64,000 nucleotides of DNA, taken from positions 186,001 through 250,000 of the IMG/VR virus record IMGVR_UViG_3300032334_001259. The stretch is one strand, 5' to 3'. The position numbers were made by a program, and so were the translations under genes. Position 1 is the stretch's first letter, and each line of letters opens with the position of its first letter. This document shows positions 1-64,000 of this stretch, in pieces. The notes beneath the pieces are model-generated. The model saw nothing but the letters and a program-made list of their open reading frames with translations, was not told where the DNA came from and made no database searches.

Positions 1-7
1 TGCTAAC

Positions 8-2707
8 ATGTCAAGTTACACTGGCTTCTGGTTAGATAATGCTTGTGACCGTGTATGGGCATATTATGCACCATTAAGCGGTATGGCAGGTCGTGATCTT
101 GCACAGGTTATGACAGGAATTTACTATCCAGGCAATCAGGTTATTGGACCAGGTTTTAATCAAGTTCCAGGTTATGATGTAACTTATTATGATTATATTC
201 CATATGATTATGCAACAAAAGATATTGAAAATGTTTATGATATCTATGGTGTGCAAAGTGAAGATACTATTATTCGTAGCTTGTTCACTGATACTGGTTT
301 AGGTCTACGTCCAGAAGACATTGATGTTGTTGGTGGTGGATTCATTGATACATATAGTAGTCATGCACCAGAAGAATTGGTACCTGGTCAAATCGTTGAC
401 ACATTAGATATCAAGGTTAATACGCTACCTGATCGTGATGGTGGACCAGATATTATGATCTTCACAAGTAATTATATAGGTAGTGATACATTTAGTTACG
501 ATCCAGAAATTACTGGTGTAGAATTACCACTTGGTGGTATTGAAAAGTTCTATGTAATTGACCGTGATTTAGGTCCAATTGCTGAAACATATCACTATAC
601 TGTTGATTACTATGCTAAAACAATAACTGTTCTTTACACTCCAGCTGCTGGAACATTCTTCTATGTTCTTATGATTGGTAGTAATGGTGTAAATCCAGTT
701 AATGATCTTGATTTCTATGCTGATGGTGTTCAGACAGATTTTGATATTCCAGATTTTGTTACAACACCAATTCAACAGGCATATGTTAAAATAAATGGTG
801 CAAAAGTTGATAATTGGAGTTTGGTTGACAAACTTGAAAACGGCAGAACTTTACTTGCTGTAAGATTTGATACTGCACCTGTTGTTAATGACTATGTTCA
901 AATTCATCTTTACAATGTTGCAGTTGGAACACAAGCATATAGTGAATGGTATGAGCAAACATTTATCATTACAAGTGCAAGTTATCCAATAAACTATAAC
1001 TTTACATTGGATCGTGAAGAATTTTATGTTGAGCCTATAAGTTCATTCCCAATTGTTCGTCTAAATGGTAGTGATTTATTGCCACCACAACAAAGTTATT
1101 ATTTTGGTGATGGTGTAACTACTAATTTCAGTATGACAGATAGTTGGGTTGAAACCATTGCGAATATTGTTGATCCTGAAATCATTGTTGTAGTCGATAA
1201 TGTAACACAGGTTCGTGATCAAGATTATACGGTTTATCATGATCCAACAAATACTGTTACGCCAGTTATACAATTTACAATAGCACCAGCGAGCGGTTCA
1301 AGAATTGTAATAAGTGATAGCAGTCAGTGTGATTTCAAGATTTATGGTAATCAGTTATGGATTAGTCCACAAGTCACAATTACCGATAATAGTAAACTTA
1401 CAGTTTTAACTCAAGGCAATCATGATCCAAATGAACAGTATACTAAATTGTTTAGTGGTAGCACAAGTGCGACAAGTGTTATCGATAATGGTCTTGATAC
1501 AACTGGATTTGATAGTGTTGGTTTTGATAATGAATTGAGCAGTTATATCGGTGCAGTATATTATACTCTTCCACGTGCTGTTACAAACATAAATCAACTT
1601 TACATTACGCTTAAAGCACCAAATACAACAGGTGGTTTCCCACTATTGCCTTATAGTGACTTTAAATTGGTTACACCATCTATTATTGTGTTGGATACTG
1701 CACTTAACATTAGTGGAACAAGTGTCATTACTGTTCGTTTATTTGGTGAACCTGTTCGTCAAAATACTCTTGAATTTAGAATATTCAAAGATATGCGTGA
1801 AAATACAAGAATGTATGGGGTAAAGTCAAAGAAAGCTACACTTACTGCTAACTTGACAGCAAATGCAAATTACATTTATGTTGATAATGTTAATTATCTG
1901 CAACAACCAAGCACTACACCTAATAATTCTGGTATTATCTTCATTAATGGCGAACGTATTTCTTACGGAACTATGGACCGTGTAAACAATCGTTTAGGTA
2001 ATTTGCGCCGTGGAACTGCTGGCACAGGCACACCTAACTTGATCGTAAAAGGCACAACCATTTATGATAGTAGTAGCACAATGGAAATACCAAATACACG
2101 TGAAACTTATGTTCAAACACCTGTTGCAACTTATATCAGCAGTGGATTGTTTACAACATATGCTAATACTTACACAAATAATACTATCATTGATAAAACC
2201 TTACCACTTGTTCCAATTATGAATAACAGTGCAAATGCTGTTGTTCAAGTAAGTGTTGTTAAAAATTCAACAACGCTTGCGGCAAATAGTGATTATGTAA
2301 TAAGTGGAAATAGTGTTATTATTAACAGTAATGTTAACTTGGGAACCTTTGCGATTGCAAACATTACTAGTAGTAACGGTAACATTTATATAAGCAACAC
2401 TTACACAACAGTAAGCAATGCAATGATTGGTCAAACAATAATTGGTGGTAACCTATATCCATCAACTACTATTACCAATGTAAGCAATGCTGCTCCATAC
2501 ATTGTTATTGCGATTAGTAATCCACAAACTGTAAATGCAAATGCTAACATACAGATTCTTGATACAATTACTGTAAACCAAGGTGTATCAAATAAAATGT
2601 TAGTTGCTGCAAACAGTTATATAAGACAAGGAACACTTATACAGAGCTTTGGAACAAGTTTACAAGACTCAACAAGTGCATATGCAGAGTTTATAAGGTC
2701 ACAATAA
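8..2707 (+). CDS. Large virion structural protein (baseplate/tail), C-terminal part; frame is open to the left window edge
   Basis: Beta-rich T/N/V/I composition, repeated (A/G)DGVxTxF modules, INGERISY...LRRGTAGT motif seen in large myophage baseplate proteins; lies upstream of tail-fibre genes. Confidence 0.65.
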   Translation: MSSYTGFWLDNACDRVWAYYAPLSGMAGRDLAQVMTGIYYPGNQVIGPGFNQVPGYDVTYYDYIPYDYATKDIENVYDIYGVQSEDTIIRSLFTDTGLGLRPEDIDVVGGGFIDTYSSHAPEELVPGQIVDTLDIKVNTLPDRDGGPDIMIFTSNYIGSDTFSYDPEITGVELPLGGIEKFYVIDRDLGPIAETYHYTVDYYAKTITVLYTPAAGTFFYVLMIGSNGVNPVNDLDFYADGVQTDFDIPDFVTTPIQQAYVKINGAKVDNWSLVDKLENGRTLLAVRFDTAPVVNDYVQIHLYNVAVGTQAYSEWYEQTFIITSASYPINYNFTLDREEFYVEPISSFPIVRLNGSDLLPPQQSYYFGDGVTTNFSMTDSWVETIANIVDPEIIVVVDNVTQVRDQDYTVYHDPTNTVTPVIQFTIAPASGSRIVISDSSQCDFKIYGNQLWISPQVTITDNSKLTVLTQGNHDPNEQYTKLFSGSTSATSVIDNGLDTTGFDSVGFDNELSSYIGAVYYTLPRAVTNINQLYITLKAPNTTGGFPLLPYSDFKLVTPSIIVLDTALNISGTSVITVRLFGEPVRQNTLEFRIFKDMRENTRMYGVKSKKATLTANLTANANYIYVDNVNYLQQPSTTPNNSGIIFINGERISYGTMDRVNNRLGNLRRGTAGTGTPNLIVKGTTIYDSSSTMEIPNTRETYVQTPVATYISSGLFTTYANTYTNNTIIDKTLPLVPIMNNSANAVVQVSVVKNSTTLAANSDYVISGNSVIINSNVNLGTFAIANITSSNGNIYISNTYTTVSNAMIGQTIIGGNLYPSTTITNVSNAAPYIVIAISNPQTVNANANIQILDTITVNQGVSNKMLVAANSYIRQGTLIQSFGTSLQDSTSAYAEFIRSQ

Positions 2708-3393
2708 TGAAAAAACCAGAGCAAATTAAACCAATAAATACATCTACTGGTATAGATAGTGGAAAAAAGAAAATGAATCAGCCTAATGAACGTGGTGGTA
2801 TTGCCTTAAGTGGACATATAAAAATATTTGACCCACAAAGTGGTGAAGTATTTGTAAACAAGCGCAATGCTATCCATTATGAAAACTTTAGTTATGCACT
2901 TGCACAAAGTGTAAGTAATGCACAGCAAGGTTGGATTCATGAAATGGCATTTGGTAATGGTGGAACATCTGTTGATCCTACTGGTGTTATTACATATTTG
3001 CCAACAAATACCACTGGTAGCAATAGTGCACTTTATAACCAAACCTATTACAAAGTTGTAGACAATTATAGCATTTATAATGATGATCCAACACGTAATA
3101 AGATTGAAATTCGCCACACTGCTGGCACAGTTTACAGTGATATCTTTATCACTTGCACACTTGATTATGGTGAGCCAAGTGGTCAACAGGCATTTGATAA
3201 CACTACAAACTTTAATGATACATTTGTGTTTGACGAACTTGGTATTAAGAGTTGGAATGGTAGCACTGTTGATGCTGGTAACTTATTAACCCATGTCATT
3301 TTTCACCCAATACAGAAAAGTTTGAATCGTCTTATACAGATTGATTACACTATTCGTGTTCAAACACTAACAAACTTAAGTTCGCAGGTATAA
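2707..3393 (+). CDS. Putative baseplate/tail structural protein
   Basis: KRNAIHYEN, FDELG and HVIFHPIQKS motifs in structural-gene context; true start may be 2773, after TAAATA at 2735. Confidence 0.6.
   Translation: MKKPEQIKPINTSTGIDSGKKKMNQPNERGGIALSGHIKIFDPQSGEVFVNKRNAIHYENFSYALAQSVSNAQQGWIHEMAFGNGGTSVDPTGVITYLPTNTTGSNSALYNQTYYKVVDNYSIYNDDPTRNKIEIRHTAGTVYSDIFITCTLDYGEPSGQQAFDNTTNFNDTFVFDELGIKSWNGSTVDAGNLLTHVIFHPIQKSLNRLIQIDYTIRVQTLTNLSSQV
2735..2740 (+). promoter_or_regulatory. Late promoter core TAAATA
   Basis: Core like the T4 late promoter (TATAAATA); recurs before structural genes. Confidence 0.45.
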
Positions 3394-3396
3394 CGC

Positions 3397-4338
3397 ATGA
3401 CTTTTTATATTAACTATACAAACGGTGCCAATTTAACTGCAATTAGCGATGGTACAATTAATACTACATCAACAAGTTTAACACTTATTGGTAAAAACTT
3501 TCCGACTTATGGTCAGTTATTAAATCAAAACTTGGTTAGTATGTTAGAAAATTGGGCTAATACAACTAGTCCAAATTATCCACTTGTTGGGCAGTTATGG
3601 TATGACAGTAATAATAGTGTTATTAAGTATTATCGTGGTGGTGCCGCAAGTAATTATTGGCAAGACGTTGCAAATATACTTTATAGCAGTAGCACACCAA
3701 GCAGCCCACAACAAAATGACTTCTGGTGGGATAGCACAAACCAACAATTAAAGTATTATGATAATCGTAATTGGATTACGATTGGTCCACAAACTACCAA
3801 TGACGGCTTAAATCGTGTTAGTGGAACAAATAGTTTTATTATTCAGATCGGTGGTAACAATGTATTCACAGTTGATGCATATGGTCGTGTAAATGCTGCA
3901 TATAATCCTGTTGTTCAGGCTTATGGGTTTGCAACAGGCACACCATTCACAGGTAGTGGATTAACTTCTCCGCAAACTATGATTCCTGCAACAGTTTCAG
4001 TAAACGTTGGTAGTTATTTTAATGCTTCAACAGGTATCTTTACTTGTCCAGTAGCAGGAATCTATCAAGTTACGGGAACAGCCATAAGTTTGGGTTATAA
4101 TAGCATACCAGCACCTTATCAAAAGATTGAATGGTGGAAGAATGGCACTACAACATATATTAGTTGTCAGGCACAAAATCCAGCAAGTATTACAAGTGAA
4201 GACTTTGATACACCAATGATTGCCACTGGTTATGTTCAATGTTCTGCGAATGATACACTACAATTCGTTATGGCTGCAAGTGCAAATGGACAAATTGACA
4301 ATAACAACTCAACGTTGAGTATAAGATTAGTTGCTTAA
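3397..4338 (+). CDS. Tail fibre protein with C-terminal C1q-like domain
   Basis: N-terminal TSLTLIGKN...LENWA...GQLWYD module shared with the next two genes; C1q-like motif FNASTGIFTCPVAGIY. Confidence 0.7.
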   Translation: MTFYINYTNGANLTAISDGTINTTSTSLTLIGKNFPTYGQLLNQNLVSMLENWANTTSPNYPLVGQLWYDSNNSVIKYYRGGAASNYWQDVANILYSSSTPSSPQQNDFWWDSTNQQLKYYDNRNWITIGPQTTNDGLNRVSGTNSFIIQIGGNNVFTVDAYGRVNAAYNPVVQAYGFATGTPFTGSGLTSPQTMIPATVSVNVGSYFNASTGIFTCPVAGIYQVTGTAISLGYNSIPAPYQKIEWWKNGTTTYISCQAQNPASITSEDFDTPMIATGYVQCSANDTLQFVMAASANGQIDNNNSTLSIRLVA

Positions 4339-4342
4339 CCAA

Positions 4343-4348
4343 TAAATA
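4343..4348 (+). promoter_or_regulatory. Late promoter core TAAATA
   Basis: Intergenic, 16 nt before the tail-fibre ATG. Confidence 0.6.
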
Positions 4349-4364
4349 ATATTGGGTAATCAGC

Positions 4365-5993
4365 ATGTCATATAACATTAAAAACTTTTCTCAAACCGTA
4401 ACATACACTGTCAACGACAGTACTGCTAATACCAATGCAGTCAGTCTAACGCTTTTGGGTAAAAGTTTACCCAACTATGGAACATACTTTAACCAGAACT
4501 TTGTTTGGTTAATGGAAAACTTTAGCAGTGATAGTGCCAATCCACCACCATATGCAGTTCAAGGACAATTGTGGTGGGATAGCACTTATAAATTTATGAA
4601 TGTTTATGATGGCAGTGCTTGGAAAACCATTTACGGAAATTTAGCAACACTCAATGTTAACGGTGCAGTAAACTTAAGCTCGCTTACATCAACTTCTATA
4701 GCCGCAAATGCTATAACTGCAAACTCATTAGTTACAACATGGAATGTTGGAATTGGTGGCACACCTGCAAACTATGGCGCAGGTTATACAGATTTATGGA
4801 TTGATGGAACAAGTGTTTCACAGATTGATTTGGCTCGTAGTGGAGTTTTAAAAGCATCATTTGTGGCAAATAGTGGTGGTGTGTATTTTGGTACTACTGG
4901 TAGTGCGGCTGCAAGCCTTAATATTATGACTGCTACTGGTGCATATGCCGTAAAAAATCAATTCACATTTAATACATCTGGTGATTTAGTTTCAACAAAT
5001 GGCGGTGAATTTATAGGTTATCATACTGGCGCAATTGGTGCAAATACACCCAATACAGTAGTTGCTACAAGTGTAACAACTAGTAGTGGTGGTCAACATA
5101 TTGGTTACCTAACTGGTGCTATTGGTGCAAATACACCTAACACTGTAGTTGCTACTAGTGTTACTACAAGTAGCGGTGGACAACATATTGGTTACCTAAC
5201 TGGTGCTATTGGTGCTAATACTGCAAATAGTGGTGCATTTACAACAATAACTACAACTAGTGGTGGTCAATTAACTGGTTATCATACTGGTGCAATTGGT
5301 GCAAATACACCCAATACAGTAGTTGCTACAAGTGTAACAACTAGTAGTGGTGGTCAACATATTGGTTATCTGACTGGTGCAATTGGTGCCAATACTGCAA
5401 ATACTGGTGCGTTTACAACAATAACATCTACATCACATATTACTCCAACTGGAAATAACACAGCAAATCTTGGAGCAGTAAGCACATTATATGCAAACGT
5501 TCATGGAACAAATTATTATGTTGCTAATTCAATAATACCTATTTCAAACATTACTGTTGATATTGGTACACCACAAGCAACGTTTGATGCAGTCTATGCA
5601 ACTAGCTTTTTTGGAACATCTACTACCGCAAAATACGCTGACTTGGCTGAAAAATACTTACCAGATTCAAATTATGAAATTGGAACAGTTATGATGGTTG
5701 GTGGTAGTGCTGAAGTGACACAGCATGATGGACGCAAAGTTCGTGCGATTGGTGTTATAAGTGAGTATCCAGCATATAAAATGAACGATGGTCAAGTCGG
5801 TGGTGTATATGTTGCACTTAAAGGACGTGTTCCAGTTAAAGTAATTGGGCCAGTAGAAAAAGGTCAAGCTCTTATTGGAACAGCACACGGACTTGCCGTT
5901 GCACAAACTGATGATAGTCAATGGATGTTTGGTATAGCACTTGAAAATCATAATAGTATGACAATTAAGTTAATTGAAGCAGTTATACTTTAA
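4365..5993 (+). CDS. Tail fibre protein with internal repeats and C-terminal intramolecular-chaperone (Peptidase_G2/IMC-like) domain
   Basis: Shared N-terminal module, five 29-aa repeats, C-terminal AKYADLAEKY...VALKGRVPVKV. Confidence 0.75.
   Translation: MSYNIKNFSQTVTYTVNDSTANTNAVSLTLLGKSLPNYGTYFNQNFVWLMENFSSDSANPPPYAVQGQLWWDSTYKFMNVYDGSAWKTIYGNLATLNVNGAVNLSSLTSTSIAANAITANSLVTTWNVGIGGTPANYGAGYTDLWIDGTSVSQIDLARSGVLKASFVANSGGVYFGTTGSAAASLNIMTATGAYAVKNQFTFNTSGDLVSTNGGEFIGYHTGAIGANTPNTVVATSVTTSSGGQHIGYLTGAIGANTPNTVVATSVTTSSGGQHIGYLTGAIGANTANSGAFTTITTTSGGQLTGYHTGAIGANTPNTVVATSVTTSSGGQHIGYLTGAIGANTANTGAFTTITSTSHITPTGNNTANLGAVSTLYANVHGTNYYVANSIIPISNITVDIGTPQATFDAVYATSFFGTSTTAKYADLAEKYLPDSNYEIGTVMMVGGSAEVTQHDGRKVRAIGVISEYPAYKMNDGQVGGVYVALKGRVPVKVIGPVEKGQALIGTAHGLAVAQTDDSQWMFGIALENHNSMTIKLIEAVIL
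5001..5435 (+). repeat. Five tandem 87-bp (29-aa) coding repeats, consensus GGQHIGYLTGAIGANTPNTVVATSVTTSS
   Basis: Units start at 5001, 5088, 5175, 5262 and 5349; units 1 and 4 are near-identical at DNA level. Confidence 0.9.
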
Positions 5994-6013
5994 TGAAGTA
6001 ATTCATAAACCGA

Positions 6014-6019
6014 TAAATA
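6014..6019 (+). promoter_or_regulatory. Late promoter core TAAATA
   Basis: Intergenic, before 6041. Confidence 0.6.
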
Positions 6020-6040
6020 ATTTAAAACAGGTTTTAAAAC

Positions 6041-7252
6041 ATGTCATATACCTTAACCGTAGTCAACCGCACACCAATTACCATTCAAAATGGTGCAACT
6101 GATAGTTCAACAAGTTTAACTCTCGTAGGTAAAAATTATCCAAATTATGGTCAAATTATTGAACAAGACTTAATTTATCTTATGCAGAACTTTGCTGGTG
6201 GCTCACAACCTGTAAATCCTGTAACTGGTCAGTTATGGTGGAGCACAACAAGTAATAATCTACAAGTTTATAATGGAACAACTTTTAAAACAATTGGTGG
6301 TGCAACAGTAAGCACAAGTGCACCGACAAGTAGCAGTATTGCTGGTGATCTTTGGTATAAGAGTGATGATGCACAGCTTTATCTTTACAATGGTAGTAGT
6401 TGGTTGCTTATTGGTCCAAATTATACAAGTTCACAGCAACAAACAAATGCTACAGCATTAACAATTACAGATAATACAAGTTCAACTCATACAGTATTAG
6501 CATTTTATGTTGGTAATACACTAACTGGTATTTTAAGTAAAGATGCAACATTCACACCACAAAGTCCAATCACTGGATTTGCAACCATTCTTCCTGGTTA
6601 TAATGTTAACTCAACAATTTTTGCTGGTAACATTACAATTAGTGGAACAATTATTCAAAATGCACAACCATATATAACAAGTCTTGGTACACTTACTGGG
6701 TTGACGGTAACAGCACCTATTGTTGGTAGTGTTCTTTATAATGCAAATACTGTTATCTATTCAAGTCAACCTAATATTACAAGTGTAGGAACACTGACAA
6801 GTTTAACAAGTAGTGGGACTGTTCTTGCACCAAATGTTACATCAACCTTAAATGGTGCTATTGGAACAGCCGCACCAAATGTAGCAACATTTACAAATGC
6901 TACTGTAAATAATCGCCTTGTTCAAAATGTTTATACTGCTGGAAGTGTGGGTGCAACTTATACAGTTGATTGGAGTGCAAGTAATTTTTATACATTAACA
7001 CTAACTGCAAGCTGCGCACTTACTTTCACTAATCCACCAGCAAGTGGTAAAGAACAAACTTTAACAATTGTTACAACACAAGGTGGTAGTGGTAGTTATA
7101 CATTATCATATCCAGCTGCAGTTCGTTGGGCTAACGGTGTTGCACCAACCTTAACTACAACTGTTTCATACCGTGATGTTCTTCAATTTGTAACATATGA
7201 TGGCGGAACTTCTTATTTGGGTCGTGCAATCTGGTCTAATGTAGCTCCTTGA
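6041..7252 (+). CDS. Tail fibre protein
   Basis: Shared N-terminal module TSLTLVGKNYPNYG...GQLWW; Thr/Ser-rich shaft; beta-sandwich tip (WANGVAPTLT...DVLQF). Confidence 0.7.
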   Translation: MSYTLTVVNRTPITIQNGATDSSTSLTLVGKNYPNYGQIIEQDLIYLMQNFAGGSQPVNPVTGQLWWSTTSNNLQVYNGTTFKTIGGATVSTSAPTSSSIAGDLWYKSDDAQLYLYNGSSWLLIGPNYTSSQQQTNATALTITDNTSSTHTVLAFYVGNTLTGILSKDATFTPQSPITGFATILPGYNVNSTIFAGNITISGTIIQNAQPYITSLGTLTGLTVTAPIVGSVLYNANTVIYSSQPNITSVGTLTSLTSSGTVLAPNVTSTLNGAIGTAAPNVATFTNATVNNRLVQNVYTAGSVGATYTVDWSASNFYTLTLTASCALTFTNPPASGKEQTLTIVTTQGGSGSYTLSYPAAVRWANGVAPTLTTTVSYRDVLQFVTYDGGTSYLGRAIWSNVAP

Positions 7253-7261
7253 GGATAAAAT

Positions 7262-7654
7262 ATGTCTACAATTGCAATACCTTTAGCTAATAAAGACAAA
7301 TATGAAAATAACTTGTTAGTTGTTTTAGATGGCATTAATGATGAAATGACTATTTCAAAGAAATCACATGATCCCAAAGTAATTGGTGTAACTACTGATT
7401 ATGACAATGCTGAATTAGGACTTAATGATTTTGGAGAAAATCCACACCGTCTTGTTGCTGTTAGTGGTCGTATTCTTTGCTATGTAAAGGGTCCAATTGG
7501 GTTTGGTGATTGCATTGTTACTAGTGATAAAGAAGGTGTTGGGCAAAAACTTGACCAAACAAAGTATGTTCCAGGTTGTATTATTGGAAAATCACTTACC
7601 ACTATAAAAGATAATAGTGTTGAATTAGTAGAGATGGTGCTGACTACTGCATAA
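7262..7654 (+). CDS. Stand-alone tail-fibre chaperone-like (IMC-like) protein
   Basis: VIGV...VAVSGRILCYVKGPIGFGD...IIGKSL parallels the C-terminal domain of 4365..5993. Confidence 0.6.
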   Translation: MSTIAIPLANKDKYENNLLVVLDGINDEMTISKKSHDPKVIGVTTDYDNAELGLNDFGENPHRLVAVSGRILCYVKGPIGFGDCIVTSDKEGVGQKLDQTKYVPGCIIGKSLTTIKDNSVELVEMVLTTA

Positions 7655-7657
7655 ATA
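7652..7657 (+). promoter_or_regulatory. Late promoter core TAAATA
   Basis: Overlaps the upstream stop codon, before 7677. Confidence 0.55.
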
Positions 7658-7676
7658 CCGTTGTGGGAATTTATAA

Positions 7677-8612
7677 ATGACATATGCCAGTGGCGGTATA
7701 ATCCAAGCATCAGATTTTAATACTCGTGTATCTGCAGTTAACGCATTGTGGGGCACTGGTGCTAATGCTAATGGATATGGTCAAGCAAGCACTGTTACTA
7801 CAACTTCTACTGGTACAGTTGTTCCTGCAACTGATTGGGCCACACTTATTGCACGTTTAACTTCTGCAAATCAGCACCAAGTAAACAATACCACTGGTAT
7901 TCCATCACAGCCTACTTCGGGTGGTATTATTACCTATCTTAATACATTAGACAGTGCTATTTCTACAATTAACACAAATAAACTTTCAAGTTTTGCACAA
8001 CAGGCGGCTGCTGCTTTTACAGCGGCACAAACTGCTTCTAGTAGCACTGCATGGACAACAAGTGCACAACGCACATTTACTGCAACTTTTGCTAATGCAG
8101 ATGCTGCACGTTACTTTTTTAATTCAAATGGTTATCTGGAAGTTAGTTTTGTCAATAATGCACTCGCTGGTAATAGTAAAAGTGATTATTGGCAAGCATT
8201 TTTAGCAAATGGTGTAAAACAACATATTTTAAGAGCAAATGCATCTTATTATACTGGAACTGGTTTTACTCCAAATACTAATTTGACTACACAAGGTTAT
8301 TATAACTTAACAAGAGGTCTTGCTACTTTCTTCCAAGTATATGATACTCCAAGTTCTGTTGATTATGTTAACAACTACATGAATATACAGTATGGCATTG
8401 GTAGTGCACAAAATGCTGGTGGTAATGGAGATAACGGTTCAGTTATCGTTATTAACGTTAATATGTTTGATGCTGCTGGTGACGTGTTAAACGATTCAGT
8501 TACTGGAAATACAGTAGTTCAAGTTCGTCCAGTTTACCCAGAAACAACTTATCTTACAACACAAAGTTGGGGCACTGTCACAATCGCTGCTAACGTCAAT
8601 ACTCAAGCATAA
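7677..8612 (+). CDS. Putative virion structural protein
   Basis: TAAATA at 7652; A/T/S/N-rich; ARYFFNSNG motif; end of the structural cluster. Confidence 0.55.
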   Translation: MTYASGGIIQASDFNTRVSAVNALWGTGANANGYGQASTVTTTSTGTVVPATDWATLIARLTSANQHQVNNTTGIPSQPTSGGIITYLNTLDSAISTINTNKLSSFAQQAAAAFTAAQTASSSTAWTTSAQRTFTATFANADAARYFFNSNGYLEVSFVNNALAGNSKSDYWQAFLANGVKQHILRANASYYTGTGFTPNTNLTTQGYYNLTRGLATFFQVYDTPSSVDYVNNYMNIQYGIGSAQNAGGNGDNGSVIVINVNMFDAAGDVLNDSVTGNTVVQVRPVYPETTYLTTQSWGTVTIAANVNTQA

Positions 8613-8613
8613 T

Positions 8614-8642
8614 TTGACTTATTAATATTTTTTTGTTACAAT
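8614..8642 (+). promoter_or_regulatory. Sigma70-type promoter TTGACT-17-TACAAT with extended TG; likely leaderless mRNA
   Basis: The -10 box ends at 8642 and the ATG is at 8649; no SD sequence between them. Confidence 0.6.
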
Positions 8643-8648
8643 TTCAAT

Positions 8649-8969
8649 ATGACTCCAGAAGAACTACGTGAACGGGCTATTGACGCCTATAATCGTGATT
8701 TAGCAAAACAAAACATCCTTACTGCCATGGAATCACGCATGACAGTAAATTATTATGATGGTGTGTTTATTGTTACTCAAGAACTTATTAGTTTTTTAAA
8801 TGCTTGGCGTGACGAAGAAATTTATATGCTTGATGCTTATGATACACCAGTAAAAGTAAATGCTCATGTATTATTAATTCGCTGCAAGCAGCGTTGGCAA
8901 GAAGTTATGAATGAATTTGCTGTAGAATACGAAGAATATAAAAAGATTCGTAATGCAAGACAACTCTAA
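8649..8969 (+). CDS. Hypothetical protein, first gene of the glycosyltransferase/radical-SAM operon
   Basis: ORF overlaps the downstream gene. Confidence 0.6.
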   Translation: MTPEELRERAIDAYNRDLAKQNILTAMESRMTVNYYDGVFIVTQELISFLNAWRDEEIYMLDAYDTPVKVNAHVLLIRCKQRWQEVMNEFAVEYEEYKKIRNARQL

Positions 8970-9705
8970 AGGTTGTATCATATTTGCATACAACACAGAT
9001 AAAATCGATTATTTTAGTCAAGCGGTAGAAGCCGCTGATAGAGTAAATCATTTTCTTGATTTACCAGTTACTATTTTTACAAATGAAGAAAGAGAGTGTA
9101 AACACAATGTTATCATTACTGAAATTCCTCCAAAAAATTACAAACAAAGAAATATTTGGTACAACCGCAGCAGAACTGGAGCGTTTGATCTTACGCCTTA
9201 CAGTAAAACACTGGTGATTGATAGTGATTATTTCTTATGCACTGATACATTAAAATATCATATTGAAAGTCAAAAACCATTTTTAATTGCGAATGAAGTT
9301 TATAATCCAGTTAAAGGTGAGAAAACAATTTTTAATATTGGAAAAAGTCATGTTCCTATGATGTGGGCTACTATAATGATATTTGACAAAAGTGATGAAG
9401 CAAAACAAATATTTGAGTTTGCAAAAATTGTTGAAAAACATTATGACTATTATAGTAGGTTATATGGTTTTCATTATTCAAGTATAAGAAACGATTACAT
9501 TTTTAGTATAGCATGTCACGTAATGGGTGGTTATGGTTCTATATCTTATGCTTTAAAAAATTATCCTATTGTAAATTGCGATAGTCAAACATTTTATGAA
9601 AGTTTAGATAATAACAAACTTGTATACAAATATGCACATGATAAAATATACGGAAATAGATTACAAAATATAGATTTACATCTTATGAATAAAGGTCAAC
9701 TATGA
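8953..9705 (+). CDS. GT-A fold glycosyltransferase (GT8-like)
   Basis: TPYSKTLVIDSDY (DxD motif), RNDY, C-terminal HLMNK. Confidence 0.65.
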   Translation: MQDNSKGCIIFAYNTDKIDYFSQAVEAADRVNHFLDLPVTIFTNEERECKHNVIITEIPPKNYKQRNIWYNRSRTGAFDLTPYSKTLVIDSDYFLCTDTLKYHIESQKPFLIANEVYNPVKGEKTIFNIGKSHVPMMWATIMIFDKSDEAKQIFEFAKIVEKHYDYYSRLYGFHYSSIRNDYIFSIACHVMGGYGSISYALKNYPIVNCDSQTFYESLDNNKLVYKYAHDKIYGNRLQNIDLHLMNKGQL

Positions 9706-10544
9706 GTTCTGGTTACATATGTATTGCACAAAATAGTGGCGATGTAGATTATTTGCGTATGGCATATCTGCAAGCCTTAAGTTGTAAACTGACACAGACA
9801 ACATATAATAGTTTTAGTGTTATCGTAGATAAAGAAACTGCTGATTGTATAGAACAAAAATACATTGATGTATTTGATAATATTATTGTTATTAAAGATG
9901 ACCTTGCAAAAAATAGTAAAATTAAAATGCAGAACGAGTGTCAGGTTTTCAAGTATAGCCCTTATAAACAAACTATGAAAACCGAAGCAGACATGTTGTT
10001 TACTTCAAACTATGATGAGCTATGGTATGCTTGGAATGTTAGTAAGCAAGTTTTTTGTTCACATGTTTATACATATGACGGTCATTTAATCACAGATCGC
10101 AGTCAGCGTAAGTTGTTTGATGATAGTTTATTACCAAACGTTTATAGTGCTTGGACATATTTTTCATATGACTTGGAATGTAAACAATTTTATGATACAA
10201 TGCGTGTCATTATAGATGATTGGAATTATTACCGTGACAATTATCTTATAAACTGTCGTTATGATGAACCACGAACAGATGAAGTTTATGCACTTGCTTG
10301 TAAAATATTAGATATAAAATATAAAAGCAATGGTTTTGGGTTTGTTCATATGAAACCTAAACTTCAAAGAATTGCAACAAACTCAAGTTGGTCTGAAATG
10401 CTTTCATTTGAAGTTCATAACGATTTTGCACCAGTTATTGGTGGGTATAAGCAATCTAAACCACTGCATTATGTTGAGAAAACCTTTGTAACAGATGAAT
10501 TATTAGATAGATATGAGTATGAATTTAACAAAAGAAGAAGTTAA
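9702..10544 (+). CDS. GT-A fold glycosyltransferase-like protein
   Basis: SPYKQTMKTEADML (EAD in the DxD position), FVHMK, PLHY; paralogous to 8953..9705. Confidence 0.6.
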   Translation: MSSGYICIAQNSGDVDYLRMAYLQALSCKLTQTTYNSFSVIVDKETADCIEQKYIDVFDNIIVIKDDLAKNSKIKMQNECQVFKYSPYKQTMKTEADMLFTSNYDELWYAWNVSKQVFCSHVYTYDGHLITDRSQRKLFDDSLLPNVYSAWTYFSYDLECKQFYDTMRVIIDDWNYYRDNYLINCRYDEPRTDEVYALACKILDIKYKSNGFGFVHMKPKLQRIATNSSWSEMLSFEVHNDFAPVIGGYKQSKPLHYVEKTFVTDELLDRYEYEFNKRRS

Positions 10545-10740
10545 GGCTTGGTGGGATGAGTTTGAAAGAGAACTTGGAAAAATGGTAATGCCTTGTGTTC
10601 CTATGCCAGAACCTCCTCCGCCTCCACCTGTTTACAACCCAAGATGGCGGCATGGAAATACTTACTTTACACTTAAGAATGATATGCAATTTGCTGTTGA
10701 TAGTTCACATACAAACGCAATGGGCTGGAAATATGAGTAA
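10513..10740 (+). CDS. Small proline-rich hypothetical protein
   Basis: Fills the gap between overlapping operon genes; PMPEPPPPPP run. Confidence 0.45.
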   Translation: MSMNLTKEEVKAWWDEFERELGKMVMPCVPMPEPPPPPPVYNPRWRHGNTYFTLKNDMQFAVDSSHTNAMGWKYE

Positions 10741-11671
10741 TTTAGTTGATATAAGTGATCTTGATGTAATATTCTTAAGCTATAAAGAAACCAACGCTGA
10801 TAGCAATTGGTCTTATGTTCGTAGTTTTGTTCCGTGGGCAAAACGTGTTCATGGTATAGAAGGAAGTGATGCAGCCCACAAAGCTGCCGCATCAAAAAGT
10901 GAAACAGAGAGATTTATTCTTATTGATGGTGATAATCAACCAAACCCAGAATTTTTTAATCAACAATTAAGACTTAATGATGATAATAGTGAATGTGTAT
11001 TTCGTTGGCGTGCAAAAAATCACATTAATGGGTTATGCTATGGTAATGGTGGGTTGAGCAGTTGGACTAAAACTTTTGTTAATAATATGCGAACCCATGA
11101 AGCAAGTGACGGAAATACAGAAACAGCCGTTGAGTTCTGTTATTTTCAAAATTATTGGGCTATGCATGATGTTTGGAGTATAACATCACCAAATGGTAGT
11201 CCACAACAAGCATGGCAAGCAGGATTTCGTGAAGGTGTTAAACTTTGTCTTGACCGTGGTCGCCGTGTAAATCCAGAAGAATTTGAAAAGGCAACCTGGT
11301 TAGGCAATCGCACAAATCTTGTTATTTGGTGTAGTATCGGTGCTGATGTTGAATATGGCAAATATGCAATGTTGGGTGCTCGTCAAGGTGCTTTTAAAAC
11401 CATGTTCGATGATGATTGGGACTATACAGAAGTTCGTGATTTTGATAAGTTAGAAAATATTTGGAATGATAGTTTAGAATATAACGACAAAGAAAGTGAA
11501 ACGTTTGCAAGAATGTTGCGTAAACGTTTAAATCTTGATATAGTGACTTTTAATGCTGAACAAAGTAAATGGTTTAAAAATCATCAACGTACATATCAAA
11601 ATATTGATATTATGTTACCAGAAAGAGATGTAGGAAATGTCATCCGAAGTGCTGCTAGACAACTCTGGTGA
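10733..11671 (+). CDS. Glycosyltransferase-like protein (GT-A)
   Basis: Start moved to ATG 10733 (MSNLVD); DVIFLSY, AHKAAA, FILIDGDN (DxD), AGFREGVKL. Confidence 0.6.
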   Translation: MSNLVDISDLDVIFLSYKETNADSNWSYVRSFVPWAKRVHGIEGSDAAHKAAASKSETERFILIDGDNQPNPEFFNQQLRLNDDNSECVFRWRAKNHINGLCYGNGGLSSWTKTFVNNMRTHEASDGNTETAVEFCYFQNYWAMHDVWSITSPNGSPQQAWQAGFREGVKLCLDRGRRVNPEEFEKATWLGNRTNLVIWCSIGADVEYGKYAMLGARQGAFKTMFDDDWDYTEVRDFDKLENIWNDSLEYNDKESETFARMLRKRLNLDIVTFNAEQSKWFKNHQRTYQNIDIMLPERDVGNVIRSAARQLW

Positions 11672-13076
11672 TACTGCCACAGTTAACGAAGATAACACAT
11701 TAAAAAGTGATTTTCTAACCGCCGCTGAAAAAATGCAGCAGAAGTTAGGTAATTCACTTTGCCTTTCCAAATGGATGCAAACGAGTTTGCACCTAACAAC
11801 TGGTCATACTAATAGTTGCTACCATCCACCACTACATAGGATAAATGCAGATGATCTCACCGATAACCCCAGTGCACTCCACAACACTGAATTTAAAAAA
11901 ACGCAAAGACAGCGAATGCTACTTGGAGAACGCCCAGAAGAATGTAGTTACTGTTGGCGAGTTGAAGCCACAGGAAACTTATCAGATAGACATTACAGAT
12001 CGGGAGAACCTTGGGCTGCTAATAAGTATAATGAGATTCTTATTCAAGACCCCTTAACTTGGAATGTAAATCCAGCTTATGTAGAAGTAAATTTTAGTAA
12101 TGTTTGTAACTTACAATGTAGCTATTGTTCGCCACAATTTAGTAGTGCGTGGCAAAAGGAAATAAATGAAAACGGTGCTTATCCTACTTCTAATTCCCAC
12201 AATAGTCCTTCTTACTTTACTACTGATCGTAGAGTTATACCAAACAGGGAAAGTAATGTTTATGTTGATGCGTTCTGGCGATGGTGGCCAGAACTCTACC
12301 CAAACCTAAAACATTTTCGTATGACAGGCGGTGAACCACTGCTTGACAAAAACACTTATCGTGTATTTGATTATGTATTAGACCATCCTAAAAAAGATTT
12401 ACATCTAAACGTAACAAGTAACTTTAGCCAAGATGAATATGTATTTGAAAAATATCTCACTTATGTAAAGCATATGTGTGGTAATAAAGTGTTAGAGCAT
12501 TTCATGCAGTTTGTCTCTATTGATGGTTATGGTGAACGTGCTGAATATGGTCGTCATGGTCTTGATTTTAAACTTATGCAATCTAACGTTGAGAAGTTCT
12601 TAACAGATATACCAGGTCGTAATAGCGTAACTTTTATCATTACGATGAATGTGCTAAACATCACAAGTCTTAAAGAATTGATGCAATGGATACTTGAACT
12701 TCGTAACAAATACAATACAACGTATCAACGTGTTTGGTTTGATACTCCAATTCTTCGTGAACCTAAATGGCAATGTGTTGATATACTGCCAGAAAGTTAT
12801 GCTTGGTTCTTACAGAATATTGTTGATTGGATGAAGCCACAGACAGAAACGGTTGATACAAGATTTAATGGTTTTAAAGATTATGAAATAACTAAATTAC
12901 AACGTGTTGTAGATTGGATGCGTGAACATCACCGTGAAGATAATAAAGCTATGGCAGATTTTTATAAATTTTTTGCTGAACATGATAGCCGCCGCAAAAC
13001 TAATTTTTTACAAACCTTTCCAGAAATGGTAGAATGGTGGGATAATTGCAAATATTGGGCAGATAATGCGAAGTAA
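11637..13076 (+). CDS. Radical SAM protein 1 with N-terminal SPASM/twitch-like Cys cluster
   Basis: CNLQCSYC, TGGEP; N-terminal CLSKW...SCYHP...CSYCW. Confidence 0.9.
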   Translation: MSSEVLLDNSGDTATVNEDNTLKSDFLTAAEKMQQKLGNSLCLSKWMQTSLHLTTGHTNSCYHPPLHRINADDLTDNPSALHNTEFKKTQRQRMLLGERPEECSYCWRVEATGNLSDRHYRSGEPWAANKYNEILIQDPLTWNVNPAYVEVNFSNVCNLQCSYCSPQFSSAWQKEINENGAYPTSNSHNSPSYFTTDRRVIPNRESNVYVDAFWRWWPELYPNLKHFRMTGGEPLLDKNTYRVFDYVLDHPKKDLHLNVTSNFSQDEYVFEKYLTYVKHMCGNKVLEHFMQFVSIDGYGERAEYGRHGLDFKLMQSNVEKFLTDIPGRNSVTFIITMNVLNITSLKELMQWILELRNKYNTTYQRVWFDTPILREPKWQCVDILPESYAWFLQNIVDWMKPQTETVDTRFNGFKDYEITKLQRVVDWMREHHREDNKAMADFYKFFAEHDSRRKTNFLQTFPEMVEWWDNCKYWADNAK

Positions 13077-14424
13077 AAAACCAGAAGAATCTTTTTTAGA
13101 ATATAAACAACGTGTGTTAGATACAAAAAGTAAATCTTTTTGTGGTGCTAAATGGTATAATGCAACTATATGGCTTGGTAGTGGACAAACGACAAGTTGT
13201 CACCACCCACTTCCGCATACTATACCTGTAAATGAATTAGAAAAAAATCCAAGTGTATTGCATAACACATATCAAAAGAAGACTGAACGTGCAATGATGC
13301 AACAGGGGGAACGTCCAAAAGGATGTGAATATTGTTGGCGTATTGAGGATAACAGTGATATAGCTATCAGTGACCGTCCTTACAAAAGTATGATATATAG
13401 TGAAGAAGAATTGAACGAGGCATTTCGTCTACCATTTGATACTGACGTAAATCTTCGCACTTTGGAGATAGCCTTTGATAGAACTTGTAACTTTGCTTGT
13501 AGCTATTGTAATCCCGCTTTTAGTACTACTTGGGTTAAAGACATTAAAGTTAATGGACCATACGTTGACCTTGTTAGCGATGGTCGCAATCATTTTACCC
13601 ATATACATGATTCTTCTCAGCTATATAGTTTCTCTGATACGAATCCATATGTAGAAGCATTCTTTAAATGGTGGGAAACTGACCTATATAAGACACTACG
13701 TGAATTACGTATAACTGGTGGTGAACCACTTATGAGTGGACATACATGGAAGTTGCTTGATTGGTTTAAAAACAATCGTGGTAAAAGCCGAACGAAACTT
13801 GCAATTAACAGCAATCTTGGTATTGAACGAGAAAAACTTGTAGAGTTTGTAGATAATATTCGTGAATTGCCACACGTTGAAGTTTATACAAGTTGTGAAG
13901 CATTTAAAGAGCAAGCTGAATATATTCGTGATGGTTTAAATTATTATCAATGGTTTGATAATTTAGTTTACCTACAAAATAGTGGTGCTGTTAAACAATT
14001 ACACGTAATGGCAACTATTAATGGATTATGTTTGCCATCATTACCAAATTTTCTTGAACACATGATGGATTTTAAAATGGGTTATGGTCGTGATAGTTTA
14101 ACTGTTACACTTAACATTTTGCGTTTCCCAAGTTTTCAAAGTCCAATTGTAATGCCATATGGTATCAAAGAAGAATGCGCTGTTGCTCTTGAAAAGTTTT
14201 TAGAACGACATGAACATGGAAAATATTTGCATCAAATGGAAATTGAACATGTTAAACGTTTAATTCAATATTTACGTACAACAACAACTCCACATGAAGG
14301 TGCAAGTCACATTGATATTTTAGAAAAAGATTTTAAAAACTTCTATGAACAATACGACAAACGCCGTGGTAAAGATTTTATTGAAACTTTTCCTGATTTA
14401 GAAGATTGGTATAATGGCATATAA
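13066..14424 (+). CDS. Radical SAM protein 2
   Basis: CNFACSYC, TGGEP; N-terminal CGAKW...SCHHP...CEYCW. Confidence 0.9.
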   Translation: MRSKKPEESFLEYKQRVLDTKSKSFCGAKWYNATIWLGSGQTTSCHHPLPHTIPVNELEKNPSVLHNTYQKKTERAMMQQGERPKGCEYCWRIEDNSDIAISDRPYKSMIYSEEELNEAFRLPFDTDVNLRTLEIAFDRTCNFACSYCNPAFSTTWVKDIKVNGPYVDLVSDGRNHFTHIHDSSQLYSFSDTNPYVEAFFKWWETDLYKTLRELRITGGEPLMSGHTWKLLDWFKNNRGKSRTKLAINSNLGIEREKLVEFVDNIRELPHVEVYTSCEAFKEQAEYIRDGLNYYQWFDNLVYLQNSGAVKQLHVMATINGLCLPSLPNFLEHMMDFKMGYGRDSLTVTLNILRFPSFQSPIVMPYGIKEECAVALEKFLERHEHGKYLHQMEIEHVKRLIQYLRTTTTPHEGASHIDILEKDFKNFYEQYDKRRGKDFIETFPDLEDWYNGI

Positions 14425-15685
14425 CTATAACGGCAAAGAACCAATTAAAATTGCTGTTGACGATTTAACAGATTCTCAAAAACATTTAATCTTTGAGAAC
14501 AAATCATTTTGTATGTATCCTTGGATTCATCTTCATGCATTTCCAACAGGAGAAGCATATCCGTGTTGTAATACCGAGATGCCTGAACTTGTAGGTAACA
14601 CTCGCCATAATACAATAGAAGAAATTTGGCATGGATCGGCAATGCAAGATGTTCGTAATAAGATGCTTGCTGGTGAACCAGTAAAAGGTTGCAGTCGTTG
14701 TTATGAGCAAGAAGACAATGGTTTTTTCAGTATGCGCATGAGTGCTAATAAACACTTTGGACATCATATTGCACTGACAGACAATCCCACACCGCCAATG
14801 AAAATGATTTATTGGGATATACGTTTTAGTAATTTATGCAATCTTCGTTGTCGCAGTTGTGGTCATATCTTTAGTTCAAATTGGTATGATGATCAAGTTA
14901 AACTTGCAGGTGAAGAGTGGGGAAAAAATAACAAACGTATCAATTTTGCTGGTCGCAATGAAGATGATATTTGGAATCAGCTTGAACCGCAGATTGATAA
15001 TCTTGAACAAGTATATTTTGCTGGCGGTGAACCACTTATCATGGAAGAACATTACCGTTTGCTTAAAGAACTTATTAAGCGTGGTCGTCACGATGTTCGT
15101 CTCATTTACAATACAAACTTTACACAAACAGTTTATAAGAAAACAAATGTGTTTGAACTTTGGCGTGAGTTTAAAAGTGTAAGTGTTGGAGCAAGTTTAG
15201 ACGCAATGGGTAAACACGCCGAGTATATTCGCAAGAATACGGTATGGGCAGATGTTGAACGCAATCGTGAAGAAATGTTAAAGATATGTCCACGTGTAGA
15301 TTTTTATATAAGTCCAACATTAAGTGTTATGAATGCATTACACTTACCTACTTTTCATCGTGATTGGGTAGAACGTGGATTTTTAAAACCGCAAGATTTA
15401 AATATTAATATATTGCAAGATCCACCTCATTATCGTATTGATATACTGCCATTTCAATATAAAGTTGATGTGCAAGAACTTTATTTGGAGCATATTGATT
15501 GGCTTAAACCCCAAGATTACCTGAAACGAGCAACTGCTGGATTTGAAAGTGCAATTAACTTTATGATGGCAGATGATAAGAGTAATTTGCTAGAAAAGTT
15601 TATTACTAAGACAGTTCAACTAGATAAGATACGAAATGAAAATATTTTGGAATCCATTCCAGAAATGAGATTTATTCATGAATAA
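14414..15685 (+). CDS. Radical SAM protein 3
   Basis: CNLRCRSC, AGGEP; N-terminal FCMYPW...PCC...CSRC. Confidence 0.9.
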   Translation: MAYNYNGKEPIKIAVDDLTDSQKHLIFENKSFCMYPWIHLHAFPTGEAYPCCNTEMPELVGNTRHNTIEEIWHGSAMQDVRNKMLAGEPVKGCSRCYEQEDNGFFSMRMSANKHFGHHIALTDNPTPPMKMIYWDIRFSNLCNLRCRSCGHIFSSNWYDDQVKLAGEEWGKNNKRINFAGRNEDDIWNQLEPQIDNLEQVYFAGGEPLIMEEHYRLLKELIKRGRHDVRLIYNTNFTQTVYKKTNVFELWREFKSVSVGASLDAMGKHAEYIRKNTVWADVERNREEMLKICPRVDFYISPTLSVMNALHLPTFHRDWVERGFLKPQDLNINILQDPPHYRIDILPFQYKVDVQELYLEHIDWLKPQDYLKRATAGFESAINFMMADDKSNLLEKFITKTVQLDKIRNENILESIPEMRFIHE

Positions 15686-16841
15686 TTTTTGTGTATTACC
15701 ATTTACTAGTATTGAAGCAGATCCAATGGGTAAATGTAAGGTATGTTGTTTATCAAAAACTACTATACCAAATATTGACCTTAAAACTAATACATTAACA
15801 GAAGCATTTAACAGTGATTACATGCGTAATTTAAGACAACAATTTTTACAAGATGAAAAACCAAGTGAATGTGAACGTTGTTGGACAGAAGAAGCAAGTG
15901 GACGCACTAGTAAACGTATGCACAGCACTATGCGACTTCAAAAAATTTTGCAAAATAAATCTTTTACTAAAGATACTGATGGTGAACTTATTTTTCTTGA
16001 TCTTAAACTTGGAAATATTTGTAATTTGAAGTGTAGAATATGTGGTAGCTTTAGTAGCAGTAAATGGGCACAGGAAGAAATTGATATATTTAAAAATAAC
16101 AATACAGCACGTGAAAATCTTGAAAATGGACGTTGGCCACGTGAAGCAAACAATTTTTGGAAAGATTTAGCAGATTTATTATCAAATACAAAATATTTTG
16201 AATTTACGGGTGGCGAACCATTTCTTATTGACGAACACTTTACATTATTAGAAATTGCAGTCAAGATGGGTTATGCAAAAGATATTGAATTGCATTACAA
16301 TACTAATACTACTACTTTTCCTAAACGTGGTTTAGAATTGTGGCCAAATTTTAAATTGGTTGAAATTGCCCTATCAATTGATGATATGGGTAAGCGGTTT
16401 GAATATCAAAGATTTGGAACAAAATGGGAAACTACTCTTGAAAATTTAGAACGTTTTAGACAATTAAGACAAAACAATAAAAATATAAAGCTACAACTGT
16501 GTTTAACTGTTAATGTACTAAATGTTTACTATCTTGATGAAATTTGTAAATGGATACCAAAACAAAAATTTAATTATGTTTATTTTAACGTATTGCATGA
16601 TGCCTGGTATTTTAGTATCAAACATTTTACTCAACGTGCTAAGGATTTAGTTAATGAAAAATATAAAAATTATACTGGTTTTTACGCTGATGAAATAAAA
16701 AATTTAATAACATTTATGAATCAGGGTGTTAGTAGTGATGGAACTGATTTGGTAAGAATACTTAAGCAAAGTGACATACAGCGTAATCAAAAGTTTAGCA
16801 ATTATCATAGTGAGATAGCGGCGGCAATTGGTTATGAATGA
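15678..16841 (+). CDS. Radical SAM protein 4
   Basis: CNLKCRIC, TGGEP; N-terminal FCVLPF...VCC...CERC. Confidence 0.9.
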   Translation: MNNFCVLPFTSIEADPMGKCKVCCLSKTTIPNIDLKTNTLTEAFNSDYMRNLRQQFLQDEKPSECERCWTEEASGRTSKRMHSTMRLQKILQNKSFTKDTDGELIFLDLKLGNICNLKCRICGSFSSSKWAQEEIDIFKNNNTARENLENGRWPREANNFWKDLADLLSNTKYFEFTGGEPFLIDEHFTLLEIAVKMGYAKDIELHYNTNTTTFPKRGLELWPNFKLVEIALSIDDMGKRFEYQRFGTKWETTLENLERFRQLRQNNKNIKLQLCLTVNVLNVYYLDEICKWIPKQKFNYVYFNVLHDAWYFSIKHFTQRAKDLVNEKYKNYTGFYADEIKNLITFMNQGVSSDGTDLVRILKQSDIQRNQKFSNYHSEIAAAIGYE

Positions 16842-18126
16842 TTTTTGTTTGGCACCTTGGACCCACACATATATATCACCACAAGGTGAGCGTAGGTTAT
16901 GCTGTGCATCACGAGAACCCGCACAAAATTTTAAACAGTATATTGACACTGAACACGGAAATGGTGAATTTCAAGCCTTAGCACTAGAGGAATGGTGGAA
17001 TGGTGAACATATTAGAAGAATAAGAAAAGAGTGGTTATCTGGAACAATCCCAAAAGAATGTGAAGTATGCGATAAAAAGTTACTTAATACTTCTGTTTAT
17101 CGTGATTACTTTGCTCATCTCTTCGGTCATTTACGGAAGGATATTATTTCTTCTACTGACCATGAAGGTTATACAACCATAGAACCAATATCCTGGGATT
17201 ATCGTTATAGTAATGTATGCAACTTTAAGTGCCGTATGTGTGGTGACATGTTAAGTAGTGCATGGGAAGTTGAAGTGCGTAAAAATGATATGGTTGACAT
17301 AAAAAATCCAAAGAACTATTGGATGCAACCAAAGAATCGCCATGCTATTCGTGATTTTACTCGTGATGTAGTAATACCAGAATTTCGTGAAGCTATAGAA
17401 AACAAAACTGTGCGTGAAATCTATTGGGTAGGCGGTGAACCACTATTGTATGACGAACACTGGACTTTCATGCGCCGCATCGTTGAATTAGGTTATGCAG
17501 ATCAGGTCCGTGTGCGGTATAATACGAATTTAAGTTATACTAAAGATAAAGATGGAACTCTTTGGGATTTATTACACCACTTTCCACATTGGGAAATATG
17601 TGCAAGTTTAGATGGAACAGGAGATATTGGTGAGTATATTAGAAGTGGTCTTAATTATAATGATTGGTTGGATAATTTTAAACAAGGAATCCAACATCAG
17701 CGACATGTTCGCCAAATGCGTATTGATTTTACTCTTACTTTGCCTGGTTTATATGATCTGGCCAATATTATTAATCTTGTTGATTCTCTTAATGTTTCCC
17801 TATTAAGTAAAGTAGTATTTGCTTTTAGCCCTGATATATTATTAAGTCCATTAGCTTTACCTCGTAATATATTAATACCACTTATAGAAAATATACAAGA
17901 AAATATAAAATCAAAAATAACTTACAGAACTCAAAGTTTGTGGGATGTATTGGAACATCTTAAAACTCGTCAAACTTTTGAAGAAGAATTTCCTGACAAT
18001 TATAAACAAGAGGCAAAACGAGGTAAGGCGCATCTTTTAAAATTGGAATCTATTCGTAAAGATGCTAAAATAAAATTAGAAGATATCTTAACTGGTGATA
18101 CCTTAGATTGGTGGAATAGTATATGA
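16834..18126 (+). CDS. Radical SAM protein 5
   Basis: CNFKCRMC, VGGEP; N-terminal FCLAPW...LCC...CEVC; start moved to ATG 16834. Confidence 0.9.
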   Translation: MNDFCLAPWTHTYISPQGERRLCCASREPAQNFKQYIDTEHGNGEFQALALEEWWNGEHIRRIRKEWLSGTIPKECEVCDKKLLNTSVYRDYFAHLFGHLRKDIISSTDHEGYTTIEPISWDYRYSNVCNFKCRMCGDMLSSAWEVEVRKNDMVDIKNPKNYWMQPKNRHAIRDFTRDVVIPEFREAIENKTVREIYWVGGEPLLYDEHWTFMRRIVELGYADQVRVRYNTNLSYTKDKDGTLWDLLHHFPHWEICASLDGTGDIGEYIRSGLNYNDWLDNFKQGIQHQRHVRQMRIDFTLTLPGLYDLANIINLVDSLNVSLLSKVVFAFSPDILLSPLALPRNILIPLIENIQENIKSKITYRTQSLWDVLEHLKTRQTFEEEFPDNYKQEAKRGKAHLLKLESIRKDAKIKLEDILTGDTLDWWNSI

Positions 18127-19229
18127 ATGTTGTAATGACCCTTCGCAATCCGTTAGACAAAACAGATTTTTTAAATGTTTTTATTGAACCTAATGATACC
18201 CAACTTGCAAAAGATTGGCAAGCAGCATTGCAGTTTGAGATACAGCGCAACTCTATTTTGGAAAAAAATTATTGTTGGCATGGTTGGCCAAATGGTGCAA
18301 GAAACCTACAATATCTTACTAGCGAATTAAGTCGTCATGCACTTAACATATGGAAGTTTAACGAACTAGGAATCTGGCAAGGTTTAGGACTACCTAATAT
18401 TAAAATTGAAACTGTTTATACGCCTGAAACAGTTATGCTTCCGCTCACAGATGAACCTGATAGTGGTGGACCAAACCACGATGTTATGAATATAGTGCAT
18501 AATCATTTTGAACATCTGCAAGGAACTGTAGAAAATCTTAGTCCATACTACAAGATTGCACCACCAAATATAAAGTATAGCATAAGACAATTAAACAATC
18601 TTTGCCATGAGATTGAAACATTATGTTTAAGTTTGCGTAAGCAAAAACACAAACCAGATTGGATTCGTCCTAGCCAGATTACAACCTTTTTAAATGCTAA
18701 AAGATATAATTTAACAGATGAACATCGTAATGGTTTTTTAACAAATGGACATGACCGAAAGTTTGCACATGTTTATATGCATTGGACACAGATTGGCAAA
18801 ACATTACTTGAAGTATTTCGTGATGAAGATGCACCACACCTTAATCAAGTAACGTGTGATGCTATAACACATTTACAATATTACAGTGGCGAGTTTGATA
18901 TTGAATGGGGGCGTGATGTTTGTTATGGAAAACATGATTGGCATACACAAGAGATTGATAAGTTCAATGACTGGTTAAAGCGTGAAGGATATGACCCAAA
19001 CAATAAATCTTTAAGTCTTGGTTATCTTGAAATTGGTAAGATTGATCTTGAAATGAGTTTTGGAACCACTGACATTTCTACAATATGGGATGTTATGGGC
19101 GACTATCTTGACATATACAGCCTTGAAGTAGATGGAGACCATGCTATCTATGATTATAGTTGGGCTGACGAAAACCATGAACAACGCCAAATTGATTATT
19201 TGATGCCTGGTTATCGCAGTCATGTTTGA
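18123..19229 (+). CDS. Hypothetical protein, His-rich motifs
   Basis: Overlaps both neighbours; HNHFEHL, NLCHEIE, YMHW. Confidence 0.6.
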   Translation: MNVVMTLRNPLDKTDFLNVFIEPNDTQLAKDWQAALQFEIQRNSILEKNYCWHGWPNGARNLQYLTSELSRHALNIWKFNELGIWQGLGLPNIKIETVYTPETVMLPLTDEPDSGGPNHDVMNIVHNHFEHLQGTVENLSPYYKIAPPNIKYSIRQLNNLCHEIETLCLSLRKQKHKPDWIRPSQITTFLNAKRYNLTDEHRNGFLTNGHDRKFAHVYMHWTQIGKTLLEVFRDEDAPHLNQVTCDAITHLQYYSGEFDIEWGRDVCYGKHDWHTQEIDKFNDWLKREGYDPNNKSLSLGYLEIGKIDLEMSFGTTDISTIWDVMGDYLDIYSLEVDGDHAIYDYSWADENHEQRQIDYLMPGYRSHV

Positions 19230-20757
19230 TATAGTTTGGTATGATTACAGCGATGGTGATATTCAACATTTAATTGCGAAAGCTAAACAAAGTAGCAAAA
19301 CAGAATATGTTTGGCTTGCACATCGTCAACTAGATTATGTAAACTTTAATTTTCGTTGGATGCCTAACCGTCATCAACTACAATACAAACACGCTTGGCC
19401 AAGTCATAACAATGCAGAACATTATACTACATGGCTTATACCTGTTTATAATGATAGCGGAATAGTGCATCATGATCAACTCGTACCAACGATTGATACA
19501 AAATATTATGATACATGTTTGTTGAATACAAATAGTTTTGATAATGCACATACGGTAGATTTTCAAGTTCGTTTAATAACTACCATGCAAACTGCAATTG
19601 ATACCGCAGTTAAAAAATCAACCAAACCTTGGTTGTGGATTATTGCGGATTGTTGTGAGTATGATGGGTTTGATTTTAATTGGTTACCAAATAATCATGA
19701 GATGAATTATATTCACTGCTGGCCAAGTGGAACATGTGAAAAGGGTGATACATTTTTAATTAATGTTGATGCTTATAAACGAGGTGAACGCAATTATAAT
19801 TTTAATCATGAACCTATCAAACGTAAACGTTGGCCAAGTACAAAGGTTACGCATGATAGTTTGGTACAGGAACTTAATGCAACTCCTAGACTAAATGCAA
19901 TTTACACCGTATATTCTTATGTTGGATTTATAGATTATCCAGATGTTTGTCTGTGGGAAAAACGACCTGTGGTTAGTTTAAATCGTAGCAATAGCAGTTG
20001 TCTTGTTCCACGTGATTGTGTTGTAAAAAAAGAAATATACGAATATCCATATCTTATACGTGAAACAAGTTATGGATTTGATCTTGCAATCGATGTTATT
20101 TTTATTGAGAATGGTGAAAGTTGTGCAAAAGAAAATTATGAAAGATTGAAAAAGTTAGAACCATTGACAAAATACTGTGCTGGTGTAAATGGCAGATTAG
20201 CTGCATATAAAAATGCTGCAAACCAAAGTAACAGTGATTGGTTCATTGCTGTGTTTGCAAAGTGTCATGTGAAAGACAATTTTGACGATTTTGATTGGCA
20301 ACCAGATTTTTGGCAAGAACCTAAACATTATATTTTTTATAATCACAATCGTAATAATAATTTGACATATGGACACATGGCACCTATTGCCTACAATACA
20401 AAACTAATTTTACAAAATACGGGTGGTCTTGATATGACATTGGCGCAAATGCACACCACCGTGCCAATTTGTATAAGTGAAACCTATATTGAAGATGATC
20501 CATGGTTGACATGGCGAACTGCGTTTCGTGAGGTAATTAAACTACTTCATTATAGTAAGAATAATCCAAGCGTTGAAAATGAATATCGACTATGGTCATG
20601 GAAAAATATAACAAATGGAAATGATGCTATTTGGCAACAGCGTGGTGTTAAAGATGCAGAAGATTATTATAAAATGTGTGGCGACAATGAAGATGCACTA
20701 ATGTTGACAAGTGAATGGGATTGGTTGCAGGCACATTATTCATCTTTACAAAGATGA
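19222..20757 (+). CDS. Multi-repeat glycosyltransferase-like protein
   Basis: Three degenerate GT-A-like segments; C-terminal domain (DVIFI...WRTAFREVIKL) parallels 10733..11671. Confidence 0.55.
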   Translation: MFDIVWYDYSDGDIQHLIAKAKQSSKTEYVWLAHRQLDYVNFNFRWMPNRHQLQYKHAWPSHNNAEHYTTWLIPVYNDSGIVHHDQLVPTIDTKYYDTCLLNTNSFDNAHTVDFQVRLITTMQTAIDTAVKKSTKPWLWIIADCCEYDGFDFNWLPNNHEMNYIHCWPSGTCEKGDTFLINVDAYKRGERNYNFNHEPIKRKRWPSTKVTHDSLVQELNATPRLNAIYTVYSYVGFIDYPDVCLWEKRPVVSLNRSNSSCLVPRDCVVKKEIYEYPYLIRETSYGFDLAIDVIFIENGESCAKENYERLKKLEPLTKYCAGVNGRLAAYKNAANQSNSDWFIAVFAKCHVKDNFDDFDWQPDFWQEPKHYIFYNHNRNNNLTYGHMAPIAYNTKLILQNTGGLDMTLAQMHTTVPICISETYIEDDPWLTWRTAFREVIKLLHYSKNNPSVENEYRLWSWKNITNGNDAIWQQRGVKDAEDYYKMCGDNEDALMLTSEWDWLQAHYSSLQR

Positions 20758-21846
20758 AATTACAGTTTGAATAATATAATCAACTTGTTCATCAGTAAGA
20801 TGTGTATGACTTGGCAAACTAATTATTTTACCAGATAAAGATTCACTTTTAACACACTGATGTTGATTCCACTGTTTAGCAAATTTTTGAGTATGCAATG
20901 GATGTTTATAATGACTGCTATAATTTATTTTTGCATTTTTTAAGTAATTGCATGTTTTTTCATAATCGTTGGTTACAATTGGCATAACATACCAATTATA
21001 GAGATTTTGAAATGCAAATTTTGGAATTTTAATTTGATTGTGATTTGAAAATGCTTCACAATATTTTTTAATTATTTGGACTTTTCTTGTGAAAATTTTT
21101 TCATAATTTTTAATATTTGCTGTAATAAGTGCAGCTTGTATACTTGTTATTCTGGATGTAAATCCAACATTATCAATATTACTATCAAAACCATAAAAAG
21201 ATTTACCATTTGAGCAAATTGAATCTAATAATAATGTATCAATTTTGTTAGTGATGATTGCACCACCACCGCCAGCACCCCCAAAATTTTTGTAAGGATT
21301 AAAACTTATACAAATAGCATCTGCTATAGTTTGATCATAATCTTTTGTTGTTATACTAAAACTCTGTGCAGCATCAATGATAAGTTTTAAATTTCTCTCG
21401 TCACACCATTTCTTTAAATTATAAATGTCACAACCTTGACCATATAAATCAACGACTAAAACAGCACTTACTTCATTAGCATACAAATTATAAACACGAG
21501 TAAGATCATTTAAATCTAACAACCAACTGTCATCAATATCAACAAATGTTGGAATACAATTAGCATTTAAAACAGACTGCGCAGTAGCTGCATATGTCAT
21601 TGTTGGTATTAATATTCTTGAATCTTTTGGAAGATTTAACGATAAGATACCTGCATGTAATGCGGCCGTGCATGTGCTTGTTAATTGCACACTTGCATTA
21701 TTATATAAATTACTAATAAATTTTTTTAATTCAATCTCATGTTGACCACGATAAACTTCACCGTATTCTAAAGTAAATTTTAAATTTTTTAAAATTTCTT
21801 CATTATTGTCTTGATATTGTAAATCCAAATCCGAAAATTTTATCAT
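20746..21846 (-). CDS. DegT/DnrJ/EryC1/StrS family PLP-dependent sugar aminotransferase
   Basis: VDLYGQ, IIDAAQS, SFNPYKNFG (PLP lysine), ISLPSH. Confidence 0.9.
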   Translation of the reverse strand: MIKFSDLDLQYQDNNEEILKNLKFTLEYGEVYRGQHEIELKKFISNLYNNASVQLTSTCTAALHAGILSLNLPKDSRILIPTMTYAATAQSVLNANCIPTFVDIDDSWLLDLNDLTRVYNLYANEVSAVLVVDLYGQGCDIYNLKKWCDERNLKLIIDAAQSFSITTKDYDQTIADAICISFNPYKNFGGAGGGGAIITNKIDTLLLDSICSNGKSFYGFDSNIDNVGFTSRITSIQAALITANIKNYEKIFTRKVQIIKKYCEAFSNHNQIKIPKFAFQNLYNWYVMPIVTNDYEKTCNYLKNAKINYSSHYKHPLHTQKFAKQWNQHQCVKSESLSGKIISLPSHTHLTDEQVDYIIQTVISSL

Positions 21847-22715
21847 AGTAATATTTTTATACCACTTTCTAAATCAACTTTGGGGGTATAACCAAGATAT
21901 CTAACAGCAGTGCGTGTATCCATTGCACCACGACGAGGCATGTCCTCTGGTAAATCACGACCACAAATAATTTCACTTTCGCTTTGTGTCAATTCAACGA
22001 TAAGTTTAGCCGCATCATACAAACTTACAGCTTGACCATAACTCACATTAGCAATAACTTTGCTTACTGGTGATGTGGCAGCATTAACGATTGCTTGTGT
22101 AATATCACTTACATATGTAAAGTCAAGTTTAGCTAATGGATCATCTACATTAATTGGTTCATTATTTCTAGCTGATAATATCCATTTACTGATTACTCTG
22201 TTAGGATTATCACCAATTCCATATGCAGCCGTTGGTCTTGTGATAACCCAATTCTTTGCAATATCCTGAACTAATCGTTCACATGCAAGTTTAGCTTTAC
22301 CGTAATCATTAATGGGACGAAGTGGATCATCTTCACGAACAGTTCCAACCCAATTTCCATAAACCATGCTACTGCTTATATAAACAAACTTTGCATTTGG
22401 GTATTTGGTTAATAGATATACAGTTGAATTAATAGTGTTTTGCCAAGCATTGCCAATTTCTTTTGCAAAACTTGCTTGGTTAGGATGGCAAGCAAGATGA
22501 ACAATAACATCTACATCTTCTACAATGGTTTGTGCACAATCACAATTTAACCAATCATCATAACCATAATCCATACGACGACCACGATCAAGATATAATT
22601 GTGTTGTAATAAAACGTAGGTCATCAACAATTGTTACCTTATGTTTTTTATTCTTAAGTGAATTTACAACATGATGACCAATAAACCCAAAACCACCCGT
22701 AACTAAAACGTGCAT
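21843..22715 (-). CDS. NAD-dependent NDP-sugar epimerase/dehydratase (extended SDR)
   Basis: VTGGFGFIG, ISSSMVYG, YGKAK, DFTYVSD. Confidence 0.9.
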   Translation of the reverse strand: MHVLVTGGFGFIGHHVVNSLKNKKHKVTIVDDLRFITTQLYLDRGRRMDYGYDDWLNCDCAQTIVEDVDVIVHLACHPNQASFAKEIGNAWQNTINSTVYLLTKYPNAKFVYISSSMVYGNWVGTVREDDPLRPINDYGKAKLACERLVQDIAKNWVITRPTAAYGIGDNPNRVISKWILSARNNEPINVDDPLAKLDFTYVSDITQAIVNAATSPVSKVIANVSYGQAVSLYDAAKLIVELTQSESEIICGRDLPEDMPRRGAMDTRTAVRYLGYTPKVDLESGIKILL

Positions 22716-22716
22716 A

Positions 22717-23607
22717 TTAGACCGCCATATCTGCTTTAATAGTTTGGTGATGAATATAATTCATTAAACGGATATCATCCATTTGCGCTGTCCACACATC
22801 TTTAACATCACTTAAGTCAAGATGCGGTAATGGAAATGGGCGACGACTCATTTGTTCTTTAACCTGTTCAATATGGTTATTATAAATGTGAACATCACCA
22901 AATGTCAAGATTAATTCGCCAACTTGTGCCCTAATTGTTTTGGCAATAAGATGCGTTAGCAATGCGTAGCTTGCGATATTAAATGGTACACCCAAAAATA
23001 AATCAGCACTGCGTTGATACATCTGACAACTTAAAATATTATTACGAATATAAAATTGTGCAAACATATGACAAGGTGGTAATGCCATATCTTTAAGTTC
23101 AGCAGGATTCCATGCTGTCAAAATATGACGACGACCAGTAGGGTCTTTTTTAAGACCATCAATTAATTCTGCAAGCTGGTCAGTTTCACGATAATTTATT
23201 TTGTTTAGGTTGCTATCTGGTTTAAATGGATTACCAGCTTCGTCTACTGAACGCCAATGTCGCCATTGAACACCATACACACGACCTAAATCACCATCAT
23301 ACTTTGCTTTTGGTTTCCAGTATGGTGCTTTTGCATTTGCAGTCCAGATAGTTGTTTTATCTTTATCACGTGTGCCGTGTAGTATTTCTGCAAGACGGCG
23401 TTCATCACCACTGCCCTCAATAAACCAAAGTAGTTCACTTACTACACTCTTCCATGCAAGTTTCTTTGTTGTAACTGCTGGAAATCCTTCTTGTAAATTA
23501 AAACGTAATTGTTCACCAAAAAGACTAACTGTGCCTACGCCTGTTCTGTCTTCACTTTGGGTGCCATCTAAAATAACTTTTGCACATAAATGATTATAAT
23601 TTTGCAC
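22717..23607 (-). CDS. thyA: Thymidylate synthase
   Basis: DRTGVGT, LGRVYGVQWR, MALPPCH, QRSADLFLGVPFN. Confidence 0.97.
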   Translation of the reverse strand: MQNYNHLCAKVILDGTQSEDRTGVGTVSLFGEQLRFNLQEGFPAVTTKKLAWKSVVSELLWFIEGSGDERRLAEILHGTRDKDKTTIWTANAKAPYWKPKAKYDGDLGRVYGVQWRHWRSVDEAGNPFKPDSNLNKINYRETDQLAELIDGLKKDPTGRRHILTAWNPAELKDMALPPCHMFAQFYIRNNILSCQMYQRSADLFLGVPFNIASYALLTHLIAKTIRAQVGELILTFGDVHIYNNHIEQVKEQMSRRPFPLPHLDLSDVKDVWTAQMDDIRLMNYIHHQTIKADMAV

Positions 23608-24091
23608 GTTTCCACACCTGAAATAATTTGTCTTTGCCGTAGGTTTCCCAATCCACTTGGAAATTGTGTAACAATTCTACCACATCTACGGCTACATCAC
23701 AATTATAATTATCATCAAAAACTGTAAGATATATTTGTTCAAATAAATGTTTTGTGCTTCTTATAAGTTTTGCACCACCAATTATCCATATATCTTTATC
23801 AGGATTATTGGCTTTTAATACTGCTAAACTTTGTTCAATAAAATCACCATTAATTACATAATGTGCATCACGAAAATTATCAACAGGTTGATTAGATACC
23901 ACACAACATAGTCTTTCAGGAAGTGGTTTGGGCATTTTTGGATCTAACCATGTGTTACTACCCATAATAACAATATGATTGCGTGTATTGTTACTGAACC
24001 ATTGCATGTCTTGTTTATCATGTGGCCAGGGAAGACTGCCACCCTTGCCTATCCCACCATCACGGTCTACGGCAAATATGGCTTTAATCAT
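23594..24091 (-). CDS. folA: Dihydrofolate reductase
   Basis: GIGKGGSLPW, DMQWF, VIMGSNTW, WIIGGA; adjacent to thyA. Confidence 0.92.
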   Translation of the reverse strand: MIKAIFAVDRDGGIGKGGSLPWPHDKQDMQWFSNNTRNHIVIMGSNTWLDPKMPKPLPERLCCVVSNQPVDNFRDAHYVINGDFIEQSLAVLKANNPDKDIWIIGGAKLIRSTKHLFEQIYLTVFDDNYNCDVAVDVVELLHNFQVDWETYGKDKLFQVWKRAKL

Positions 24092-24393
24092 AGGTCCAGT
24101 AATTCGTTAGTTTTGGATTCTACTTCTTCTGCAATTGCAGATATATTAAGATGAAAGTCCACACACTCTATTTCTTCATCATGTGCATCAAGATAGCTTT
24201 CAATTACAGTTTCAATTTCTGAATATTCATATCCATTTGCCAACATTGTTGTTACATCAAATGCATGAAGCTGACCATCTTGAAATTTTGCATCTATTCT
24301 TTTAATAAAACGAATGGGAACATCTGATATTTCAACACTTGAAATCAAATGCTCCCATCTGTCAAAAAATTCGTCACTGAAACTATCAGACAC
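24088..24393 (-). CDS. Acidic hypothetical protein
   Basis: Overlaps both neighbours. Confidence 0.6.
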   Translation of the reverse strand: MSDSFSDEFFDRWEHLISSVEISDVPIRFIKRIDAKFQDGQLHAFDVTTMLANGYEYSEIETVIESYLDAHDEEIECVDFHLNISAIAEEVESKTNELLDL

Positions 24394-25078
24394 TGGTCTT
24401 ATTCTTAACGGTCTTTGCTGGTGCTTTCTTTGTAGACTTTACAACTACAGGTTTATCACCTTTAAGTTCATTAAGTTGCTTCTGCATGCTTTGCATGGTC
24501 TTCATCATTTCCATTATAAAAGCAGTCATATCTGGTTGTGCTGTTGGTGCTGGTTGAACTACAGGTGCTGGTGCAAGTTTTGCATTTTCTGCCGCAAGGT
24601 CTATGCCAAGGTCTTTAAAACTTGCATTTTCACTTACAAATGCATCTGTCTGTGCAGTCTTTGCTGGATCAGAATAACCTTGTGAATTTTCCATACGCTC
24701 AAGTTTCTTAACAGCATCATCACCTTTACCAACTGTAGATAATAGGTTGTTTAATTCATCAAGACGCATACTGCTCTTGCTGTTTGGTGTTACCATAACA
24801 CTGTTTGCAGCAACACGCTTAAGATAATTTTCTTGACTTAATGCTTGCAACATATTTTGTCCATCGCTCATCATACGGCGTTCAAGAATATCACTGAACT
24901 CATATGCAGCTTGACCTTCTGTGCTTTCCAAAATCTTCATGACATCATCATGATATTTCTGTGGCATGATATCACTATAAATGACAACTGCCATATGTGG
25001 TTCATCACCACCAATGCTACGCTTGACGATGATAACTTTTTTACTATTGACTTTACCTACGTGTTTAAAAAAACTCAT
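24386..25078 (-). CDS. Hypothetical protein
   Basis: FKHVG N-terminus, C-terminal coiled coil and basic tail. Confidence 0.6.
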   Translation of the reverse strand: MSFFKHVGKVNSKKVIIVKRSIGGDEPHMAVVIYSDIMPQKYHDDVMKILESTEGQAAYEFSDILERRMMSDGQNMLQALSQENYLKRVAANSVMVTPNSKSSMRLDELNNLLSTVGKGDDAVKKLERMENSQGYSDPAKTAQTDAFVSENASFKDLGIDLAAENAKLAPAPVVQPAPTAQPDMTAFIMEMMKTMQSMQKQLNELKGDKPVVVKSTKKAPAKTVKNKTSV

Positions 25079-25284
25079 TGATCCGTTCCTTCGGTTGGTT
25101 GTGCAGCTGGAGTTGCGTTTGCAATAAATGCTTTTACTTTATCATAAACTGCACCAACGGTTGATAACTCTTCTGCTTTAAATGCACCACGTTGTGCAAC
25201 AATCTCTATAATTTGCACCAAAAATGCAATATCATTGATAGTTACACTTGGTGGTGTTTGAACTTCGTTATTTTCGTCGCTCAT
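25075..25284 (-). CDS. Small hypothetical protein
   Basis: GGAG SD before ATG 25284; RGAFKAEELSTVG. Confidence 0.6.
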   Translation of the reverse strand: MSDENNEVQTPPSVTINDIAFLVQIIEIVAQRGAFKAEELSTVGAVYDKVKAFIANATPAAQPTEGTDQ

Positions 25285-25320
25285 TTTAGTCTCCATTATA
25301 TTATATTTAATATAATAAAA

Positions 25321-25346
25321 AAGGCTCCGAAAATTTTCGGAGCCTT
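25321..25346 (-). terminator. Intrinsic terminator, perfect 26-bp palindrome AAGGCTCCGAAAATTTTCGGAGCCTT
   Basis: Followed by a T-tract on the - strand, downstream of the vWA gene. Confidence 0.8.
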
Positions 25347-25372
25347 AAAAGATGCCTTATGGATGGATAGGA

Positions 25373-26635
25373 TTAGGCATCTTCGTAGTAAGCACTTACA
25401 CCAAATGGTGGTTCAATGGTCTTGTTATACTTGTTATGGATAATCCAAACAGTATCACAATAGTTTTCATCACCCCAAGAACCAAATGGTTCACCGTCAG
25501 TAAACACAATCAATAGCTTTGGTGAAACATCTTCGTGCTTCATCCAGTTCCAATTCACTTCAAAGTCGGTGCCACCAAAACCTTTAGGTTCATAGTTTAC
25601 AAGGTCATCACCATCAGCAGTGGTATATTCTTGTGGGTTATGGACCTGTGTATCAAAGCACCACACTTTAATCTTGTAATCATCATATGATTGCATAATA
25701 CCGTTGATTTCACCAAAGAAATTATTCAACTGTTCATTGCTGATAGAACCACTGGTATCAATGGCAACACAGACATCAATAGCTTGGTCCTTACGCATGT
25801 TAGGCAGAACAAAACCATTGCTGAAATGTTTCTTATTAGGAACAGTCCAAGTGTAATCATTCTTAACAGTGGATTGGATTTGTTGTGTAATGAGTTCACG
25901 CCAGTTGATTTTAGGTTGTGTGAGTTCATTAATCATACGCTTGACATTGCCAGGAACATTGCCAGCGCCAGCAGATTGTGCGGCGGCAAGCATTGCTTCC
26001 TTAAACTCATCCTTAATCTTTTGACGTTCTTCTTGTGAAAGTACGGGACGACCTTTGCCATCCTTCTCACCATCACCTTCGCCGCCACCGCCCTTGCCAT
26101 CCTTGTCAGCATCAAGATGGTCATCAAGCAATTGGTCAAGCAAATCTTCAATGTTGATTTTGGTAGCGTTCTTGATCAAGTCATCATAAACTTGTTCAAA
26201 ATTCCATTCATCGTATTTGCGATCATGCAATACGGGAACAACAGTAATTTTTGCACCAAGGTTATACTTAATACAATCAGCATTAACAACATAATCCATT
26301 GCGATGTTGGCAATGTCACGTTGTTTGCCAATACCACGGTTGATATGGTCATATGCACAATGAAGCAATTCGTGACAAAACAAAAACATCATTTGGTTTG
26401 TAGGCAACTTGAGGATAAAGTCACTGTTGTAATAAAAGTGACGACCGTCAGTTGCGGCAGTGGTCAGCCAGCTATCGGCATTAACCAATTTTAGTCGCAT
26501 GGCAAGATTGCCGAAAAAAGGTTGTTTAAGAACCAGTGCAATACGAGCCTTGAGAATTGCTTGACGTGCGTTGTAATCTACCGTAGCATCAATAGTATCG
26601 GACAGTTTGCCACCACCCTGTTTAACTTTAGCCAT
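25373..26635 (-). CDS. Metallopeptidase-like plus vWA domain protein (DUF2201-like), partner of the MoxR ATPase
   Basis: TAATDG, HELLH (HEXXH), MIDAS DTSGS, GGTDF, FTDG; AGGAG SD before ATG 26635. Confidence 0.85.
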   Translation of the reverse strand: MAKVKQGGGKLSDTIDATVDYNARQAILKARIALVLKQPFFGNLAMRLKLVNADSWLTTAATDGRHFYYNSDFILKLPTNQMMFLFCHELLHCAYDHINRGIGKQRDIANIAMDYVVNADCIKYNLGAKITVVPVLHDRKYDEWNFEQVYDDLIKNATKINIEDLLDQLLDDHLDADKDGKGGGGEGDGEKDGKGRPVLSQEERQKIKDEFKEAMLAAAQSAGAGNVPGNVKRMINELTQPKINWRELITQQIQSTVKNDYTWTVPNKKHFSNGFVLPNMRKDQAIDVCVAIDTSGSISNEQLNNFFGEINGIMQSYDDYKIKVWCFDTQVHNPQEYTTADGDDLVNYEPKGFGGTDFEVNWNWMKHEDVSPKLLIVFTDGEPFGSWGDENYCDTVWIIHNKYNKTIEPPFGVSAYYEDA

Positions 26636-26659
26636 AATTAATCTCCTATCCATATATAC

Positions 26660-26687
26660 ATAATACCACAGAATTATATTATGTCAA
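26660..26687 (-). promoter_or_regulatory. Early promoter TTGACA-16-TATTAT
   Basis: Same architecture as the promoters at 27985, 28278 and 29087. Confidence 0.7.
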
Positions 26688-26690
26688 GAG

Positions 26691-26801
26691 AAAAAATAGG
26701 GGGGAAGTGTTGCGGCACTACCCCCCTAACCGTAGGAAAAATCACACTTTTTTCCTACCTTATCTCGCCCTCACTGTGATGGAGAACGATAGGGGCGAGA
26801 T
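26691..26801 (-). ncRNA. Candidate 3'UTR-derived structured RNA: three hairpins ending in an intrinsic terminator, with an anti-SD loop
   Basis: Stems ATCTCGCCC/GGGCGAGAT, GTAGGAAAAA/TTTTTCCTAC and TAGGGGGG/CCCCCCTA followed by T6. Confidence 0.5.
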
Positions 26802-27928
26802 TAATCACGCACTGCCGCAAGGATGAAGTCACCGTTTTTAGCATGATATTCCTTATAGTGCTTCATCTTGCTAGTCTTCATTGGCAACTTGTAGTTACGG
26901 AGAATAGTAGCAAGCATCATAACTTGTAATTCCGTATCCATGTTGTCAAGGAAGAAGCGGAACACGTTGTCAAGTTCATCGTGCCAAGCGGTATTCTCGT
27001 TGTCTTTCATACGTTCACCACCACGACGATCATAGCTATCCTTGAGTTCATAGCAACATGAAACCGTCAGCGAATACTTTGCACCAATGTCTTTCGCTTT
27101 GAGTTCCTTAACCTTACCGTTAAGAATATCGGTAGGATTAGGCATCTGGCTTGCTACCTTACGATGTGCGGCAAACTTAAGTGCAACACCTTCACCAACT
27201 GTACCAGACACAAGGTCATTCAGTTCAGTATCTACAAGGTCTTCTTGCAAGAGATCGCTAACAAACGACCACGAACGAGGCGTAGCAAACGATGCACCAC
27301 TTTGGCGAGGATCAAAGTTGAACAAATCATTCTTGTTGCAAGTTACATAAGCAACAACGTCAGGATTGATAGCATTGTTCAATGCCCAATCATTCCACGA
27401 CTCGAAGTCAACACGCAAGTTCAAGTGAACAAAACGGTTGGCAAGTGGCGATGGCATACGATACACAACACCACGGTCAGTGTCACGGTTACCAGCGGCA
27501 ACGATAACAACATTGTCAGGAAGTTCATACGTGCCAACACGACGATTAAGAACAAGCTGATAAGCGGCAGCTTGTGTTGCTGGTGCAGCAGAGTTCATTT
27601 CGTCAAGGAAAAGAACCACAACAGGATACTTGGCAGCTTCTTCTGCTGTAGGCAGATCGGGTGGAGCATTCCACATGGCATTGCCAACGGTTGGGTTGTA
27701 GTAAAGAACACCTTTAAGATCGGAAGGGTCCATAAGTGCAAGACGCAAGTCATACAGCTTGCCGCCCATGCTTTCACAGATATCGGCAACAAGTTCGGAC
27801 TTGCCAATACCAGGTGCGCCCCACAAGAAGATAGGACGTTTACGCTTCATACATACCATAATTTCACGCTTTGCAGAAGCGAGAGTAACGGTGCGCACTT
27901 CGGAAAGTGCCTCATTTGGTTTAGCCAT
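26801..27928 (-). CDS. MoxR-like AAA+ ATPase
   Basis: Walker A GAPGIGKS, Walker B LFLDE, AAGNR, PLANRF, TPRSW. Confidence 0.9.
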   Translation of the reverse strand: MAKPNEALSEVRTVTLASAKREIMVCMKRKRPIFLWGAPGIGKSELVADICESMGGKLYDLRLALMDPSDLKGVLYYNPTVGNAMWNAPPDLPTAEEAAKYPVVVLFLDEMNSAAPATQAAAYQLVLNRRVGTYELPDNVVIVAAGNRDTDRGVVYRMPSPLANRFVHLNLRVDFESWNDWALNNAINPDVVAYVTCNKNDLFNFDPRQSGASFATPRSWSFVSDLLQEDLVDTELNDLVSGTVGEGVALKFAAHRKVASQMPNPTDILNGKVKELKAKDIGAKYSLTVSCCYELKDSYDRRGGERMKDNENTAWHDELDNVFRFFLDNMDTELQVMMLATILRNYKLPMKTSKMKHYKEYHAKNGDFILAAVRD

Positions 27929-27957
27929 TGTAATTCTCCATCAGTTGACTATAACTC

Positions 27958-27985
27958 AATATAACACATTATTTGTAGTTGTCAA
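27958..27985 (-). promoter_or_regulatory. Early promoter TTGACA-16-TATATT with conserved leader GTTATAGTCAACTGATGGAGAA
   Basis: Leader is nearly identical to the one upstream of 28221. Confidence 0.75.
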
Positions 27986-28221
27986 GCAGAAATTTTTTGC
28001 AAATCTGCAAGCGCACCTTGCAACCAACGTGATTTCTGGACAAGTGCCTTACCAGACAATTCACCGTCACAGCAAAGGTTTTCGGGCGAAAGTTCAGCTT
28101 CAAGACTATCTTGCAATTCTGCAATATCACGACTTGTCAAATTATTGACATCCATTTGACGCTTGTTGAAAATAGCGTTCCAAACGTTCTGCTTATTGAT
28201 ATAGGCTTCAAGATTACGCAT
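27982..28221 (-). CDS. Small early hypothetical protein
   Basis: Own promoter and GGAG SD; LSPENLCCDGE motif. Confidence 0.65.
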   Translation of the reverse strand: MRNLEAYINKQNVWNAIFNKRQMDVNNLTSRDIAELQDSLEAELSPENLCCDGELSGKALVQKSRWLQGALADLQKISA

Positions 28222-28250
28222 CAATTTTCTCCATCAATTGACTATAACTT

Positions 28251-28278
28251 ATATTACCACAGGATTAGGGGTTGTCAA
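28251..28278 (-). promoter_or_regulatory. Early promoter TTGACA-16-TAATAT with conserved leader
   Basis: GTTATAGTCAATTGATGGAGAA lies downstream. Confidence 0.75.
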
Positions 28279-28922
28279 GCACTTTTTTCAAGACGAACAT
28301 AATGTAAACGGGTTACATTTTTGTCATCATGTTTATAGATACGTGCGGTCAAGCTGATTTTCTCGTTATTTTCCAAGCGGTTAGCATGTGGAAAACTTAC
28401 AAGATTTCCGTCAATTTCAGCCGTATGATACCATTTACCATAATTATGGCTATAAACGGCACTTACAATTGTTACGGTTGCCTTTAACCCATCACCAATT
28501 TGTCCAATATGACGGCTGTTTTCGCCAATTTGTGCAATCTTTTCAACGGCTTGCTCACGCTTTACAGCGTTATTATAGGAACTAGGAACGCTGGCAATAA
28601 CCGCCAAGTTACGGTAATCGTCAGTTTTAAATTCTTTTTGTTCTGTTAAAAGAACGCAAGTTTTCCAGTATTCTTGTAATGTGCCAGCAATAAGTTCAAT
28701 CATCTTGCTGTCAAGATATTCACAAATTTGTTCAGCAAATTCAATATCTTGCGGTAAAATTTTAAAGTTTTCCATTTCTGGATTAAGAAATTCACGCATA
28801 AGTGCGGCATTGCTTAATTCACCCTTGGTGTTGTCAGCATCATGCCGTTTGATATAACGACCATTTGTCCGTTGTGCCGCACAAGCGGCAGACATAGCAT
28901 GTTTCAAGCCAATAGTGGTCAT
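28275..28922 (-). CDS. Hypothetical protein, possible C-terminal OB-fold
   Basis: HIGQIGD...TVTIV...ARIYKH...TRLHYV; ATGA-coupled to the upstream small ORF. Confidence 0.6.
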   Translation of the reverse strand: MTTIGLKHAMSAACAAQRTNGRYIKRHDADNTKGELSNAALMREFLNPEMENFKILPQDIEFAEQICEYLDSKMIELIAGTLQEYWKTCVLLTEQKEFKTDDYRNLAVIASVPSSYNNAVKREQAVEKIAQIGENSRHIGQIGDGLKATVTIVSAVYSHNYGKWYHTAEIDGNLVSFPHANRLENNEKISLTARIYKHDDKNVTRLHYVRLEKSA

Positions 28923-29035
28923 TTTGCACCTTTATGCTTTGGTTTACGGGTATAGCTGCCCTTGCCCTTACGGGGGGTGACAATTTTTTGACGGTATTTG
29001 GGGTCAGCCAATGACTTGGCAATAAGGCTACGCAT
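28919..29035 (-). CDS. arfA: ArfA-like (alternative ribosome-rescue factor A) 38-aa protein, absent from the ORF track
   Basis: MRSLIAKSLADPKYRQKIVTPRKGKGSYTRKPKHKGAK; own promoter and GGAG SD; stop overlaps the next ATG. Confidence 0.7.
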   Translation of the reverse strand: MRSLIAKSLADPKYRQKIVTPRKGKGSYTRKPKHKGAK

Positions 29036-29059
29036 CGCTAGTTCTCCATCAATTATGCT

Positions 29060-29087
29060 ATAATATCATATAATTATGCCTTGTCAA
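29060..29087 (-). promoter_or_regulatory. Early promoter TTGACA-16-TATTAT for the ArfA-like gene
   Basis: Followed by ATTGATGGAGAATAGCG-type leader (TTGATGGAGAACTAGCG) and ATG 29035. Confidence 0.75.
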
Positions 29088-29485
29088 GACATATTTTGGA
29101 TGGCTTGGCTTAAATTATTGTCACAGAGTGCTAACATCATGCTTAATTCACTATCCATAAGGAATAATTCACCCTTGCTCATTTGGTAAAACCACGGATG
29201 ATTATGGTAACGATCCATTAGAACAAGTTCTTTACCATTGATTTGATATTTTTGCCTATCAATATGATGTTCATAGAATTTATATCCATAACTGCGCAAT
29301 AGTTCAAGGGCAGTATTGTTGAGCCTAAATCCAAAATTTTTATTATTATTATACCAATAAAGAATAAAAATATTTTTTTGATTTATGTGAGGAATAGGCG
29401 CATCTTGTCCATGTGACAAATGATATAATTCGTGTGTCCAATCAATTTTGGATTTATTATTTTGTTGGGTAAACGATTGGGCCAC
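29084..29485 (-). CDS. Hypothetical protein
   Basis: ORF in operon context. Confidence 0.55.
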   Translation of the reverse strand: MAQSFTQQNNKSKIDWTHELYHLSHGQDAPIPHINQKNIFILYWYNNNKNFGFRLNNTALELLRSYGYKFYEHHIDRQKYQINGKELVLMDRYHNHPWFYQMSKGELFLMDSELSMMLALCDNNLSQAIQNMS

Positions 29486-29750
29486 TATTGAGCAATACTA
29501 CGCTAAAACGATTTGTTTTAAATTGTGCATTAAGTTTCTTGCAAAGATTAATAGCATGACCAGGATTGCTAAAACTACTTTTTTTATATTTTGGTCCACT
29601 ATACTGTGCCAACATGCTTGTAGTTTTAAGATTTACTGGTTTATTGTCAAGAAAGATAGCCCAAATACCTTCACTTGCCAGCACTTGTTCTGACTTGTAA
29701 GTTTGCTTATTCGTAATTTCTAATAGTACTTGAGGCTTTGGTCTACTCAT
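29457..29750 (-). CDS. Hypothetical protein
   Basis: MSRPKP...KYKKSSFSNPGHA; TAAATA at 29771-29776. Confidence 0.6.
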   Translation of the reverse strand: MSRPKPQVLLEITNKQTYKSEQVLASEGIWAIFLDNKPVNLKTTSMLAQYSGPKYKKSSFSNPGHAINLCKKLNAQFKTNRFSVVLLNSGPIVYPTK

Positions 29751-29792
29751 AATTGATAATATCTATAGTTTATTTATCGGATCGATTCGATC

Positions 29793-30014
29793 CTAAAAAT
29801 CTTTCCCTATCATTTCTACATTTATAGTATCTGCATTTTCAAGTTTTACTTCTAAATCAGCAATATGATTTTCTAATTGCAGAACATATCCAAGTAAATC
29901 TACAAGTTCACCTTGGACTTTTCGTATTTCATCATTATCAATAATTTGTTTACCTGCGGCAACAGTTACACGATTATTAAATTCACGGATGTAATGCGTA
30001 TTAGGCGGTCTCAC
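29793..30014 (-). CDS. Small coiled-coil hypothetical protein
   Basis: Overlaps the upstream gene. Confidence 0.5.
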   Translation of the reverse strand: MRPPNTHYIREFNNRVTVAAGKQIIDNDEIRKVQGELVDLLGYVLQLENHIADLEVKLENADTINVEMIGKDF

Positions 30015-30477
30015 TATTACAAATCCTTAAACGTTCTTGCTGTTCCAATTTGGTCTTAAATGGACCTTCATACTCATATCGTTGTAGTGTAATGAGTTTT
30101 GGTGTAAACTCTGGAACAAAAGTTTTATTATATTTTACAATGTAATAACCAGCACAATAATATGAACTGCTCTTATCGTTCTTTGTATAAATTGGAACTT
30201 TAAGTTTTACATTCCATAAGATATTATGTGGTGTATGATTTGTTGGATAATCATACACCGTATTTTCAACAGTAGGTTTTGTTTCACGACTGCGGCGAAC
30301 AAACTTAATATCTTTGTTTGCAATCATTTCTTGCATGTTTGGAAATACTTCAACACTGTCTTCCATAGTGCAACGAACACCACTTGTGGTTTGCGCAATG
30401 TTTCCAATGCGCTCACCACGATCATTTTCAATAATCCAAAAGCGGTTTTCTACAATACTCTTTGCTTTAAGACTCAT
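30001..30477 (-). CDS. Hypothetical protein
   Basis: YYCAGYY, YEGPFKT; start moved to ATG 30477. Confidence 0.6.
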   Translation of the reverse strand: MSLKAKSIVENRFWIIENDRGERIGNIAQTTSGVRCTMEDSVEVFPNMQEMIANKDIKFVRRSRETKPTVENTVYDYPTNHTPHNILWNVKLKVPIYTKNDKSSSYYCAGYYIVKYNKTFVPEFTPKLITLQRYEYEGPFKTKLEQQERLRICNSETA

Positions 30478-30679
30478 TTTTAACACTTCCTTTTACCATA
30501 TCAAGCAATGAATAATATTCACCACGTAATTCAATTACACTTAACCAACCAACGATAGCTACAATACTGATTACAGTTCTGGTAGTATCAGTGCCCCAAT
30601 AGTGGACTGTATCATAAACACAAAGTGTTACAACTGCCCACGGAAGAATATTATCAATAATTTTAATTACTTTATGCAT
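30467..30679 (-). CDS. Small two-helix membrane protein
   Basis: GGAG SD before ATG 30679; two hydrophobic segments. Confidence 0.5.
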   Translation of the reverse strand: MHKVIKIIDNILPWAVVTLCVYDTVHYWGTDTTRTVISIVAIVGWLSVIELRGEYYSLLDMVKGSVKNES

Positions 30680-31670
30680 AGGATTGCTCCATAAGAGGTT
30701 TAGCCAAAATATCGGCAATGGGTTGCACATTTTCACTTAACTTGACAAGTTCCCACTTACTACAAAACTTAATAAGATGGGTGCCAATTTGACGATTGCT
30801 CTTGGGCTTTACTTGCATAAGTTCAGCATCAATAGCATCACGTATATCCTGTGGCTGTGCAGTTAAATCCACAAGAACACGATTTTCTTCATAACGGTCA
30901 AGCACACGATGTTCTACACCTTCATGGTCAGTCCAACGTTGTAACATCATATTATTCCATGCCCAACCACGTTTATCACGGTCAGCAAATGCTTCTACAA
31001 GACCAACTTTTTTAGCACTGCCTTTGGTGCGAACACCAGGATATGCAGTCATAATGTTATCAGTTGGGTCACCACGCATACATTTTTCAAACAACACAAA
31101 CTTTGGATCACCAACAGTCTTGTGTTCTTTGGTTTTATTATCAACAACTGGTTTACCATTATCATCAAAATATCCATCAGTTGTAATATAATGGTTAACT
31201 AAACCATTGTAAATGCTGACGTTTTTTTCAAGTAATTGATGAAAGTCACTGTCATTGCTTAAGATGATGTGTTCATCTTGCGGATGTAATGCAATCCAAC
31301 GTGCAATAATATCATCTGCTTCTGCACGTTCAACTCTAATAACACTACAGTTTGTCTTTTCATTTACCCATGAGGTAAAATCGCCATAGGCTTTCCAAAA
31401 CTCTGCATCTTCTTCTGCTTCACGTACTGTCATTTTACCCTTAATAACTGCACGGTTTGCTTTGTATGTGAGTTTATGATCCTTACGCCAACTACGAGCC
31501 TCAAGTGCAAAAATAACATGGTCAGGCTTGTGCAAACGATTTACCTTTTGGATCACATTAAACATAATGTGCAAGGCAAGCCCAATCTTTTGCCACGTAT
31601 CAGTTCCACGATTGGTGGAATGACGTGCACGTGCAAACAGGTTAGCTGTATCTACAAGAAGATATTTCAT
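30672..31670 (-). CDS. rnh: T4-type RNase H / 5'-3' exonuclease (FEN family)
   Basis: LVDTAN, EADDIIA, SNDSDFHQL, GDPTDNI. Confidence 0.88.
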   Translation of the reverse strand: MKYLLVDTANLFARARHSTNRGTDTWQKIGLALHIMFNVIQKVNRLHKPDHVIFALEARSWRKDHKLTYKANRAVIKGKMTVREAEEDAEFWKAYGDFTSWVNEKTNCSVIRVERAEADDIIARWIALHPQDEHIILSNDSDFHQLLEKNVSIYNGLVNHYITTDGYFDDNGKPVVDNKTKEHKTVGDPKFVLFEKCMRGDPTDNIMTAYPGVRTKGSAKKVGLVEAFADRDKRGWAWNNMMLQRWTDHEGVEHRVLDRYEENRVLVDLTAQPQDIRDAIDAELMQVKPKSNRQIGTHLIKFCSKWELVKLSENVQPIADILAKPLMEQSYA

Positions 31671-31679
31671 AATAACCTT

Positions 31680-31708
31680 AATATAATGTATGGACTTTAA
31701 TTTGTCAA
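31680..31708 (-). promoter_or_regulatory. Sigma70-type promoter TTGACA-17-TATATT
   Basis: Directly upstream of rnh. Confidence 0.65.
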
Positions 31709-31711
31709 GGG

Positions 31712-32143
31712 TTATTTTATTTCAGTGCGACCATCACCAAGATTAGTTCTGGTAACATACCGAGTGTTATCTAAATTGGGGGGATTTTGTTCGTTGGTGC
31801 GTATGATATTACGTGCCACATCATTAAGCCAAGCATCAACAAGGTCTTCGGGATTGATACCACGATAACCATTTTCACGCAGCATTTCAATAAACTCTGC
31901 GTTCCAATCAAGTTCCATACTACCCATACTTGGATTTTTTGGATCAAAGTCAAATCCAAGCACGGATACACGTGGTTCTACTTTTACAGGTTTTTCTTTT
32001 TTTACACGAGGTTTTTTAGGTTTTGGTTCTGGTTTAGTTTTAGTAACGGCTGGTGGTGCGCTTTCTGTTTGCACAGTAGAGGCGTCAGCGGTTTTGTTAT
32101 TTGTATTAGTTAATGTTTCTATAATTTTATTAAAGATTTTCAT
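31712..32143 (-). CDS. Hypothetical protein
   Basis: Pro/Lys-rich linker followed by ELDWNAEF domain. Confidence 0.6.
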   Translation of the reverse strand: MKIFNKIIETLTNTNNKTADASTVQTESAPPAVTKTKPEPKPKKPRVKKEKPVKVEPRVSVLGFDFDPKNPSMGSMELDWNAEFIEMLRENGYRGINPEDLVDAWLNDVARNIIRTNEQNPPNLDNTRYVTRTNLGDGRTEIK

Positions 32144-32451
32144 TGACACACTGTTTGAAATACTGGACGACCATAAATGTCACGCCCAGCAAAGTAACGG
32201 TTACATACTGGTTGATAATATGGATCGTAATAAGGTTGCTGTTGATAATATTGTGGTTGGTTCATGCTGTTGAGCATACCACCAATGATAAGACCGCCAA
32301 CAAGTCCACCAAATAGAGCAGCACCAGCGTCACCGCCACCGCCACGATAGTATCCGCCACCACCATGATGGTGATGACCGTTCCAATCAGCATAAGATAC
32401 TGATGGCATTAAAGTAGCAGTTACTAATATAGCAGCAATAATCTTACGCAT
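32140..32451 (-). CDS. Small secreted/membrane glycine-rich protein
   Basis: Signal peptide MRKIIAAILVTATLMPSVSYA, His/Gly run, glycine zipper GAALFGGLVGGLIIGG, two Cys; GGAG SD. Confidence 0.65.
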   Translation of the reverse strand: MRKIIAAILVTATLMPSVSYADWNGHHHHGGGGYYRGGGGDAGAALFGGLVGGLIIGGMLNSMNQPQYYQQQPYYDPYYQPVCNRYFAGRDIYGRPVFQTVCQ

Positions 32452-32470
32452 GGTTTTCTCCATATAACCC

Positions 32471-32499
32471 TTTATACTACGGTATTTAATATCTGTCAA
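32471..32499 (-). promoter_or_regulatory. Sigma70-type promoter TTGACA-17-TATAAA
   Basis: Upstream of ATGGAGAAAACC-ATG. Confidence 0.6.
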
Positions 32500-32502
32500 G
32501 TA

Positions 32503-32736
32503 CTAATTTAGATAAGGACGATGTTTTGCCTCAAATTCTTTTATAAATTTAGCGGCACTTGGATGTAGGACAATTTTCTCATTTTCCAAGTCTTCTGGCA
32601 ATTCAGCCCCAAGATATTCATATATTTCACGTGCCTCTACGTATTTTTTACCGTTTTTAGTTTGTTCCTGAATATATTTTAACATAAAATATTCAATTTC
32701 TTCTTGGTCAAGTTCAAGTTCTTCTTGGCTATTCAT
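32503..32736 (-). CDS. Hypothetical protein
   Basis: Overlapping small ORF. Confidence 0.5.
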   Translation of the reverse strand: MNSQEELELDQEEIEYFMLKYIQEQTKNGKKYVEAREIYEYLGAELPEDLENEKIVLHPSAAKFIKEFEAKHRPYLN

Positions 32737-32989
32737 TTGTCACCTGCAATAGTGTTAGGTAGGTTTTCCATGCTTCTTCAAGAGATGGATGCTGTTTTTG
32801 AAGTTCTTTTTGTTTAGCGTAAGAAATGTTAAAAAACGCACTGTCATTAGTTTCTAACAATGCGTTTTCAACCCATTTTTTTATATTATTCCTACGAGCA
32901 TCATGAAAATCTTGCCATCCTGCACTATCACGTGGAATAGCCCGTCCAGTATCATACTCAAAATCGTATTCGTATTGAGTGCTGCTCAC
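32729..32989 (-). CDS. Hypothetical protein
   Basis: C-terminal HPSLEEAWKTYLTLL resembles the end of 40245..40658. Confidence 0.5.
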   Translation of the reverse strand: MSSTQYEYDFEYDTGRAIPRDSAGWQDFHDARRNNIKKWVENALLETNDSAFFNISYAKQKELQKQHPSLEEAWKTYLTLLQVTNE

Positions 32990-33300
32990 CTGTTACTTAT
33001 CACATATTGCGTAACGATTTCAGTAAGTTCAGCACCAAGAGTTTCTAAACCATCTGGAATTATATAAATCTGATTGTTACAGCGATCCTTAATACGGTCA
33101 TATTTGCTAAACTCTACGATATAACCACCATTGTCAGCAAACCATAACTTGAAATCAACATAATCTTTTGATGGATGCGAGTTTCTTGTTTGATTACTAA
33201 CTGTCCTTGGTCCATCATTGAGTAAGATGTGTTGTTCTTTCTGTGCCGCATCCCAAGCCCGCTTTGCTTGTTTTTGGAACCACTTATCAAACCACTTCAT
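32986..33300 (-). CDS. Hypothetical protein
   Basis: ATGA-coupled ORF. Confidence 0.55.
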   Translation of the reverse strand: MKWFDKWFQKQAKRAWDAAQKEQHILLNDGPRTVSNQTRNSHPSKDYVDFKLWFADNGGYIVEFSKYDRIKDRCNNQIYIIPDGLETLGAELTEIVTQYVISNR

Positions 33301-33650
33301 TGGAACTGCCTTTCAATGTCATCTTCATCACACGCTTCACCATATTGTGTTTCAATAATAACAAGTGGTTCCTTACCAATATTCACAACTTGATGCCAAT
33401 TACCAACAGGAATTGAAACAGTTTCGCCTGCCTGTAAAATTGTAGTGTGATCATTGTCTTTGGCACCACTATAATTTTTTACAACTCTTGCAACACCACT
33501 TTGAATTACCCAAAATTCACTGCGCTTGCTATGCTTTTGGTAACTTAAACAATGGCTTGGCTTTACTACAAGTTCTTTTACTTTGACATTGCCAGCGTCA
33601 TGCAACACTGTAAAATGTCCCCAAATACGTTCTTCATAATCTTTGCTCAT
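33297..33650 (-). CDS. Cupin, type II mannose-6-phosphate isomerase-like
   Basis: WGHF, LSYQKHSKRSEFW, IPVGNWHQ, IIETQYG...EDDIER. Confidence 0.85.
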   Translation of the reverse strand: MSKDYEERIWGHFTVLHDAGNVKVKELVVKPSHCLSYQKHSKRSEFWVIQSGVARVVKNYSGAKDNDHTTILQAGETVSIPVGNWHQVVNIGKEPLVIIETQYGEACDEDDIERQFQ

Positions 33651-33955
33651 ATTTCTAATCCATCTTTCGGTAAAACTGGTAATTTCATAGCGGCATAAGT
33701 TGCCGCCTCTTTATTTTTAAATTCTATATGAACTTTGCCTAATCCGCAAGTTAAAAATGTAAAATCCACATTATATCTATAACCTGCTTCACCCATTGCA
33801 TTGCAGATTATACAAGCGGCTTCTACATCCTGATAGTTTGCATTAAGTGCACCACCCTCTATATAATCACCAGGATCAATCATATATCCGTTTGAAATCG
33901 GTCTTTGTGTAAGTGATTTACTTGGAAATTCAAGTATTAAACTTTTTCTTGGCAT
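33647..33955 (-). CDS. Hypothetical protein
   Basis: FKNKEAATYAAMKL; likely paralogue of the next gene. Confidence 0.5.
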   Translation of the reverse strand: MPRKSLILEFPSKSLTQRPISNGYMIDPGDYIEGGALNANYQDVEAACIICNAMGEAGYRYNVDFTFLTCGLGKVHIEFKNKEAATYAAMKLPVLPKDGLEI

Positions 33956-34176
33956 TTATATTTCAACGCATAAAAACTACAGTTTGAAGGTTCTGCAAAC
34001 CTGACTTTAATACAATTGCTATTGTCTATTTGTAAAAAAAGATAATCTTGCCCATTTACAAGATTATCTTCATTAAACCACCTTTTTAAAGTATACATTG
34101 CTGTTTGACGACCTACCCAATTTCTTGGTACTTCAAAAGCTACTTCATTATCTTTTGTAATATATGGCACTGGCAA
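33937..34176 (-). CDS. Hypothetical protein
   Basis: FAEPSNCSFYALKY. Confidence 0.5.
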   Translation of the reverse strand: MPVPYITKDNEVAFEVPRNWVGRQTAMYTLKRWFNEDNLVNGQDYLFLQIDNSNCIKVRFAEPSNCSFYALKYKCQEKV

Positions 34177-34187
34177 ATATCCATTAA

Positions 34188-34409
34188 TTACTGGACGCTT
34201 CCGTATACTTTTTCGGTAAACAATTTATCATCAATATCCCAATTATTTGGGATCTTCTCCCCACGCTTTACACGCTCATATTGCGAATAAGCATGCTTAT
34301 CCTTGCGATAAAGTTCTGCCTCATTAAAGACAAAACCATACTCCACACAAAATGCCTTGAACGCCTCAAGGTCATTGAACACACGATTTACATTTTGGTT
34401 CTTAATCAT
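34188..34409 (-). CDS. Hypothetical protein
   Basis: Promoter TTGACA-16-TATATT at 34460-34487 upstream. Confidence 0.6.
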   Translation of the reverse strand: MIKNQNVNRVFNDLEAFKAFCVEYGFVFNEAELYRKDKHAYSQYERVKRGEKIPNNWDIDDKLFTEKVYGSVQ

Positions 34410-34473
34410 TTGCTATCTTTCTGTTAGCGTTATATGGACTTGCCAGTGCCATAATTGTCAATATACAGTAAAC

Positions 34474-34812
34474 TTATAGTTTGTCAACTACTTTTTTATC
34501 TTTATTTTTCAATAACTTATTATAATGGTCAATAGCCGCCTGTATTTTAGGAATATCTTCCTTTTGAACAATTACATCATTCCAAGTTAATTCTGCTCCA
34601 AAAATGTATTTTATAGCAGCCCACACTCTCTTATGAAATGGTTTGTAATTAGAAGCCTGTATTTCAATAAAGAAATCTGGTTTATAAGGCATGCTATCGC
34701 CCCAATCATAAACTTGGATAATAACAGTATGATCAGGAGATTGACATTCACACGAAAGAAATACTTTCAGGTCATTATCATTCTTTACTGATATATCTTC
34801 AATTTTGCTCAT
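34474..34812 (-). CDS. Hypothetical protein
   Basis: CECQSPDH, KRVWAAIKYIFG. Confidence 0.55.
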   Translation of the reverse strand: MSKIEDISVKNDNDLKVFLSCECQSPDHTVIIQVYDWGDSMPYKPDFFIEIQASNYKPFHKRVWAAIKYIFGAELTWNDVIVQKEDIPKIQAAIDHYNKLLKNKDKKVVDKL

Positions 34813-35543
34813 TATTTTGTCTTTGCTGGTAATAGATATTCATACTTGATAAGACCGCTGTCAACTGTAATCTTGGCTACACCATCATCACTGAATTGCA
34901 TTGTCTTATCACCTTGTAGGTTAAGAATTGAAACTACCAAACCTACTGGCCATGCCCAACCCTTTGTAAGAGTTCCAGTTACACCGCTTTGGAATACAAA
35001 GTTACCAGCGTGAGTGGAAGCATCACCAAAATAAAACTTTAAGTCACTGCCTTCTGTTTTTGCAATAAATGCAGGTTCTTCATTATTAGCTTGTGCTTGA
35101 AATTTAAGGCGTTGAATATTACTACCAGTTGGTTCAAAAGTAACACCAAAATTAGCACCACGGAATGTTACAGTCTTCAACTTTTCGTTAATAACTTCTG
35201 TTGTCATAAAACGATAGTCGTTTTTAAAATCACCCTTTGCATTTTCAAAATGAATACCAACTGGTGTTGAAGCACCATTACGAGTTTCACGCTTTAATTC
35301 AATTGTGGCATCTTTTGCATATTCTGGAATATTAAGAATAGTATTCAATTTTGGCAGATTTGGCATACCAAATACACCAACAAAATCTGCATTCACTTCG
35401 TTGAATGTTGCGTTAAGAATAAGTGTGCGATCTTCGCTAACACTTTGAATTTTAGTTTCTTTATCATCACCTGTAATCTTGATAACATCAATTTTACCAG
35501 TTCCAAGTGTATGATGTACGATATCTGTAAGAAAGTCTTTCAT
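34812..35543 (-). CDS. DNA polymerase sliding clamp (gp45-like)
   Basis: Size about 240 aa, position next to the polymerase, C-terminal DSGLIKYEYLLPA; promoter TTGACT-17-TATTCT at 35565-35593. Confidence 0.65.
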   Translation of the reverse strand: MKDFLTDIVHHTLGTGKIDVIKITGDDKETKIQSVSEDRTLILNATFNEVNADFVGVFGMPNLPKLNTILNIPEYAKDATIELKRETRNGASTPVGIHFENAKGDFKNDYRFMTTEVINEKLKTVTFRGANFGVTFEPTGSNIQRLKFQAQANNEEPAFIAKTEGSDLKFYFGDASTHAGNFVFQSGVTGTLTKGWAWPVGLVVSILNLQGDKTMQFSDDGVAKITVDSGLIKYEYLLPAKTK

Positions 35544-35582
35544 AGATTTTTTCCTTTATGTCATAGAATAACAAATTATTAA

Positions 35583-36419
35583 TTATAAGTCAATTATTTC
35601 TGCAGTACCACCACCAATTTTATATCTTGGTTGTAGTTCACCAGATTTTCTCCATACCATGTAACTACTTTTTAATGGTTTAATTTCAAAATTGTCCAAA
35701 ACAAAACCTAACATAGTAAGTTCATTTATTACATGTTGATAATCAATGACGCTTAAATTATTTTCTATATTAGCTTGTTGCGCCCATACTTGGTCATTAG
35801 GTAAAAAATTAAAAACCCAAATACCACCTTCATAAAGCAAATCATAAACTTGTTTGCTTATATCAATAATATAATTTTCGTCAGCCTGTATAAATTCACT
35901 AAAACAATATACTATCCCAAATGATTTTTGAGGAAGAGATAACATATTATTATCAGGTATTTCATATTTTCTTAAACGACGATTTGCATAAAATGGATTG
36001 TTTAATGATGCTGCAGCTTCAATGCAAATATCATAATATCTATCTGCGATGTAGAAAGGTTCTGCAGATACACTAAATGGTAGAAATTGTCCACGACCTG
36101 GAAATAATTCTAAAGTAGGAACATTATTTGCGATATATTTTAATAATAAACTTGATAGATTAGTTACATCATATTCATTAAATTTGTTTGAATCAAGAAA
36201 AATTCTTCGTGACTCTAAACTTTGACCTTTCAATTTATTAACATAAACAGTTGTATTGTTTTTTAATATTGTTAAATCTTTTTCCAATCCTATTTCAAGT
36301 TTTTTTATTAATGTATCATATAAATCTGCAACTTCATTAAAGTATGTAGAATAGTTTTGAAAAACTTTTTTTGATTCTTTTAAAGAATTAAGGTGATTTT
36401 GTTTTTCTAATAGGTTCAT
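35583..36419 (-). CDS. Class I SAM-dependent methyltransferase-like protein
   Basis: LELFPGRG (motif I-like), LPQKSFGIVYC, LYEGGIWVF. Confidence 0.55.
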   Translation of the reverse strand: MNLLEKQNHLNSLKESKKVFQNYSTYFNEVADLYDTLIKKLEIGLEKDLTILKNNTTVYVNKLKGQSLESRRIFLDSNKFNEYDVTNLSSLLLKYIANNVPTLELFPGRGQFLPFSVSAEPFYIADRYYDICIEAAASLNNPFYANRRLRKYEIPDNNMLSLPQKSFGIVYCFSEFIQADENYIIDISKQVYDLLYEGGIWVFNFLPNDQVWAQQANIENNLSVIDYQHVINELTMLGFVLDNFEIKPLKSSYMVWRKSGELQPRYKIGGGTAEIIDL

Positions 36420-39082
36420 TAAATAAACTCAAATAAATTGGTAAAAGTATTGCTTATATTAGTTCTGTTAGTTATATCCCAACCTAACACACCAAGCAAG
36501 TTTTCTACTTTCTGACTTACAATTGTGTCTTCCATTTCATCACTATCAAATGGCATATCTTTAAACCATTGCGGAATACGTGTTTCATCTGTAGGATAAC
36601 CAATACTTGTTAATTTAAGTGGATTATCTTTTAGCTTACACACAATAGTTTTCATACCGTCAACGATTTCAATACTGCGAGTATCACCATGCATGCGACG
36701 AAGATTATTCCAATTGAGAGCGGCACGAACGTGACCTGGCATATTAGCACGACCTTCACGGCGTTCTGCTTCACCATAGAATGTTAATTTATTAACACGT
36801 TTTGGTGTTCCCTTTTCCCAACTTGGTAAGTTTTTAAACTTATATTTGAAATCACGAATTTCTTCAACAAGTGTTTCTTGGTCAACACCATCAAGTGTTT
36901 TTTTAAGAATGTCAGCAAGAAAGTCCTGAACAAGTTTTGGTGTATCACTGCGTTTTAAGTCTAAACCCATTGCTTTAAGTTTGCCAGATTTTCCTTCAAC
37001 ATCGAGACGTTTGTTTTCAAGGTCATAAATCAATACTGCATATCGTTTCTTTGTAATAAACAAACCTTTACTTGCAACCAATTCACGACCACCCTTAATG
37101 ATTTCACCAAGTTCTGGTGTAGTATGAAATGCTTCATACATAAACTTTGGAAACGTAAGGTTAACTTGTTCACCAATACTGTCATAAAGTTGGACACATA
37201 TCTCTTTGTTCCACTCCATGCGACCAGCTTCAACATCATCTTTGATAACTGGCCATGCAGAGAAATAAACAGAGTCAGTATCACCATAGATTATTGCCTT
37301 ACCAACATGGTCATGCTCACCAGTAATAAGTTGATTAACTGTAGCATCCATGTGCTTTGCAATCGTACGACCACATAGCGTAGTGCTTTGTCCAATACGT
37401 TGGTCAAAGAAACGACAACCTGCGTTAAGAATAGCACCGTATAGACTGTTCAAGTTAATCTTTTTAACCAACTGACGTTTATCCCAGAAAGCAATTTCTT
37501 TTGGGTCTTTGGCTTCTTTCTTTTTAGCTTGCAATTCTTTACGTTCACTATACCAACGTTCAAGCAAACTTGGCACAACACCTTGGCGTTCAAGGTTAAA
37601 AATAGTTCCATTGGCACTTAATGCCCATGGAGCATAATTGTCAAAAATCATATCATAAATTTGTGCTGCACTGTAAACTTCACTACTACCATTTTCCCAA
37701 TCAATGGTAATTTCTGTGCCAATTTCACGATTCATTACAGCAGTGTATTCTAATGTTGCAAACAAACCTTCCCATGCACCTGCAAATGATTTGCCTTCAT
37801 CTATGCGTTGTTTAAGTAGTGCTTCTGTCATAATAGGACGAAGTTGTCCAACGATGGTTTCTGGTCCCATATTGAGTGCACGAATAACGGATGGATACAG
37901 TGAGTTAATATCAATAGCACCAATCCAATCATGCAATCCTTTCTTTGGATATGCAACATAAGCACCAGCAACCTGTGTATTGACTTCTTCTTCACGTGAA
38001 CGGCGACTTGGAACCACTAACCCACGACGATGCGCTTCATTGATAATTGCCTGGTCTGTCACTGCAACAGCACCCATTGTAGTCTGCAACAACACGGTAT
38101 TATCATGCGCAATTTCGTTTGCCAAATCAAGAAAACGCAACTTTTTATCTAATTTGTTTAACAGTGCAACGTCCTGACGAGAATACTGAATAAAGGTTTC
38201 AAAGTCACGATTATATAACTGGTCAAGCGAACCTTCGTATGCTGTCTTGCGTTCATTGAGTTCGTATTCGCCAATAGCATCAAGGCTATAGGAATGGCGT
38301 TCTTCATAGGTATACTTGCGATATAGCACCATATAATCAAGATGAACACGACCTACCAAATCATAGGTATAACTGGTCTTGCCGTATTTTTCATATTCAC
38401 GTTCTTTAGGAAACTGATCCCATAAGCAGAAACGACGAGTATCGTCTTTGCTTAATACACGTGTAACACGATTAACGGTATATGGAATATCAAAACCTTC
38501 ACTATTCCAACCACTTAACACATCTGCGTCATCAATAAGTTCAAGGAATGTAAGTAGTAATTCACGCTCACTTTCAAACATAAATGTGTTTTCAAATCGT
38601 GCGCCAATCTTATTAGCTTCATCTATGCTCATTCCCTTTGGTGGCATGGCAAGTGTAATAAGTTGGTCGAGCCAATCCAAATAGATTGTTATTGCAGTGA
38701 TTCTGGTAAACGGGTCATCAGGAGTGCTGTAACCTTTTTGCGGATCAAAGTCCGTCTCAATATCGAAAAAGGCTGTTTGTAATTGTGGCGAATCTTTACC
38801 AAGATAATTTTCAGCGAGACAACGAAAAATTGGGTTGAGGTCACTTTCAAATATACGTTTACCTTTTTTTACTCCGTTTAATTCACGGCGTAAATCTTTA
38901 TTACTACGACAACTTACACGACGAACTGGGGTATCATAAATGCTGCGATGAGTGCCATTGTCATCTTCATAATAAAATTGATAGTTACAATTATACTCTT
39001 TATAAACACGTTTACCATCTACACGTTCAACAACATGAATGCGTTCTCGTGTTCTGTCATGGATGGCATCAACATAACTCAT
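36419..39082 (-). CDS. Family B DNA polymerase (T4 gp43-like)
   Basis: ExoI FDIETD, GWNSEGFD, DINSLYPS, KINLNSLYG, YGDTDS, KKRY; clamp-binding-like C-terminus TNLFEF. Confidence 0.97.
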   Translation of the reverse strand: MSYVDAIHDRTRERIHVVERVDGKRVYKEYNCNYQFYYEDDNGTHRSIYDTPVRRVSCRSNKDLRRELNGVKKGKRIFESDLNPIFRCLAENYLGKDSPQLQTAFFDIETDFDPQKGYSTPDDPFTRITAITIYLDWLDQLITLAMPPKGMSIDEANKIGARFENTFMFESERELLLTFLELIDDADVLSGWNSEGFDIPYTVNRVTRVLSKDDTRRFCLWDQFPKEREYEKYGKTSYTYDLVGRVHLDYMVLYRKYTYEERHSYSLDAIGEYELNERKTAYEGSLDQLYNRDFETFIQYSRQDVALLNKLDKKLRFLDLANEIAHDNTVLLQTTMGAVAVTDQAIINEAHRRGLVVPSRRSREEEVNTQVAGAYVAYPKKGLHDWIGAIDINSLYPSVIRALNMGPETIVGQLRPIMTEALLKQRIDEGKSFAGAWEGLFATLEYTAVMNREIGTEITIDWENGSSEVYSAAQIYDMIFDNYAPWALSANGTIFNLERQGVVPSLLERWYSERKELQAKKKEAKDPKEIAFWDKRQLVKKINLNSLYGAILNAGCRFFDQRIGQSTTLCGRTIAKHMDATVNQLITGEHDHVGKAIIYGDTDSVYFSAWPVIKDDVEAGRMEWNKEICVQLYDSIGEQVNLTFPKFMYEAFHTTPELGEIIKGGRELVASKGLFITKKRYAVLIYDLENKRLDVEGKSGKLKAMGLDLKRSDTPKLVQDFLADILKKTLDGVDQETLVEEIRDFKYKFKNLPSWEKGTPKRVNKLTFYGEAERREGRANMPGHVRAALNWNNLRRMHGDTRSIEIVDGMKTIVCKLKDNPLKLTSIGYPTDETRIPQWFKDMPFDSDEMEDTIVSQKVENLLGVLGWDITNRTNISNTFTNLFEFI

Positions 39083-39103
39083 TTATTACCCCAGTCTGTG
39101 TAT

Positions 39104-39132
39104 ATTATAATTTATTACTGTGAATCTTGCAA
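39104..39132 (-). promoter_or_regulatory. Sigma70-type promoter TTGCAA-17-TATAAT for the polymerase
   Basis: Consensus spacing upstream of ATG 39082. Confidence 0.55.
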
Positions 39133-39381
39133 ATTATCCGTAGATTGTAGGATACTTTCAATGATATCAAGTTCATCACGTGCCTTATCAAAGTCACGCT
39201 TCTGTGCCATCTTTACTGCTTTCTTAAGAAGATTTGGCTTAAGTTGCATTTCTTCTGCTACAGCGGCAATCGTATCATTAAGTCCACCAGTAAGTACTTC
39301 TACTTCGGTGGTTACGCTGATTGCTTCTGTAATAAGTTGTTTAAGTTTTGCACGTTCTTCATTGCTAAATGTTCTTGACAT
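39115..39381 (-). CDS. Small dsDNA-binding protein (T4 DsbA / GapR-like)
   Basis: 88-aa helical pattern LKQLITE...LNDTIAAVAEE...LLKKAVKMA. Confidence 0.55.
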   Translation of the reverse strand: MSRTFSNEERAKLKQLITEAISVTTEVEVLTGGLNDTIAAVAEEMQLKPNLLKKAVKMAQKRDFDKARDELDIIESILQSTDNLQDSQ

Positions 39382-39472
39382 GATTTAAGTCCTTTCACTG
39401 TCTAATATATATAATCTTTAAAAATAAGTCAATATAATATGTTTTGTCGTCGTAGTGTCATAGTATACAACT

Positions 39473-39498
39473 TAAATATTTGCGTACCATGGTGGTAC
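39473..39498 (+). promoter_or_regulatory. Late promoter TAAATA followed by a 5' hairpin GTACCA-TGG-TGGTAC
   Basis: Upstream of AAGGA SD and ATG 39527. Confidence 0.5.
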
Positions 39499-39526
39499 AC
39501 AAAATTCAAACCAAAAGGAACAACCC

Positions 39527-40177
39527 ATGAGATTAGACGATTTGGCCACACGTTTAGTTGCTGTTGAAGCAAAAGTAGCAACACTAACAGGCACTACAGT
39601 TAATACAAATGCACCTACTACTACAGAAGAACTTGATGCTCGCCTTTCAGTAGTTGAAGCACAAGTTGACCACCTAATTGCTGCAAAGACCGCAGAACAC
39701 ATTGATGCTATCGTTGCAGCACCAGCAGACGCTGCACCAGTTGCAGTTGAAGATGTTGTTGCTCTCTCACCAAGTGCAGACGTTCCAGAAGCAGCAGCTA
39801 TTGTAGCTGACGTTGTTGCAGATCAACATGAAGCAGATGCTATTGTTGATAGCGAAGTAGCAGTTATTATTGCAGCCGCTGTTTCAGCAGTTGTTAGCGC
39901 AGACCCAGAAGTTGTAACTGATCCAGTTGCTATCGCTGATGCTATCTCTGCAGCAGTTGCAGATGCACCAGCACCAACAACTCCAGAAGCAGTAGAAGCA
40001 GCAGTAGCAGCAGTTGCTGATATTATTGCAACTGCAACTGGCGTTGATGAAGTAGCACCAGAAGTTGTTGCAGCGGTTTCAGAAGCAGTTGCTACACCTG
40101 CTGACCCAGCACTTGATGCAATTGAAGTACGTCTTGGTACTGTTGAAACAAAGGTTGATTCACTTTTGGGAAACTAA
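39527..40177 (+). CDS. Acidic Ala/Val/Asp/Pro-rich protein with terminal coiled-coil repeats; lone + strand gene in a - strand region
   Basis: SD sequence, biased codon use, own terminator; contains no F, W, Y or C. Confidence 0.85.
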   Translation: MRLDDLATRLVAVEAKVATLTGTTVNTNAPTTTEELDARLSVVEAQVDHLIAAKTAEHIDAIVAAPADAAPVAVEDVVALSPSADVPEAAAIVADVVADQHEADAIVDSEVAVIIAAAVSAVVSADPEVVTDPVAIADAISAAVADAPAPTTPEAVEAAVAAVADIIATATGVDEVAPEVVAAVSEAVATPADPALDAIEVRLGTVETKVDSLLGN

Positions 40178-40215
40178 TAACCAACGCTCTGCGTTGGGTT
40201 AAAAAGTTTTTTTAA
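40168..40215 (+). other. Candidate programmed -1 ribosomal frameshift signal and 13-codon extension
   Basis: In-frame G_GGA_AAC, 6-nt spacer, stem CCAACGC/GCGTTGG; -1 frame reads LITNALRWVKKFF then stop. Confidence 0.6.
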
Positions 40216-40219
40216 TACG

Positions 40220-40246
40220 AAAGAGCCACTTCGGTGGCTCTTTTTT
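40220..40246 (+). terminator. Intrinsic terminator with cUUCGg tetraloop
   Basis: AAAGAGCCAC-TTCG-GTGGCTCTTT plus further T residues, between convergent genes. Confidence 0.9.
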
Positions 40247-40658
40247 ATTCTTCACCCTGTTTGTATAGGTTTAATAGTGTTTGGTATTGTTCATAAGCAT
40301 CCTTTAATGTAGGATACTTTTCTGTAAAGTATGGGTCATCTGCAATAATCATCATCTTATCTGCAATCATCATAACAGTTTTATACAATTTATCAAGATT
40401 TATTTCATTATGATTAGTTTTAATAATTGCATCACCCTTATCTTGTGGCGTAATTTGCAATTCTTTGCTTGTTATTGCTACTGATGGAGTTATTGTATTA
40501 AAATTGTATGATGAAGATGAACCAGTAGCAAGATACATTCCACTACCACCACCGCCTCCGCCGCCTATTGTGTTTATAGTAATAGAACCAGTAGGGGCAT
40601 TAGTTGGAAGTGTATAAGTGGTTCCTGATAATGGTATTTGAGTAATATTGGTGCTCAT
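40245..40658 (-). CDS. Hypothetical protein
   Basis: Low-complexity T/G/S N-terminus; KYPTLKDAYEQY; promoter TTGACT-17-TAAATT at 40664-40692. Confidence 0.55.
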   Translation of the reverse strand: MSTNITQIPLSGTTYTLPTNAPTGSITINTIGGGGGGGSGMYLATGSSSSYNFNTITPSVAITSKELQITPQDKGDAIIKTNHNEINLDKLYKTVMMIADKMMIIADDPYFTEKYPTLKDAYEQYQTLLNLYKQGEE

Positions 40659-40694
40659 TCTTTAATTTACTAATTTACATAGCTAAAGTCAATA

Positions 40695-41825
40695 TTATTC
40701 TACTCTTCTTTCTATGTCACAAGTAATACAATGTAAACTACCTTCCCAAAAAACATCATTTGACCATTCAACATAGATTGCAGTAATACCATCGTTTTTT
40801 AAAACTGAATAAAAGTTCCTGTCATAAAACGGTAAAATTATTGTTTCTGGATTAATTGTTAAACAATTAACTTTTTTGTTATTTTTTTTAAAAAGAGGTT
40901 GCCACTTATGTAACCACAAACTTGGATCGTATTGTTCTTGCACAAAAGAAGATGGCAAGGTTTTAATCCACTCATTACTATTTTCTGGAACATATATTTT
41001 TTTAAAATAATTAGATAAAACGTTTTCTTTATTAAAAGAAATTATTGAATCAGAATTTAAAATACAAATTTCACTATCTAAATGTCCAATTGCATCAACG
41101 TAAATTAATTCAATTCCCAAAAAGTTAAGCCAATTTTTCATCCATATTTTGCCTAATTCTGTTCCACTATATTTGCTAATAAAACACTTACTATTATGTT
41201 TTAAAATAGAAGCAGTGTGAAAATAATTTTTTGAATAATTTGAAATGTTATGTTTTATTAACCACTCCAATTTATTAAATGGATCAACTTTTTTTATATT
41301 TTTAACAAAACTTTTTGCATGATTTATATTTTTTGGTGGAAAAATTCCTACCATTTTGAAATAATCATCATATGTTTTTAAAATATATTCAGGATTAATT
41401 TCTACATCTTCTTGTAAATTTACCTCAGTTGAATTGACAATTAAATTACCATCCCTTAATAAATCATCACAAATTTTTTCTAGCCACAAATGTTGATATC
41501 TACGTTCAACATAAGGTCCATACGTTGTAAAAAACATATTACCATAGACCATATAAAAATCACGCATGTTTATAAGTGGGTCATGATTTATTATTTCAAC
41601 ACAATTATAATTTAACGGTTGCTTTGGTCGTAAAACTTTAACATTTAGTTGTTCTAAAATATTTTGAAAATTATTCAGTTCACGATTTGATTGTTCAACA
41701 ATACTAACAAAATCTTCTTGTTTTTTATCATCATACCTTGAAGGAATTTTATCATTTTCAAAAACAGAACCTAATATAACAGTTTTTAAACTATCATATT
41801 CATTCCAACAGTGTATTTTGGTCAT
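40695..41825 (-). CDS. Amidinotransferase family protein (pentein fold)
   Basis: WNEYDSLKTVILG, NMRD, GHLD, GSLHCITCD. Confidence 0.8.
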   Translation of the reverse strand: MTKIHCWNEYDSLKTVILGSVFENDKIPSRYDDKKQEDFVSIVEQSNRELNNFQNILEQLNVKVLRPKQPLNYNCVEIINHDPLINMRDFYMVYGNMFFTTYGPYVERRYQHLWLEKICDDLLRDGNLIVNSTEVNLQEDVEINPEYILKTYDDYFKMVGIFPPKNINHAKSFVKNIKKVDPFNKLEWLIKHNISNYSKNYFHTASILKHNSKCFISKYSGTELGKIWMKNWLNFLGIELIYVDAIGHLDSEICILNSDSIISFNKENVLSNYFKKIYVPENSNEWIKTLPSSFVQEQYDPSLWLHKWQPLFKKNNKKVNCLTINPETIILPFYDRNFYSVLKNDGITAIYVEWSNDVFWEGSLHCITCDIERRVE

Positions 41826-41828
41826 AAA

Positions 41829-42182
41829 TTAAACGCTTTTTGGACGATTTTGACGGTCATGCTTTAATTTAGCAGCAAAGGCATCTGGGGTCAATTTATA
41901 TTTTGCAATAAAAGCATCATGTAAATCTTTTGGGTCAACTTGGAAAGCCACTGATATGTTTTGCATTAAATCATCAATGCTTGCATAATCTATTTGTTCC
42001 ATATCATCTAATTGGCTTCCAAGACGTGCAACAGCACCCATCATATTCTTACCTTCTACACCTCTTACAACAGTGTCATACTTCCAACGTGCTGCCATAA
42101 GACCACGTGCACCAGCACTTATAGGATTGCGTCCTTGAATCGTAGTGCTCATTGCTGCTTCAATAATTTCTTTAACTTTCAT
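41829..42182 (-). CDS. Putative internal head protein
   Basis: Leader MKVKEIIE-A; LHDAFIAKYKLTPD. Confidence 0.55.
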   Translation of the reverse strand: MKVKEIIEAAMSTTIQGRNPISAGARGLMAARWKYDTVVRGVEGKNMMGAVARLGSQLDDMEQIDYASIDDLMQNISVAFQVDPKDLHDAFIAKYKLTPDAFAAKLKHDRQNRPKSV

Positions 42183-43135
42183 TAGGTTGCCATAATTTTT
42201 TTAAGTAATGTGGGAGCAAATAAATTTTTAACTAATTCAGATTTGTAAATTTCAGAAGTCATTTCTTTAAATTTTTTCATTTCATCTACACCAAATTCAA
42301 AAAACCCACTGCATCTATTTTTGCTTTGCTCTACAAATTTTTCACTATCCTTAATAGTTTCTGTTCTTTCAATTAAAGCGGTTTTTTTAGCAGTTTCTTT
42401 AAATAATTTTTGATCATTTTCTGATAGTGAATTCCAAAAATCATTTGATATAACAATAGTTGTTAAAAACAAACTATGATTTGTATTTGTGATAAAAGGT
42501 GTTTTGTGTTTGACTTTATCAAATCTGACCAAAGTTGTTTCACCACCATCAAAATTAATATCTTTCATTCTTTCAAAGTGTGCGGATAAATCATCACCAT
42601 GTTCATCTAAAATCGCATTTGCTCCTAAAATATCATAAACCTTTTTTGTAATTGGGCTTTCTGAACAACTAACTGTTTTACCCTTAATATCATCTATTTT
42701 TTTTAAAGGTTGATTACTTACCATGATACGGAATCCACCGCTGTAAGTAAAAGCTAATCCTCTCATTGCAGTATTTTTACCTAATAATTCTAAAAGATTT
42801 TCTCCTATAGAACCATCAAGAACTCTGGAAGCATGGTCATGGTCTTGAAACAAAAATGGCATATCAAATATATAAAAGTTATTAAATTTTGAACCTATTG
42901 CCGTAGTTTGAAACTGTGCCATTTGAAATTTGTTGTCACGTAATGATTTATAAAAACTTGCACTATGATTATAACTAGGATTAGAAAAAAATTCTTTTCT
43001 AGTTAAAACTTCAATATTGATTCGTCCACTTGTCTCTTTTTCAATTATATTTTTAAAAGTATTTGCTGATCTTAAAAATAGATTAAGAGGTTCATGAGCA
43101 ACAACCCAACGACAATTTATTGAAGTTTCAGTCAT
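42182..43135 (-). CDS. dctP: TRAP transporter solute-binding protein (DctP-like), no signal peptide
   Basis: ETSGRINIEV, FDMPFLF, YSGGFR, FWNSLSENDQKLF; TAAATA at 43153-43158. Confidence 0.8.
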   Translation of the reverse strand: MTETSINCRWVVAHEPLNLFLRSANTFKNIIEKETSGRINIEVLTRKEFFSNPSYNHSASFYKSLRDNKFQMAQFQTTAIGSKFNNFYIFDMPFLFQDHDHASRVLDGSIGENLLELLGKNTAMRGLAFTYSGGFRIMVSNQPLKKIDDIKGKTVSCSESPITKKVYDILGANAILDEHGDDLSAHFERMKDINFDGGETTLVRFDKVKHKTPFITNTNHSLFLTTIVISNDFWNSLSENDQKLFKETAKKTALIERTETIKDSEKFVEQSKNRCSGFFEFGVDEMKKFKEMTSEIYKSELVKNLFAPTLLKKIMAT

Positions 43136-43187
43136 AGTAATTCCTTTTTACCTATTTATGAATAAAAATATGAAATTATATGTTATC

Positions 43188-43595
43188 TTAAACTTTACCA
43201 CTTGGGTCCATAATAGGCGGTAGACCTAACTTATTGGTTTTATTACCAAATTTGGCGGCTTGACGCTGTGTTTCGCCAGGTTTTATATCAACTGTCATGC
43301 TCATAGCATAACGTGGGTCTTTTGCCATCTTTTTATTGCCAGCAACTACGCCTACACCAGCAGATTCACGGTAAACTTTTTCGGCACCAACAGGGTTAAT
43401 CTTAAATCCCCACATCTTTAATTTATATAATAATTCTTCTTCATCTTGTGCAACAAAATCATATTTGTTTGTATAACCATAATAGGTTCCATTAGGACGT
43501 TTTGTTACATATGCAGTTTCGCCTGTGCGTGGGTTATCATATACAGTGGCGTAAGTTGCTTCGTCTAACTGTGAGAATAATTCGTTTAATAACAT
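43188..43595 (-). CDS. Putative internal head protein
   Basis: Start moved to ATG 43595 (TAATG overlap); leader MLLNELFSQLDE-A. Confidence 0.55.
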   Translation of the reverse strand: MLLNELFSQLDEATYATVYDNPRTGETAYVTKRPNGTYYGYTNKYDFVAQDEEELLYKLKMWGFKINPVGAEKVYRESAGVGVVAGNKKMAKDPRYAMSMTVDIKPGETQRQAAKFGNKTNKLGLPPIMDPSGKV

Positions 43596-44239
43596 TACAT
43601 TAAGTCCCATTTTTTAAGAGACCATTTTTTAACCATATCACGTGATAAATTTACTTTGGTTGATATCTCTCTTGCTGTTAAACCTTCATTTTTTAACATC
43701 TGAATAGAATCAAATTGTTCTTTCGTTAAACCACGACGAATCATCGCTCGTTTCTCTATAATTGATTTTTCCCACTTTACCCAAGGTTTTTTCTTACCTT
43801 TATGTGATTCTGATATTTTCTTTTTAGATTCTTCCGAATGAATTTTACCGTGCATTCTTGTATAATTTTTAGCAATGCCTTTTAATGCTCTACTTCTTTT
43901 TACATTTGACTCTTCTGACATAATTATGCCATTATTGCCATCGCCACCTTTTGTAGAATTATATCCATTTTTATAGGTATCAAATTTTTCTATAAGTTCT
44001 ATTTCTTTTTGTTTAGCAACTTCTGCGGAATCAACCAATTCTAATAATTCTATCTTCCACACATCAGTTCCATACTTGTTTATAGCATTGTAAAATTTTC
44101 TATTGTCACGAATTTTTATAGCATCTTTCTTATGCTGTTCAAATCTTTCAAATATGGTATTACCAGTAAAACCAATATATGATTTACCATTTACATTATT
44201 TGTAATTTTATAAACAGAATAGGTTTTTGCAATTACCAT
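43595..44239 (-). mobile_element. Free-standing GIY-YIG homing endonuclease with NUMOD3-type repeats
   Basis: SVYKITNNVNGKSYIG, RFEQH, GYNSTKGG, HSEESKKKIS. Confidence 0.85.
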
Positions 44240-45174
44240 GCACGGCAACTCCAATATCTTGCAGTTGTTCTATCTTTTGCTGTTTTGCAATTGTGTCTGG
44301 CTCTAAAAGACTTTCTGCGTTTTGGATTTGACCGCTTTATTCTCATTTTTTTGTCACCAAAATTTACTTTAATTACTTTGCCTGTTTTTGGATTTTTCAC
44401 GTACACTTTTTTCTTTTTAACATCGCCCTTCATAGGTTTGCCAAGTGGAACTTTACGACCATGATATTCTGCTTCTGCAACGAGTGATTCATGAAGTTCA
44501 TCCATAAAGAAACGAACTTCTTTGTCGCCTTTGTTAAGAACAATATCATCATCGTCTTCGTCAATATCCCAACCCATGTTGCTTAACATTTTTACGGCTT
44601 GGGCATGCTTACCTTCATCACCATGCCACCACATCTTTGCCAAACGTTTTAGAGTTTGGTGATTATCTTGCATAGAAACTACTTCACCTTCTGCTACACT
44701 ACTTTTCTGTGCGATTGCACGTTCTGCAGCTTGGTTGATGTCCTCACGACTTGCGCTATATGGGCTTACATTTAGCGTGGTGATTTCTTCGTATGCAGGC
44801 GTCATTTCATCATCGGTTTTTACAACTTTTTTAAGAAGATGATAATTTGTCTTACGAACATCATCAGACTCATGACCACTTGTTGCAATAAAATAATCAT
44901 CACGATAATGCTTTACATAATTGTTGCCACCAAAATCACGTTCTCGCCAAAGTTTTGCTTCACCAAGATATTTGGTTTCAATTGCGCCTAAACTTTCTAA
45001 TAAACCAAGTAATTTTTCATCACCAAGTAATGTAATACTTTCGTTATCCATTTCCATAATTTCAGTATCTACTTGTAGAATATTACTGAACTCAAGATAG
45101 ACACCATCACCAATGGTTGGACGATCTTCGCTTATGGCTGTAAGTTTTTCAATTAGGGAACGCATATCACTCAT
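44233..45174 (-). CDS. Putative head-packaged polyprotein with basic C-terminal domain
   Basis: Leader ending AISE; C-terminal KVNFG...SFRARHNC...ARYWSC; TAAATA at 45194-45199. Confidence 0.6.
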   Translation of the reverse strand: MSDMRSLIEKLTAISEDRPTIGDGVYLEFSNILQVDTEIMEMDNESITLLGDEKLLGLLESLGAIETKYLGEAKLWRERDFGGNNYVKHYRDDYFIATSGHESDDVRKTNYHLLKKVVKTDDEMTPAYEEITTLNVSPYSASREDINQAAERAIAQKSSVAEGEVVSMQDNHQTLKRLAKMWWHGDEGKHAQAVKMLSNMGWDIDEDDDDIVLNKGDKEVRFFMDELHESLVAEAEYHGRKVPLGKPMKGDVKKKKVYVKNPKTGKVIKVNFGDKKMRIKRSNPKRRKSFRARHNCKTAKDRTTARYWSCRAW

Positions 45175-45196
45175 GTTAAAAATCCTGATATGTTAT

Positions 45197-46147
45197 TTAT
45201 TTTGCTTTGGTGCTTACACGAATTGGTGCTTTACCTGTTCCGCCAGTATCTTTACCACCACGACCTGCTGCATTTTGTGCTTTACGTTTACGAGTAACTG
45301 CACTGCGTTTTTGTGCCGCACTCATTTTACGTGCTTTGGCTGCTGGTACACATTTTGCATAGCCACTCTTGCTGCCGCTTGTTCCGCATGGTGGATGCTT
45401 ACCGCCAACCTTCTTGCCAATATTAACCCACTTGTCTTTAAACCACTTGTGTAGATTGCCCTTGGCTTCTGGTAATACAAGATTTCCGCAATGAATACAA
45501 TAATCAACTTGTTCAAGTAGCACACTCTCGGTAATTGGATCACATGTAAGTTCTGTGCTTTCTAAGGTCATTTCCATAGCGATTTTTTTCTTATATACGT
45601 ATAGTTTGTAACCTGAAGCATCATCGCTAAAAATCTTTTTCTGTTGGACTGGATCAGTTACAGCCTTAAAACCCATCTGCTCAAAGAATTTTGCTGCCCT
45701 ATCATATAACTTGATTCTGCTTGGTTCGTTTGATTTTGCACCCATGACAATTACTTCAGTTTTAGGATGTCTTGCAATAAAGTGATTCAAACAATAGGCA
45801 ACGCCATTGAATATTTTAAAAACAGTATCTCTTTCAGTGCCAGTTGCAGCATGGGTATCAGGTCTGCTCTGCGTTTTATTTTCAAATGCCAATACATAAT
45901 AATTTTCATTATATTCTTTAAATGTGACTTCAATTTTGGTTTTATTAACGGTGAAATCATAATCAGAACCGTAATTATCTGCATACACATCAAAATTTTC
46001 TGGCGCTTTGTTTACGTCGATAAATTCTTCAATTTCTTCGCTTTCGTTCTTGACGCAGTTTGGATACTTCTTTCCAAACATTGTTTTCATGCCTTCTTTA
46101 TGATAGCCTTTCCAACATGCTTCGCCAAGAACATCTTCCATCTTCAT
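45197..46147 (-). CDS. Putative head-packaged polyprotein
   Basis: MKMEDVLGE-ACWKGY...PNCVK; central SRIKLY domain; basic LHKWF...KCVP domain. Confidence 0.6.
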   Translation of the reverse strand: MKMEDVLGEACWKGYHKEGMKTMFGKKYPNCVKNESEEIEEFIDVNKAPENFDVYADNYGSDYDFTVNKTKIEVTFKEYNENYYVLAFENKTQSRPDTHAATGTERDTVFKIFNGVAYCLNHFIARHPKTEVIVMGAKSNEPSRIKLYDRAAKFFEQMGFKAVTDPVQQKKIFSDDASGYKLYVYKKKIAMEMTLESTELTCDPITESVLLEQVDYCIHCGNLVLPEAKGNLHKWFKDKWVNIGKKVGGKHPPCGTSGSKSGYAKCVPAAKARKMSAAQKRSAVTRKRKAQNAAGRGGKDTGGTGKAPIRVSTKAK

Positions 46148-46881
46148 TTGGATTTATTTCCCCAGTTTTTAGCACCAGCCTTGCGGCACTTAACTAACGC
46201 ACCGCTTGCATAAGCACTTGGCCATACTTTATAACGGCTCTTAACTTTGTAATAACAAGCATCTTTCTTTTCATTCATAAGACTTGCTTCATACATTAAT
46301 CCACCACAATGTGGACAACTTTCTTCTACAGCTTCTAACTCATCTGTTGTATCACCAGTAACAGGATATGTCTTGCCACCAACATTGAATGATTTTTTAC
46401 CTGCTTTTATAGCATTCATTCTTGCATCAGTAAAGGCATTGGATTCTTCCATGTCATCGTGTTCAGCATTACCAATGATTTCATTATAATTGTCCATGCA
46501 AAGATAATCATGACTCTTACTCAACTCTATAAGTTTTTCAGCAACATCGTGTAAATCCATATCAGTCTTTGCATCTTCACGTGCATATTCCATGATTCTA
46601 ATAAGCAATGGAACATCCATTGTTACAGTATCTGTAGCATCTGCTTCTGGAATTACTTCAACATTTTCTTGTGGAATTACTTTTGGTTTACGAATAGCAC
46701 TACCTGGTATCATCTTGTCCATTGCAAGTTCAACACCAGCACGTTGTTTTTTGCTTTTACCAGCAGCATGACCCTTCATTAAATTAGGGTTGCGTGATAA
46801 TCGCTTTGTTACATAAGAAGTAAGAGTTTTATTGCGTAGTTCTTCTAAATCTGTCTCAACAATAATATCATTTATACGCAT
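46144..46881 (-). CDS. Putative head-packaged polyprotein
   Basis: MRINDIIVE leader; DVPLLIRIMEYAREDA; C-terminal DACYYKVK...WPSAYASGALVKC. Confidence 0.6.
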   Translation of the reverse strand: MRINDIIVETDLEELRNKTLTSYVTKRLSRNPNLMKGHAAGKSKKQRAGVELAMDKMIPGSAIRKPKVIPQENVEVIPEADATDTVTMDVPLLIRIMEYAREDAKTDMDLHDVAEKLIELSKSHDYLCMDNYNEIIGNAEHDDMEESNAFTDARMNAIKAGKKSFNVGGKTYPVTGDTTDELEAVEESCPHCGGLMYEASLMNEKKDACYYKVKSRYKVWPSAYASGALVKCRKAGAKNWGNKSK

Positions 46882-47753
46882 TAGTCACCACCTACCATTT
46901 TATCACCAGGTGGTCCACTATCTGTACCTTTCCAATAGCCAGTAAATTTTGGACCAGTTTTTTTAGATTCGTTTTTTCTACGTTTCTTTTGCTTATATGT
47001 TCCACCGAATAATGATCCAACACCATTGCGACTTATCATTCCACCTAATGGACTTGAAACAGCAGCAATACCACCTGCACTACTTGCGCCAGCACTTGCA
47101 CTTTCACCAATCACGTGAAAGCCAGCTTGTTGCTTACTTTTAACTTGTGCTTGTGGAACCATAACAGGAATACCCTGAACATTACCATTTGTATCAATTT
47201 TTGCCATCTTTACCATGCCTGGTGTTTGTGTCATACCAGGTGGCTTTTTAGGACCAAGTGTTTTTTGTGGCGTTCCTGTTGTTGTGGGCTGAACTGGCAT
47301 TTCTGCTTCTGTCATTTCACTTGGATAACGCATTTCATAATCAAGATAATCAAAAACACTTTCAATATAATCAGCTGCACGAGTTAGTTTACGTTGAACC
47401 CAACCCTCAAGTCCTTGATTTTCCCCAACATTTTTAAGCATATCATGTAACATGATAGCAAGTTTAGCTGTGCGGTAAAGTTCCTGACGTGCCATTTGAA
47501 CTTCGTGATCTGGATACTGATTATATGTTTGTGGCATAATTTCGCCAGTTGGTTGTGCTTGGCAATCACATTCATCAAGACTCTTAATAGTTTCTGGTAG
47601 TTTAATCATATAACGACCAGTTGGAAGTTTCCAAACAGTGCCGTTGAAACGTTGTAATAGTTTTTCTGCTTCATCGTAATTTACAATTACTGGCTTGCCA
47701 TTTTTAGCAAGAATTTTACCATAAACGTAAGTGTCTTTAATCTGATAATCCAT
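46881..47753 (-). CDS. Putative head/core-associated protein
   Basis: LEGWVQRKLTRAADYI helical domain; several xxE linkers; TAAATA at 47772-47777. Confidence 0.55.
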   Translation of the reverse strand: MDYQIKDTYVYGKILAKNGKPVIVNYDEAEKLLQRFNGTVWKLPTGRYMIKLPETIKSLDECDCQAQPTGEIMPQTYNQYPDHEVQMARQELYRTAKLAIMLHDMLKNVGENQGLEGWVQRKLTRAADYIESVFDYLDYEMRYPSEMTEAEMPVQPTTTGTPQKTLGPKKPPGMTQTPGMVKMAKIDTNGNVQGIPVMVPQAQVKSKQQAGFHVIGESASAGASSAGGIAAVSSPLGGMISRNGVGSLFGGTYKQKKRRKNESKKTGPKFTGYWKGTDSGPPGDKMVGGD

Positions 47754-48090
47754 TGGAAATTTCCTCTGTATTATTTATTTTACTTTCTGTAACAGTAAGG
47801 TTAAGATTTTTGATAGTAATACCATTGAAAGAATTAAATTTAATGTTATTAATATTCATTGATTTAATTTTACATTCTTTATTTTTTAAATTAATAAATT
47901 TTAACGATTTGGGTTCAAACCCTTCATTTTTTACATAAAAAATATCAACGATGCCTTGATTTTGTTGCAAAACAGGCAAACTACGTTCACTTATAAGTTG
48001 ATCTTCAAAATATATTCTATAACATATTTCTTCTTCACCATAATCATATGATTCTGGTACAATTATTAATTTAAATTCAATTTCCGCCAT
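47737..48090 (-). CDS. Hypothetical protein
   Basis: Very AT-rich; N-terminus resembles 59799..60275. Confidence 0.5.
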   Translation of the reverse strand: MAEIEFKLIIVPESYDYGEEEICYRIYFEDQLISERSLPVLQQNQGIVDIFYVKNEGFEPKSLKFINLKNKECKIKSMNINNIKFNSFNGITIKNLNLTVTESKINNTEEISNGLSD

Positions 48091-48359
48091 TATAAAACCT
48101 GTTGCAAACCTTTTAATAATTTATCTTGGTGCAACTTTGCTGTTTTACTTTTACTTTTTTTAATTTTTTGGATTTTTGCGTGAAAGCGGCGTAAATCGCT
48201 GCGAGTGAGTTTTTTATTTTTCTTTGAAAGAAATTCTATAGCTTGGCTTTTTATATTTGTGGATTGTATTTCTAAATTACTGTTTATTTGATACTCTTCC
48301 CAAAGTTGAACGATTTGTTCCCATTGTGCTTGGGAGAGAGCAGTATTGTCGTCAAGCAT
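48090..48359 (-). CDS. Basic hypothetical protein
   Basis: GAGGAG SD before ATG 48359; this start removes the overlap with the nucleotidase gene. Confidence 0.55.
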   Translation of the reverse strand: MLDDNTALSQAQWEQIVQLWEEYQINSNLEIQSTNIKSQAIEFLSKKNKKLTRSDLRRFHAKIQKIKKSKSKTAKLHQDKLLKGLQQVL

Positions 48360-48372
48360 TGTACTCTCCTCA

Positions 48373-48885
48373 TTAATTGTATCTCCCCAATTTTGCATAA
48401 CTGGAGAGTTCTCTTGCAACTTTTCCAAATTCACTGTCATTATACTTGATGCCAATGCCGCCAGCACTTTGCCAACTTGCAATGTTCTTGCCATAATCAT
48501 CTACAAGAATACAAGAATTACCACCCAATGTGGCAAACATTGCTTTATTATGTGTAAGTTCAATGTGGCGTGGTGGCATATCACTAAAGTGCATATTAAC
48601 CCAAGCAACCTTGCCTGGCGCACTACGTGGATCACCTGTTAGCGGTGAACTGCAAATATGATAACTGCCAAACTCTTTAATAACATGTCGCACTAACTGA
48701 CGAGCATGTGGAAGTAACGGTAGGTCAACCCAAAATGTAGGATGGTCACGGACCAACTGTAATTTTGCCTCTGGATTGTCTATATCTTTATAGTGGTCTT
48801 TTTTATCTAATCTGGCCCACTCACCAAAAAAATCAGCAAGAACGCCGTCCATATCAAGATAAACTCGGAATTTTTGGTATGCCAT
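48373..48885 (-). CDS. HAD-family 5'(3')-deoxyribonucleotidase (NT5C-like)
   Basis: YLDMDGVLADF, ICSSP, ILVDD; promoter TTGACA-17-TAGTAT at 48917-48945. Confidence 0.85.
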   Translation of the reverse strand: MAYQKFRVYLDMDGVLADFFGEWARLDKKDHYKDIDNPEAKLQLVRDHPTFWVDLPLLPHARQLVRHVIKEFGSYHICSSPLTGDPRSAPGKVAWVNMHFSDMPPRHIELTHNKAMFATLGGNSCILVDDYGKNIASWQSAGGIGIKYNDSEFGKVARELSSYAKLGRYN

Positions 48886-48948
48886 AGTAATATTTACCTA
48901 ATTTTGCCTATGGTTTATACTACCACGGATTTACAAATCTGTCAAGTC

Positions 48949-51900
48949 TTAAACTTCACGCAAAGACAATCTACCCGTCTCATATTCTCTTGTAAATGTA
49001 TCAAGAAGTGCTTGACCACCAGCTTCTTTATAGTGTTTTACCAATATTTCATATGCTTCCGTTGGTGTATCAGCACCAACTTCAATAAATCGATCAACAG
49101 AGGTATCTCTATATAATGCAAACACTTTACTTGCATTTGCACGACCAATACGGTCTACAATTACATTAGAACGCTGTGGCTGTGGTTTTGGTTGTGGTTT
49201 TGGTTTTCTTACACCAGTTTTATAATCAGTTGGTGTTACCAGATGATATGGTCCATTACCATTACTAATATTATTTGCAATGTTGCGATAACCGCCATTA
49301 TTAAGATTTGCTAATGCACTTTCTTCACTATCGCCACGAACACGAACAAATACAAAGTTATTTGTATCACTTACAACATAGAACTCAATCTTGCCGCTAC
49401 CAACAACAACAATGTGATTTATATCTTGCTTGCCTATGGCTTGACGTGCGTTTCTGCTGCCCCAATGCAATCTACGATTACCACGATAAACAATCATATT
49501 GTTATCAAATGCATTTGCATAATAATCAGCAATTTCTGCAACTTGATCTTGTGTATATTTTGCTGGATCAAAACGTGCAATAATATGGTCATCATAATCT
49601 TCAATGCGATATGCAAGAGTATTGTAAACCTGTTCAGCATTAGGTTTGCCATCCAAACCGTTTCGCTCAATTTTTATGATTTCACCATAAAGTGATGCAA
49701 TGTTATTATCACTATAATTATATCCTATAACATTCAAGTAATTTTTAACATCTTCTCTGCTAACATTTGGTATAAGATTTTTTACAGCTTCAAATTCTAT
49801 TTCATCAGTGTTTGCTTGATTTGGATAAAGTCCTAATCTGCTATACTCACGATTCTTTAAACCATTGCCCTGCATATAAATCGTTGTGACGTAAATGTTA
49901 AAATATGGGAACTTTAACAAATATGCTTGTGTATCCATATTGCGTTCATTTAGCCAATCATATGCAAGTTTAATCATTTCATATAGTTGTTCACCATGAA
50001 CTTCTACTACTTCATCACCTAATTTAGTTTCAATTTTAGCAGTAATTTTACCTTGACCGATTGGTTTAACTGGCTCACGTGACTTACGAACTGCTTGAAC
50101 TTGACGCACCAATTCTTCTTTGTCAATATCACCAGTAACATATTTTGCAAATATATCAACTGTGCTACTGTCTTTCTTTACGCTATCTACAATAAGTTTA
50201 TAAAACTTCTTGTGATATTCTTGTTTGCTATCTTCTGGATCAGCAGCCGCAGCCATAGCACGAACATAACGTAACATTGTGTTACGGATTTCATCATACT
50301 TTTCAAAGTAATTGCCACCAGCACTACGAAACTCAATATAATTAGACTTGATGTTTACACTTACGTAACGATCACCTTTAGTTCCACTGATAATTTTGTT
50401 TACTTCTCTATTAGTTTGGTCAAGTAAACCAGCACGTGCATCATCCAATATCTTTGGTAGTGACTTACGGAAATCACGTGTTTCTGTTGCTTTATATGCT
50501 TGGTCAAACATACTCTTTGTCCAACGGCTGTTTAGTCGTTCAAAACGGTCTAATACATACTTGTCACCAAGCAACAATATAAGTTTAAGGTGATTTATAT
50601 TTGCCATAGTTTGGTCAGGAACACTAACACCAATATGGAAACCTGTTGTGCGATTAGTATAATAACGGTTACGCTTTGCCCATGTGAATACGTTATTAAG
50701 TGCTTCAAGTGCATCATCAAGTAACATTGGTGGTGATACAAGTTCTACACCGCCATCTTCAAAGTCTTCTGGACTATCTAAACTGCTATCTGGTTCAAAT
50801 ATCCAGTAATCACCACGACTTGTGCCGTGATAACCACTGCTTTCAACTGCGCTATAACCTGTTGCATTTTCAAAACTATTCACTAAATCATCATAAGTTA
50901 CATCACCTGAACTACTGCCATCAGTCATATATGGCCAATCAAGACTATCAACATTTGTTTCACGATTAATGTAACGTGCAAAACCTTGCATTGTGTCAAT
51001 TTCGTGGATTCTTAAAAAGTCTTGCCAGTTTTCTTTATCGTTTTCATTTTCCCAATTTTCACGAACAGAAGATTCGGCTTCATCTTTTTGTTCTTCGGTT
51101 ACTTCACTGTAATCATCTACGCCTACTTCATCAGCAATTGCTTGTTTCCATTCATCGCTGTTTTCATATTCATAATATTGATCACTTACATAATCGCTAA
51201 AGTTTTCATAGAATGCTTCTAATGCACGTTCTACACTGCGACGACTATTGCCATAATCACCTTCTGTAAAGAAGTCTATAATCATACGTTGGCGATCTTT
51301 GTAAGTTTCATCTGCTGGAAAATCTTCATCTTGATCATAATCTGGCTCTGGGTCTTCTTCTTCACCTTGTAGACCAGGTACATACATTTCAGTTTCAAAG
51401 CCAACACGCATTTGTTGTGCAAACTCGCTCTTGGCAAATGCTTCCAAACTCTTTGGATTCATTTTTACTTCTGCAAGGAAAGATTCTGTTAGACTTTCTT
51501 CAATGCTTTCGTTGCGTTCTGGAACTGCTACAATAGTATAACCTGGTCCCATATTATGTTCAGTTGCCCAACTTTGTGCATAACGACGAGCAGCAGTTTC
51601 ACTTGCAGCAGTAAATGTATGGTAAACACCGCCCATACTACCTACAATATTATATGTAGTTTCTCCTTGCGGTGTAGCACGATGCTGTGCAATAATTAGT
51701 GGTGGTATTGTATTGCCAGCAATATCATAACCACGCTGTATTTCCCAATCTGCATATTGTCGTTGTTGTTCTGGTTGTGGTCTTGGTTGTGGAATTAGTT
51801 GACCTTGCGCATCCCATAGATTATTGTTGTTTGGTGTTCTAATTGCAATATTTGCTAATGATAGACCACGTTGTTGTGCAAAACTTTGTGCTGCTTGACT

Positions 51901-54900
51901 TGCTTGGTAAAAACTTCGTGCTTGTGTTGCTAATAATTCTGTGCCATCGCTTCGGTTTACAACAACATATGTTCCGCCAGATTGTTGTTGCTGTACTGGC
52001 TGTGCTGATGCACCGCCAACAGTTCTCCATTCCCACCTGCCATTTATAAGACGATTATCATCTGCCCATTGTCTTGCATATTGGTATGCTGCTGCTTGAC
52101 TGTCAGCAGTAAAACGATGAACAACACCGCCTTGCGATAGTATTTCAAATTGTTGTCCTGACTGTGATGCTTGTTGTGTTTCATTAGGTCTAAACAGATT
52201 GTATGAATCAAGTGCTATATTATTTCTATTTGCATATTCACGAGCTGCTGCAATAGCCTCTTGGGTAGTAGTATAAGTTCCTTGTGCAATTACTCTATCA
52301 CCACTACTGGTTCGCATTTGGAATACAGCGCCAGCAGTTTGGTATGGCATTTGCGGAATAGTTGCAGCAGTTTGTGTTTGTCCAACAGTTTGTGCATCTG
52401 TTTCACGGCGTGTCATAAATTGCGGAACATCAATCATTTCACCACTTGGTGCTTGTAGTTGAACACTATCAGGATAACCACCATCACGTGCAATTCTGCG
52501 ACCATAACCACGAGCACGATCCATTACATCAAGTAGTGTGCCAAACATAGTTACTTGACGTGAACCGTTTATAAACAACATAAAGTTTTGTTGTGCGTCT
52601 TGTGGTGTTTGTGTTTGTTGTGGTTCGCTACGGCGTGTTTCGTTGGCTGTAAAAACATTATAATATGTATTAACACCCATATAATTGTGTTTTAATTCAT
52701 AATTATTATAATTTACACCACGACCACGCAACCACCTAAATGCTAAATCAGAAGCATCGTATTTGTTATCTGCACGAACAATCTGCACTGCTAATTCTGT
52801 ATCTTTATAAACTATTTCATAACGATTGCTACCACTGCCAATACCAGTGTCACTTGCAACAAACGCCAGTGGTGGTAGTGCAGGCATTAAACCACTTACA
52901 TACGTAGCATTTTTCAAACGAACCAGCATTACATCTTGTAGATAATAGCCACTGTCACTGCTTGTCCAATTACGTGCATCGTCATAAACTTCATAAGGAT
53001 CATTGCCATAAAACTTTTTAAGAACTGTTCCGTTCTTGGTGCGAACTTCATATTCCTCTACACCAGAACCTTTTTTATCACGACTAATAGCACGTTTACG
53101 CTGTTCATTACGAACATGTGATAACAGTGCAGTCTTTGGAATAGTGCCGCTTACATATTGACTAAAATACTTGATTGTATCTGTATCTTCTTTTGGTGCA
53201 TTAGTTGCTAATAATTTATAAAACTTCTTTGCATATTCTTGCTTTTCTGCTTCTGGATCAATCGCAATACTCAATGCATAAACTGTGCGGTAAAGGGTGT
53301 TTATAACTTTATCTAAATCCATATCTAACCAATTACCGCCAGGACTACGAATCTCAATACGATTATCTTTGGTGTTGATACTGGTAAACTTATCAGTATT
53401 AGTATCGTGAATCATCTTACTAACAGTTTTGTTTAAGTTAGTGCGAATCATACTAATTGCTTGTTCTGCTTTGCCTGGATTACGCTTGATTACAGTGGCT
53501 ACTTTATCTAATGCACTTACTGCATAATTATTACCAAGACGACCGAATGTATCAAGAACATACTTGTCTCCTAAAAATAGTGCCATCTTTACATAATCAA
53601 GATTTTGCAAACTATAACCAGGCAGACTTACATTCATATGCAGACCAGTGGTTTTATTGGTATAAGCATTTCCACTCTTTGCCCACGCTGCAACTTTCTT
53701 TATAACATCTACCATTTGCGGAATAGTTAGTGGTGGACTTACAAACTCCCAACCTTCACCACCACGACCGCTGCTTGCATGCAAACTACTATCTGGTTCA
53801 ACCTTAAAGTAATTAGGTTTTTGGCGTTGGGTGTGATAACCACCACTTACTTGTATATCATAACCTACGGCTTGACTAAAACTACGTGCAGGCGGACCAT
53901 CGCCACGACCACGACTATTATCATAATCTGGTTCTGTCCAGTGCGGCCAATTTATAGTTCCACTAAAATAATTGTGAATGTCACTATATGTATCACCACC
54001 AATAACACTATCTAAAAAGTCTTCTACAAGTGAGCCGTCTTCGCTTGCTTTATCATACCACTTTTCATAGTTTTCACGAGTGAAGCGCATGTAAGCATCA
54101 ATTGGTGGTATTTCAGGAAATAGTTCACCTTGCTTTTCATAATCACGACCATAGGTTTTATCTAACCATACTTGATATCGTGTATCAGTTTGTCCACTTT
54201 CTTGACTATTTGCCCAATTATCAAACGCAATTTTAGCATAAGTTTCATATTCACCAGCAATACTTTCTTGAACTTGTTGTATATCACGGCGAGTATTATG
54301 GTCACCACGGAAGAATTCCATAATTGAATTTTGTAAATCAGTTAGATTATCTGCAAATATGTTTCCATCTTGGTCATAATCTGGTTCGCTGTCAAAGTCT
54401 TCGTATGGATCATAGTCATCGTCATCTTCAAACTCTGTAACGATAAGTTCAAACTCTAAACCAGCACGTGCAAGTGGCAATGCATCAACTGCTTTTTTAA
54501 GTGCAGTAGGACTCATTGCAACTTCATTTAATAATTCTTCTGTAATCAAACTATCGCCAAGCACTACATCTTCAAGCCAAGGAATCTTTGGACTTTGTTG
54601 ATCTCCACGTGGATATTCATCCCATGGAAACTTTGCTACTGCACGGTCAGTAAGAGTAGGACCACCACCAACTGTTCCAAGAATACTTGGTGCGTGTTCG
54701 CTTTGCTTTTGTGGTCCAAGTAAGCGCATAAACTTTACCTTGTCTCTTGGCATTACATAATCATAAGAAAGTTGGTTATCAATTGTTCCATCAATAATTA
54801 TATCTACTGCAATATTTTTGAATCCAAGTGCGGTTTGTGCATATACACGATAAGTCTTTCGCAGATCAGGCAACGTTCCTTGAACAAAGAATGTGACAGT

Positions 54901-57486
54901 TGCTTTTGCAAATCGCACATATCCAAGTTTAAATGCTGCTTCATATCCATCTATACCTTGGCTATGTAGATAACCTTCGTGATATTCTGGTGGAACATAA
55001 ACAACTTTACGATCAGGCAATATCCAACCATGTGTTTCATTTGGGTCAAGTGCTTCTTCAATGCTTTCAGCCTTTTGCATCCACTTACTTTTAATGTATT
55101 CAATTACACCCATAGTATCTTTAATATTATTCTGCTGCATGAATCGCACAATCTTGCGACCATTTTCATAATCAGTATCACCAGGCTTTCGTGAATTGCT
55201 TAATTCTCTACGTAAACCAAAGTCATCACCATCAATATTATAATAACGCAAGTCAAACAATATCTTGCTTGCTTCTTTGCTTAATGTTGAACGATTCTGT
55301 CCAAATAACAATTCAACATAAGGAGCCAAATAACTTTTTCTGCTATATTGCTTACGTGATGGTTGTGGACCTTTAAGGATATTCTTTGCCGCACCAATTG
55401 TAATACTCTTTGCAGTATTTTGTAATCTCCATGCTTCTTCATCGGCATAAAGATATGTTGGAATACCACGCTTTTTTGCAGCAAGTAATACACGGCGCAC
55501 CGCTGGACTTTGGAACTCATGTTGTTCTTTAATTAAAACATGAACACTCATTACTGGTGTAATTGCAATAGTGCCATCACGACTGAATACACGGTCTTCA
55601 CTTTCACGATGACGTGTAGTGCTTTGGTCATTCCAATAATCAATTGGTTTTACTTTATAATTTTGGTTTAACCAACGACCATTCAATACAAACATTACAG
55701 CACTATTACCAACATATTTGTGATAACCACCGCTACGACTGCGTGTAGTGCTTAAAAAGTATGGATAACCTTTTGGTTGTAGTTTATATTCCCAATCACT
55801 GCCAACAGTGTTGCTCAACTTAAACTCACCACTTGTTAATATTTCAGCGGCAGCAGTTGTTCCTGTGTAATGGTATAGAACATCAGTTGCTAATTCTGTT
55901 AGTGGTTCAACGCCTTCATCAAGTTGTGATTGTATACTTTTAACAATTTGTGGTGATGCTTTTCCGCTTGTCCATTCAGTTTCAATACTGCCATCAGGAT
56001 TCATCCAGAATAATGCTGCTTCACCATTGTCAATAGCATCAAGATAACGATCAGCAACATAGAAATTATGATGGAAATCATTTTCTGCAGCTTTTTCATA
56101 TGTATAGGTTGCTAATACATGACCATCACGTGTATCAAATACACCAATGTAAAATGGTTTACCACGGAAACTACCAACATTCTTGTTGGTGCTTTCTTCT
56201 AAATCTTTACGATGACTACGCTTGTAGTATGAACACCAACCATTAGGCGCAATCTTGCCTTTTACCGCACTACAACCATGAGGAGGACGCCACATAGTGC
56301 AGTGGTCGCAACGTTGACCATTGCGAGGCATTGCCTGATACTTTGCTTCGGCTTTGGTTGATTTTTCTGCGGCTTCTTCAACTTTCTTTTGTGCAAGATG
56401 CATTATATCTTTTTTAGGAACAACATAAACATCAATGGTTTTCTTGTTCTCTACATCAATCGCTTTTTTCATACGATTTAAACCATCAGCAACACTTAAA
56501 TGACCATCATCATTTTGTATTACAAGTAGCGGATAACGTGTGTCAGCATTCTGCATACGCTCACGCTGTGCTGCATTATCTTGCCACCAACTTAAATCGT
56601 GTTTAATTTTATCTAATGGAAAATTCTTGTGCAAATATTGTGGTTTAGATTGTGCAAACTTTAATACCGCTTCTACACTAAACTGATTGCCAGCATCATC
56701 GCCAAACTTACTACCGTGAAAGTAATCTTTTGCTTCATACTTTGGTAAACCGTATAAATCTAAATCAACACCGTGTGTAGAACCATAATAGGTATCATCT
56801 ACATTTGGTTTATATGGTTTACGACCAACCTTTACAAGTTTTGGTAAATCATCCCAATCACCACCAATGCCTGGTGCTTCTGTAATGTTTTCTTCAACTG
56901 CTTCGCCTAATCCCAAACCAATACGCACTGCTTGCATAAGTGTTTTGCCATCTACCATGATGTTTTGTGGGACTTGTGTAGCACGTTCAAAAGCATCTGC
57001 ATCACCACTCTTTGCTGCTTCACGTGCATTAGTAGCACTGGTTAGTCGTGGACTTTCAACAAATGTAAGTGGTTCAAATTTATAAAAACCGTGTGCAACT
57101 TCTTTGCCATTATATTGTTCAAGCACTGGACGCATACTTGCCATATCATCTTCGCCAGCAACAAAGGTTGCACTACGGAAACCTTTTTCATAAAGATAAG
57201 CAGCGGCTTGTAGGAATGTTTTAATATTTGGATCTTCTACGATATGACCTTTGGTTTCTGGATATAATGTATAAAGCCAACGTAGTTTTAAATCATATGG
57301 CAGTGGATTTTTTTTCTTGTCTTGTGACTTACTTAAAAATCCTGCCCATGCACCATTCTTTGCACTGGTAATTGTAGTTTGGATTAATCCCTGATGACCA
57401 AAATGTGGTGGATTTAGTCTGCCAAAGAAGAAAGAGATATGTGGTCCGCTTGCTTCTTTTAATGTGCTGTTAATAATTGTCATCAT
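48949..57486 (-). CDS. 2845-aa multidomain polyprotein: HIGH-type nucleotidyltransferase, ParB-like, HiPIP, ART-like, two amidoligase domains and repeat modules
   Basis: GRLNPPHFGH; VADGLNR; CDHC-x8-C-x12-C; YHYT/STT/ESE; two copies of GxExE...EPDSS...ExVSPP...TGxH...IExRSxGG. Confidence 0.8.
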   Translation of the reverse strand: MMTIINSTLKEASGPHISFFFGRLNPPHFGHQGLIQTTITSAKNGAWAGFLSKSQDKKKNPLPYDLKLRWLYTLYPETKGHIVEDPNIKTFLQAAAYLYEKGFRSATFVAGEDDMASMRPVLEQYNGKEVAHGFYKFEPLTFVESPRLTSATNAREAAKSGDADAFERATQVPQNIMVDGKTLMQAVRIGLGLGEAVEENITEAPGIGGDWDDLPKLVKVGRKPYKPNVDDTYYGSTHGVDLDLYGLPKYEAKDYFHGSKFGDDAGNQFSVEAVLKFAQSKPQYLHKNFPLDKIKHDLSWWQDNAAQRERMQNADTRYPLLVIQNDDGHLSVADGLNRMKKAIDVENKKTIDVYVVPKKDIMHLAQKKVEEAAEKSTKAEAKYQAMPRNGQRCDHCTMWRPPHGCSAVKGKIAPNGWCSYYKRSHRKDLEESTNKNVGSFRGKPFYIGVFDTRDGHVLATYTYEKAAENDFHHNFYVADRYLDAIDNGEAALFWMNPDGSIETEWTSGKASPQIVKSIQSQLDEGVEPLTELATDVLYHYTGTTAAAEILTSGEFKLSNTVGSDWEYKLQPKGYPYFLSTTRSRSGGYHKYVGNSAVMFVLNGRWLNQNYKVKPIDYWNDQSTTRHRESEDRVFSRDGTIAITPVMSVHVLIKEQHEFQSPAVRRVLLAAKKRGIPTYLYADEEAWRLQNTAKSITIGAAKNILKGPQPSRKQYSRKSYLAPYVELLFGQNRSTLSKEASKILFDLRYYNIDGDDFGLRRELSNSRKPGDTDYENGRKIVRFMQQNNIKDTMGVIEYIKSKWMQKAESIEEALDPNETHGWILPDRKVVYVPPEYHEGYLHSQGIDGYEAAFKLGYVRFAKATVTFFVQGTLPDLRKTYRVYAQTALGFKNIAVDIIIDGTIDNQLSYDYVMPRDKVKFMRLLGPQKQSEHAPSILGTVGGGPTLTDRAVAKFPWDEYPRGDQQSPKIPWLEDVVLGDSLITEELLNEVAMSPTALKKAVDALPLARAGLEFELIVTEFEDDDDYDPYEDFDSEPDYDQDGNIFADNLTDLQNSIMEFFRGDHNTRRDIQQVQESIAGEYETYAKIAFDNWANSQESGQTDTRYQVWLDKTYGRDYEKQGELFPEIPPIDAYMRFTRENYEKWYDKASEDGSLVEDFLDSVIGGDTYSDIHNYFSGTINWPHWTEPDYDNSRGRGDGPPARSFSQAVGYDIQVSGGYHTQRQKPNYFKVEPDSSLHASSGRGGEGWEFVSPPLTIPQMVDVIKKVAAWAKSGNAYTNKTTGLHMNVSLPGYSLQNLDYVKMALFLGDKYVLDTFGRLGNNYAVSALDKVATVIKRNPGKAEQAISMIRTNLNKTVSKMIHDTNTDKFTSINTKDNRIEIRSPGGNWLDMDLDKVINTLYRTVYALSIAIDPEAEKQEYAKKFYKLLATNAPKEDTDTIKYFSQYVSGTIPKTALLSHVRNEQRKRAISRDKKGSGVEEYEVRTKNGTVLKKFYGNDPYEVYDDARNWTSSDSGYYLQDVMLVRLKNATYVSGLMPALPPLAFVASDTGIGSGSNRYEIVYKDTELAVQIVRADNKYDASDLAFRWLRGRGVNYNNYELKHNYMGVNTYYNVFTANETRRSEPQQTQTPQDAQQNFMLFINGSRQVTMFGTLLDVMDRARGYGRRIARDGGYPDSVQLQAPSGEMIDVPQFMTRRETDAQTVGQTQTAATIPQMPYQTAGAVFQMRTSSGDRVIAQGTYTTTQEAIAAAREYANRNNIALDSYNLFRPNETQQASQSGQQFEILSQGGVVHRFTADSQAAAYQYARQWADDNRLINGRWEWRTVGGASAQPVQQQQSGGTYVVVNRSDGTELLATQARSFYQASQAAQSFAQQRGLSLANIAIRTPNNNNLWDAQGQLIPQPRPQPEQQRQYADWEIQRGYDIAGNTIPPLIIAQHRATPQGETTYNIVGSMGGVYHTFTAASETAARRYAQSWATEHNMGPGYTIVAVPERNESIEESLTESFLAEVKMNPKSLEAFAKSEFAQQMRVGFETEMYVPGLQGEEEDPEPDYDQDEDFPADETYKDRQRMIIDFFTEGDYGNSRRSVERALEAFYENFSDYVSDQYYEYENSDEWKQAIADEVGVDDYSEVTEEQKDEAESSVRENWENENDKENWQDFLRIHEIDTMQGFARYINRETNVDSLDWPYMTDGSSSGDVTYDDLVNSFENATGYSAVESSGYHGTSRGDYWIFEPDSSLDSPEDFEDGGVELVSPPMLLDDALEALNNVFTWAKRNRYYTNRTTGFHIGVSVPDQTMANINHLKLILLLGDKYVLDRFERLNSRWTKSMFDQAYKATETRDFRKSLPKILDDARAGLLDQTNREVNKIISGTKGDRYVSVNIKSNYIEFRSAGGNYFEKYDEIRNTMLRYVRAMAAAADPEDSKQEYHKKFYKLIVDSVKKDSSTVDIFAKYVTGDIDKEELVRQVQAVRKSREPVKPIGQGKITAKIETKLGDEVVEVHGEQLYEMIKLAYDWLNERNMDTQAYLLKFPYFNIYVTTIYMQGNGLKNREYSRLGLYPNQANTDEIEFEAVKNLIPNVSREDVKNYLNVIGYNYSDNNIASLYGEIIKIERNGLDGKPNAEQVYNTLAYRIEDYDDHIIARFDPAKYTQDQVAEIADYYANAFDNNMIVYRGNRRLHWGSRNARQAIGKQDINHIVVVGSGKIEFYVVSDTNNFVFVRVRGDSEESALANLNNGGYRNIANNISNGNGPYHLVTPTDYKTGVRKPKPQPKPQPQRSNVIVDRIGRANASKVFALYRDTSVDRFIEVGADTPTEAYEILVKHYKEAGGQALLDTFTREYETGRLSLREV

Positions 57487-57488
57487 AT

Positions 57489-57515
57489 AATCCAGATAAA
57501 ATATTTATCTGGATT
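57489..57515 (-). promoter_or_regulatory. Late promoter TAAATA inside a 12-bp inverted repeat that covers the polyprotein RBS
   Basis: AATCCAGATAAA-3 nt-TTTATCTGGATT immediately before ATG 57486/57483. Confidence 0.65.
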
Positions 57516-57916
57516 CATTTAGAACGATTTTTACTATAGTAGCCATTCTTAATTGCTCTTATTGTTTTAAGAGCATGGTATCTTTGTTTTAAATCACCCT
57601 TTTTCTTATATTCTGCGCTTTTAAAGTGTGGATTAGCGTCAAGTTCTTTGTGTTGTCTTAATAAATCTTCTTCTGTATCGTTATCATATTCATGTGGTCT
57701 GTATGTTACAACTTGATATGGGAAATGTATTCCCTTGTTCATTGTTGCAAGATTTTGTTCTACCCAATCTGCACCAATACGATCAGCTTCATCTTGAGAA
57801 TCTGCACTAAAAGTATCAACTGTTCTGTATGAACGTTGATTGTATGCATTTGGAAATAATAATTGTACGGCATATGTTTGTTGGGTATCTTCGCCAATTA
57901 TTTCACTATAACGCAT
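57515..57916 (-). CDS. Putative internal head protein carrying one copy of the polyprotein repeat module
   Basis: Start moved to ATG 57916; leader MRYSEIIGE; TFSADSQDEADRIGADW; TAAATA at 57936-57941. Confidence 0.55.
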   Translation of the reverse strand: MRYSEIIGEDTQQTYAVQLLFPNAYNQRSYRTVDTFSADSQDEADRIGADWVEQNLATMNKGIHFPYQVVTYRPHEYDNDTEEDLLRQHKELDANPHFKSAEYKKKGDLKQRYHALKTIRAIKNGYYSKNRSK

Positions 57917-57941
57917 CTTATAATCCTTCAAGTATTATTTA

Positions 57942-59081
57942 TTAGGTTGGTGTCCAACGATGTCTTGGAACCAATTTAACATTAGGTTCACCAGCTTTAC
58001 CATAAGCAACATAGCCCTCACCACCAGGCTCACCTTTTGTAGTTTGTGTAATGTCACTTAGTTCACTGTCAATTTGTTCAATAATATTATTCTTGATAGC
58101 ACGTAGATTTTCTAATACATTAAATGTAGCAAGGAATCCACGACTATTCTTGTTTACCCATTCAGTAATCTTATTCTGCATAGGAACACTTTGGCGACTG
58201 CTTGGTAACCATTCTAAAAACTTGTTAGCAAGTCCAGTTGTAATACCACTACGTGCCATTTGGTTGTTAAAATTATATAATACTTGCTTAAATCCAGACA
58301 TCTTCATAGCTGCAAGATTCTGGTCATTTAAGAAATTATCAATAGCAATCTTATTTGTGGCAACATACTTCTGTAAATTAGCAAGTGCAGTTGTATCTAT
58401 TTTTGGTTGTGATTGGGCATAACGTGGACCTAATACAATCAAGCCAGCAGTTTTATTAAATGCTGTAAAATCATTTATAGGTTGTTGCTCATCATCACTT
58501 AAACCAAACTCTGGGAAGTAAGCATGACCAACAGCTGCTGCTGTGCTTTTTGCAATACGTTGTCCAAGTTCACTATTTGCCTTAACACTGTATGTTACAT
58601 TGTTTGGTGTAAATGTGTAAGCACCGTCTTTAAGTGGTGGACGATTCATATAAAGTAAATCAGCATATACATAACCACGAAATTCTTTCGGTGTAGCTGC
58701 TTCAAATAGCGGCCAAAGGCTTGCAAATTGTGTAGCAAATGCTTGTCTTTGCTTGATTTCTTCTGGTGTTTCTGCTTTACCAGTTTGCATAATAAAACGT
58801 GCAAGGTCACCTGCACTTTGTGATTTACCATCTATGGTTCGTTTTAACCAACCGTTGTGACCAACCATGATGAATTTACCATCAGGTTCACGTCCCCAAT
58901 ATACTTGTGGTTTGCCATCCCATTTCCAACGAATATTTTGCTGTGGATTTTTGGCAATTTCTGCAAGTTTGTTTATTGCAGTAGTTGCACCCAAACTACC
59001 ACTTATAAGAACCAAGTCTTCAATATGTTGGAAAGCACGACCAACTTTTGGTGCTTCGGTAAGGATTTGGTTTATAAACAT
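57942..59081 (-). CDS. DUF6267-like protein with KxDG ligase/nucleotidyltransferase-like motif
   Basis: HIEDL, KWDGKP, YADLLY, GEGYV, KLVPR; leader MFINQILTE-A. Confidence 0.6.
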   Translation of the reverse strand: MFINQILTEAPKVGRAFQHIEDLVLISGSLGATTAINKLAEIAKNPQQNIRWKWDGKPQVYWGREPDGKFIMVGHNGWLKRTIDGKSQSAGDLARFIMQTGKAETPEEIKQRQAFATQFASLWPLFEAATPKEFRGYVYADLLYMNRPPLKDGAYTFTPNNVTYSVKANSELGQRIAKSTAAAVGHAYFPEFGLSDDEQQPINDFTAFNKTAGLIVLGPRYAQSQPKIDTTALANLQKYVATNKIAIDNFLNDQNLAAMKMSGFKQVLYNFNNQMARSGITTGLANKFLEWLPSSRQSVPMQNKITEWVNKNSRGFLATFNVLENLRAIKNNIIEQIDSELSDITQTTKGEPGGEGYVAYGKAGEPNVKLVPRHRWTPT

Positions 59082-59722
59082 TATAAAATATTTAGTTTGT
59101 TTTTTCTATATGGGCCACGAGATTTTCCTTTTCTTGCATTCCCCATTTTAATACGTGTTTCACTTGATAAAGTTCTTCCTTTAAGAGATGAACTTATTTT
59201 TTGTTTTGTTTCTTCCGAACGTTTTTTTCCTTTATTTGCATTACCTATTTTTTCACAAATTTCTTTATTGTTTGGGTTATTTTTCTTTACTTTGCTTAAT
59301 TTGGCACGATGCTCTGGTGATTTTATTTTTCCTTTTGTTGCAATACTTAAATTATCGCAATGTTTTTTGGAAAATATTCTGCCTTTTTGTACAATACTCA
59401 TTTTAATTCGTGTTTCTTTGGATGGTGATAATCCACTTATTCCATCGCCGCCATCTGTTTTATTATGTAATATACCAGTGCCAATATCTTTGCGACCATA
59501 CCACGCAATCATACGCCGTTCTATTGCTAATGCACCTATTTCGGTTAAATTATGTTCTAAAATAATAATATTATTTTTGTTTTTTGGTGTAGACGTATTA
59601 TAATGCTTTTCATATGCACGTCTATCTTTGCCTTTACCAATATAATATGGAGTTAAATCATCTGCTCTTATATAAGCATATACGTAATATCCGCTTGGCG
59701 GATTAGTGCTGGTAAATACCAT
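59081..59722 (-). mobile_element. Free-standing GIY-YIG-like homing endonuclease with NUMOD3 repeats
   Basis: YVYAY...[17 protein letters not shown], repeated SxETRxKMS; TATAAATA at 59780-59787. Confidence 0.8.
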
Positions 59723-59798
59723 TGCTGTGTTCCCTATAAACATAGAGTAGGTAGGGCTGCAACCCGTGACCTACACTATTATTTATAATTTAATTATA

Positions 59799-60275
59799 TT
59801 ACAAATTTTCTAAAAACCACATATAGGTTGGAACAGAGAACTTTAATCGCCATTCACCATTCCATCCTAAATTTTTATAACTGTCTGGAAGTGGTTCTGC
59901 TTCATACTCTGCTGAACCATTGATTTGTTTATGATATTTTCCAAGACTGTAAAACAAATAGTCTAATTCAATTTCATCAATTTCTATTTGTTTAATGTTT
60001 AACAATTGGTCTGCAAGTATATTACCATTTTCATCAACGGGTGTGTGACGATTCTGTTTATCAACAAGTCTTATCTGTAAAACATGATCGCCTTCAATTA
60101 AATCTTTGCTAAAAGTGATGACTTTTTCATCACCACTTTCTGCTTTTTCTACAACTTCACCAGATTCAATAAGTTCACCATCAAGTAGCACTTGGTATTT
60201 TGGCGGTTCATTATGCCAAATACTATCTAAAATAACTTTAAATTCTACAAGTTCACTATCAAGTTCTTCACTCAT
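59799..60275 (-). CDS. Acidic hypothetical protein (beta-sandwich-like)
   Basis: LGWNGEWRLKF...PTYMW. Confidence 0.6.
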   Translation of the reverse strand: MSEELDSELVEFKVILDSIWHNEPPKYQVLLDGELIESGEVVEKAESGDEKVITFSKDLIEGDHVLQIRLVDKQNRHTPVDENGNILADQLLNIKQIEIDEIELDYLFYSLGKYHKQINGSAEYEAEPLPDSYKNLGWNGEWRLKFSVPTYMWFLENL

Positions 60276-60278
60276 TGT

Positions 60279-61190
60279 TTAGCCTTTCTTAATGGCATCC
60301 TTGTTAATGTTTTTATTTAATTTTAATTTAATTGGTTGTGGTGCTGCACCTGGTGGTTGTGGAGCCTGACCGCCCTGTGGTTGTTCAAGTGGATATTTTG
60401 CATCTGGATTAAGATGATGTGCACCACCATTGCTAATTTGGTTAGTAAGAACCTTCTTAAGTTCTTCTACGTTACCTTCATACTTGTGATAACCAGTGTG
60501 GTCAAGTTTAATACCTGTATCAGCAAAAATCTTACCACCAGCCATACGCCATAGGTAACAGAATGTCCAATCTTCGGAAAGATAATTGTCATCCTTGTCA
60601 ATCATGGTATCAAACAAACCATACATAAGTGGTTCATATTGCGGACCAATACCGATATTATCACGATATTTTAATTCTGGATGTAGGTTGATAAGTTGTT
60701 CAATCACCTGACGCTTTACCATCATGAAACCAGTTCCCAATGTAGAAACTTCAACGAGGTCACCCATAGTAACTGGATTTGGAACAGTGTTAATAACATA
60801 ACGAATTGGAATACGCTTCATTGGATAAACACCACCAACAACATCTTGGTTGGCAAGTAATAGACGAATGATTGCTTCTGGATCAAAACCAAGGTCAACG
60901 TCAATAAACATCAAATGTGTAGCAGCTTGGTTAAACAAGAACTTTGCAACAAGGTTATTACGACCACGAGTAATAAGTGATTCGTTAACCATTGTATCAA
61001 TGCTATAGTTAAGTCCCATCTTACCAGCAATGATACCAAACTTAATCATTGCGATAAAGGTTGCTTCATTACAAAGTCCACCATACATTGGCAAACAGAA
61101 ATGAATATGTTGTTTTCTTAAAAAATCCAATGCCTCTTGTGGCAAACCAAAGGTATTATCTTGTTGTGGTTGATTTAATTGTTCTGTCAT
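60279..61190 (-). CDS. GT2-like glycosyltransferase
   Basis: ESLITRGRN, HLMFIDVD (DxD), GTGFMMVKR, LSEDWTFC, LDHTG. Confidence 0.75.
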   Translation of the reverse strand: MTEQLNQPQQDNTFGLPQEALDFLRKQHIHFCLPMYGGLCNEATFIAMIKFGIIAGKMGLNYSIDTMVNESLITRGRNNLVAKFLFNQAATHLMFIDVDLGFDPEAIIRLLLANQDVVGGVYPMKRIPIRYVINTVPNPVTMGDLVEVSTLGTGFMMVKRQVIEQLINLHPELKYRDNIGIGPQYEPLMYGLFDTMIDKDDNYLSEDWTFCYLWRMAGGKIFADTGIKLDHTGYHKYEGNVEELKKVLTNQISNGGAHHLNPDAKYPLEQPQGGQAPQPPGAAPQPIKLKLNKNINKDAIKKG

Positions 61191-61251
61191 TGATCTTTCC
61201 ATAAAGTGTAGATATAATTAGTTATCTACTACAAGCAGTATGACAGAATTT

Positions 61252-61623
61252 TTATGTATTGTAAAGAACTTGATTAATATTACCAGAAGTAAAGTTAGTA
61301 ATATGTGCACGGCACCATACAAAATTACCAGTAAAATTAAAGAAATAACTACCAGTGATTGGTGTAGTTCCATCACCAATTATAGTTGATGTAATATCAA
61401 ACCAATCACTGTCGGTTGGGTTTTGTAGTAATGATGCTTGGAAATCAATAATCCCAACAAAGTTAGATAAGTTGTAACTTACTGTATGCAAACCATCTGT
61501 GTAACCATAGTATCCATTACCTTTAACTTTGTCACTGCTCCAAGTTGTGCTACTGCCATTATATGGTCCATTTGCTTGACCATATGCAATAGAATTTAAC
61601 ACTACTTGTGGGATACTACTCAT
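61252..61623 (-). CDS. Hypothetical protein, likely structural
   Basis: GYYGYTDGLHTV, NFTGNFVWCRA. Confidence 0.55.
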   Translation of the reverse strand: MSSIPQVVLNSIAYGQANGPYNGSSTTWSSDKVKGNGYYGYTDGLHTVSYNLSNFVGIIDFQASLLQNPTDSDWFDITSTIIGDGTTPITGSYFFNFTGNFVWCRAHITNFTSGNINQVLYNT

Positions 61624-61625
61624 TA

Positions 61626-61796
61626 TTATTCCGCTTTTTCAATTTCAACGATTACTTTTTCACCAACAAGTTCCTGAACAACTGCTTCAATGTTTTCAAC
61701 AACATCACTACTGATGATTGTTTTTGAACTTGATTCTTTGTCAGCAACAAGTTTGCTTACTTTGATAACCAATACTTCTTCGTAGATTTTTGCCAT
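61626..61796 (-). CDS. 56-aa hypothetical protein absent from the ORF track
   Basis: MAKIYEEVLVIKVSKLVADKE...VIVEIEKAE; GGAG SD and TAAATA at 61812-61817; fills the gap exactly. Confidence 0.7.
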   Translation of the reverse strand: MAKIYEEVLVIKVSKLVADKESSSKTIISSDVVENIEAVVQELVGEKVIVEIEKAE

Positions 61797-61797
61797 C

Positions 61798-62139
61798 TTA
61801 TGACTCCATAGTATTTATTCGTGGTTTACGTCCACGCTTTTTACCACCACCACGTGCGGTGCCATTTGGTTTAATATCATAGGCAAGGCCAAGACGTGTA
61901 GGTTCCATACCATCAATTTCCATAATTTTATCAGTTGGAACACTAAACTTACGACCATTTCTATGACTTGCAATAAACTTAAAACTGTTATCTTCCCAAA
62001 CTACATTATCTACATTTAAGAATAGTTCTTGTTCACCTGGCATACCACCAAAAACTTGAACAGGACATTTAGCAAGTATTCTTGTTTTTCTATTAATTAC
62101 TTTCTTTTCAATTAATGCACGTGTTAGATCTGTATTCAT
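61798..62139 (-). CDS. Hypothetical protein
   Basis: IDGMEPTRL; C-terminal KKRGRKP (AT-hook-like). Confidence 0.55.
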   Translation of the reverse strand: MNTDLTRALIEKKVINRKTRILAKCPVQVFGGMPGEQELFLNVDNVVWEDNSFKFIASHRNGRKFSVPTDKIMEIDGMEPTRLGLAYDIKPNGTARGGGKKRGRKPRINTMES

Positions 62140-62855
62140 TACGCTTTACTCTCTTTCTTAACATGTTTATAAATCTTATTGACGCCATCCTGAAACATCA
62201 TATACATAAGTGGAATATTGTCACCACTTTTGGCAAATACACGAACAGCACCATAATAATAACCACCACTACCAATATAACCATCCACAATTTTCTCACA
62301 CCAACGGTCAAGTTCATATGTCATGCTTAAATCGTCACTGTTGGTTTTTACAAAATTATATAATTCAATTAGATTATCTTTCTGTGTTGATCTACCACCT
62401 ACTCTCCAACCCCAATAGGTATGAAAATCAATTTGATATTTGATATCTGGATCATACTTTATTGCACTGATAAGTTTAACATCAACAGCAATATTGTCAA
62501 GTTTATCCAACTCATCAACATATTGTATATTACTTGTTGTTAAACCATAAACATGTCCAAGCATTTCTGGATCATCAAGAAACGCATCAAGAAGTGACGT
62601 TTCATTTGTAAAAACACGCAAACATCCTTCTTTACGCACACGTGCGGTTGGATCAAGTGCTAATACTTTTTTTCGCAAAGGAGTTGCATGAGTATAAGAA
62701 AAATTCCTTATACTACCATGTGGATCGCCTAATTCCAAACGGAATCTATACTTGTTCTTATACCAAGTTTTAGCTTCGCTTGTTACACGCCAATGTGGAA
62801 TTACGTTTTTAAACTTTTCCTGATATTCAATCAGCGTTTGTTCTGTCACTGCCAT
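62139..62855 (-). CDS. Hypothetical protein
   Basis: Overlaps the end of clpA. Confidence 0.55.
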   Translation of the reverse strand: MAVTEQTLIEYQEKFKNVIPHWRVTSEAKTWYKNKYRFRLELGDPHGSIRNFSYTHATPLRKKVLALDPTARVRKEGCLRVFTNETSLLDAFLDDPEMLGHVYGLTTSNIQYVDELDKLDNIAVDVKLISAIKYDPDIKYQIDFHTYWGWRVGGRSTQKDNLIELYNFVKTNSDDLSMTYELDRWCEKIVDGYIGSGGYYYGAVRVFAKSGDNIPLMYMMFQDGVNKIYKHVKKESKA

Positions 62856-64000
62856 TTTCTGCCACCAATTCTAACTTGTCATCAAGCAAGTCTACTTTAA
62901 TTGTAACACTGTTCTGTGATTTGTCAAACAGTATTTTCTTTGCAAGTGGAACCTTGATGTGTTCATGAATTGTGCGGCTCATTGGTCTTGCACCAAGCAA
63001 TGGGCTATAACCCTTCTTGACAAGCCAATCATAGGCAGCGTCAGTAATATCAAGTGTGATATTTTTACCTGACATCTGTGCTTCAAGTTCAGCAATGAAC
63101 TTTTCAGCAATCTTACGGATAGTTTTGCTATCCAGTTTGTTGAATGTAACAATCGCATCTACACGATTGCGGAACTCTGGACGGAAATGTTCTTTAACAG
63201 CAGTTTCAACAACATCACTACGATCTTGGCTGCCAAAGCCAATAGCAAGACGTTCACTATCAGCTGCACCAAGATTACTGGTCATAATCAGCAATGATTG
63301 GCGACAATCAGCACGTTTACCATTTGTGCCAGTGATGAAACCCTCATCCATAACTTGCAACAATACTTGTGCAACATCAGGATGTGCCTTTTCAATTTCG
63401 TCAAATAATATAATACAATGTGGGTTCTTGGCAACTTCACTGATAAGCAATCCACCAGCAAGATTAGCATCATCATAACCAACATAACCTGGCGGAGAAC
63501 CAATTAATCGTGAAATGCTATGCTTTTCTTGATATTCACTCATATCAAAACGTAGCAGTTTCATATTAAGTTTTTCACTTAACTGTTTAGCAAGTTCTGT
63601 TTTACCAGTGCCAGTTGGACCAAGGAACAAGAAGGAACCAACGGGCTTGTTATCAGCCTTCAAGCCAGCTTGACTTACCCATACACGATCAAGAACTGCA
63701 TCAACCGCCGCATCTTGATTATAAACTTTACGTTTAATTTCTTTGTCAAGAGTTGGCATAAGTTTCTGTGTATTCTCTGCACCAAGCTGTGACTCTGGAA
63801 TACCAGTGATACGGCTCAATTCACGGCGGATTTGTGCAACATCAATAGTGCGTGATCCACGTGACTGTGTGCGGCGTAGTGCTGCGGCACTATCAATAAG
63901 GTCAATAGCCTTATCTGGTAGACGTTTATCTGCTTGATAACGATGACTTAACATCACTGCTTCTGTGACAGCAGCATCTGTAATCTTAACATTATGAAAT
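62827..64000 (-). CDS. clpA: ClpA/ClpB family AAA+ chaperone, C-terminal part (truncated by the window)
   Basis: RLPDKAIDLID, GPTGTGKT, RFDMSEY, RLIGSPPGYVG, FDEIEKAH, GARP; no long ClpB middle domain. Confidence 0.9.
   Translation of the reverse strand, partial: FHNVKITDAAVTEAVMLSHRYQADKRLPDKAIDLIDSAAALRRTQSRGSRTIDVAQIRRELSRITGIPESQLGAENTQKLMPTLDKEIKRKVYNQDAAVDAVLDRVWVSQAGLKADNKPVGSFLFLGPTGTGKTELAKQLSEKLNMKLLRFDMSEYQEKHSISRLIGSPPGYVGYDDANLAGGLLISEVAKNPHCIILFDEIEKAHPDVAQVLLQVMDEGFITGTNGKRADCRQSLLIMTSNLGAADSERLAIGFGSQDRSDVVETAVKEHFRPEFRNRVDAIVTFNKLDSKTIRKIAEKFIAELEAQMSGKNITLDITDAAYDWLVKKGYSPLLGARPMSRTIHEHIKVPLAKKILFDKSQNSVTIKVDLLDDKLELVAENGSDRTNAD

What the first reader, a model, noticed from the sequence alone, without database searches (positions are those of the whole stretch)
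41829..59081. Head-cargo system: late genes share a capsid-targeting-like leader and prohead-protease-type sites that split them into modules
Seen: eight otherwise unrelated ORFs start with a similar 8-16 aa leader ending in Glu: MKVKEIIE, MLLNELFSQLDE, MSDMRSLIEKLTAISE, MKMEDVLGE, MRINDIIVE, MMTIINSTLKE, MRYSEIIGE and MFINQILTE. Most lie behind TAAATA cores. Inside these proteins, (L/I/V/M)-x-E followed by A/S/V sits at apparent domain borders (LGE-A, VAE-A, LPE-A, VEE-S, IGE-S). Established: T4 internal proteins carry a roughly 10-aa capsid-targeting sequence (MKTYQEFIAE type), which prohead protease gp21 removes by cutting after (L/I)-x-E. Inference: a 17-kb cassette of polyproteins is loaded into the prohead, cut into many small enzymes and basic peptides, and possibly injected with the DNA.
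Basis: partly seen in the sequence, partly recalled or inferred. Interest (0 to 1): 0.85.

Follow-up and report, generated by a model that had tools for sequence, protein, structure and literature searches.

The report
Leader-tagged head-cargo polyproteins in jumbo phage
A freshwater jumbo phage carries a cluster of late genes whose products all begin with a T4-style "send me into the capsid" peptide and are built from modules joined by T4-style protease cutting sites, so the phage very probably loads a kit of enzymes into its head, cuts it into pieces there and delivers it with its DNA.

Summary
All eight ORFs start with a 8-16 aa leader ending in hydrophobic-x-Glu, 9 of 13 cluster ORFs against 2 of 60 elsewhere in the window (p=4e-7), and the leaders match those read from T4 itself (ipII/III, alt, gp22, gp24). 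Comparative data give the strongest support. The leaders are kept in every orthologue family in about 60 related contigs. The 2845-aa ORF is split in at least 9 relatives exactly where it carries an internal leader copy (..LLNE|VAMSP). Modules gained or lost among relatives sit exactly between x-x-Glu joints. In one relative a fusion reduces a leader to just VNE|A before the same mature N-terminus. The joint Glu residues are invariant and lie in low-confidence linkers of an AlphaFold model. Sister contigs encode a T4-type prohead protease (Peptidase_S77) and a capsid protein with the homologous YLAE|S site. A leader-bearing homologue of the amidoligase module (Atu_ph07 gp196) was found by others in purified virions. 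The modules include NadD-like, DarT-like ADP-ribosyltransferase, ParB/Srx-like and amidoligase folds. Packaging, cleavage and injection remain inferred. This is a new variant of known kinds: T4 internal proteins, polyvalent proteins and phiKZ inner-body processing.

The parts
57942..59081 (-). g379, DUF6267 protein with a ligase/capping-enzyme-like KWDG motif. The leader MFINQILTE|A is at 59055-59081.
   Evidence: The leader is a disordered N-terminal extension (pLDDT<50 for residues 1-16) that the cyanophage P-HM1 homologue lacks. It is kept in 13 of 13 full-length relatives.
57515..57916 (-). g133, 133-aa protein of unknown function. The leader MRYSEIIGE|D is at 57890-57916.
48949..57486 (-). 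g2845, a 2845-aa polyprotein. The leader MMTIINSTLKE|A is at 57454-57486. Modules: M1 NadD-like 56878-57453; M2 ParB/Srx-like 56374-56877; M3 Cys4 HIPIP-like 56194-56373; M4 55915-56193; M5 DarT-like ART 55054-55914; M6 54523-55053; M7 amidoligase 53053-54522; M8 DUF2188-like repeats 51496-53052; M9 amidoligase 50002-51468; M10 48952-50001.
54523..54564 (-). Internal leader copy in g2845 (residues 975-988, ..SLITEELLNE|VAMSP). It corresponds to the N-terminus MSDKDLILEEILNE|VNMSP of a separate ORF in relatives.
   Evidence: The same junction opens Atu_ph07 gp196 and RsoM2USA_26.
51469..51516 (-). Second internal leader and cluster of joints (residues 1991-2006, ..SIEE|SLTE|SFLAE|VKMNP) before the second amidoligase module.
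46144..46881 (-). g245. The leader MRINDIIVE|T is at 46855-46881. Joints lie at E79, E146 and E187. The C-terminal 60 aa are a basic Cys-containing module widespread in phages.
45197..46147 (-). g316. The leader MKMEDVLGE|A is at 46121-46147. It holds DUF6934 as a 151-157-aa insert module and, after E227, a basic DUF5872-like tail.
44233..45174 (-). g313. The leader MSDMRSLIEKLTAISE|D is at 45127-45174. There is an 87-aa insert after E72 and a basic C-terminal module after E234.
43188..43595 (-). g135. The leader MLLNELFSQLDE|A is at 43560-43595. A 66-aa module is inserted between LDE| and VYRE|, and a basic tail follows.
41829..42182 (-). g117. The leader MKVKEIIE|A is at 42159-42182. The predicted mature N-terminus AAMSTTIQGR is the same in a relative where the protein is fused behind another module through VNE|A.
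46881..47753 (-). g290, a conserved cluster member without a leader. It has an internal IGE|S site and its own ATAAATA motif.
   Evidence: 0 of 8 true orthologue N-termini have a leader; the ninth N-terminus and sole regex hit, MDYEMRYP.., starts inside the protein.
57502..57508 (-). ATAAATA late-promoter-like motif before g2845. The same motif lies at 57936-57942 (g133), 45194-45200 (g313), 47772-47778 (g290), 43153-43159 (DctP) and 59780-59786 (endonuclease gene).
   Evidence: 12 copies in the window against 35.7 expected. All are on the sense strand just upstream of ORFs, and 4 stand before tail-fibre genes.
43595..44254 (-). GIY-YIG/NUMOD3 homing endonuclease gene, a passenger and not cargo. 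A second one lies at 59081-59743.
42182..43135 (-). DctP-family solute-binding protein gene. It is a passenger without a leader.
48373..48885 (-). NT5C-type 5'-nucleotidase gene. It has no leader here, but some relatives have a leader-like extension (MRIDE|VV).

Best explanation
The cluster encodes head-internal cargo of a roughly 338-kb T4-related (Rak2/Atu_ph07-like) jumbo phage. The genes are transcribed from late promoters together with the structural genes. A short N-terminal leader ending in hydrophobic-x-Glu takes each product into the assembling prohead core, as the T4 capsid-targeting sequence does. The T4-type prohead serine protease (Peptidase_S77) then cuts after that Glu and after the same motif at every module joint. 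This releases separate enzymes (NadD-like adenylyltransferase, ParB/Srx-like, DarT-like ADP-ribosyltransferase, two amidoligases, a ligase-like DUF6267 protein) and small basic peptides that stay in the head with the DNA. Shown here: the leaders, the joints, their conservation, the coincidence of joints with module borders, the late-promoter motifs, the protease gene and capsid-protein site in sister genomes, and the fold assignments. Inferred: targeting, cleavage, retention in the virion and ejection into the host.
For: The leaders are the same type as T4 ipII/ipIII, alt, gp22, gp24, gp67 and gp68. They are enriched in the cluster and conserved in orthologue families. Melnitz phage has a syntenic leader-bearing cluster and also encodes a gp21 protease and a gp23 with FLSE|A. 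Cyanophage homologues lack the extension. The giant ORF is split in at least 9 relatives at the internal leader. All 16 flanks of 8 module insertions end in Glu, 13 of them with [LIVMF] at P3. Large indels in the 18-sequence alignment fall on sites 203, 371, 431, 524 and 811 (p about 0.004). E195, E199, E371 and E431 are invariant. All joint sites lie in pLDDT<50 linkers, whereas the six other [LIVMF]xE sites lie in folded parts. The L144 fusion keeps only VNE|A before the same mature N-terminus. Peptidase_S77 is 33% identical to T4 gp21, and a capsid protein with YLAE|S is present in sister contigs. Atu_ph07 gp196, with the leader ..KKLTE|LKMNSS, was detected in virions with 14 peptides. ATAAATA motifs are shared with tail-fibre genes. 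A small residue after Glu is twice as frequent as in control proteins. DarT, NadD and Srx folds were found.
Against: There is no proteomic or N-terminal sequence evidence for this phage or its close relatives. The protease and capsid genes were found in sister contigs reached by contig walking, not in the window or, as exact copies, on the 338-kb scaffold. The Atu_ph07 virions were only PEG-purified, and 131 proteins were listed, including a topoisomerase, so contamination is possible. The overall [LIVMF]xE density is not raised. The leader expression has a background of about 9% in Melnitz. The AlphaFold model is weak (mean pLDDT 50.7), so location in a linker has little statistical power. 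Some module borders (250, 278, 973) have no canonical site. A 512-residue stretch of g2845 (1479-1990) has no site at all.
Confidence: 0.7

Rival explanations
1. The proteins are taken into the prohead and cut as proposed, but they act as scaffold or core components that are degraded and expelled before DNA packaging, like T4 gp22, gp67 and gp68. They are not retained or injected cargo.
For: T4 core proteins carry the same leaders. The head module of the lineage has acidic leader-bearing core proteins (p74, p282, the scaffold). Several cluster proteins have acidic, helical, low-complexity parts.
Against: The modules are enzyme folds (NadD, DarT-like, amidoligase, ligase-like) with conserved catalytic motifs. 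That is hard to reconcile with disposable scaffolding. Atu_ph07 gp196 was found in mature virions. A dedicated scaffold gene exists elsewhere.
Confidence: 0.1
2. The leader and the x-x-Glu joints are conserved for a non-proteolytic reason, for example as flexible linker and helix-cap motifs, or as microhomology that promotes module shuffling. On this reading the proteins work uncut in the cytoplasm late in infection.
For: No cleavage has been observed. Module exchange does happen precisely at these joints. Cyanophage homologues work without a leader.
Against: The motif equals the known T4 gp21 site and the homologous capsid-protein maturation site in the same lineage. The Glu is invariant while neighbouring residues vary. 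The same predicted mature N-terminus follows either a full leader or a bare VNE|. Microhomology would conserve DNA, not one amino acid with a variable P2.
Confidence: 0.12
3. The joints are cut, but by another protease in the cytoplasm, so that this is a polyprotein strategy unrelated to the capsid. Candidates are the DUF2201 metallopeptidase/VWA with its MoxR ATPase (25373-27928) or a Clp system.
For: A metallopeptidase-like gene and a ClpA-like gene are in or next to the window.
Against: Cleavage after Glu with a hydrophobic P3 is the signature of S77 prohead proteases. The leaders resemble capsid-targeting sequences. A homologue is virion-associated.
Confidence: 0.05
4. It is a chance resemblance of N-termini in an AT-rich genome.
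For: The loose expression matches about 9% of Melnitz ORFs.
Against: Enrichment has p=3.6e-7. The leaders are conserved across families at 55-98% identity. Internal homologues of the leaders exist.
Confidence: 0.01

Closest known systems
T4 internal proteins IPI-III and Alt, with the capsid-targeting sequence and gp21 processing
   Same: The leader is about 10 aa long, ends in L/I-x-Glu and is followed by a small residue. Expression is late. The phage has a T4-type S77 prohead protease. The cargo includes an ADP-ribosyltransferase. The proteins are otherwise unrelated and share only the leader.
   Different: There is no sequence homology to IPI-III or Alt. The cargo here is built as multi-module polyproteins of up to 2845 aa (more than 3178 aa in a relative), with the cleavage motif repeated at each joint. 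The ART is DarT-like, not Alt/VIP2-like. The host phage is a 338-kb jumbo phage.
Polyvalent proteins of phages and conjugative elements (Iyer et al. 2017, PMC5512222)
   Same: One polypeptide combines many unrelated enzymatic domains (ART, ParB-like, nucleotidyltransferase). It is predicted to travel with the DNA and act early.
   Different: Described polyvalent proteins are thought to be released by embedded peptidases, mostly zincin-like. Here no peptidase domain was found, and processing would be in trans, by the prohead protease, at a short conserved joint.
phiKZ / 201phi2-1 / SPN3US inner-body and ejection proteins cut by the prohead protease
   Same: These are jumbo phages in which many head proteins are cut at several sites after Glu by the prohead protease, with propeptides removed (abstracts; my own knowledge for the motif).
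   Different: Their motif has a small residue (S/A/G) at P3 (own knowledge), whereas here P3 is hydrophobic as in T4. The proteins are unrelated, and the phage group differs (T4-like replication, Rak2/Atu_ph07 relatives).
Phage P1 Dar system (DarB, DdrB and others)
   Same: Large anti-defence enzymes are packaged in the head and injected, with some processing before packaging.
   Different: There is no leader/joint grammar of this kind, the packaging hierarchy is different, and there is no homology.

Membership tests
T4-type capsid-targeted, gp21-processed head proteins | An N-terminal leader of about 10 aa ending in (L/I)-x-Glu | tested here: met
   Eight ORFs carry it. It was compared directly with the T4 leaders read from NC_000866.
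T4-type capsid-targeted, gp21-processed head proteins | The phage encodes a T4 gp21-type prohead protease (Peptidase_S77) | tested here: met
   The gene is not in the window. It was found with portal, scaffold and Gp23 in sister contigs reached by walking, and it is 33% identical to T4 gp21 with E=2e-19. The exact protein is not on the 338-kb scaffold, so the feature is met for the lineage and inferred for this genome.
T4-type capsid-targeted, gp21-processed head proteins | Bona fide protease substrates of the same phage carry the same motif | tested here: met
   The lineage capsid protein has ..KKYLAE|SASAG at the position of T4 ..FLTE|A. The scaffold and small core proteins start with MFE|ALKPLLE|S and MFLSE|M.
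T4-type capsid-targeted, gp21-processed head proteins | Late expression with the head genes | tested here: met
   Counter-selected ATAAATA motifs stand before cluster genes and tail-fibre genes. This is a promoter inference; no RNA data were used.
T4-type capsid-targeted, gp21-processed head proteins | The protein is physically in the prohead or virion and is cut after the leader | not testable with these tools
   The only evidence is indirect: the Atu_ph07 gp196 homologue is in a published virion proteome.
T4-type capsid-targeted, gp21-processed head proteins | Homology to IPI, IPII, IPIII or Alt | tested here: not met
   No Pfam or PHROG hit to these families was found. T4 internal proteins are themselves mutually unrelated apart from the leader.
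Polyvalent proteins (Iyer et al. 2017) | Two to 15 unrelated conflict-type domains in one polypeptide | tested here: met
   NadD-like, ParB/Srx-like, HIPIP-like, DarT-like, two Amidoligase_2 and DUF2188-like repeats.
Polyvalent proteins (Iyer et al. 2017) | An embedded peptidase domain for self-processing (present in many members, not all) | tested here: not met
   No peptidase family was detected in g2845 at E<=1.
Polyvalent proteins (Iyer et al. 2017) | Late or virion gene context | tested here: inconclusive
   Late-promoter motifs are present. The cluster, however, lies between the ClpA/DnaJ genes and DNA polymerase, not next to the head genes. In Atu_ph07 the amidoligase gene is next to the portal gene.
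phiKZ-type inner-body proteins | Cleavage motif S/A/G-x-Glu | tested here: not met
   P3 is L/I/V/M/F in 13 of 16 insert flanks and in all eight leaders.
DarT-like ADP-ribosyltransferases (module M5) | ART fold similar to DarT | tested here: inconclusive
   Foldseek against Thermus DarT gives E=1e-4 and TM about 0.47 from a model region with pLDDT 60-88. There is no Pfam or PDB sequence hit. The Atlas lead is weak. Catalytic residues were not mapped.
ATP-dependent ligase / capping-enzyme nucleotidyltransferases (g379) | KxDG lysine motif and the later motifs on the ligase fold | tested here: inconclusive
   KWDG, EG(Y/F)V and KxVxR are invariant from this phage to cyanophage. The model is good (pLDDT 80), but Foldseek gives only weak ligase hits (E>=0.4).

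The most novel reading that the evidence does not exclude
The phage uses a plug-and-play cargo grammar. Any protein becomes head cargo by gaining a leader of about 10 aa, or by being inserted between hydrophobic-x-Glu joints of an existing cargo polyprotein, and the prohead protease then unpacks the string inside the capsid. This would explain polyproteins of 2845 to more than 3178 aa whose modules are shuffled, fused and split freely among relatives. It would also deliver an NAD-centred toolkit at the moment of DNA entry: a NadD-like NAD synthesis enzyme, a DarT-like ADP-ribosyltransferase, amidoligases and a ligase-like enzyme. The same grammar appears to run from 340-490-kb Rak2/Atu_ph07-type jumbo phages to the 141-kb marine phage Melnitz.
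Probability: 0.5. Interest if true: 0.8.

Novelty: new variant of a known kind. Interest (0 to 1): 0.72.

Why it matters
If true, the cargo of uncultured T4-related and jumbo phages could be read from sequence alone. Leader plus joints would predict which proteins travel in the capsid and where they are cut. That would open a large, unannotated set of first-minute host-takeover and anti-defence enzymes to study. It links two separate concepts, T4 capsid targeting and polyvalent proteins, through a trans-acting protease mechanism. It shows how cytoplasmic enzymes are recruited as cargo: the DUF6267 and cytidylyltransferase-like genes lack the leader in cyanophages. It also suggests a natural design rule for packaging foreign proteins in phage heads. 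It is directly testable in two cultured phages, Melnitz and Atu_ph07, partly by re-searching mass spectra that already exist.

Tried and rejected
- **Phage collection:** Megablast of the region found nothing.
- **PDB sequence searches:** Searches with module M5, g379 and M1 gave nothing useful.
- **Pfam on separate modules:** This added only weak hits.
- **ESM Atlas for M5:** It gave only a weak DarT/PARP lead.
- **Fishing for this phage's own head genes in IMG/VR:** I used capsid proteins of Melnitz, Atu_ph07 plus RsoM2USA, and a freshwater relative as queries. All three attempts failed because the families are too large.
- **Walking to the right of the window:** This found replication and auxiliary genes only.
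- **Walking to the left:** The 4898-aa gene blocked the way until three exact-pattern scans bridged it. Two exact-protein look-ups failed on the way.
- **Atu_ph07 region syntenic with the cluster (gp283-291):** It does not hold a leader cluster, so synteny with that phage is limited to the amidoligase gene near the portal.
- I repeated it without them.
- **ORF 47737-48090 (MAEIEFKLIIVPE|S):** I considered it a ninth leader and rejected it, because the site is not kept in relatives.
- **ORF 61798-62139 (..RALIE|K):** I rejected it as well, because relatives have ALINRG at that place.
- **Overall enrichment of [LIVMF]xE:** I tested for it and found none.

Full report
**What the window is.** The window carries a family-B DNA polymerase, an RNase H-type exonuclease and tail-fibre genes. 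By my reading of the translations it also holds a sliding-clamp-like ORF, thymidylate synthase and DHFR. The polymerase is closest (44-49% identity) to those of Rak2/Atu_ph07-type jumbo phages. The same DNA lies on two independently assembled contigs of 338,435 and 338,367 bp. The source is therefore an uncultured jumbo phage of about 338 kb, and its relatives come mostly from metagenomes that, by my recollection of the sample numbers, are freshwater. Nothing in the phage collection is close at the DNA level.

**The observation.** With a fixed expression (Met, 3-16 residues, [LIVMF]-x-Glu, then A/S/T/D/G), 9 of 13 ORFs of the cluster match against 2 of 60 elsewhere in the window (p=3.6e-7). 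I read the T4 leaders from the T4 record rather than from memory: ipII/ipIII MKTYQEFIAE|A, alt MELITELFDE|D, gp22 MLKEQLIAE|A, gp24 MAKINELLRE|S, gp67 ..LFAE|A and gp68 ..LIPE|A. The window's leaders are of the same length and form. The role of such a leader in T4 as a capsid-targeting sequence shared by otherwise unrelated internal proteins is established (PMC3012670).

**Conservation.**
- I fetched about 60 related loci at 55-98% protein identity.
- The leader is kept in every family: g379 in 13 of 13 full-length copies, g316 in 6 of 6, g313 in 8 of 8, g135 in 8 of 8, g117 in 7 of 7, and the N-terminus of the giant protein in 13 of 15.
- P3 stays hydrophobic, P2 varies freely and the Glu is fixed.
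- The 290-aa gene without a leader lacks it in all 8 true orthologue N-termini; the one regex match in that family starts inside the protein. It serves as an internal control.
- The marine phage Melnitz (Kyanoviridae) has a syntenic block of leader-bearing genes (DUF6267, a 650-aa cytidylyltransferase-like polyprotein and others). Melnitz also encodes a gp21 protease and a gp23 with FLSE|A.
- The cyanophage P-HM1 homologues of the DUF6267 and cytidylyltransferase genes lack the extension, so the leader is an add-on of 10-13 residues.
- In the AlphaFold model of g379 (mean pLDDT 80), residues 1-16 are the only disordered part apart from the last four.

**Internal sites are former or potential N-termini.**
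- In at least nine relatives the giant ORF is two genes. The first ends near residue 971. The second starts MSDKDLILEEILNE|VNMSP, which aligns with residues 975-993 of the window protein..SLITEELLNE|VAMSP.
- A second such element..SFLAE|VKMNP, precedes the second amidoligase module.
- The separate amidoligase genes of Atu_ph07 (gp196) and RsoM2USA (gene 26) start with ..KKLTE|LKMNSS and ..KLSE|LKMDMS, so the junction is old.
- Conversely, in locus L144 the small g135-type and g117-type proteins are fused. There the g117 leader is reduced to ..KVNE| before the unchanged AAMSTTIQGR.
- A small basic module (..SPAQQAAIAI..KKRGKKPK) occurs after a leader, inside a protein, or at a C-terminus. It is always preceded by hydrophobic-x-Glu|Ala, in Melnitz as well.

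**Joints coincide with module borders.**
- Eight independent module insertions or replacements among relatives were read at their flanks. After allowing the 1-2-residue ambiguity of gap placement, all 16 flanks end in Glu, and 13 have [LIVMF] at P3. Examples are NITE|[133 aa ..PIGE]|APGIGG in L007 and MEE|[41 aa ..VEE]|S in g245.
- In an 18-sequence alignment of residues 1-1000, large indels fall at 202/203, 370/371, 432, 523-526 and 809. That is 5 of 11 borders within 3 residues of a site, against 11% expected (p about 0.004).
- E195, E199, E371 and E431 are invariant, and E11 and E531 nearly so.
- In the AlphaFold model of this part (weak, mean pLDDT 50.7), all joint sites lie in segments with pLDDT below 50. 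The six other [LIVMF]xE sites (84, 100, 123, 144, 654, 796) lie inside folded domains.
- The overall density of [LIVMF]xE is the same as in control proteins (1.76 against 1.70 per 100 aa). A small residue after the Glu is twice as frequent (38% against 20% of sites, p=7e-4).

**The protease.** It is not in the window. Walking right found replication and chaperone genes. Walking left across a 4898-aa fibre gene took three exact-pattern scans and then exact-protein look-ups. That route led through gp25, gp46/47-like and baseplate genes to a head module in sister contigs. The module holds Portal_T4, a 74-aa and a 282-aa core protein, Peptidase_S77 (207 aa), a 365-aa scaffold and Gp23. The protease is 33% identical to T4 gp21 (E=2e-19) and shares the GE.DHP and GVSSRG motifs. 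The capsid protein has ..KKYLAE|SASAG where T4 has ..FLTE|A. The core and scaffold proteins start MFLSE|M, MRSQYEQLIE|Y and MFE|ALKPLLE|S. The exact protease sequence occurs in the metagenomes that hold the 98%-identical relatives, but not on the 338-kb scaffold. The gene is therefore shown for the lineage and inferred for this genome.

**Timing.** ATAAATA occurs 12 times in the window against 35.7 expected. Every copy is on the sense strand, most of them 15-20 nt before a start codon. Four stand before tail-fibre genes and six are in or at the cluster. This fits a T4-type late promoter core that is counter-selected elsewhere. Four of the eight leader genes have their own motif (one as CTAAATA), and the other four overlap the stop codon of the gene before them.

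**Experimental anchor.** In the published virion proteome of Atu_ph07, gp196 was identified with 14 peptides and 30% coverage, next to the portal gp198 (PMC6102473, supplementary table). The preparation was PEG-purified and the list is long (131 proteins), so this is supportive but not conclusive.

**What the cargo is.** Foldseek on the model of residues 1-1000 finds three folds:
- DarT ADP-ribosyltransferases (E=1e-4) for the 525-811 module;
- NaMN/NMN adenylyltransferases (E about 1e-3) for the first module, which cyanophage records annotate as cytidyltransferase;
- sulfiredoxin/ParB (E=0.025) for the second module.

Pfam adds a HIPIP-like Cys4 module, two Amidoligase_2 domains and DUF2188-like repeats. 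g379 has invariant KWDG, EG(Y/F)V and KxVxR motifs typical of ligases and capping enzymes, but only weak structural hits. The C-terminal modules of g313, g316 and g245 are short, strongly basic and widespread in phages.

**Mechanism and comparison.** The best reading is T4-style capsid targeting and prohead-protease processing, applied to polyvalent, module-shuffled polyproteins. It shares the leader, the site, the protease type and even an ART cargo with T4. With the polyvalent proteins of Iyer et al. it shares the multi-domain architecture, but it lacks their embedded peptidases. With phiKZ-type phages it shares multi-site processing of head proteins after Glu, but the P3 preference differs. 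My literature searches found no description of this leader/joint grammar in Rak2-like or Melnitz-type phages; absence from the held library is not proof of novelty. I rate it a new variant of a known kind. Confidence is about 0.7 that the signals are prohead-targeting and processing signals, and lower (about 0.45) that the products are injected.

Noticed in passing
window 2734, 4342, 6013, 7651 (+); 29771, 43153, 45194, 47772, 57502, 57936, 59780, 61812 (-): ATAAATA is three-fold depleted (12 copies against 35.7 expected). It occurs only on the sense strand, just upstream of ORFs. This fits a late-promoter core that is counter-selected everywhere else.
   Followed up: partly
window 8-2707 (+) and upstream (L054): The first ORF of the window is the C-terminal 899 aa of a 4898-aa fibre-like protein (faint FG-GAP and CBM_5_12 hits). 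The genome is about 338 kb in two independent assemblies.
   Followed up: partly
window 43595-44254 and 59081-59743 (-): Two GIY-YIG/NUMOD3 homing-endonuclease genes are lodged between leader genes. They are present or absent at these places in relatives, and in L140 one appears fused in frame behind a copy of the g135 leader.
   Followed up: partly
window 31712-32149 (-): A 145-aa protein outside the cluster has a leader-like start (..MKIFNKIIE|T) and a Lys/Pro-rich basic stretch. It may be a further head-internal protein.
   Followed up: no
window 48373-48885 (-); L144, L149, L152, L156: The NT5C-type nucleotidase has no leader in the window but has an N-terminal extension ..MRIDE|VV in several relatives. 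A gene may be caught gaining or losing cargo status.
   Followed up: partly
window 39527-40177 (+): A 216-aa Ala/Val/Glu-rich repetitive ORF is the only + strand ORF inside a long - strand block. It lies in a locally GC-rich stretch. Its function is unknown.
   Followed up: no
window 25373-27928 (-): A MoxR-type AAA ATPase sits next to a DUF2201 metallopeptidase/VWA protein (a CobS/CobT-like pair). Local GC is 43% against a window mean of 36%.
   Followed up: no
window 42182-43135 (-): A DctP-family TRAP solute-binding protein gene (Pfam E=2e-38) with its own ATAAATA lies inside the cluster. It is an auxiliary metabolic gene expressed late.
   Followed up: no
window 62827-63957 and beyond (L005, L216): A ClpA/B-like ATPase (744 aa) and a DnaJ gene lie just upstream of the cluster, as in Atu_ph07 (gp292/293). 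A role in handling very large cargo proteins is conceivable but was not tested.
   Followed up: no
L001 (Melnitz 65855-66523): A 222-aa Melnitz ORF far from the cluster starts MKTFAELQE|G, very like the T4 IP leader.
   Followed up: no
g2845 residues 1479-1990 (window 51517-53052): Seven short DUF2188-like repeats are separated by Gln-rich linkers. There is not a single [LIVMF]xE site in 512 residues, so this part would stay in one piece.
   Followed up: no

Follow-up and report, generated by a model that had tools for sequence, protein, structure and literature searches.

Polyvalent proteins of phages and conjugative elements (Iyer, Burroughs, Anand, de Souza & Aravind, 2017; PMC5512222) combine many unrelated conflict-type domains, including ParB and ADP-ribosyltransferase (ART) domains, in one phage chain, with 2–15 distinct domains per polypeptide and with architectures that shuffle rapidly among relatives. 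The polyprotein analysed here shares these features, with at least seven domain types across about ten cassettes and with 38 relatives that carry different cassette sets, and delivery with the DNA, as proposed for the polyvalent proteins, may likewise be proposed here. However, no amidoligase or HiPIP is mentioned in PMC5512222, and its nucleotidyltransferases are of the Pol-beta type, whereas the one found here is of the HIGH type. No MuF, zincin-like peptidase, DarA or ArdC-type anchor was found in the present chain by Pfam and PHROG scans, and its release is predicted to occur via the prohead protease at repeated linkers resembling a capsid-targeting sequence (CTS), not by autoproteolysis.

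The internal proteins IPI–III and Alt of phage T4 carry a CTS and are processed by gp21 (PMC9026906, PMC3012670, PMC8442874); the T4 CTS is MKTYQEFIAE (PMC8442874), and the gp21 prohead protease cuts after L/I-X-E (PMC9026906). Alt is a head-packaged ART that is trimmed by gp21, and the T-even internal proteins, a diverse cargo that is ejected and acts early, have only the CTS in common. The polyprotein has a comparable N-terminal leader of about ten residues, which ends in L/I-x-E and is followed by a small residue (MMTIINSTLKE-A, where the last hyphen, here and in the linkers below, marks the proposed cut). Whereas each T4 cargo has one gene and one leader, up to ten cargos would be fused here, with leaders recurring internally, and in contrast to the small basic T4 proteins the polyprotein, known from sequence alone, has a computed mass of 323 kDa and a pI of 5.4.

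In phiKZ, 201phi2-1 and SPN3US, the prohead protease cleaves head ejection or inner-body proteins following x-x-Glu (PMC9026906, PMC5694885). The packaging of large protein masses by giant phages, cutting after Glu and the stacked, redundant sites reported there are points of likeness, although these phages belong to another group. The motif of the phiKZ-type prohead protease is S/A/G-X-E. The polyprotein combines themes already known, those of the polyvalent proteins and of the T4 internal proteins, and among the papers found by literature searches none describes a polyprotein of enzymes that is packaged in the head. The comparisons reported below suggest that the product of the gene is probably a polyvalent head protein, built like 'beads on a string', of a jumbo phage in the T4 superfamily, and that it is packaged and then cut.

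The gene and its cassettes

The gene lies at 48949..57486 of the window (the whole stretch of DNA that was analysed, 64,000 nucleotides) on the minus strand, as do all features located below. As a previous sequence-only reading had it, this is a single intact reading frame; the ORF list and translation give one ATG-started ORF of 2845 aa with zero internal stops. The JGI contig Ga0335335_10115891 (338,435 bp) encodes an identical product, and 6 kb of the gene, compared as nucleotides with phage records, gave zero matches. The motifs on which that reading was built are all present: RLNPPHFGH at residue 23, YPLLV at 318, VADGLNR at 332, QLDE at 521, PLTE-L at 528 and HGWILPD at 819, together with AVEENITE-A at 196, KVEE-A at 368, DLEE-S at 428, ESIEE-A at 807, LITEELLNE-V at 980 and ESIEESLTESFLAE-V at 1993.

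The source is a jumbo phage of the T4 superfamily, near Atu_ph07: the DNA polymerase of the contig is 45–49% identical to those of Atu_ph07 and the Rak2-like group 2.2 phages. All of these phages have a T4 gp21 orthologue (PMC7824862), that of Atu_ph07 being gp204 (PMC6102473 supplement). Because the polymerase places the phage in this lineage and the orthologue occurs throughout the group, a gp21-type (S77) protease is expected in it as well; its prohead protease and capsid genes would lie beyond the 64-kb window.

The leader (residues 1–11, 57454..57486) is a candidate capsid-targeting and cleavage peptide, and [LF]-x-E-A is found at about residue 11 in 8/8 aligned homologues. It precedes cassette 1 (residues 12–203, 56878..57453), whose identification as a HIGH-motif nucleotidyltransferase is borne out by a match to the PHROG cytidyltransferase family (3.8e-32), a family labelled 'cytidyltransferase' in T4-like phages. 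PPHFGH occupies residues 26–31, and R22, P25, P26, G29 and H30 are invariant. Pfam CTP_transf_like is matched by the homologue P0033 and not directly by cassette 1, and a PDB profile search with the transferase gave no significant matches.

Cassette 2 (residues 204–371, 56374..56877; PHROG 17560) had been read as a ParB-like segment. The similarity stood, with profile matches to SbnI (1.9e-5), ParB 4umk (1.6e-3) and Spo0J (1.1), while the segment in fact comprises a conserved mini-cassette of 48 aa and, after it, a ParB/Srx-like domain. The canonical DGxHR of ParB/Srx proteins is not kept, since DGLNR stands in its place and relatives have DGTHR or DGHHR; P0017 and P0028 have DGTHR cassettes, with which this one shares 34% identity.

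Cassette 3 (residues 372–431, 56194..56373) holds the only four cysteines of the entire polyprotein (393, 396, 405 and 418), in the pattern C-x2-C-x8-C-x12-C. Its assignment as a HiPIP agrees with the PDB match to PioC (6xyv, E 6.9e-8) and with the matches to NCBIfam Iro (4.4e-9; 36.5 bits, below the equivalog cut-off of 100) and Pfam HIPIP (1.4e-3; 19.3 bits, below the cut-off of 22). The cassette is 90–97% identical in most relatives and 58% identical in P0024. A HiPIP is an electron carrier and no enzyme; where at least 'six unrelated enzyme-like domains' had been proposed, the enzyme types shown are four, namely nucleotidyltransferase, ParB/Srx, ART and amidoligase.

Cassette 5 (residues 532–811, 55054..55893) was modelled by AlphaFold with a pLDDT of 94.4, and the model confirmed the ART fold that had been suspected, of the DarT/Tpt1-like kind, followed by a C-terminal helical domain. 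The best Foldseek matches in the PDB were DarT 7omw (E 6e-5, probability 1.0), Mycobacterium tuberculosis DarT and Tpt1, with E values of 6e-5 to 9e-4 at a probability of 1.0 for the DarT structures and 4e-3 for Tpt1; in a viral structure library only uncharacterised proteins were matched. Although DarT, a DNA ADP-ribosyltransferase, and Tpt1/KptA are thus the closest structures to the predicted one, sequence identity is only about 12% and the target-normalised TM-score about 0.47. The cassette also differs from DarT in the additional helical domain, which is conserved, and in that no DarG-like antitoxin partner is present among the neighbour annotations. In 126 sequences of the ART family, which has 1721 cluster representatives, S48, R51, E97, E99 and R101 are invariant and H8 and Y57 nearly so; judged from the alignment, these His, Tyr and Glu residues match what an ART of the H-Y-E type would have.

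Cassettes 4 and 6 have no assigned function. Cassette 4 (residues 432–531, 55894..56193) is present only in P0002 and P0003 and is swapped for different cassettes in other relatives. Cassette 6, the 'HGWILPD' domain (residues 812–988, 54523..55053), gave no family or fold lead; its final 55 or so residues (EHA.SILGTVGGG...FPWD) are kept in relatives that have lost the remainder, and a search for free-standing versions gave one fragment only. Against a protein atlas, both cassettes gave sub-threshold leads only (0.75–0.79 for the two together).

The two amidoligases of the sequence-only reading were recovered at residues 989–1510 (module 1, 52957..54522) and 2007–2514 (module 2, 49945..51468). 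Amidoligase_2 (PF12224) comprises glutamine-synthetase-like COOH-NH2 ligases (Iyer et al., 2009, as cited in PMC7824862), and module 1 matches this Pfam family in two stretches, above the curated cut-off (6.4e-14; 52.8 bits versus 22). It contains 17/17 of the residues that are invariant among 21 aligned modules, and module 2 has the same invariant residues; E23, E25, D244, S246, E259, H295, E390 and R392 are invariant in all 21, both copies included, so that the acidic, His and Arg residues of the family are conserved in each. Residues 981–1507 and 1999–2511 are 30–42% identical, and on this alignment the modules are true paralogues. A PDB profile search with the amidoligase gave no significant matches. 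Unlike described Amidoligase_2 proteins, the modules have no amidotransferase- or hydrolase-type partner domains by Pfam and PHROG scans, are followed by beta-beta-alpha-beta arrays and have a virion-associated counterpart in Atu_ph07.

What had been taken as repeats after amidoligase 1 is present at residues 1511–2006 (51469..52956), not as simple repeats but as a string of at least five beta-beta-alpha-beta mini-domains of about 35–55 aa with Q/P-rich spacers. The first copy, at 1477, straddles the boundary of amidoligase 1, and an iterated HMM found 95 copies across the polyprotein family. The string has no L-x-E between its copies and was modelled by AlphaFold with a pLDDT of 82; the repeat has no significant PDB sequence or fold match and matches Pfam DUF2188 weakly, below the cut-off. 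The C-terminal region (residues 2515–2845, 48952..49944) is conserved only in P0002–P0004 and is preceded by WLNE-R, the L-N-E motif ending at residue 2514.

Linkers, leaders and relatives

[LI]-x-E occurs 22 times in the 2845 aa. Eleven of these copies are shared out among six proposed junctions, and V-E-E takes their place at the remaining one of the seven; another [LI]-x-E closes the 11-residue leader, and eight further copies lie within domains. The placement of the motif exceeds chance. Every linker retains [LIV]-x-E, which all aligned homologues (100%) share, including those with other cassettes on either side, and the sites are often stacked two or three deep, as had been claimed for the xxE linkers. 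To judge by its residues, the linker motif equals the published specificity of T4 gp21. The motif [LI]-x-E is short, which counts against a reading as cleavage sites.

Linker J1 (AVEENITE-A, residues 196–203, 56878..56901) is conserved in 8/8 and 10/10 homologues; in P0002, P0003 and P0016–P0025 cassettes are inserted at this point, each insert again ending in I-x-E-A. J2 (KVEE-A, residues 368–371, 56374..56385), J3 (DLEE-S, residues 428–431, 56194..56205) and J4 (QLDEGVEPLTE-L, residues 521–531, 55894..55926) are each conserved in 10/10; an 86-aa insert is found at J2 in P0004, and the cassette downstream of J3 differs among relatives. J5 (ESIEE-A, residues 807–811, 55054..55068; 7/7) is the point of an indel of about 23 aa and of cassette deletions. 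In relatives with a split gene, the second gene starts MKNDKDLILEEILNE-VNMSP, and this N-terminal leader is the counterpart of J6 (LITEELLNE-V, residues 980–988, 54523..54549; 10/10). At J7 (ESIEESLTESFLAE-V, residues 1993–2006, 51469..51510) the motif ES[IL]EES[IL]LNE-INMSP is found, as it is before every second amidoligase module in the family. The motif ahead of each amidoligase could instead form the module's first helix, which also counts against cleavage sites.

The 38 relatives have one to four amidoligase modules, the transferase and at least one amidoligase being the constant parts of the family, and NT5C and GNAT cassettes occur in some. A comparison of domain content and order, which the sequence-only reading had put forward as a check, shows that cassettes vary exactly at the linkers and do not behave as one interdependent fold. 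Cassettes are gained, lost or exchanged among relatives, and in some the gene is divided in two, exactly at these positions, so that on this comparison the segments are independent modules.

Comparable leaders are found on free-standing homologues of the cassettes, with the form M-[RK]-x-x-[ED]-[FI]-[LI]-x-E. In the ART family, [LIVMF]-x-E stands just before the domain in 91/93 free-standing members, mostly at residues 8–9; 90 of the leader-bearing 91 have L or I at P3, and P5 is commonly E. The leader resembles M-R-x-x-E-F-L-x-E, close to the T4 CTS MKTYQEFIAE. J4, which precedes the ART cassette, fits this consensus (P5 E, P3 L/I, P2 T, P1 E). The ART homologues of Dickeya JA11 and Pseudomonas Lu11 are without the leader, and hence it is not part of the ART fold. 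The annotation of the Lu11 homologue is uninformative, and the contigs that carry the free-standing ART protein P0084 are too short to show its gene surroundings. Similar leaders are carried by the free-standing transferases of cyanophage ACG-2014f, Melnitz and DLP_6, by the amidoligases of Atu_ph07 and RsoM2USA and by the second gene of split relatives. From these likenesses, the linkers of the polyprotein look like fossil N-terminal leaders.

The stand-alone amidoligase gp196 of Atu_ph07 is part of the virion proteome (14 peptides, 30% coverage by mass spectrometry; PMC6102473 supplement), from virions that were PEG-purified only and whose proteome also contains a topoisomerase subunit (PMC6102473). 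The sequence-only reading had regarded the polyprotein as a toolbox of host-takeover or anti-defence effectors, made as one chain and released during head maturation; its testable parts are supported by the modularity, the 100% conservation of the linkers, the leaders on three free-standing cassette types and the presence of gp196 in virions.

Proposed packaging and cleavage, and competing explanations

We infer packaging in the head and cleavage of the polyprotein, both of which are well supported by comparison. Each of the roughly ten self-contained cassettes (nucleotidyltransferase, ParB/Srx, HiPIP, DarT-like ART, two of no assigned function and two amidoligases with mini-domain tails) would once have been, or may in other phages still be, a separate gene with a T4-type leader ending in [LI]-x-E, and fusion of such genes would have turned the leaders into internal linkers. 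The leader MMTIINSTLKE-A would bring the 323-kDa chain into the prohead core, where a gp21-type (S77) prohead protease would cut after the Glu of every linker and leave inside the head a fixed-ratio set of proteins of roughly 7 to 115 kDa. These may be ejected with the DNA and act early on nucleic acids, nucleotides, NAD or proteins of host or phage; the enzymes would have their targets there, in host takeover or anti-defence. That this amounts to an undescribed way of arming the virion, in which internal-protein genes are fused, one leader loads the set, the protease separates it again at fossil leaders and the host receives a fixed-ratio kit of a DarT-like ART for nucleic acids, an iron-sulfur electron carrier, a nucleotidyltransferase, a ParB/Srx enzyme and amidoligases, has in our view an even chance of being right.

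That the protein stays in the cytoplasm as a multi-enzyme, uncut and outside the head, appears unlikely. It would then be a scaffold on which enzymes of nucleotides, NAD and amide bonds work together while the phage replicates, as in the modification of DNA or nucleotides, its acidic linkers being flexible tethers in which L-x-E arises by chance. The surroundings of the gene speak for it, as they consist of replication, chaperone and nucleotide-metabolism genes, including those for a DNA polymerase, an exonuclease, NT5C, ClpB and DnaJ, rather than a head module. So do the constant transferase and amidoligase, which hint at a shared pathway, the NT5C and GNAT cassettes of relatives and the results for the prohead protease: among the matches listed, no S77 prohead protease was found on Ga0335335_10115891 by a metagenome scan with an Atu_ph07/RsoM2USA protease alignment, nor any prohead protease by a protein search and an IMG/VR scan with P0217. 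However, a scaffold of this kind leaves unexplained the conserved T4-CTS-like leader of 8–10 residues on free-standing cassettes, the retention of the motif while adjoining cassettes change and the occurrence of gp196 in Atu_ph07 virions, and cassette order and content are too variable for an obligate assembly line.

Equally improbable is a giant protein that is packaged and injected uncut, with linker motifs as functionless relics of former leaders. Polyvalent proteins have been described as multidomain chains delivered with DNA (Iyer et al., 2017; PMC5512222), N4 vRNAP (virion RNA polymerase) is packaged unprocessed (PMC5512222), and Pfam and PHROG scans of the whole protein found no peptidase domain in the present chain, all of which would suit an uncut protein. 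Relics would decay, yet the motifs are 100% conserved among relatives that are only 35–57% identical elsewhere; the sites are often stacked two or three deep, much as redundant sites have been reported in phiKZ propeptides; any gp21-type protease present in that prohead would encounter them anyway; and a folded 323-kDa chain would be hard to move through a tail tube.

An assembly or gene-calling artefact that joins adjacent genes is very hard to credit. In several relatives the region does form two adjacent genes, which in L089 are separated by 15 nt. Yet samples that are independent of one another yield the fused form again (P0002, P0003 and P0004; 3002–3071 aa, 57–90% identity), the 8.5 kb frame is open and of normal composition, and the junction is an in-frame join that keeps the leader of the second gene.

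Fusion of leader-bearing genes followed by packaging and cutting, if true, would explain the rise and diversification of polyvalent proteins in T4-superfamily jumbo phages, with fusion and fission at leaders as a concrete evolutionary route, and would make the widespread CTS-tagged ART family (1721 cluster representatives) head cargo. Short [LI]-x-E leaders and linkers would then mark the proteins injected by a large group of uncultivated giant phages, so that a catalogue of candidate early effectors could be read from sequence alone. Such candidates include the DarT-like ART family, with about 1,700 sequence clusters and with no functional annotation on any phage or viral match found, as well as virion-borne amidoligases and a phage HiPIP. 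The T4 capsid-targeting principle would cover, beyond single small proteins, a 323-kDa precursor that takes itself apart, and the linkers may prove useful where several cargo proteins are to be packed into T4-type capsids in fixed proportions.

Neighbouring genes and minor observations

The upstream neighbour (57942..59081) is a DUF6267 protein (Pfam, 4.8e-26) with the leader MFINQILTE-A, which is kept in L089 and L091; this protein is fused to the transferase in PHROG 455, whose span covers both proteins. The downstream neighbour (48373..48885; PHROG 2643) is an NT5C 5'-deoxyribonucleotidase that is 60% identical to residues 1533–1692 of P0033, the C-terminal cassette of that polyprotein (Pfam NT5C). 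The product of a free-standing neighbouring gene is therefore homologous to a cassette within the polyprotein of another phage.

The T4-type late promoter TATAAATA has one copy in the 64 kb, where 9.4 are expected, at 59780–59787 on the minus strand, upstream of a homing-endonuclease gene that is the first of the gene run leading into the polyprotein. As L091 does not keep this position, and in L089 the promoter lies too near the start codon, it was dropped as evidence of timing. A conserved transferase–amidoligase gene pair in Atu_ph07 was likewise dropped, because gp195, a 'nucleotidyltransferase' whose gene adjoins that of the amidoligase, is not homologous to cassette 1.

What is known of the T4 CTS is its action at the N-terminus, and recognition at an internal site would be an extension by analogy, which counts against packaging; the acidity of the whole chain (pI 5.4) and the position of the gene outside a head module count against head cargo. 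Among the predicted pieces, only the ART (pI 9.5) and the HiPIP (pI 9.4) are basic.

The polyprotein gene and its domains

The long ORF proposed by the sequence-only reading is intact: it starts with ATG, encodes 2845 aa (48949–57486, minus strand), contains no internal stops on translation and carries every motif quoted by that reading at the residue given for it. The same protein is recorded on JGI metagenome contig Ga0335335_10115891 (338,435 bp). The window has a G+C content of about 35% and contains phage genes for a family-B DNA polymerase, an exonuclease, homing endonucleases and AAA+ chaperones. The polymerase shares 45–49% identity with its counterparts in Agrobacterium phage Atu_ph07, Sinorhizobium phage Phosso and Rak2-like jumbo phages; these identities, together with the occurrence on a 338,435 bp contig, place the gene in an uncultivated T4-superfamily jumbo phage, one of 'group 2.2' in PMC7824862.

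In the gap that separates the polyprotein ATG from the stop codon of the 133-aa gene upstream lies a perfect hairpin with a 10-bp stem, TCCAGATAAA-TAT-TTTATCTGGA (57491–57513, minus strand), which overlaps the sole GGA usable as the polyprotein ribosome-binding site. The T4 late-promoter core, TATAAATA, occurs once in the 64 kb (59780–59787, minus strand) versus 9.4 copies expected by chance; 37 nt separate this copy from the homing-endonuclease gene downstream of it, which heads the gene run into the polyprotein, and the position of the copy is not conserved in the loci of relatives. Elsewhere, a run of overlapping plus-strand genes includes two adjacent ORFs of about 390–430 aa with Cys-rich N-termini (15678–18126, plus strand).

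Segment-wise profile searches and comparison of a modelled ADP-ribosyltransferase (ART) cassette with the PDB showed the domain list of the sequence-only reading to be essentially right. The HIGH-motif nucleotidyltransferase (residues 12–203) matches PHROG 'cytidyltransferase' (3.8e-32), its counterpart in the relative P0033 reaches Pfam CTP_transf_like, and the PPHFGH motif and other residues are invariant. It is followed by a conserved 48-aa mini-cassette and a ParB/Srx-like domain (residues 204–371), for which a profile of this domain plus its paralogues matched SbnI (1.9e-5) and ParB (1.6e-3) in the PDB; its motif reads DGLNR in the window copy versus DGTHR or DGHHR in relatives. The HiPIP (residues 372–431) matches PioC (E 6.9e-8) and Iro (4.4e-9); the chain of 2845 residues contains no cysteines besides the four cluster ligands, Cys393, Cys396, Cys405 and Cys418 (56233–56310, minus strand), and the cassette is the best-conserved segment in most relatives (90–97% identity). 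The protein atlas gave no usable lead for the cassette without an assigned family (residues 432–531) or for the 'HGWILPD' domain (residues 812–988). The two Amidoligase_2 copies (residues 989–1510, Pfam 6.4e-14, above cut-off; residues 2007–2514, 30–42% identity to copy 1) both retain all 17 residues invariant across 21 modules. After copy 1 a small beta-beta-alpha-beta domain recurs at least five times (residues 1511–2006); PDB sequence and fold comparison yielded no significant known relative for this domain. The C-terminal region (residues 2515–2845) is conserved in the closest relatives only.

For the ART cassette (residues 532–811), an ART fold with a helical C-terminal domain, PDB searches by sequence methods found nothing. 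In the PDB, DarT from Thermus and from M. tuberculosis comes closest (probability 1.0, E 6e-5 to 9e-4) to an AlphaFold model built from an alignment of 126 family members (pLDDT 94.4), and Tpt1 ranks next. The alignment shows conserved His, Tyr and Glu-x-Glu residues, which would fit an ART of the H-Y-E type. All relatives of the cassette in the viral structure library are labelled 'uncharacterised'. On the basis of the DarT and Tpt1 fold neighbours, the ART piece probably catalyses ADP-ribosylation with nucleic acid as the target. The helical C-terminal half (55243–55431, minus strand) gave a weak, non-significant profile match (E 0.09) to the T4 15-kDa RNA-polymerase-binding protein (PDB 8k58 chain G), which would nevertheless suit an Alt-like action on RNA polymerase.

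Linkers and cassette exchange

The linkers claimed between the domains are borne out, with an xxE-type motif at all seven junctions that is kept in every homologue having the position (7/7 to 10/10 in the family alignment). Across the whole polyprotein there are 22 copies of [LI]-x-E. Eleven of them sit at junctions and account for six of the seven, the remaining junction reading K-V-E-E; one ends the 11-residue N-terminal leader and another precedes the C-terminal region. Two points weaken the cleavage reading proposed below: the motif is short, and eight copies fall within domains. Throughout the family, the motif ahead of each amidoligase module is ...[LIV]-x-E/[VI]-x-M-[SN]-P (the slash marks the candidate cut), often stacked as ES-I-EE-S-I-LNE. 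The T4 prohead protease gp21 cuts after the Glu of L/I-X-E, a specificity originally noted at a Glu-Ala bond (PMC9026906).

A search found 38 long relatives of the polyprotein, onto which ten segments were mapped, and the N-terminal halves were aligned. In this family the N-terminal transferase is constant, the middle varies and the number of amidoligase modules ranges from one to four. In close relatives cassette 4 (residues 432–531) is replaced or extra cassettes are inserted, those in relatives including PGDYG, DUF6934, DUF5661, GNAT, a second ParB and NT5C, and each inserted cassette carries its own motif copy (for example ...ENITE/A, ...KPIGE/A and ...IVTE/A). Many phages have a split form with two adjacent genes separated by 15 nt, and PHROG 455 contains a fusion of the transferase with the DUF6267 protein encoded upstream. 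Insertions, replacements and gene splits all fall exactly at linkers, and free-standing neighbours of the polyprotein, among them NT5C, a DUF6934 protein and two more, are homologous to cassettes within the polyproteins of other phages. The segments are thus not one interdependent fold, in line with the string of separate domains that had been proposed.

In the window the NT5C deoxyribonucleotidase is encoded by an ordinary gene of its own (48373–48885, minus strand); in the orthologous locus L089 (20538–21071) it bears the N-terminal extension MRISEVVAHQE, and in P0033 (residues 1515–1692) it forms the last polyprotein cassette, after ...MIVSE/E. One homing-endonuclease gene (59081–59743, minus strand; PHROG 314 'homing endonuclease', faint NUMOD3 match) occupies another position in L089 and is missing from the orthologous locus L091; a second is a GIY-YIG/NUMOD3 gene (43595–44254, minus strand). 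The polyprotein region is plastic.

Leaders as the probable source of the linkers

The main new result is that, as judged from sequence comparison, the linkers appear to derive from the N-terminal leaders of free-standing cassette genes. A profile search with the ART cassette returned 1721 cluster representatives, many of about 290 aa with the domain starting at residue 10–14. [LIVMF]-x-E stands directly ahead of the domain in 91 of 93 free-standing ART-family proteins (residue 9 in 44, residue 8 in 19), with Leu or Ile at P3 in 90 of the 91 and commonly Glu (36), Gln or Asp at P5. Typical N-termini are MRAQEFITE/ and MKISEILTE/; the T4 capsid-targeting sequence (CTS) is MKTYQEFIAE (PMC8442874). 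The internal linker before the window ART cassette, E-P-L-T-E/L-A-T-D, suits this consensus. Similar leaders occur on free-standing transferases of cyanophage ACG-2014f (...FLTE/A), Melnitz (MKKFSEIIE/A) and Stenotrophomonas phage DLP_6 (MKNIKDILE/A, with a ParB domain at the end), and on stand-alone amidoligases of Atu_ph07 (...KKLTE/LKMN) and RsoM2USA (...KLSE/LKMD). The second gene of the split relatives has the leader MKNDKDLILEEILNE/VNMSP; the sixth junction of the fused window gene (LITEELLNE/V, residues 980–988) is this leader minus its first residues, and the sequence after it matches the second split gene, not the first gene's own amidoligase. ART homologues of Dickeya phage JA11 and Pseudomonas phage Lu11 are without a leader, which is thus a lineage-specific signal separate from the fold.

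Many genes around the polyprotein (41829–62855, minus strand), as in L089 and L091, also start with a short T4-CTS-like leader, such as MFINQILTE/A, MRYSEIIGE/D, MRINDIIVE/T, MKMEDVLGE/A and MKVKEIIE/A, conserved in the orthologous loci. A strict leader pattern is found in 6 of 20 genes around the polyprotein and in 1 of the other 43 genes of the window (Fisher p 0.003). The genes with leaders may together make up an entire locus for proteins packaged into the head.

Proposed packaging into the head and cleavage

We favour, with some confidence, packaging of the polyprotein into the head and cleavage at its linkers. The N-terminal leader would carry the 323-kDa chain into the prohead core, where an S77 prohead protease would cut at each linker into predicted pieces of about 21, 19, 7, 11, 32, 20, 115, 59 and 38 kDa, which would remain in the head and then be ejected with the DNA. 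Fusion would ensure fixed ratios from one targeting event, and cutting would make the pieces small enough to exit via the tail. Besides ADP-ribosylation, the folds predict nucleotide transfer, ParB/Srx-type nucleotide chemistry or DNA binding, electron transfer and ATP-dependent amide-bond formation.

T-even internal proteins are diverse and share the CTS alone (PMC3012670), T4 Alt is an ART packaged in the head and trimmed by gp21, and the idea that myovirus heads carry ARTs is established (PMC9503650). The closest concept, alongside the T4 CTS/gp21 system, is that of polyvalent proteins (Iyer et al., 2017), a paper that mentions neither amidoligase nor HiPIP and whose nucleotidyltransferases are of the Pol-beta type. 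Pfam and PHROG scans found the usual polyvalent anchor domains (MuF, peptidase) to be absent from the polyprotein, and a literature search retrieved no description of a polyprotein built of CTS-delimited cassettes.

It is unlikely that the chain acts uncut as a cytoplasmic multi-enzyme, a reading favoured by the position of its gene amid replication and chaperone genes; the prohead protease and capsid genes of this phage lie outside the window and are not among the matches listed in scans with related prohead proteases. We likewise consider it improbable that the chain is packaged but stays uncut, as a polyvalent protein like N4 vRNAP. That the long ORF is an artefact is barely credible, being contradicted by three independent fused relatives (P0002, P0003 and P0004).

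With regard to packaging and cleavage, the stand-alone amidoligase gp196 of Atu_ph07, encoded two genes from the portal gene, was detected in the proteome of PEG-purified-only virions (14 peptides, 30% coverage; PMC6102473), and this phage also encodes a gp21 homologue, gp204 (PMC6102473). In the Atu_ph07 locus the gp21 homologue starts MSTKLTE/H (1586–2218) and the major capsid protein reads ...ALLE/G at residue 18 (9734–10963), candidate sites that both accord with the L/I-X-E cleavage rule holding in this lineage.

Follow-up and report, generated by a model that had tools for sequence, protein, structure and literature searches.

[quoted passage not shown] The mini-HiPIPs hold their ligands in a C-x2-C-x8-C-x12-C spacing, Cys22/25/34/47 in PioC (PMC7462912) and Cys20/23/32/45 in Iro, with a Trp at Cys4(-1) and Tyr, Trp or Phe at Cys4(+2 or +3) shielding the cluster (PMC7462912). 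Cellular HiPIPs are exported as holoproteins that receive their cluster in the cytoplasm before Tat export, and the fold is cluster-driven (PMC7462912).

Three sets of phage proteins also bear on the locus described here. The internal head proteins of T4 are small, basic, single-module proteins without cofactors, serving as anti-restriction inhibitors (PMC3012670; PMC9026906), from a highly mosaic, fast-shuffling gene set. [quoted passage not shown] Polyvalent proteins of phages and conjugative elements string 2-15 unrelated effector domains together, including ParB-like domains, are extensively shuffled among orthologues, and have been proposed to be delivered with the DNA and released proteolytically (Iyer et al., 2017, PMC5512222); that survey mentions no HiPIP, iron-sulfur or amidoligase domain. 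Finally, Agrobacterium phage Atu_ph07 Gp196 (AUZ94978.1) and Ralstonia phage RsoM2USA_26 are single-module amidoligase homologues without a HiPIP module.

Here we examined a 64,000-nucleotide window of the metagenome-derived, 338-kb genome of a jumbo T4-like phage (positions 186,001 to 250,000 of IMG/VR record IMGVR_UViG_3300032334_001259), in which a first-pass annotation had pointed to a HiPIP-type [4Fe-4S] mini-domain at 56221-56352, lying inside a phage polyprotein and bounded by VEE-A and LEE-S. This observation is correct. The annotation gave no strand; the feature is on the minus strand, where translation yields 44 residues (P0028) that contain the annotated string and correspond to residues 379-422 of a 2845-aa protein (P0001). 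The protein and its parts, identified with Pfam, PHROGs and sequence comparisons, are:

48949..57486, minus strand: giant ORF of 2845 aa, a string of unrelated modules in the order leader, cytidylyltransferase, ParB-like, HiPIP, unknown modules, amidoligase 1, small repeated alpha/beta domains, amidoligase 2, more repeats.
57454..57486, minus strand: N-terminal 11-residue leader ending L-K-E, a candidate CTS for the whole polyprotein.
56890..57453, minus strand: cytidylyltransferase-like module, residues 12-199 (phrog_3041, E 3.8e-32; phrog_395, E 3.2e-20; tblastn matches to cyanophage cytidylyltransferases).
56410..56694, minus strand: ParB-like module, about residues 265-359, directly upstream of the HiPIP module in this phage (phrog_17560, E 8e-10); relatives carry Pfam ParB_N PF02195 at the equivalent place.
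56374..56382, minus strand: upstream junction V-E-E (residues 369-371), a predicted prohead-protease site that cuts before A372.
56194..56373, minus strand: predicted mature HiPIP module, residues 372-431, 60 aa, 6.87 kDa, pI 9.4.
56233..56310, minus strand: the four predicted [4Fe-4S] ligand codons, Cys393 (56308-56310), Cys396 (56299-56301), Cys405 (56272-56274) and Cys418 (56233-56235).
56194..56202, minus strand: downstream junction L-E-E (residues 429-431), a predicted protease site that cuts before S432.
53053..54522, minus strand: amidoligase module 1, residues 989-1478, entered after L-N-E988 (Pfam Amidoligase_2, E 6.4e-14; homologous to Atu_ph07 Gp196 and RsoM2USA_26).
50002..51468, minus strand: amidoligase module 2, residues 2007-2495, entered after L-A-E2006 (BLASTP to Atu_ph07 Gp196, E 3e-29, starting at Gp196 residue 11).

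The ligand spacing is identical to that of PioC, G-W precedes the last Cys with Y-Y at +2 and +3, and a Tyr-Gln lies near the N-terminus, as in PioC. The four cysteines are invariant in 29 aligned homologues, and the Trp is at least 90% conserved. They are also the only cysteines in the 2845 residues, against 26.8 expected (Poisson P about 2e-12). Against the HIPIP profile the excised module scores 26.9-27.1 bits (E 5e-6), above the curated gathering threshold of 22, which all seven family members searched also exceed, although the score falls to 19.3 bits, below the cut-off, when the whole protein is scanned. A profile built from the module family hits PioC at E 2.4e-13 with 7 sequences and E 6.4e-15 with 29 sequences, over 50 aligned residues; the next hits are other HiPIPs, two of them at about 2e-5. 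In this alignment the predicted mature N-terminus of the phage module falls on residue 2 of mature PioC. A first AlphaFold (AF2) model from 7 sequences was poor (pLDDT 55), but a later model reached pLDDT 77, and its top 17 Foldseek hits are all HiPIPs (TM 0.68-0.71, rmsd 1.6-2.0 A to 3h31, 6xyv and 1isu; 37% identity to PioC in the structural alignment), with E-values of only about 4e-3 because the protein is tiny. Iro itself was not included in these comparisons, and neither cluster binding nor redox potential was measured. In contrast to PioC, the phage module has a strongly basic C-terminal tail (KRSHRKD) and no photosynthetic or iron-oxidation partner genes nearby. It also lacks a Tat signal peptide and a periplasmic destination, with a polyprotein junction or a T4-CTS-like leader in their place: it is internal to the giant protein, and its standalone homologues have 5-15-residue acidic or aromatic leaders with no twin-arginine motif and no hydrophobic stretch, a difference that concerns biological role rather than fold family.

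The same 60-residue cassette sits almost unchanged in at least 28 other large phage ORFs, and a nearly invariant module was counted in 14 giant proteins and 28 large viral ORFs, with at least 7 upstream and at least 6 downstream neighbour types. Relatives of 1573-3071 aa have shuffled architectures, which differ among the 16 relatives compared. Cassette junctions are always x-x-E and mostly [LIV]-x-E, the T4 prohead-protease motif: in all 15 distinct upstream contexts E occupies P1, with L, I or V at P3 in 13 of them, and [LV]-x-E is kept before at least six different downstream modules, in 9 distinct downstream contexts. The cleavable-looking flanks are not a coincidence, the cassette keeping [LIV]-x-E on both sides in many polyproteins with different neighbours. 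These are sequence-level observations on a short and common motif. In the giant protein as a whole [LIVM]-x-E is not depleted (34 observed, 37 expected), only about 6 of 12 BLAST-defined module breakpoints carry a site within 6 residues (which we estimate at roughly P 0.01), and the junction near residue 251 is K-Y-E, while two relatives have T-N-E. The module core, however, has no [LIVMF]-x-E site in any of 25 leader or polyprotein forms, whereas two of four leaderless forms have two each.

Free-standing versions of 60-75 aa in T4-like phages begin with leaders resembling the T4 CTS, ending in [LF T]-x-E at the alignment position of the upstream junction, and these versions end within a few residues of the downstream one. 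Synechococcus phage S-SRM01 has MKSFQEFLFE, with 6 of 10 residues identical to the T4 sequence and 3 conservative, and others have MKSLDDFLSE, MKFKQFLQE and similar. The standalone forms clearly fit the T4 pattern of a leader of about 10 residues with hydrophobic or aromatic residues at positions 4 and 7. The leader of the giant protein itself fits this pattern only loosely, so that its status as a CTS is left undecided; relatives have different leaders that all end [LF]-x-E just before the cytidylyltransferase domain, two relatives lack the leader, and the cytidylyltransferase of cyanophage ACG-2014f starts with a leader ending F-L-T-E. Further leaders of this kind, and a promoter-like sequence, occur around the giant ORF:

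59780..59787, minus strand: TATAAATA, the T4 late-promoter consensus, at the head of the minus-strand gene run that ends in the giant ORF.
57942..59081, minus strand: upstream neighbour gene, 379 aa, DUF6267, no cysteines, with CTS-like leader MFINQILTE.
57515..57916, minus strand: upstream neighbour gene, 133 aa counted from the ATG at 57916, with CTS-like leader MRYSEIIGE.
43188..46881, minus strand: three further genes with CTS-like leaders, 43188-43610, 45197-46147 and 46144-46881.

Five of the nine genes in the genome that fit the strict leader pattern lie within 16 kb around the giant ORF, and the giant protein of one relative (P0019) starts with the module of gene 45197-46147. The TATAAATA copy is the only one in the window, where 9.4 were expected; of 18 copies genome-wide, 13 lie within 62 nt upstream of a same-strand start codon. 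It may, however, belong to the intervening homing-endonuclease gene. The cysteine-poor profile of the giant protein resembles that of this phage's large structural proteins and differs from that of its DNA polymerase.

The genome encodes a T4 gp21-type prohead protease (Peptidase_S77, 90.3 bits, 146086-146511 of the phage genome), next to scaffold, major capsid protein (MCP) and portal homologues. Peptidase_S77 is also present in both near-complete records that carry leader-bearing forms of the module and absent from a complete 70-kb record with a leaderless form. The head module keeps T4 grammar: a core protein starts MRSQYEQLIE, the protease has LIE-7, and the scaffold has 2.15 times the expected number of sites. 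Evidence on virion location is indirect and consists of the protease gene, the cysteine content of the giant protein, the late-promoter-like TATAAATA at the head of the gene run and the amidoligase homologues. Gp196 and RsoM2USA_26 are homologues of both amidoligase modules (E 3e-29 and 1e-31), with short leaders ending L-T-E or L-S-E exactly where the junctions of the giant protein lie. Gp196, encoded two genes from the portal gene, was found in Atu_ph07 virions by ESI-MS/MS with 14 unique peptides and 30% coverage, although those virions were PEG-purified and the proteome also lists replication proteins, so that false positives are possible. This bears on packaging of the polyprotein, not on the HiPIP itself. 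As in polyvalent proteins, many unrelated domains are joined and rearranged here, but there is no zincin-like autopeptidase (no HExxH motif), and release would depend on the prohead protease. Membership of the ParB-like module in the DdrB-like clade was not examined, which leaves undecided whether the protein has one of the hub domains of that class (MPTase, ART, MuF or DdrB-like ParB).

We propose, with a probability of about 0.55, that residues 372-431 are a true PioC/Iro-class HiPIP that T4-superfamily phages have re-deployed as capsid cargo. In this view the module is made late in infection, in the cytoplasm, as one bead of a polyvalent precursor, receives its [4Fe-4S] cluster from the host assembly machinery, and is carried into the prohead by the N-terminal leader of the precursor, or, where it is a separate gene, by its own 9-13-residue T4-CTS-like leader. 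The S77 protease would then cut after V-E-E371 and L-E-E431, freeing a 6.9-kDa, basic, otherwise site-free mini-protein, whose aromatic-shielded cluster should tolerate the oxidising virion interior. Ejected with the DNA, it would act early in the new host as a one-electron carrier or oxidant, probably together with co-packaged enzymes. Our analysis establishes the HiPIP homology and predicted fold, the absence of a signal peptide, the cassette behaviour, the junction and leader motifs and the presence of the protease gene; cluster binding, cleavage, packaging, ejection and the redox role are inferred, no experimental data exist for this phage, and neither cleavage, packaging nor cluster binding has been shown for any member of the module family. 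The interpretation in the first-pass annotation, a signal-less, cleavable HiPIP in a likely virion protein with a redox or iron-carrying role, is supported in each part that could be tested, with the virion assignment resting on indirect evidence alone and the cargo role on inference. [quoted passage not shown] What differs from the T4 internal proteins is the concatenation of many cargo modules behind one leader, one of them an iron-sulfur protein. More tentatively, and somewhat less likely than not, T4-superfamily phages may package an oxygen-stable [4Fe-4S] electron carrier and inject it with the genome, as a CTS-tagged mini-protein or as one bead of a giant precursor cut at [LIV]-x-E junctions; this would be the first iron-sulfur ejection protein and electron carrier delivered by a virus particle, and a true phage polyprotein in which a single leader loads a whole string of enzymes into the capsid.

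Two alternatives appear unlikely, to a similar degree. The giant protein could be an uncleaved cytoplasmic multi-domain enzyme that is never packaged, with the HiPIP domain as a built-in redox cofactor or sensor for neighbouring catalytic domains during infection. Its gene lies among replication and nucleotide-metabolism genes, beside DNA polymerase and a deoxyribonucleotidase, rather than in the head module; protease motifs are not globally depleted; polyvalent proteins are not always processed, N4 vRNAP being packaged uncut (PMC5512222); and one standalone copy lies about 2 kb downstream of nrdA/nrdB. Yet the variety of neighbours means that no conserved intramolecular partner exists, T4-CTS-like leaders on standalone forms serve no obvious purpose in a purely cytoplasmic protein, the rest of the protein is cysteine-free like this phage's structural proteins, and the amidoligase homologue is virion-associated in Atu_ph07.

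Alternatively, the module may be packaged and cleaved as proposed but have no electron-transfer role, the HiPIP scaffold, holding a cluster or perhaps Zn, being used only as a very compact, protease-resistant, basic bead that, like T4 internal proteins, binds DNA in the head or inhibits a host defence protein after ejection. Its basic pI is consistent with this, as is the conservation of nearly every surface residue (85-100% identity, while the flanking modules drop to 35-60%), a pattern that fits a specific protein-protein or DNA interface. Nothing in our data separates a redox role from a scaffold role, but the features that tune a HiPIP cluster (four Cys, Trp before Cys4, aromatics after it and the Tyr near the N-terminus) are kept across the 29 homologues, and, the fold being cluster-driven, a cluster-free form is unlikely to fold.

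A chance motif or generic zinc knuckle, for which only the sub-threshold whole-protein Pfam score and a weak overlapping hit to the metal-binding domain ATPase-cat_bd might be cited, is effectively excluded by the excised-module scores, the PioC profile match and a fold search that returned only HiPIPs.

Read on the minus strand, positions 56221-56352 encode 44 residues (translation P0028), which contain the string described in the first-pass annotation and correspond to residues 379-422 of a single open frame of 2845 aa, 48949..57486(-) (the giant protein, P0001). Cysteines lie at residues 393, 396, 405 and 418, which is C-x2-C-x8-C-x12-C, with G-W preceding the last Cys and Y-Y following it, while V-E-E ends at residue 371 and L-E-E ends at residue 431. 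The annotation described the sequence accurately, leaving only the strand unstated.

The annotation read this stretch as a HiPIP-type [4Fe-4S] mini-domain, and had named the lack of a match to the HIPIP profile as one of two findings that would refute it, the other being the lack of a bound Fe-S cluster. Such a match was found: Pfam HIPIP (PF01355) scores 26.9-27.1 bits (E about 5e-6) on the excised module, against a gathering score of 22, although it scores only 19.3 bits when the whole protein is scanned. PHROGs offered no family for the module, and a megablast search of the region against GenBank phages found nothing. A word search with the 67-residue piece, however, found six free-standing proteins of 58-74 aa at 57-78% identity, and a profile built from these (A1) hit PioC of Rhodopseudomonas palustris (6xyv) at E 2.4e-13 and after that only HiPIPs. 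A 29-sequence profile (A2) improved this to 6.4e-15 for PioC, and to about 2e-5 for the Rhodothermus and Rhodocyclus HiPIPs. PioC is described as the smallest HiPIP; its ligands, Cys22/25/34/47, have the same spacing as those seen here, it has a conserved Trp before the last Cys and an aromatic residue at +2 or +3, and its fold is driven by the cluster (PMC7462912). This last point explains why a first, shallow AlphaFold run on seven sequences was too poor to use (pLDDT 55); with 29 sequences the model reached pLDDT 77, and its 17 best PDB matches were all HiPIPs, with TM 0.68-0.71 and rmsd 1.6-2.0 A. Homology and fold are therefore settled, and an exhaustive search of representative proteins was not made for this reason, whereas cluster binding is a strong inference but is not shown. 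The family profile was not searched exhaustively against all proteins, cellular and viral members were not counted or each scored for a Tat signal or a CTS leader, and no rooted tree was made to date the loss of the Tat signal. The annotation's interpretation of the module as a small HiPIP without an export signal is thus supported, while its suggestion of a redox or iron-carrying cargo rests on inference.

The window belongs to a complete 338,435-bp virus record (G000) with terminal repeats and 35.5% G+C. Its DNA polymerase is 46-49% identical to those of the jumbo phages Phosso and Atu_ph07, and it has T4-type major capsid, scaffold, portal and prohead-protease genes. The giant protein strings together a cytidylyltransferase, a ParB-like module, the HiPIP, several modules with no family, two amidoligase domains and many small repeated domains, and has no HExxH motif. 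Its only four cysteines are exactly the HiPIP ligands, whereas 26.8 more would be expected at the genome's own cysteine frequency of 0.94% (Poisson P about 2e-12). Most relatives of 1573-3071 aa show the same pattern, and the phage's large structural proteins are similarly Cys-poor, while its DNA polymerase is not. Further features of the giant protein and its surroundings are listed here.

Features in window coordinates, or in coordinates of the whole genome where G000 is named
2-2707 (+); G000 174011-188707: part of a 4898-aa ORF inside which the window begins, the largest in the genome and also Cys-poor at 0.16%, followed by tail-fibre-like genes at 4365-7252
43188-46881 and 57515-59081 (-); G000 285843-286322 and 297068-297964: genes marked by a family of leaders of the form M-[RKQ]-x-x-[DE]-[IV]-[IL]-x-E (for example MRINDIIVE, MRYSEIIGE, MRISEIIVE), which may all be capsid-targeted cargo
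46144-46881: neighbour gene with a weak Rieske hit
51490-53050 and 48952-50000 (-), residues about 1480-2000 and 2496-2845 of P0001: at least seven repeats of a small domain of about 35-60 residues, with a weak hit to DUF2188 (19.4 bits), separated by Gln/Pro-rich linkers
55054-55912 (-), residues 525-811 of P0001: module with no Pfam family
57942-59081 (-): 379-aa DUF6267 protein
59081-59743 (-): GIY-YIG-like homing endonuclease gene with NUMOD3 repeats
59780-59787: the only copy of TATAAATA in the window

Three of these call for comment. The Rieske hit in gene 46144-46881 (14.9 bits, E 0.026) suggested a second Fe-S cargo, but the sequence shows a CPHC zinc-ribbon-like motif with no Rieske ligand pattern, and we rejected this reading. 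The module at residues 525-811 has standalone homologues in the jumbo phages SCTP-2, HRDY3, Dickeya JA11 (two tandem paralogues) and Vibrio K566, and its conserved H-Y/F-T, S-T-T-R and S-E-x-R motifs recall ADP-ribosyltransferases such as T4 Alt, a resemblance that we did not test. The DUF6267 protein has a K-W-D-G motif resembling the lysine nucleotidyltransferase motif of ligases, a likeness that comes from reading the sequence only; PHROG 455 covers both this protein and the cytidylyltransferase N-terminus of the giant ORF, so the two are fused in other phages.

The module behaves as a shuffled cassette with fixed borders. Sixteen giant relatives of 1573-3071 aa were found, of which 14 carry the module, almost letter for letter, at different positions. 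A scan of IMG/VR found 64 viral loci, of which, in our parse, 28 place the module inside large ORFs and 28 carry it as a 60-75-aa gene; a 29th ORF listed by the parse was a chance cysteine-rich frame (in locus L050) and is not counted, and of eight further loci that did not fit our motif pattern, six also proved to be small standalone genes. Across the large ORFs the upstream neighbour takes at least seven forms and the downstream neighbour at least six, yet similarity begins and ends at the same residues. The residue before the module is always Glu, the residue two before that Glu is L, I or V in 13 of 15 distinct contexts and Thr in two, and the module always ends [LV]-x-E. This position-specific evidence is all that the motif offers: [LIVM]-x-E is short, its global depletion in the giant protein, examined as a sign of protease exposure, was not seen (34 against 37 expected), and only about half of the BLAST-defined breakpoints carry a site. 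One standalone copy lies about 2 kb downstream of nrdA/nrdB, which suggested a YfaE-like role as reductant of the RNR cofactor; other genes intervene and no other locus repeats the link, and this possibility was not pursued.

These borders invite comparison with T4 head biology. In T4, internal proteins and Alt enter the prohead through a leader of about 10 residues, MKTYQEFIAE, which the gp21 protease removes after [L/I]-x-E; positions 4 and 7 of the leader matter for targeting and positions 8 and 10 for processing, and Alt is trimmed at both ends, at ITE-6 and LTE-619 (PMC8442874, PMC9026906, PMC5694885). The free-standing HiPIP genes start with just such leaders: the protein of the isolated T4-like cyanophage S-SRM01, QPX48026.1, has MKSFQEFLFE, and others have MKSLDDFLSE, MKFKQFLQE or MKTFNQILSE. 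Each leader ends at the alignment column where the polyprotein junction lies, and none of the 20 other annotated genes in the S-SRM01 locus has such a leader. A few distant homologues have no leader and begin exactly at the predicted mature N-terminus. Both near-complete records with leader-bearing genes encode an S77 protease, whereas a complete 70-kb record with a leaderless gene does not. The module core contains no [LIVMF]-x-E site in any of 25 leader or polyprotein forms, while two of the four leaderless forms contain two each.

In the window's own genome the head genes keep the T4 grammar: a core protein (G000 146586-147443) begins MRSQYEQLIE, the S77 protease at G000 146086-146511 has LIE-7, the scaffold has twice the expected number of sites, and the capsid protein has four sites in its first 42 residues. 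Although the giant protein's own leader is only loosely CTS-like, nine genes fit a strict leader pattern, and five of them lie within 16 kb around the giant ORF.

Independent hints of a virion location come from transcription signals and from the amidoligase modules, although none of this is direct evidence for the HiPIP module, and the giant gene itself lies among replication genes. The T4 late-promoter word TATAAATA is strongly avoided, being about five-fold under-represented, with one copy in the window against 9.4 expected and 18 in the genome; 13 of the 18 lie just upstream of start codons, and the copies that exist lie mostly 2-62 nt upstream of them, as expected for a T4-type late promoter that is avoided elsewhere. 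The window's single copy heads the minus-strand run of homing endonuclease, two leader-bearing genes and the giant ORF, and the endonuclease gene, sitting between it and the leader-bearing genes, may have inserted into a late operon. Neither environment nor expression was examined with sequencing reads. The amidoligase modules are homologous to Atu_ph07 AUZ94978.1 and RsoM2USA_26, and the short leaders of those two proteins (ending L-T-E and L-S-E) stop exactly where P0001 has L-N-E988 and L-A-E2006. The RsoM2USA virion data cover only ten abundant gel bands that do not include ORF26, and are therefore uninformative. AUZ94978.1, however, is Gp196, as we mapped through the portal, Gp198, and through matching masses, and Gp196 was detected in Atu_ph07 virions with 14 unique peptides and 30.2% coverage (PMC6102473, Table S5), with the caveat that the preparation was PEG-purified and that its list also includes replication proteins.

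We propose the following mechanism, in which homology and fold are established by our comparisons and every subsequent step is inferred. The cluster would be inserted in the cytoplasm, as happens for Tat-exported HiPIPs before export (PMC7462912), and the precursor targeted to the prohead core, where the S77 protease would release a 60-residue, 6.87-kDa protein of pI 9.4, residues 372-431 of P0001. The protein would then be stored with the DNA; HiPIP clusters are buried behind aromatic residues and are handled in air in the NMR work cited here. In this view it is ejected with the genome and used as a one-electron carrier or oxidant early in infection, with neither partner nor reaction identified; as no specific partner is claimed, no complex was modelled. 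Its small size, about that of PioC, makes passage through the tail in a folded state plausible, as has been argued for T4 IPI* (PMC3012670).

HiPIPs are known as Tat-exported periplasmic electron shuttles of phototrophs and iron oxidisers. By sequence and fold the module is a member of this family, but it lacks the family's export route, and by its flanks it behaves like a T4 internal protein. The carrier protein fits the 'polyvalent protein' concept (PMC5512222), although that survey lists no HiPIP, Fe-S or amidoligase domain and invokes a different protease, and in the literature library searched we found no paper describing a viral HiPIP. If the module is capsid cargo, phages deliver ready-made redox cofactors into cells at the moment of infection, which would open a new class of early effectors and would put iron in virions in a defined chemical form. 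The junction and leader grammar further suggests that prohead proteases can process long strings of cargo modules; this would explain how jumbo phages load many enzymes with one targeting signal, and it gives a rule for predicting ejected proteins from sequence. The interest is high because the central prediction is directly and cheaply testable in an isolated phage, S-SRM01, as well as with the established T4 CTS packaging system.

Leaders of this kind also occur on genes elsewhere. In the 99-kb contig L002, which carries a standalone HiPIP gene, a 193-aa gene 1.6 kb downstream (L002:6783-7364, plus strand) starts MKTFQEFYE, another T4-CTS-like leader, and lies next to a phage lysozyme gene, which recalls the position of the ip genes near gene e in T4. 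In Synechococcus phage ACG-2014f (L072:1186-2400, plus strand), the gene annotated as 'cytitidyltransferase' carries an N-terminal leader ending F-L-T-E, followed by a long low-complexity spacer, which suggests that this widespread cyanophage enzyme may also be capsid-targeted.
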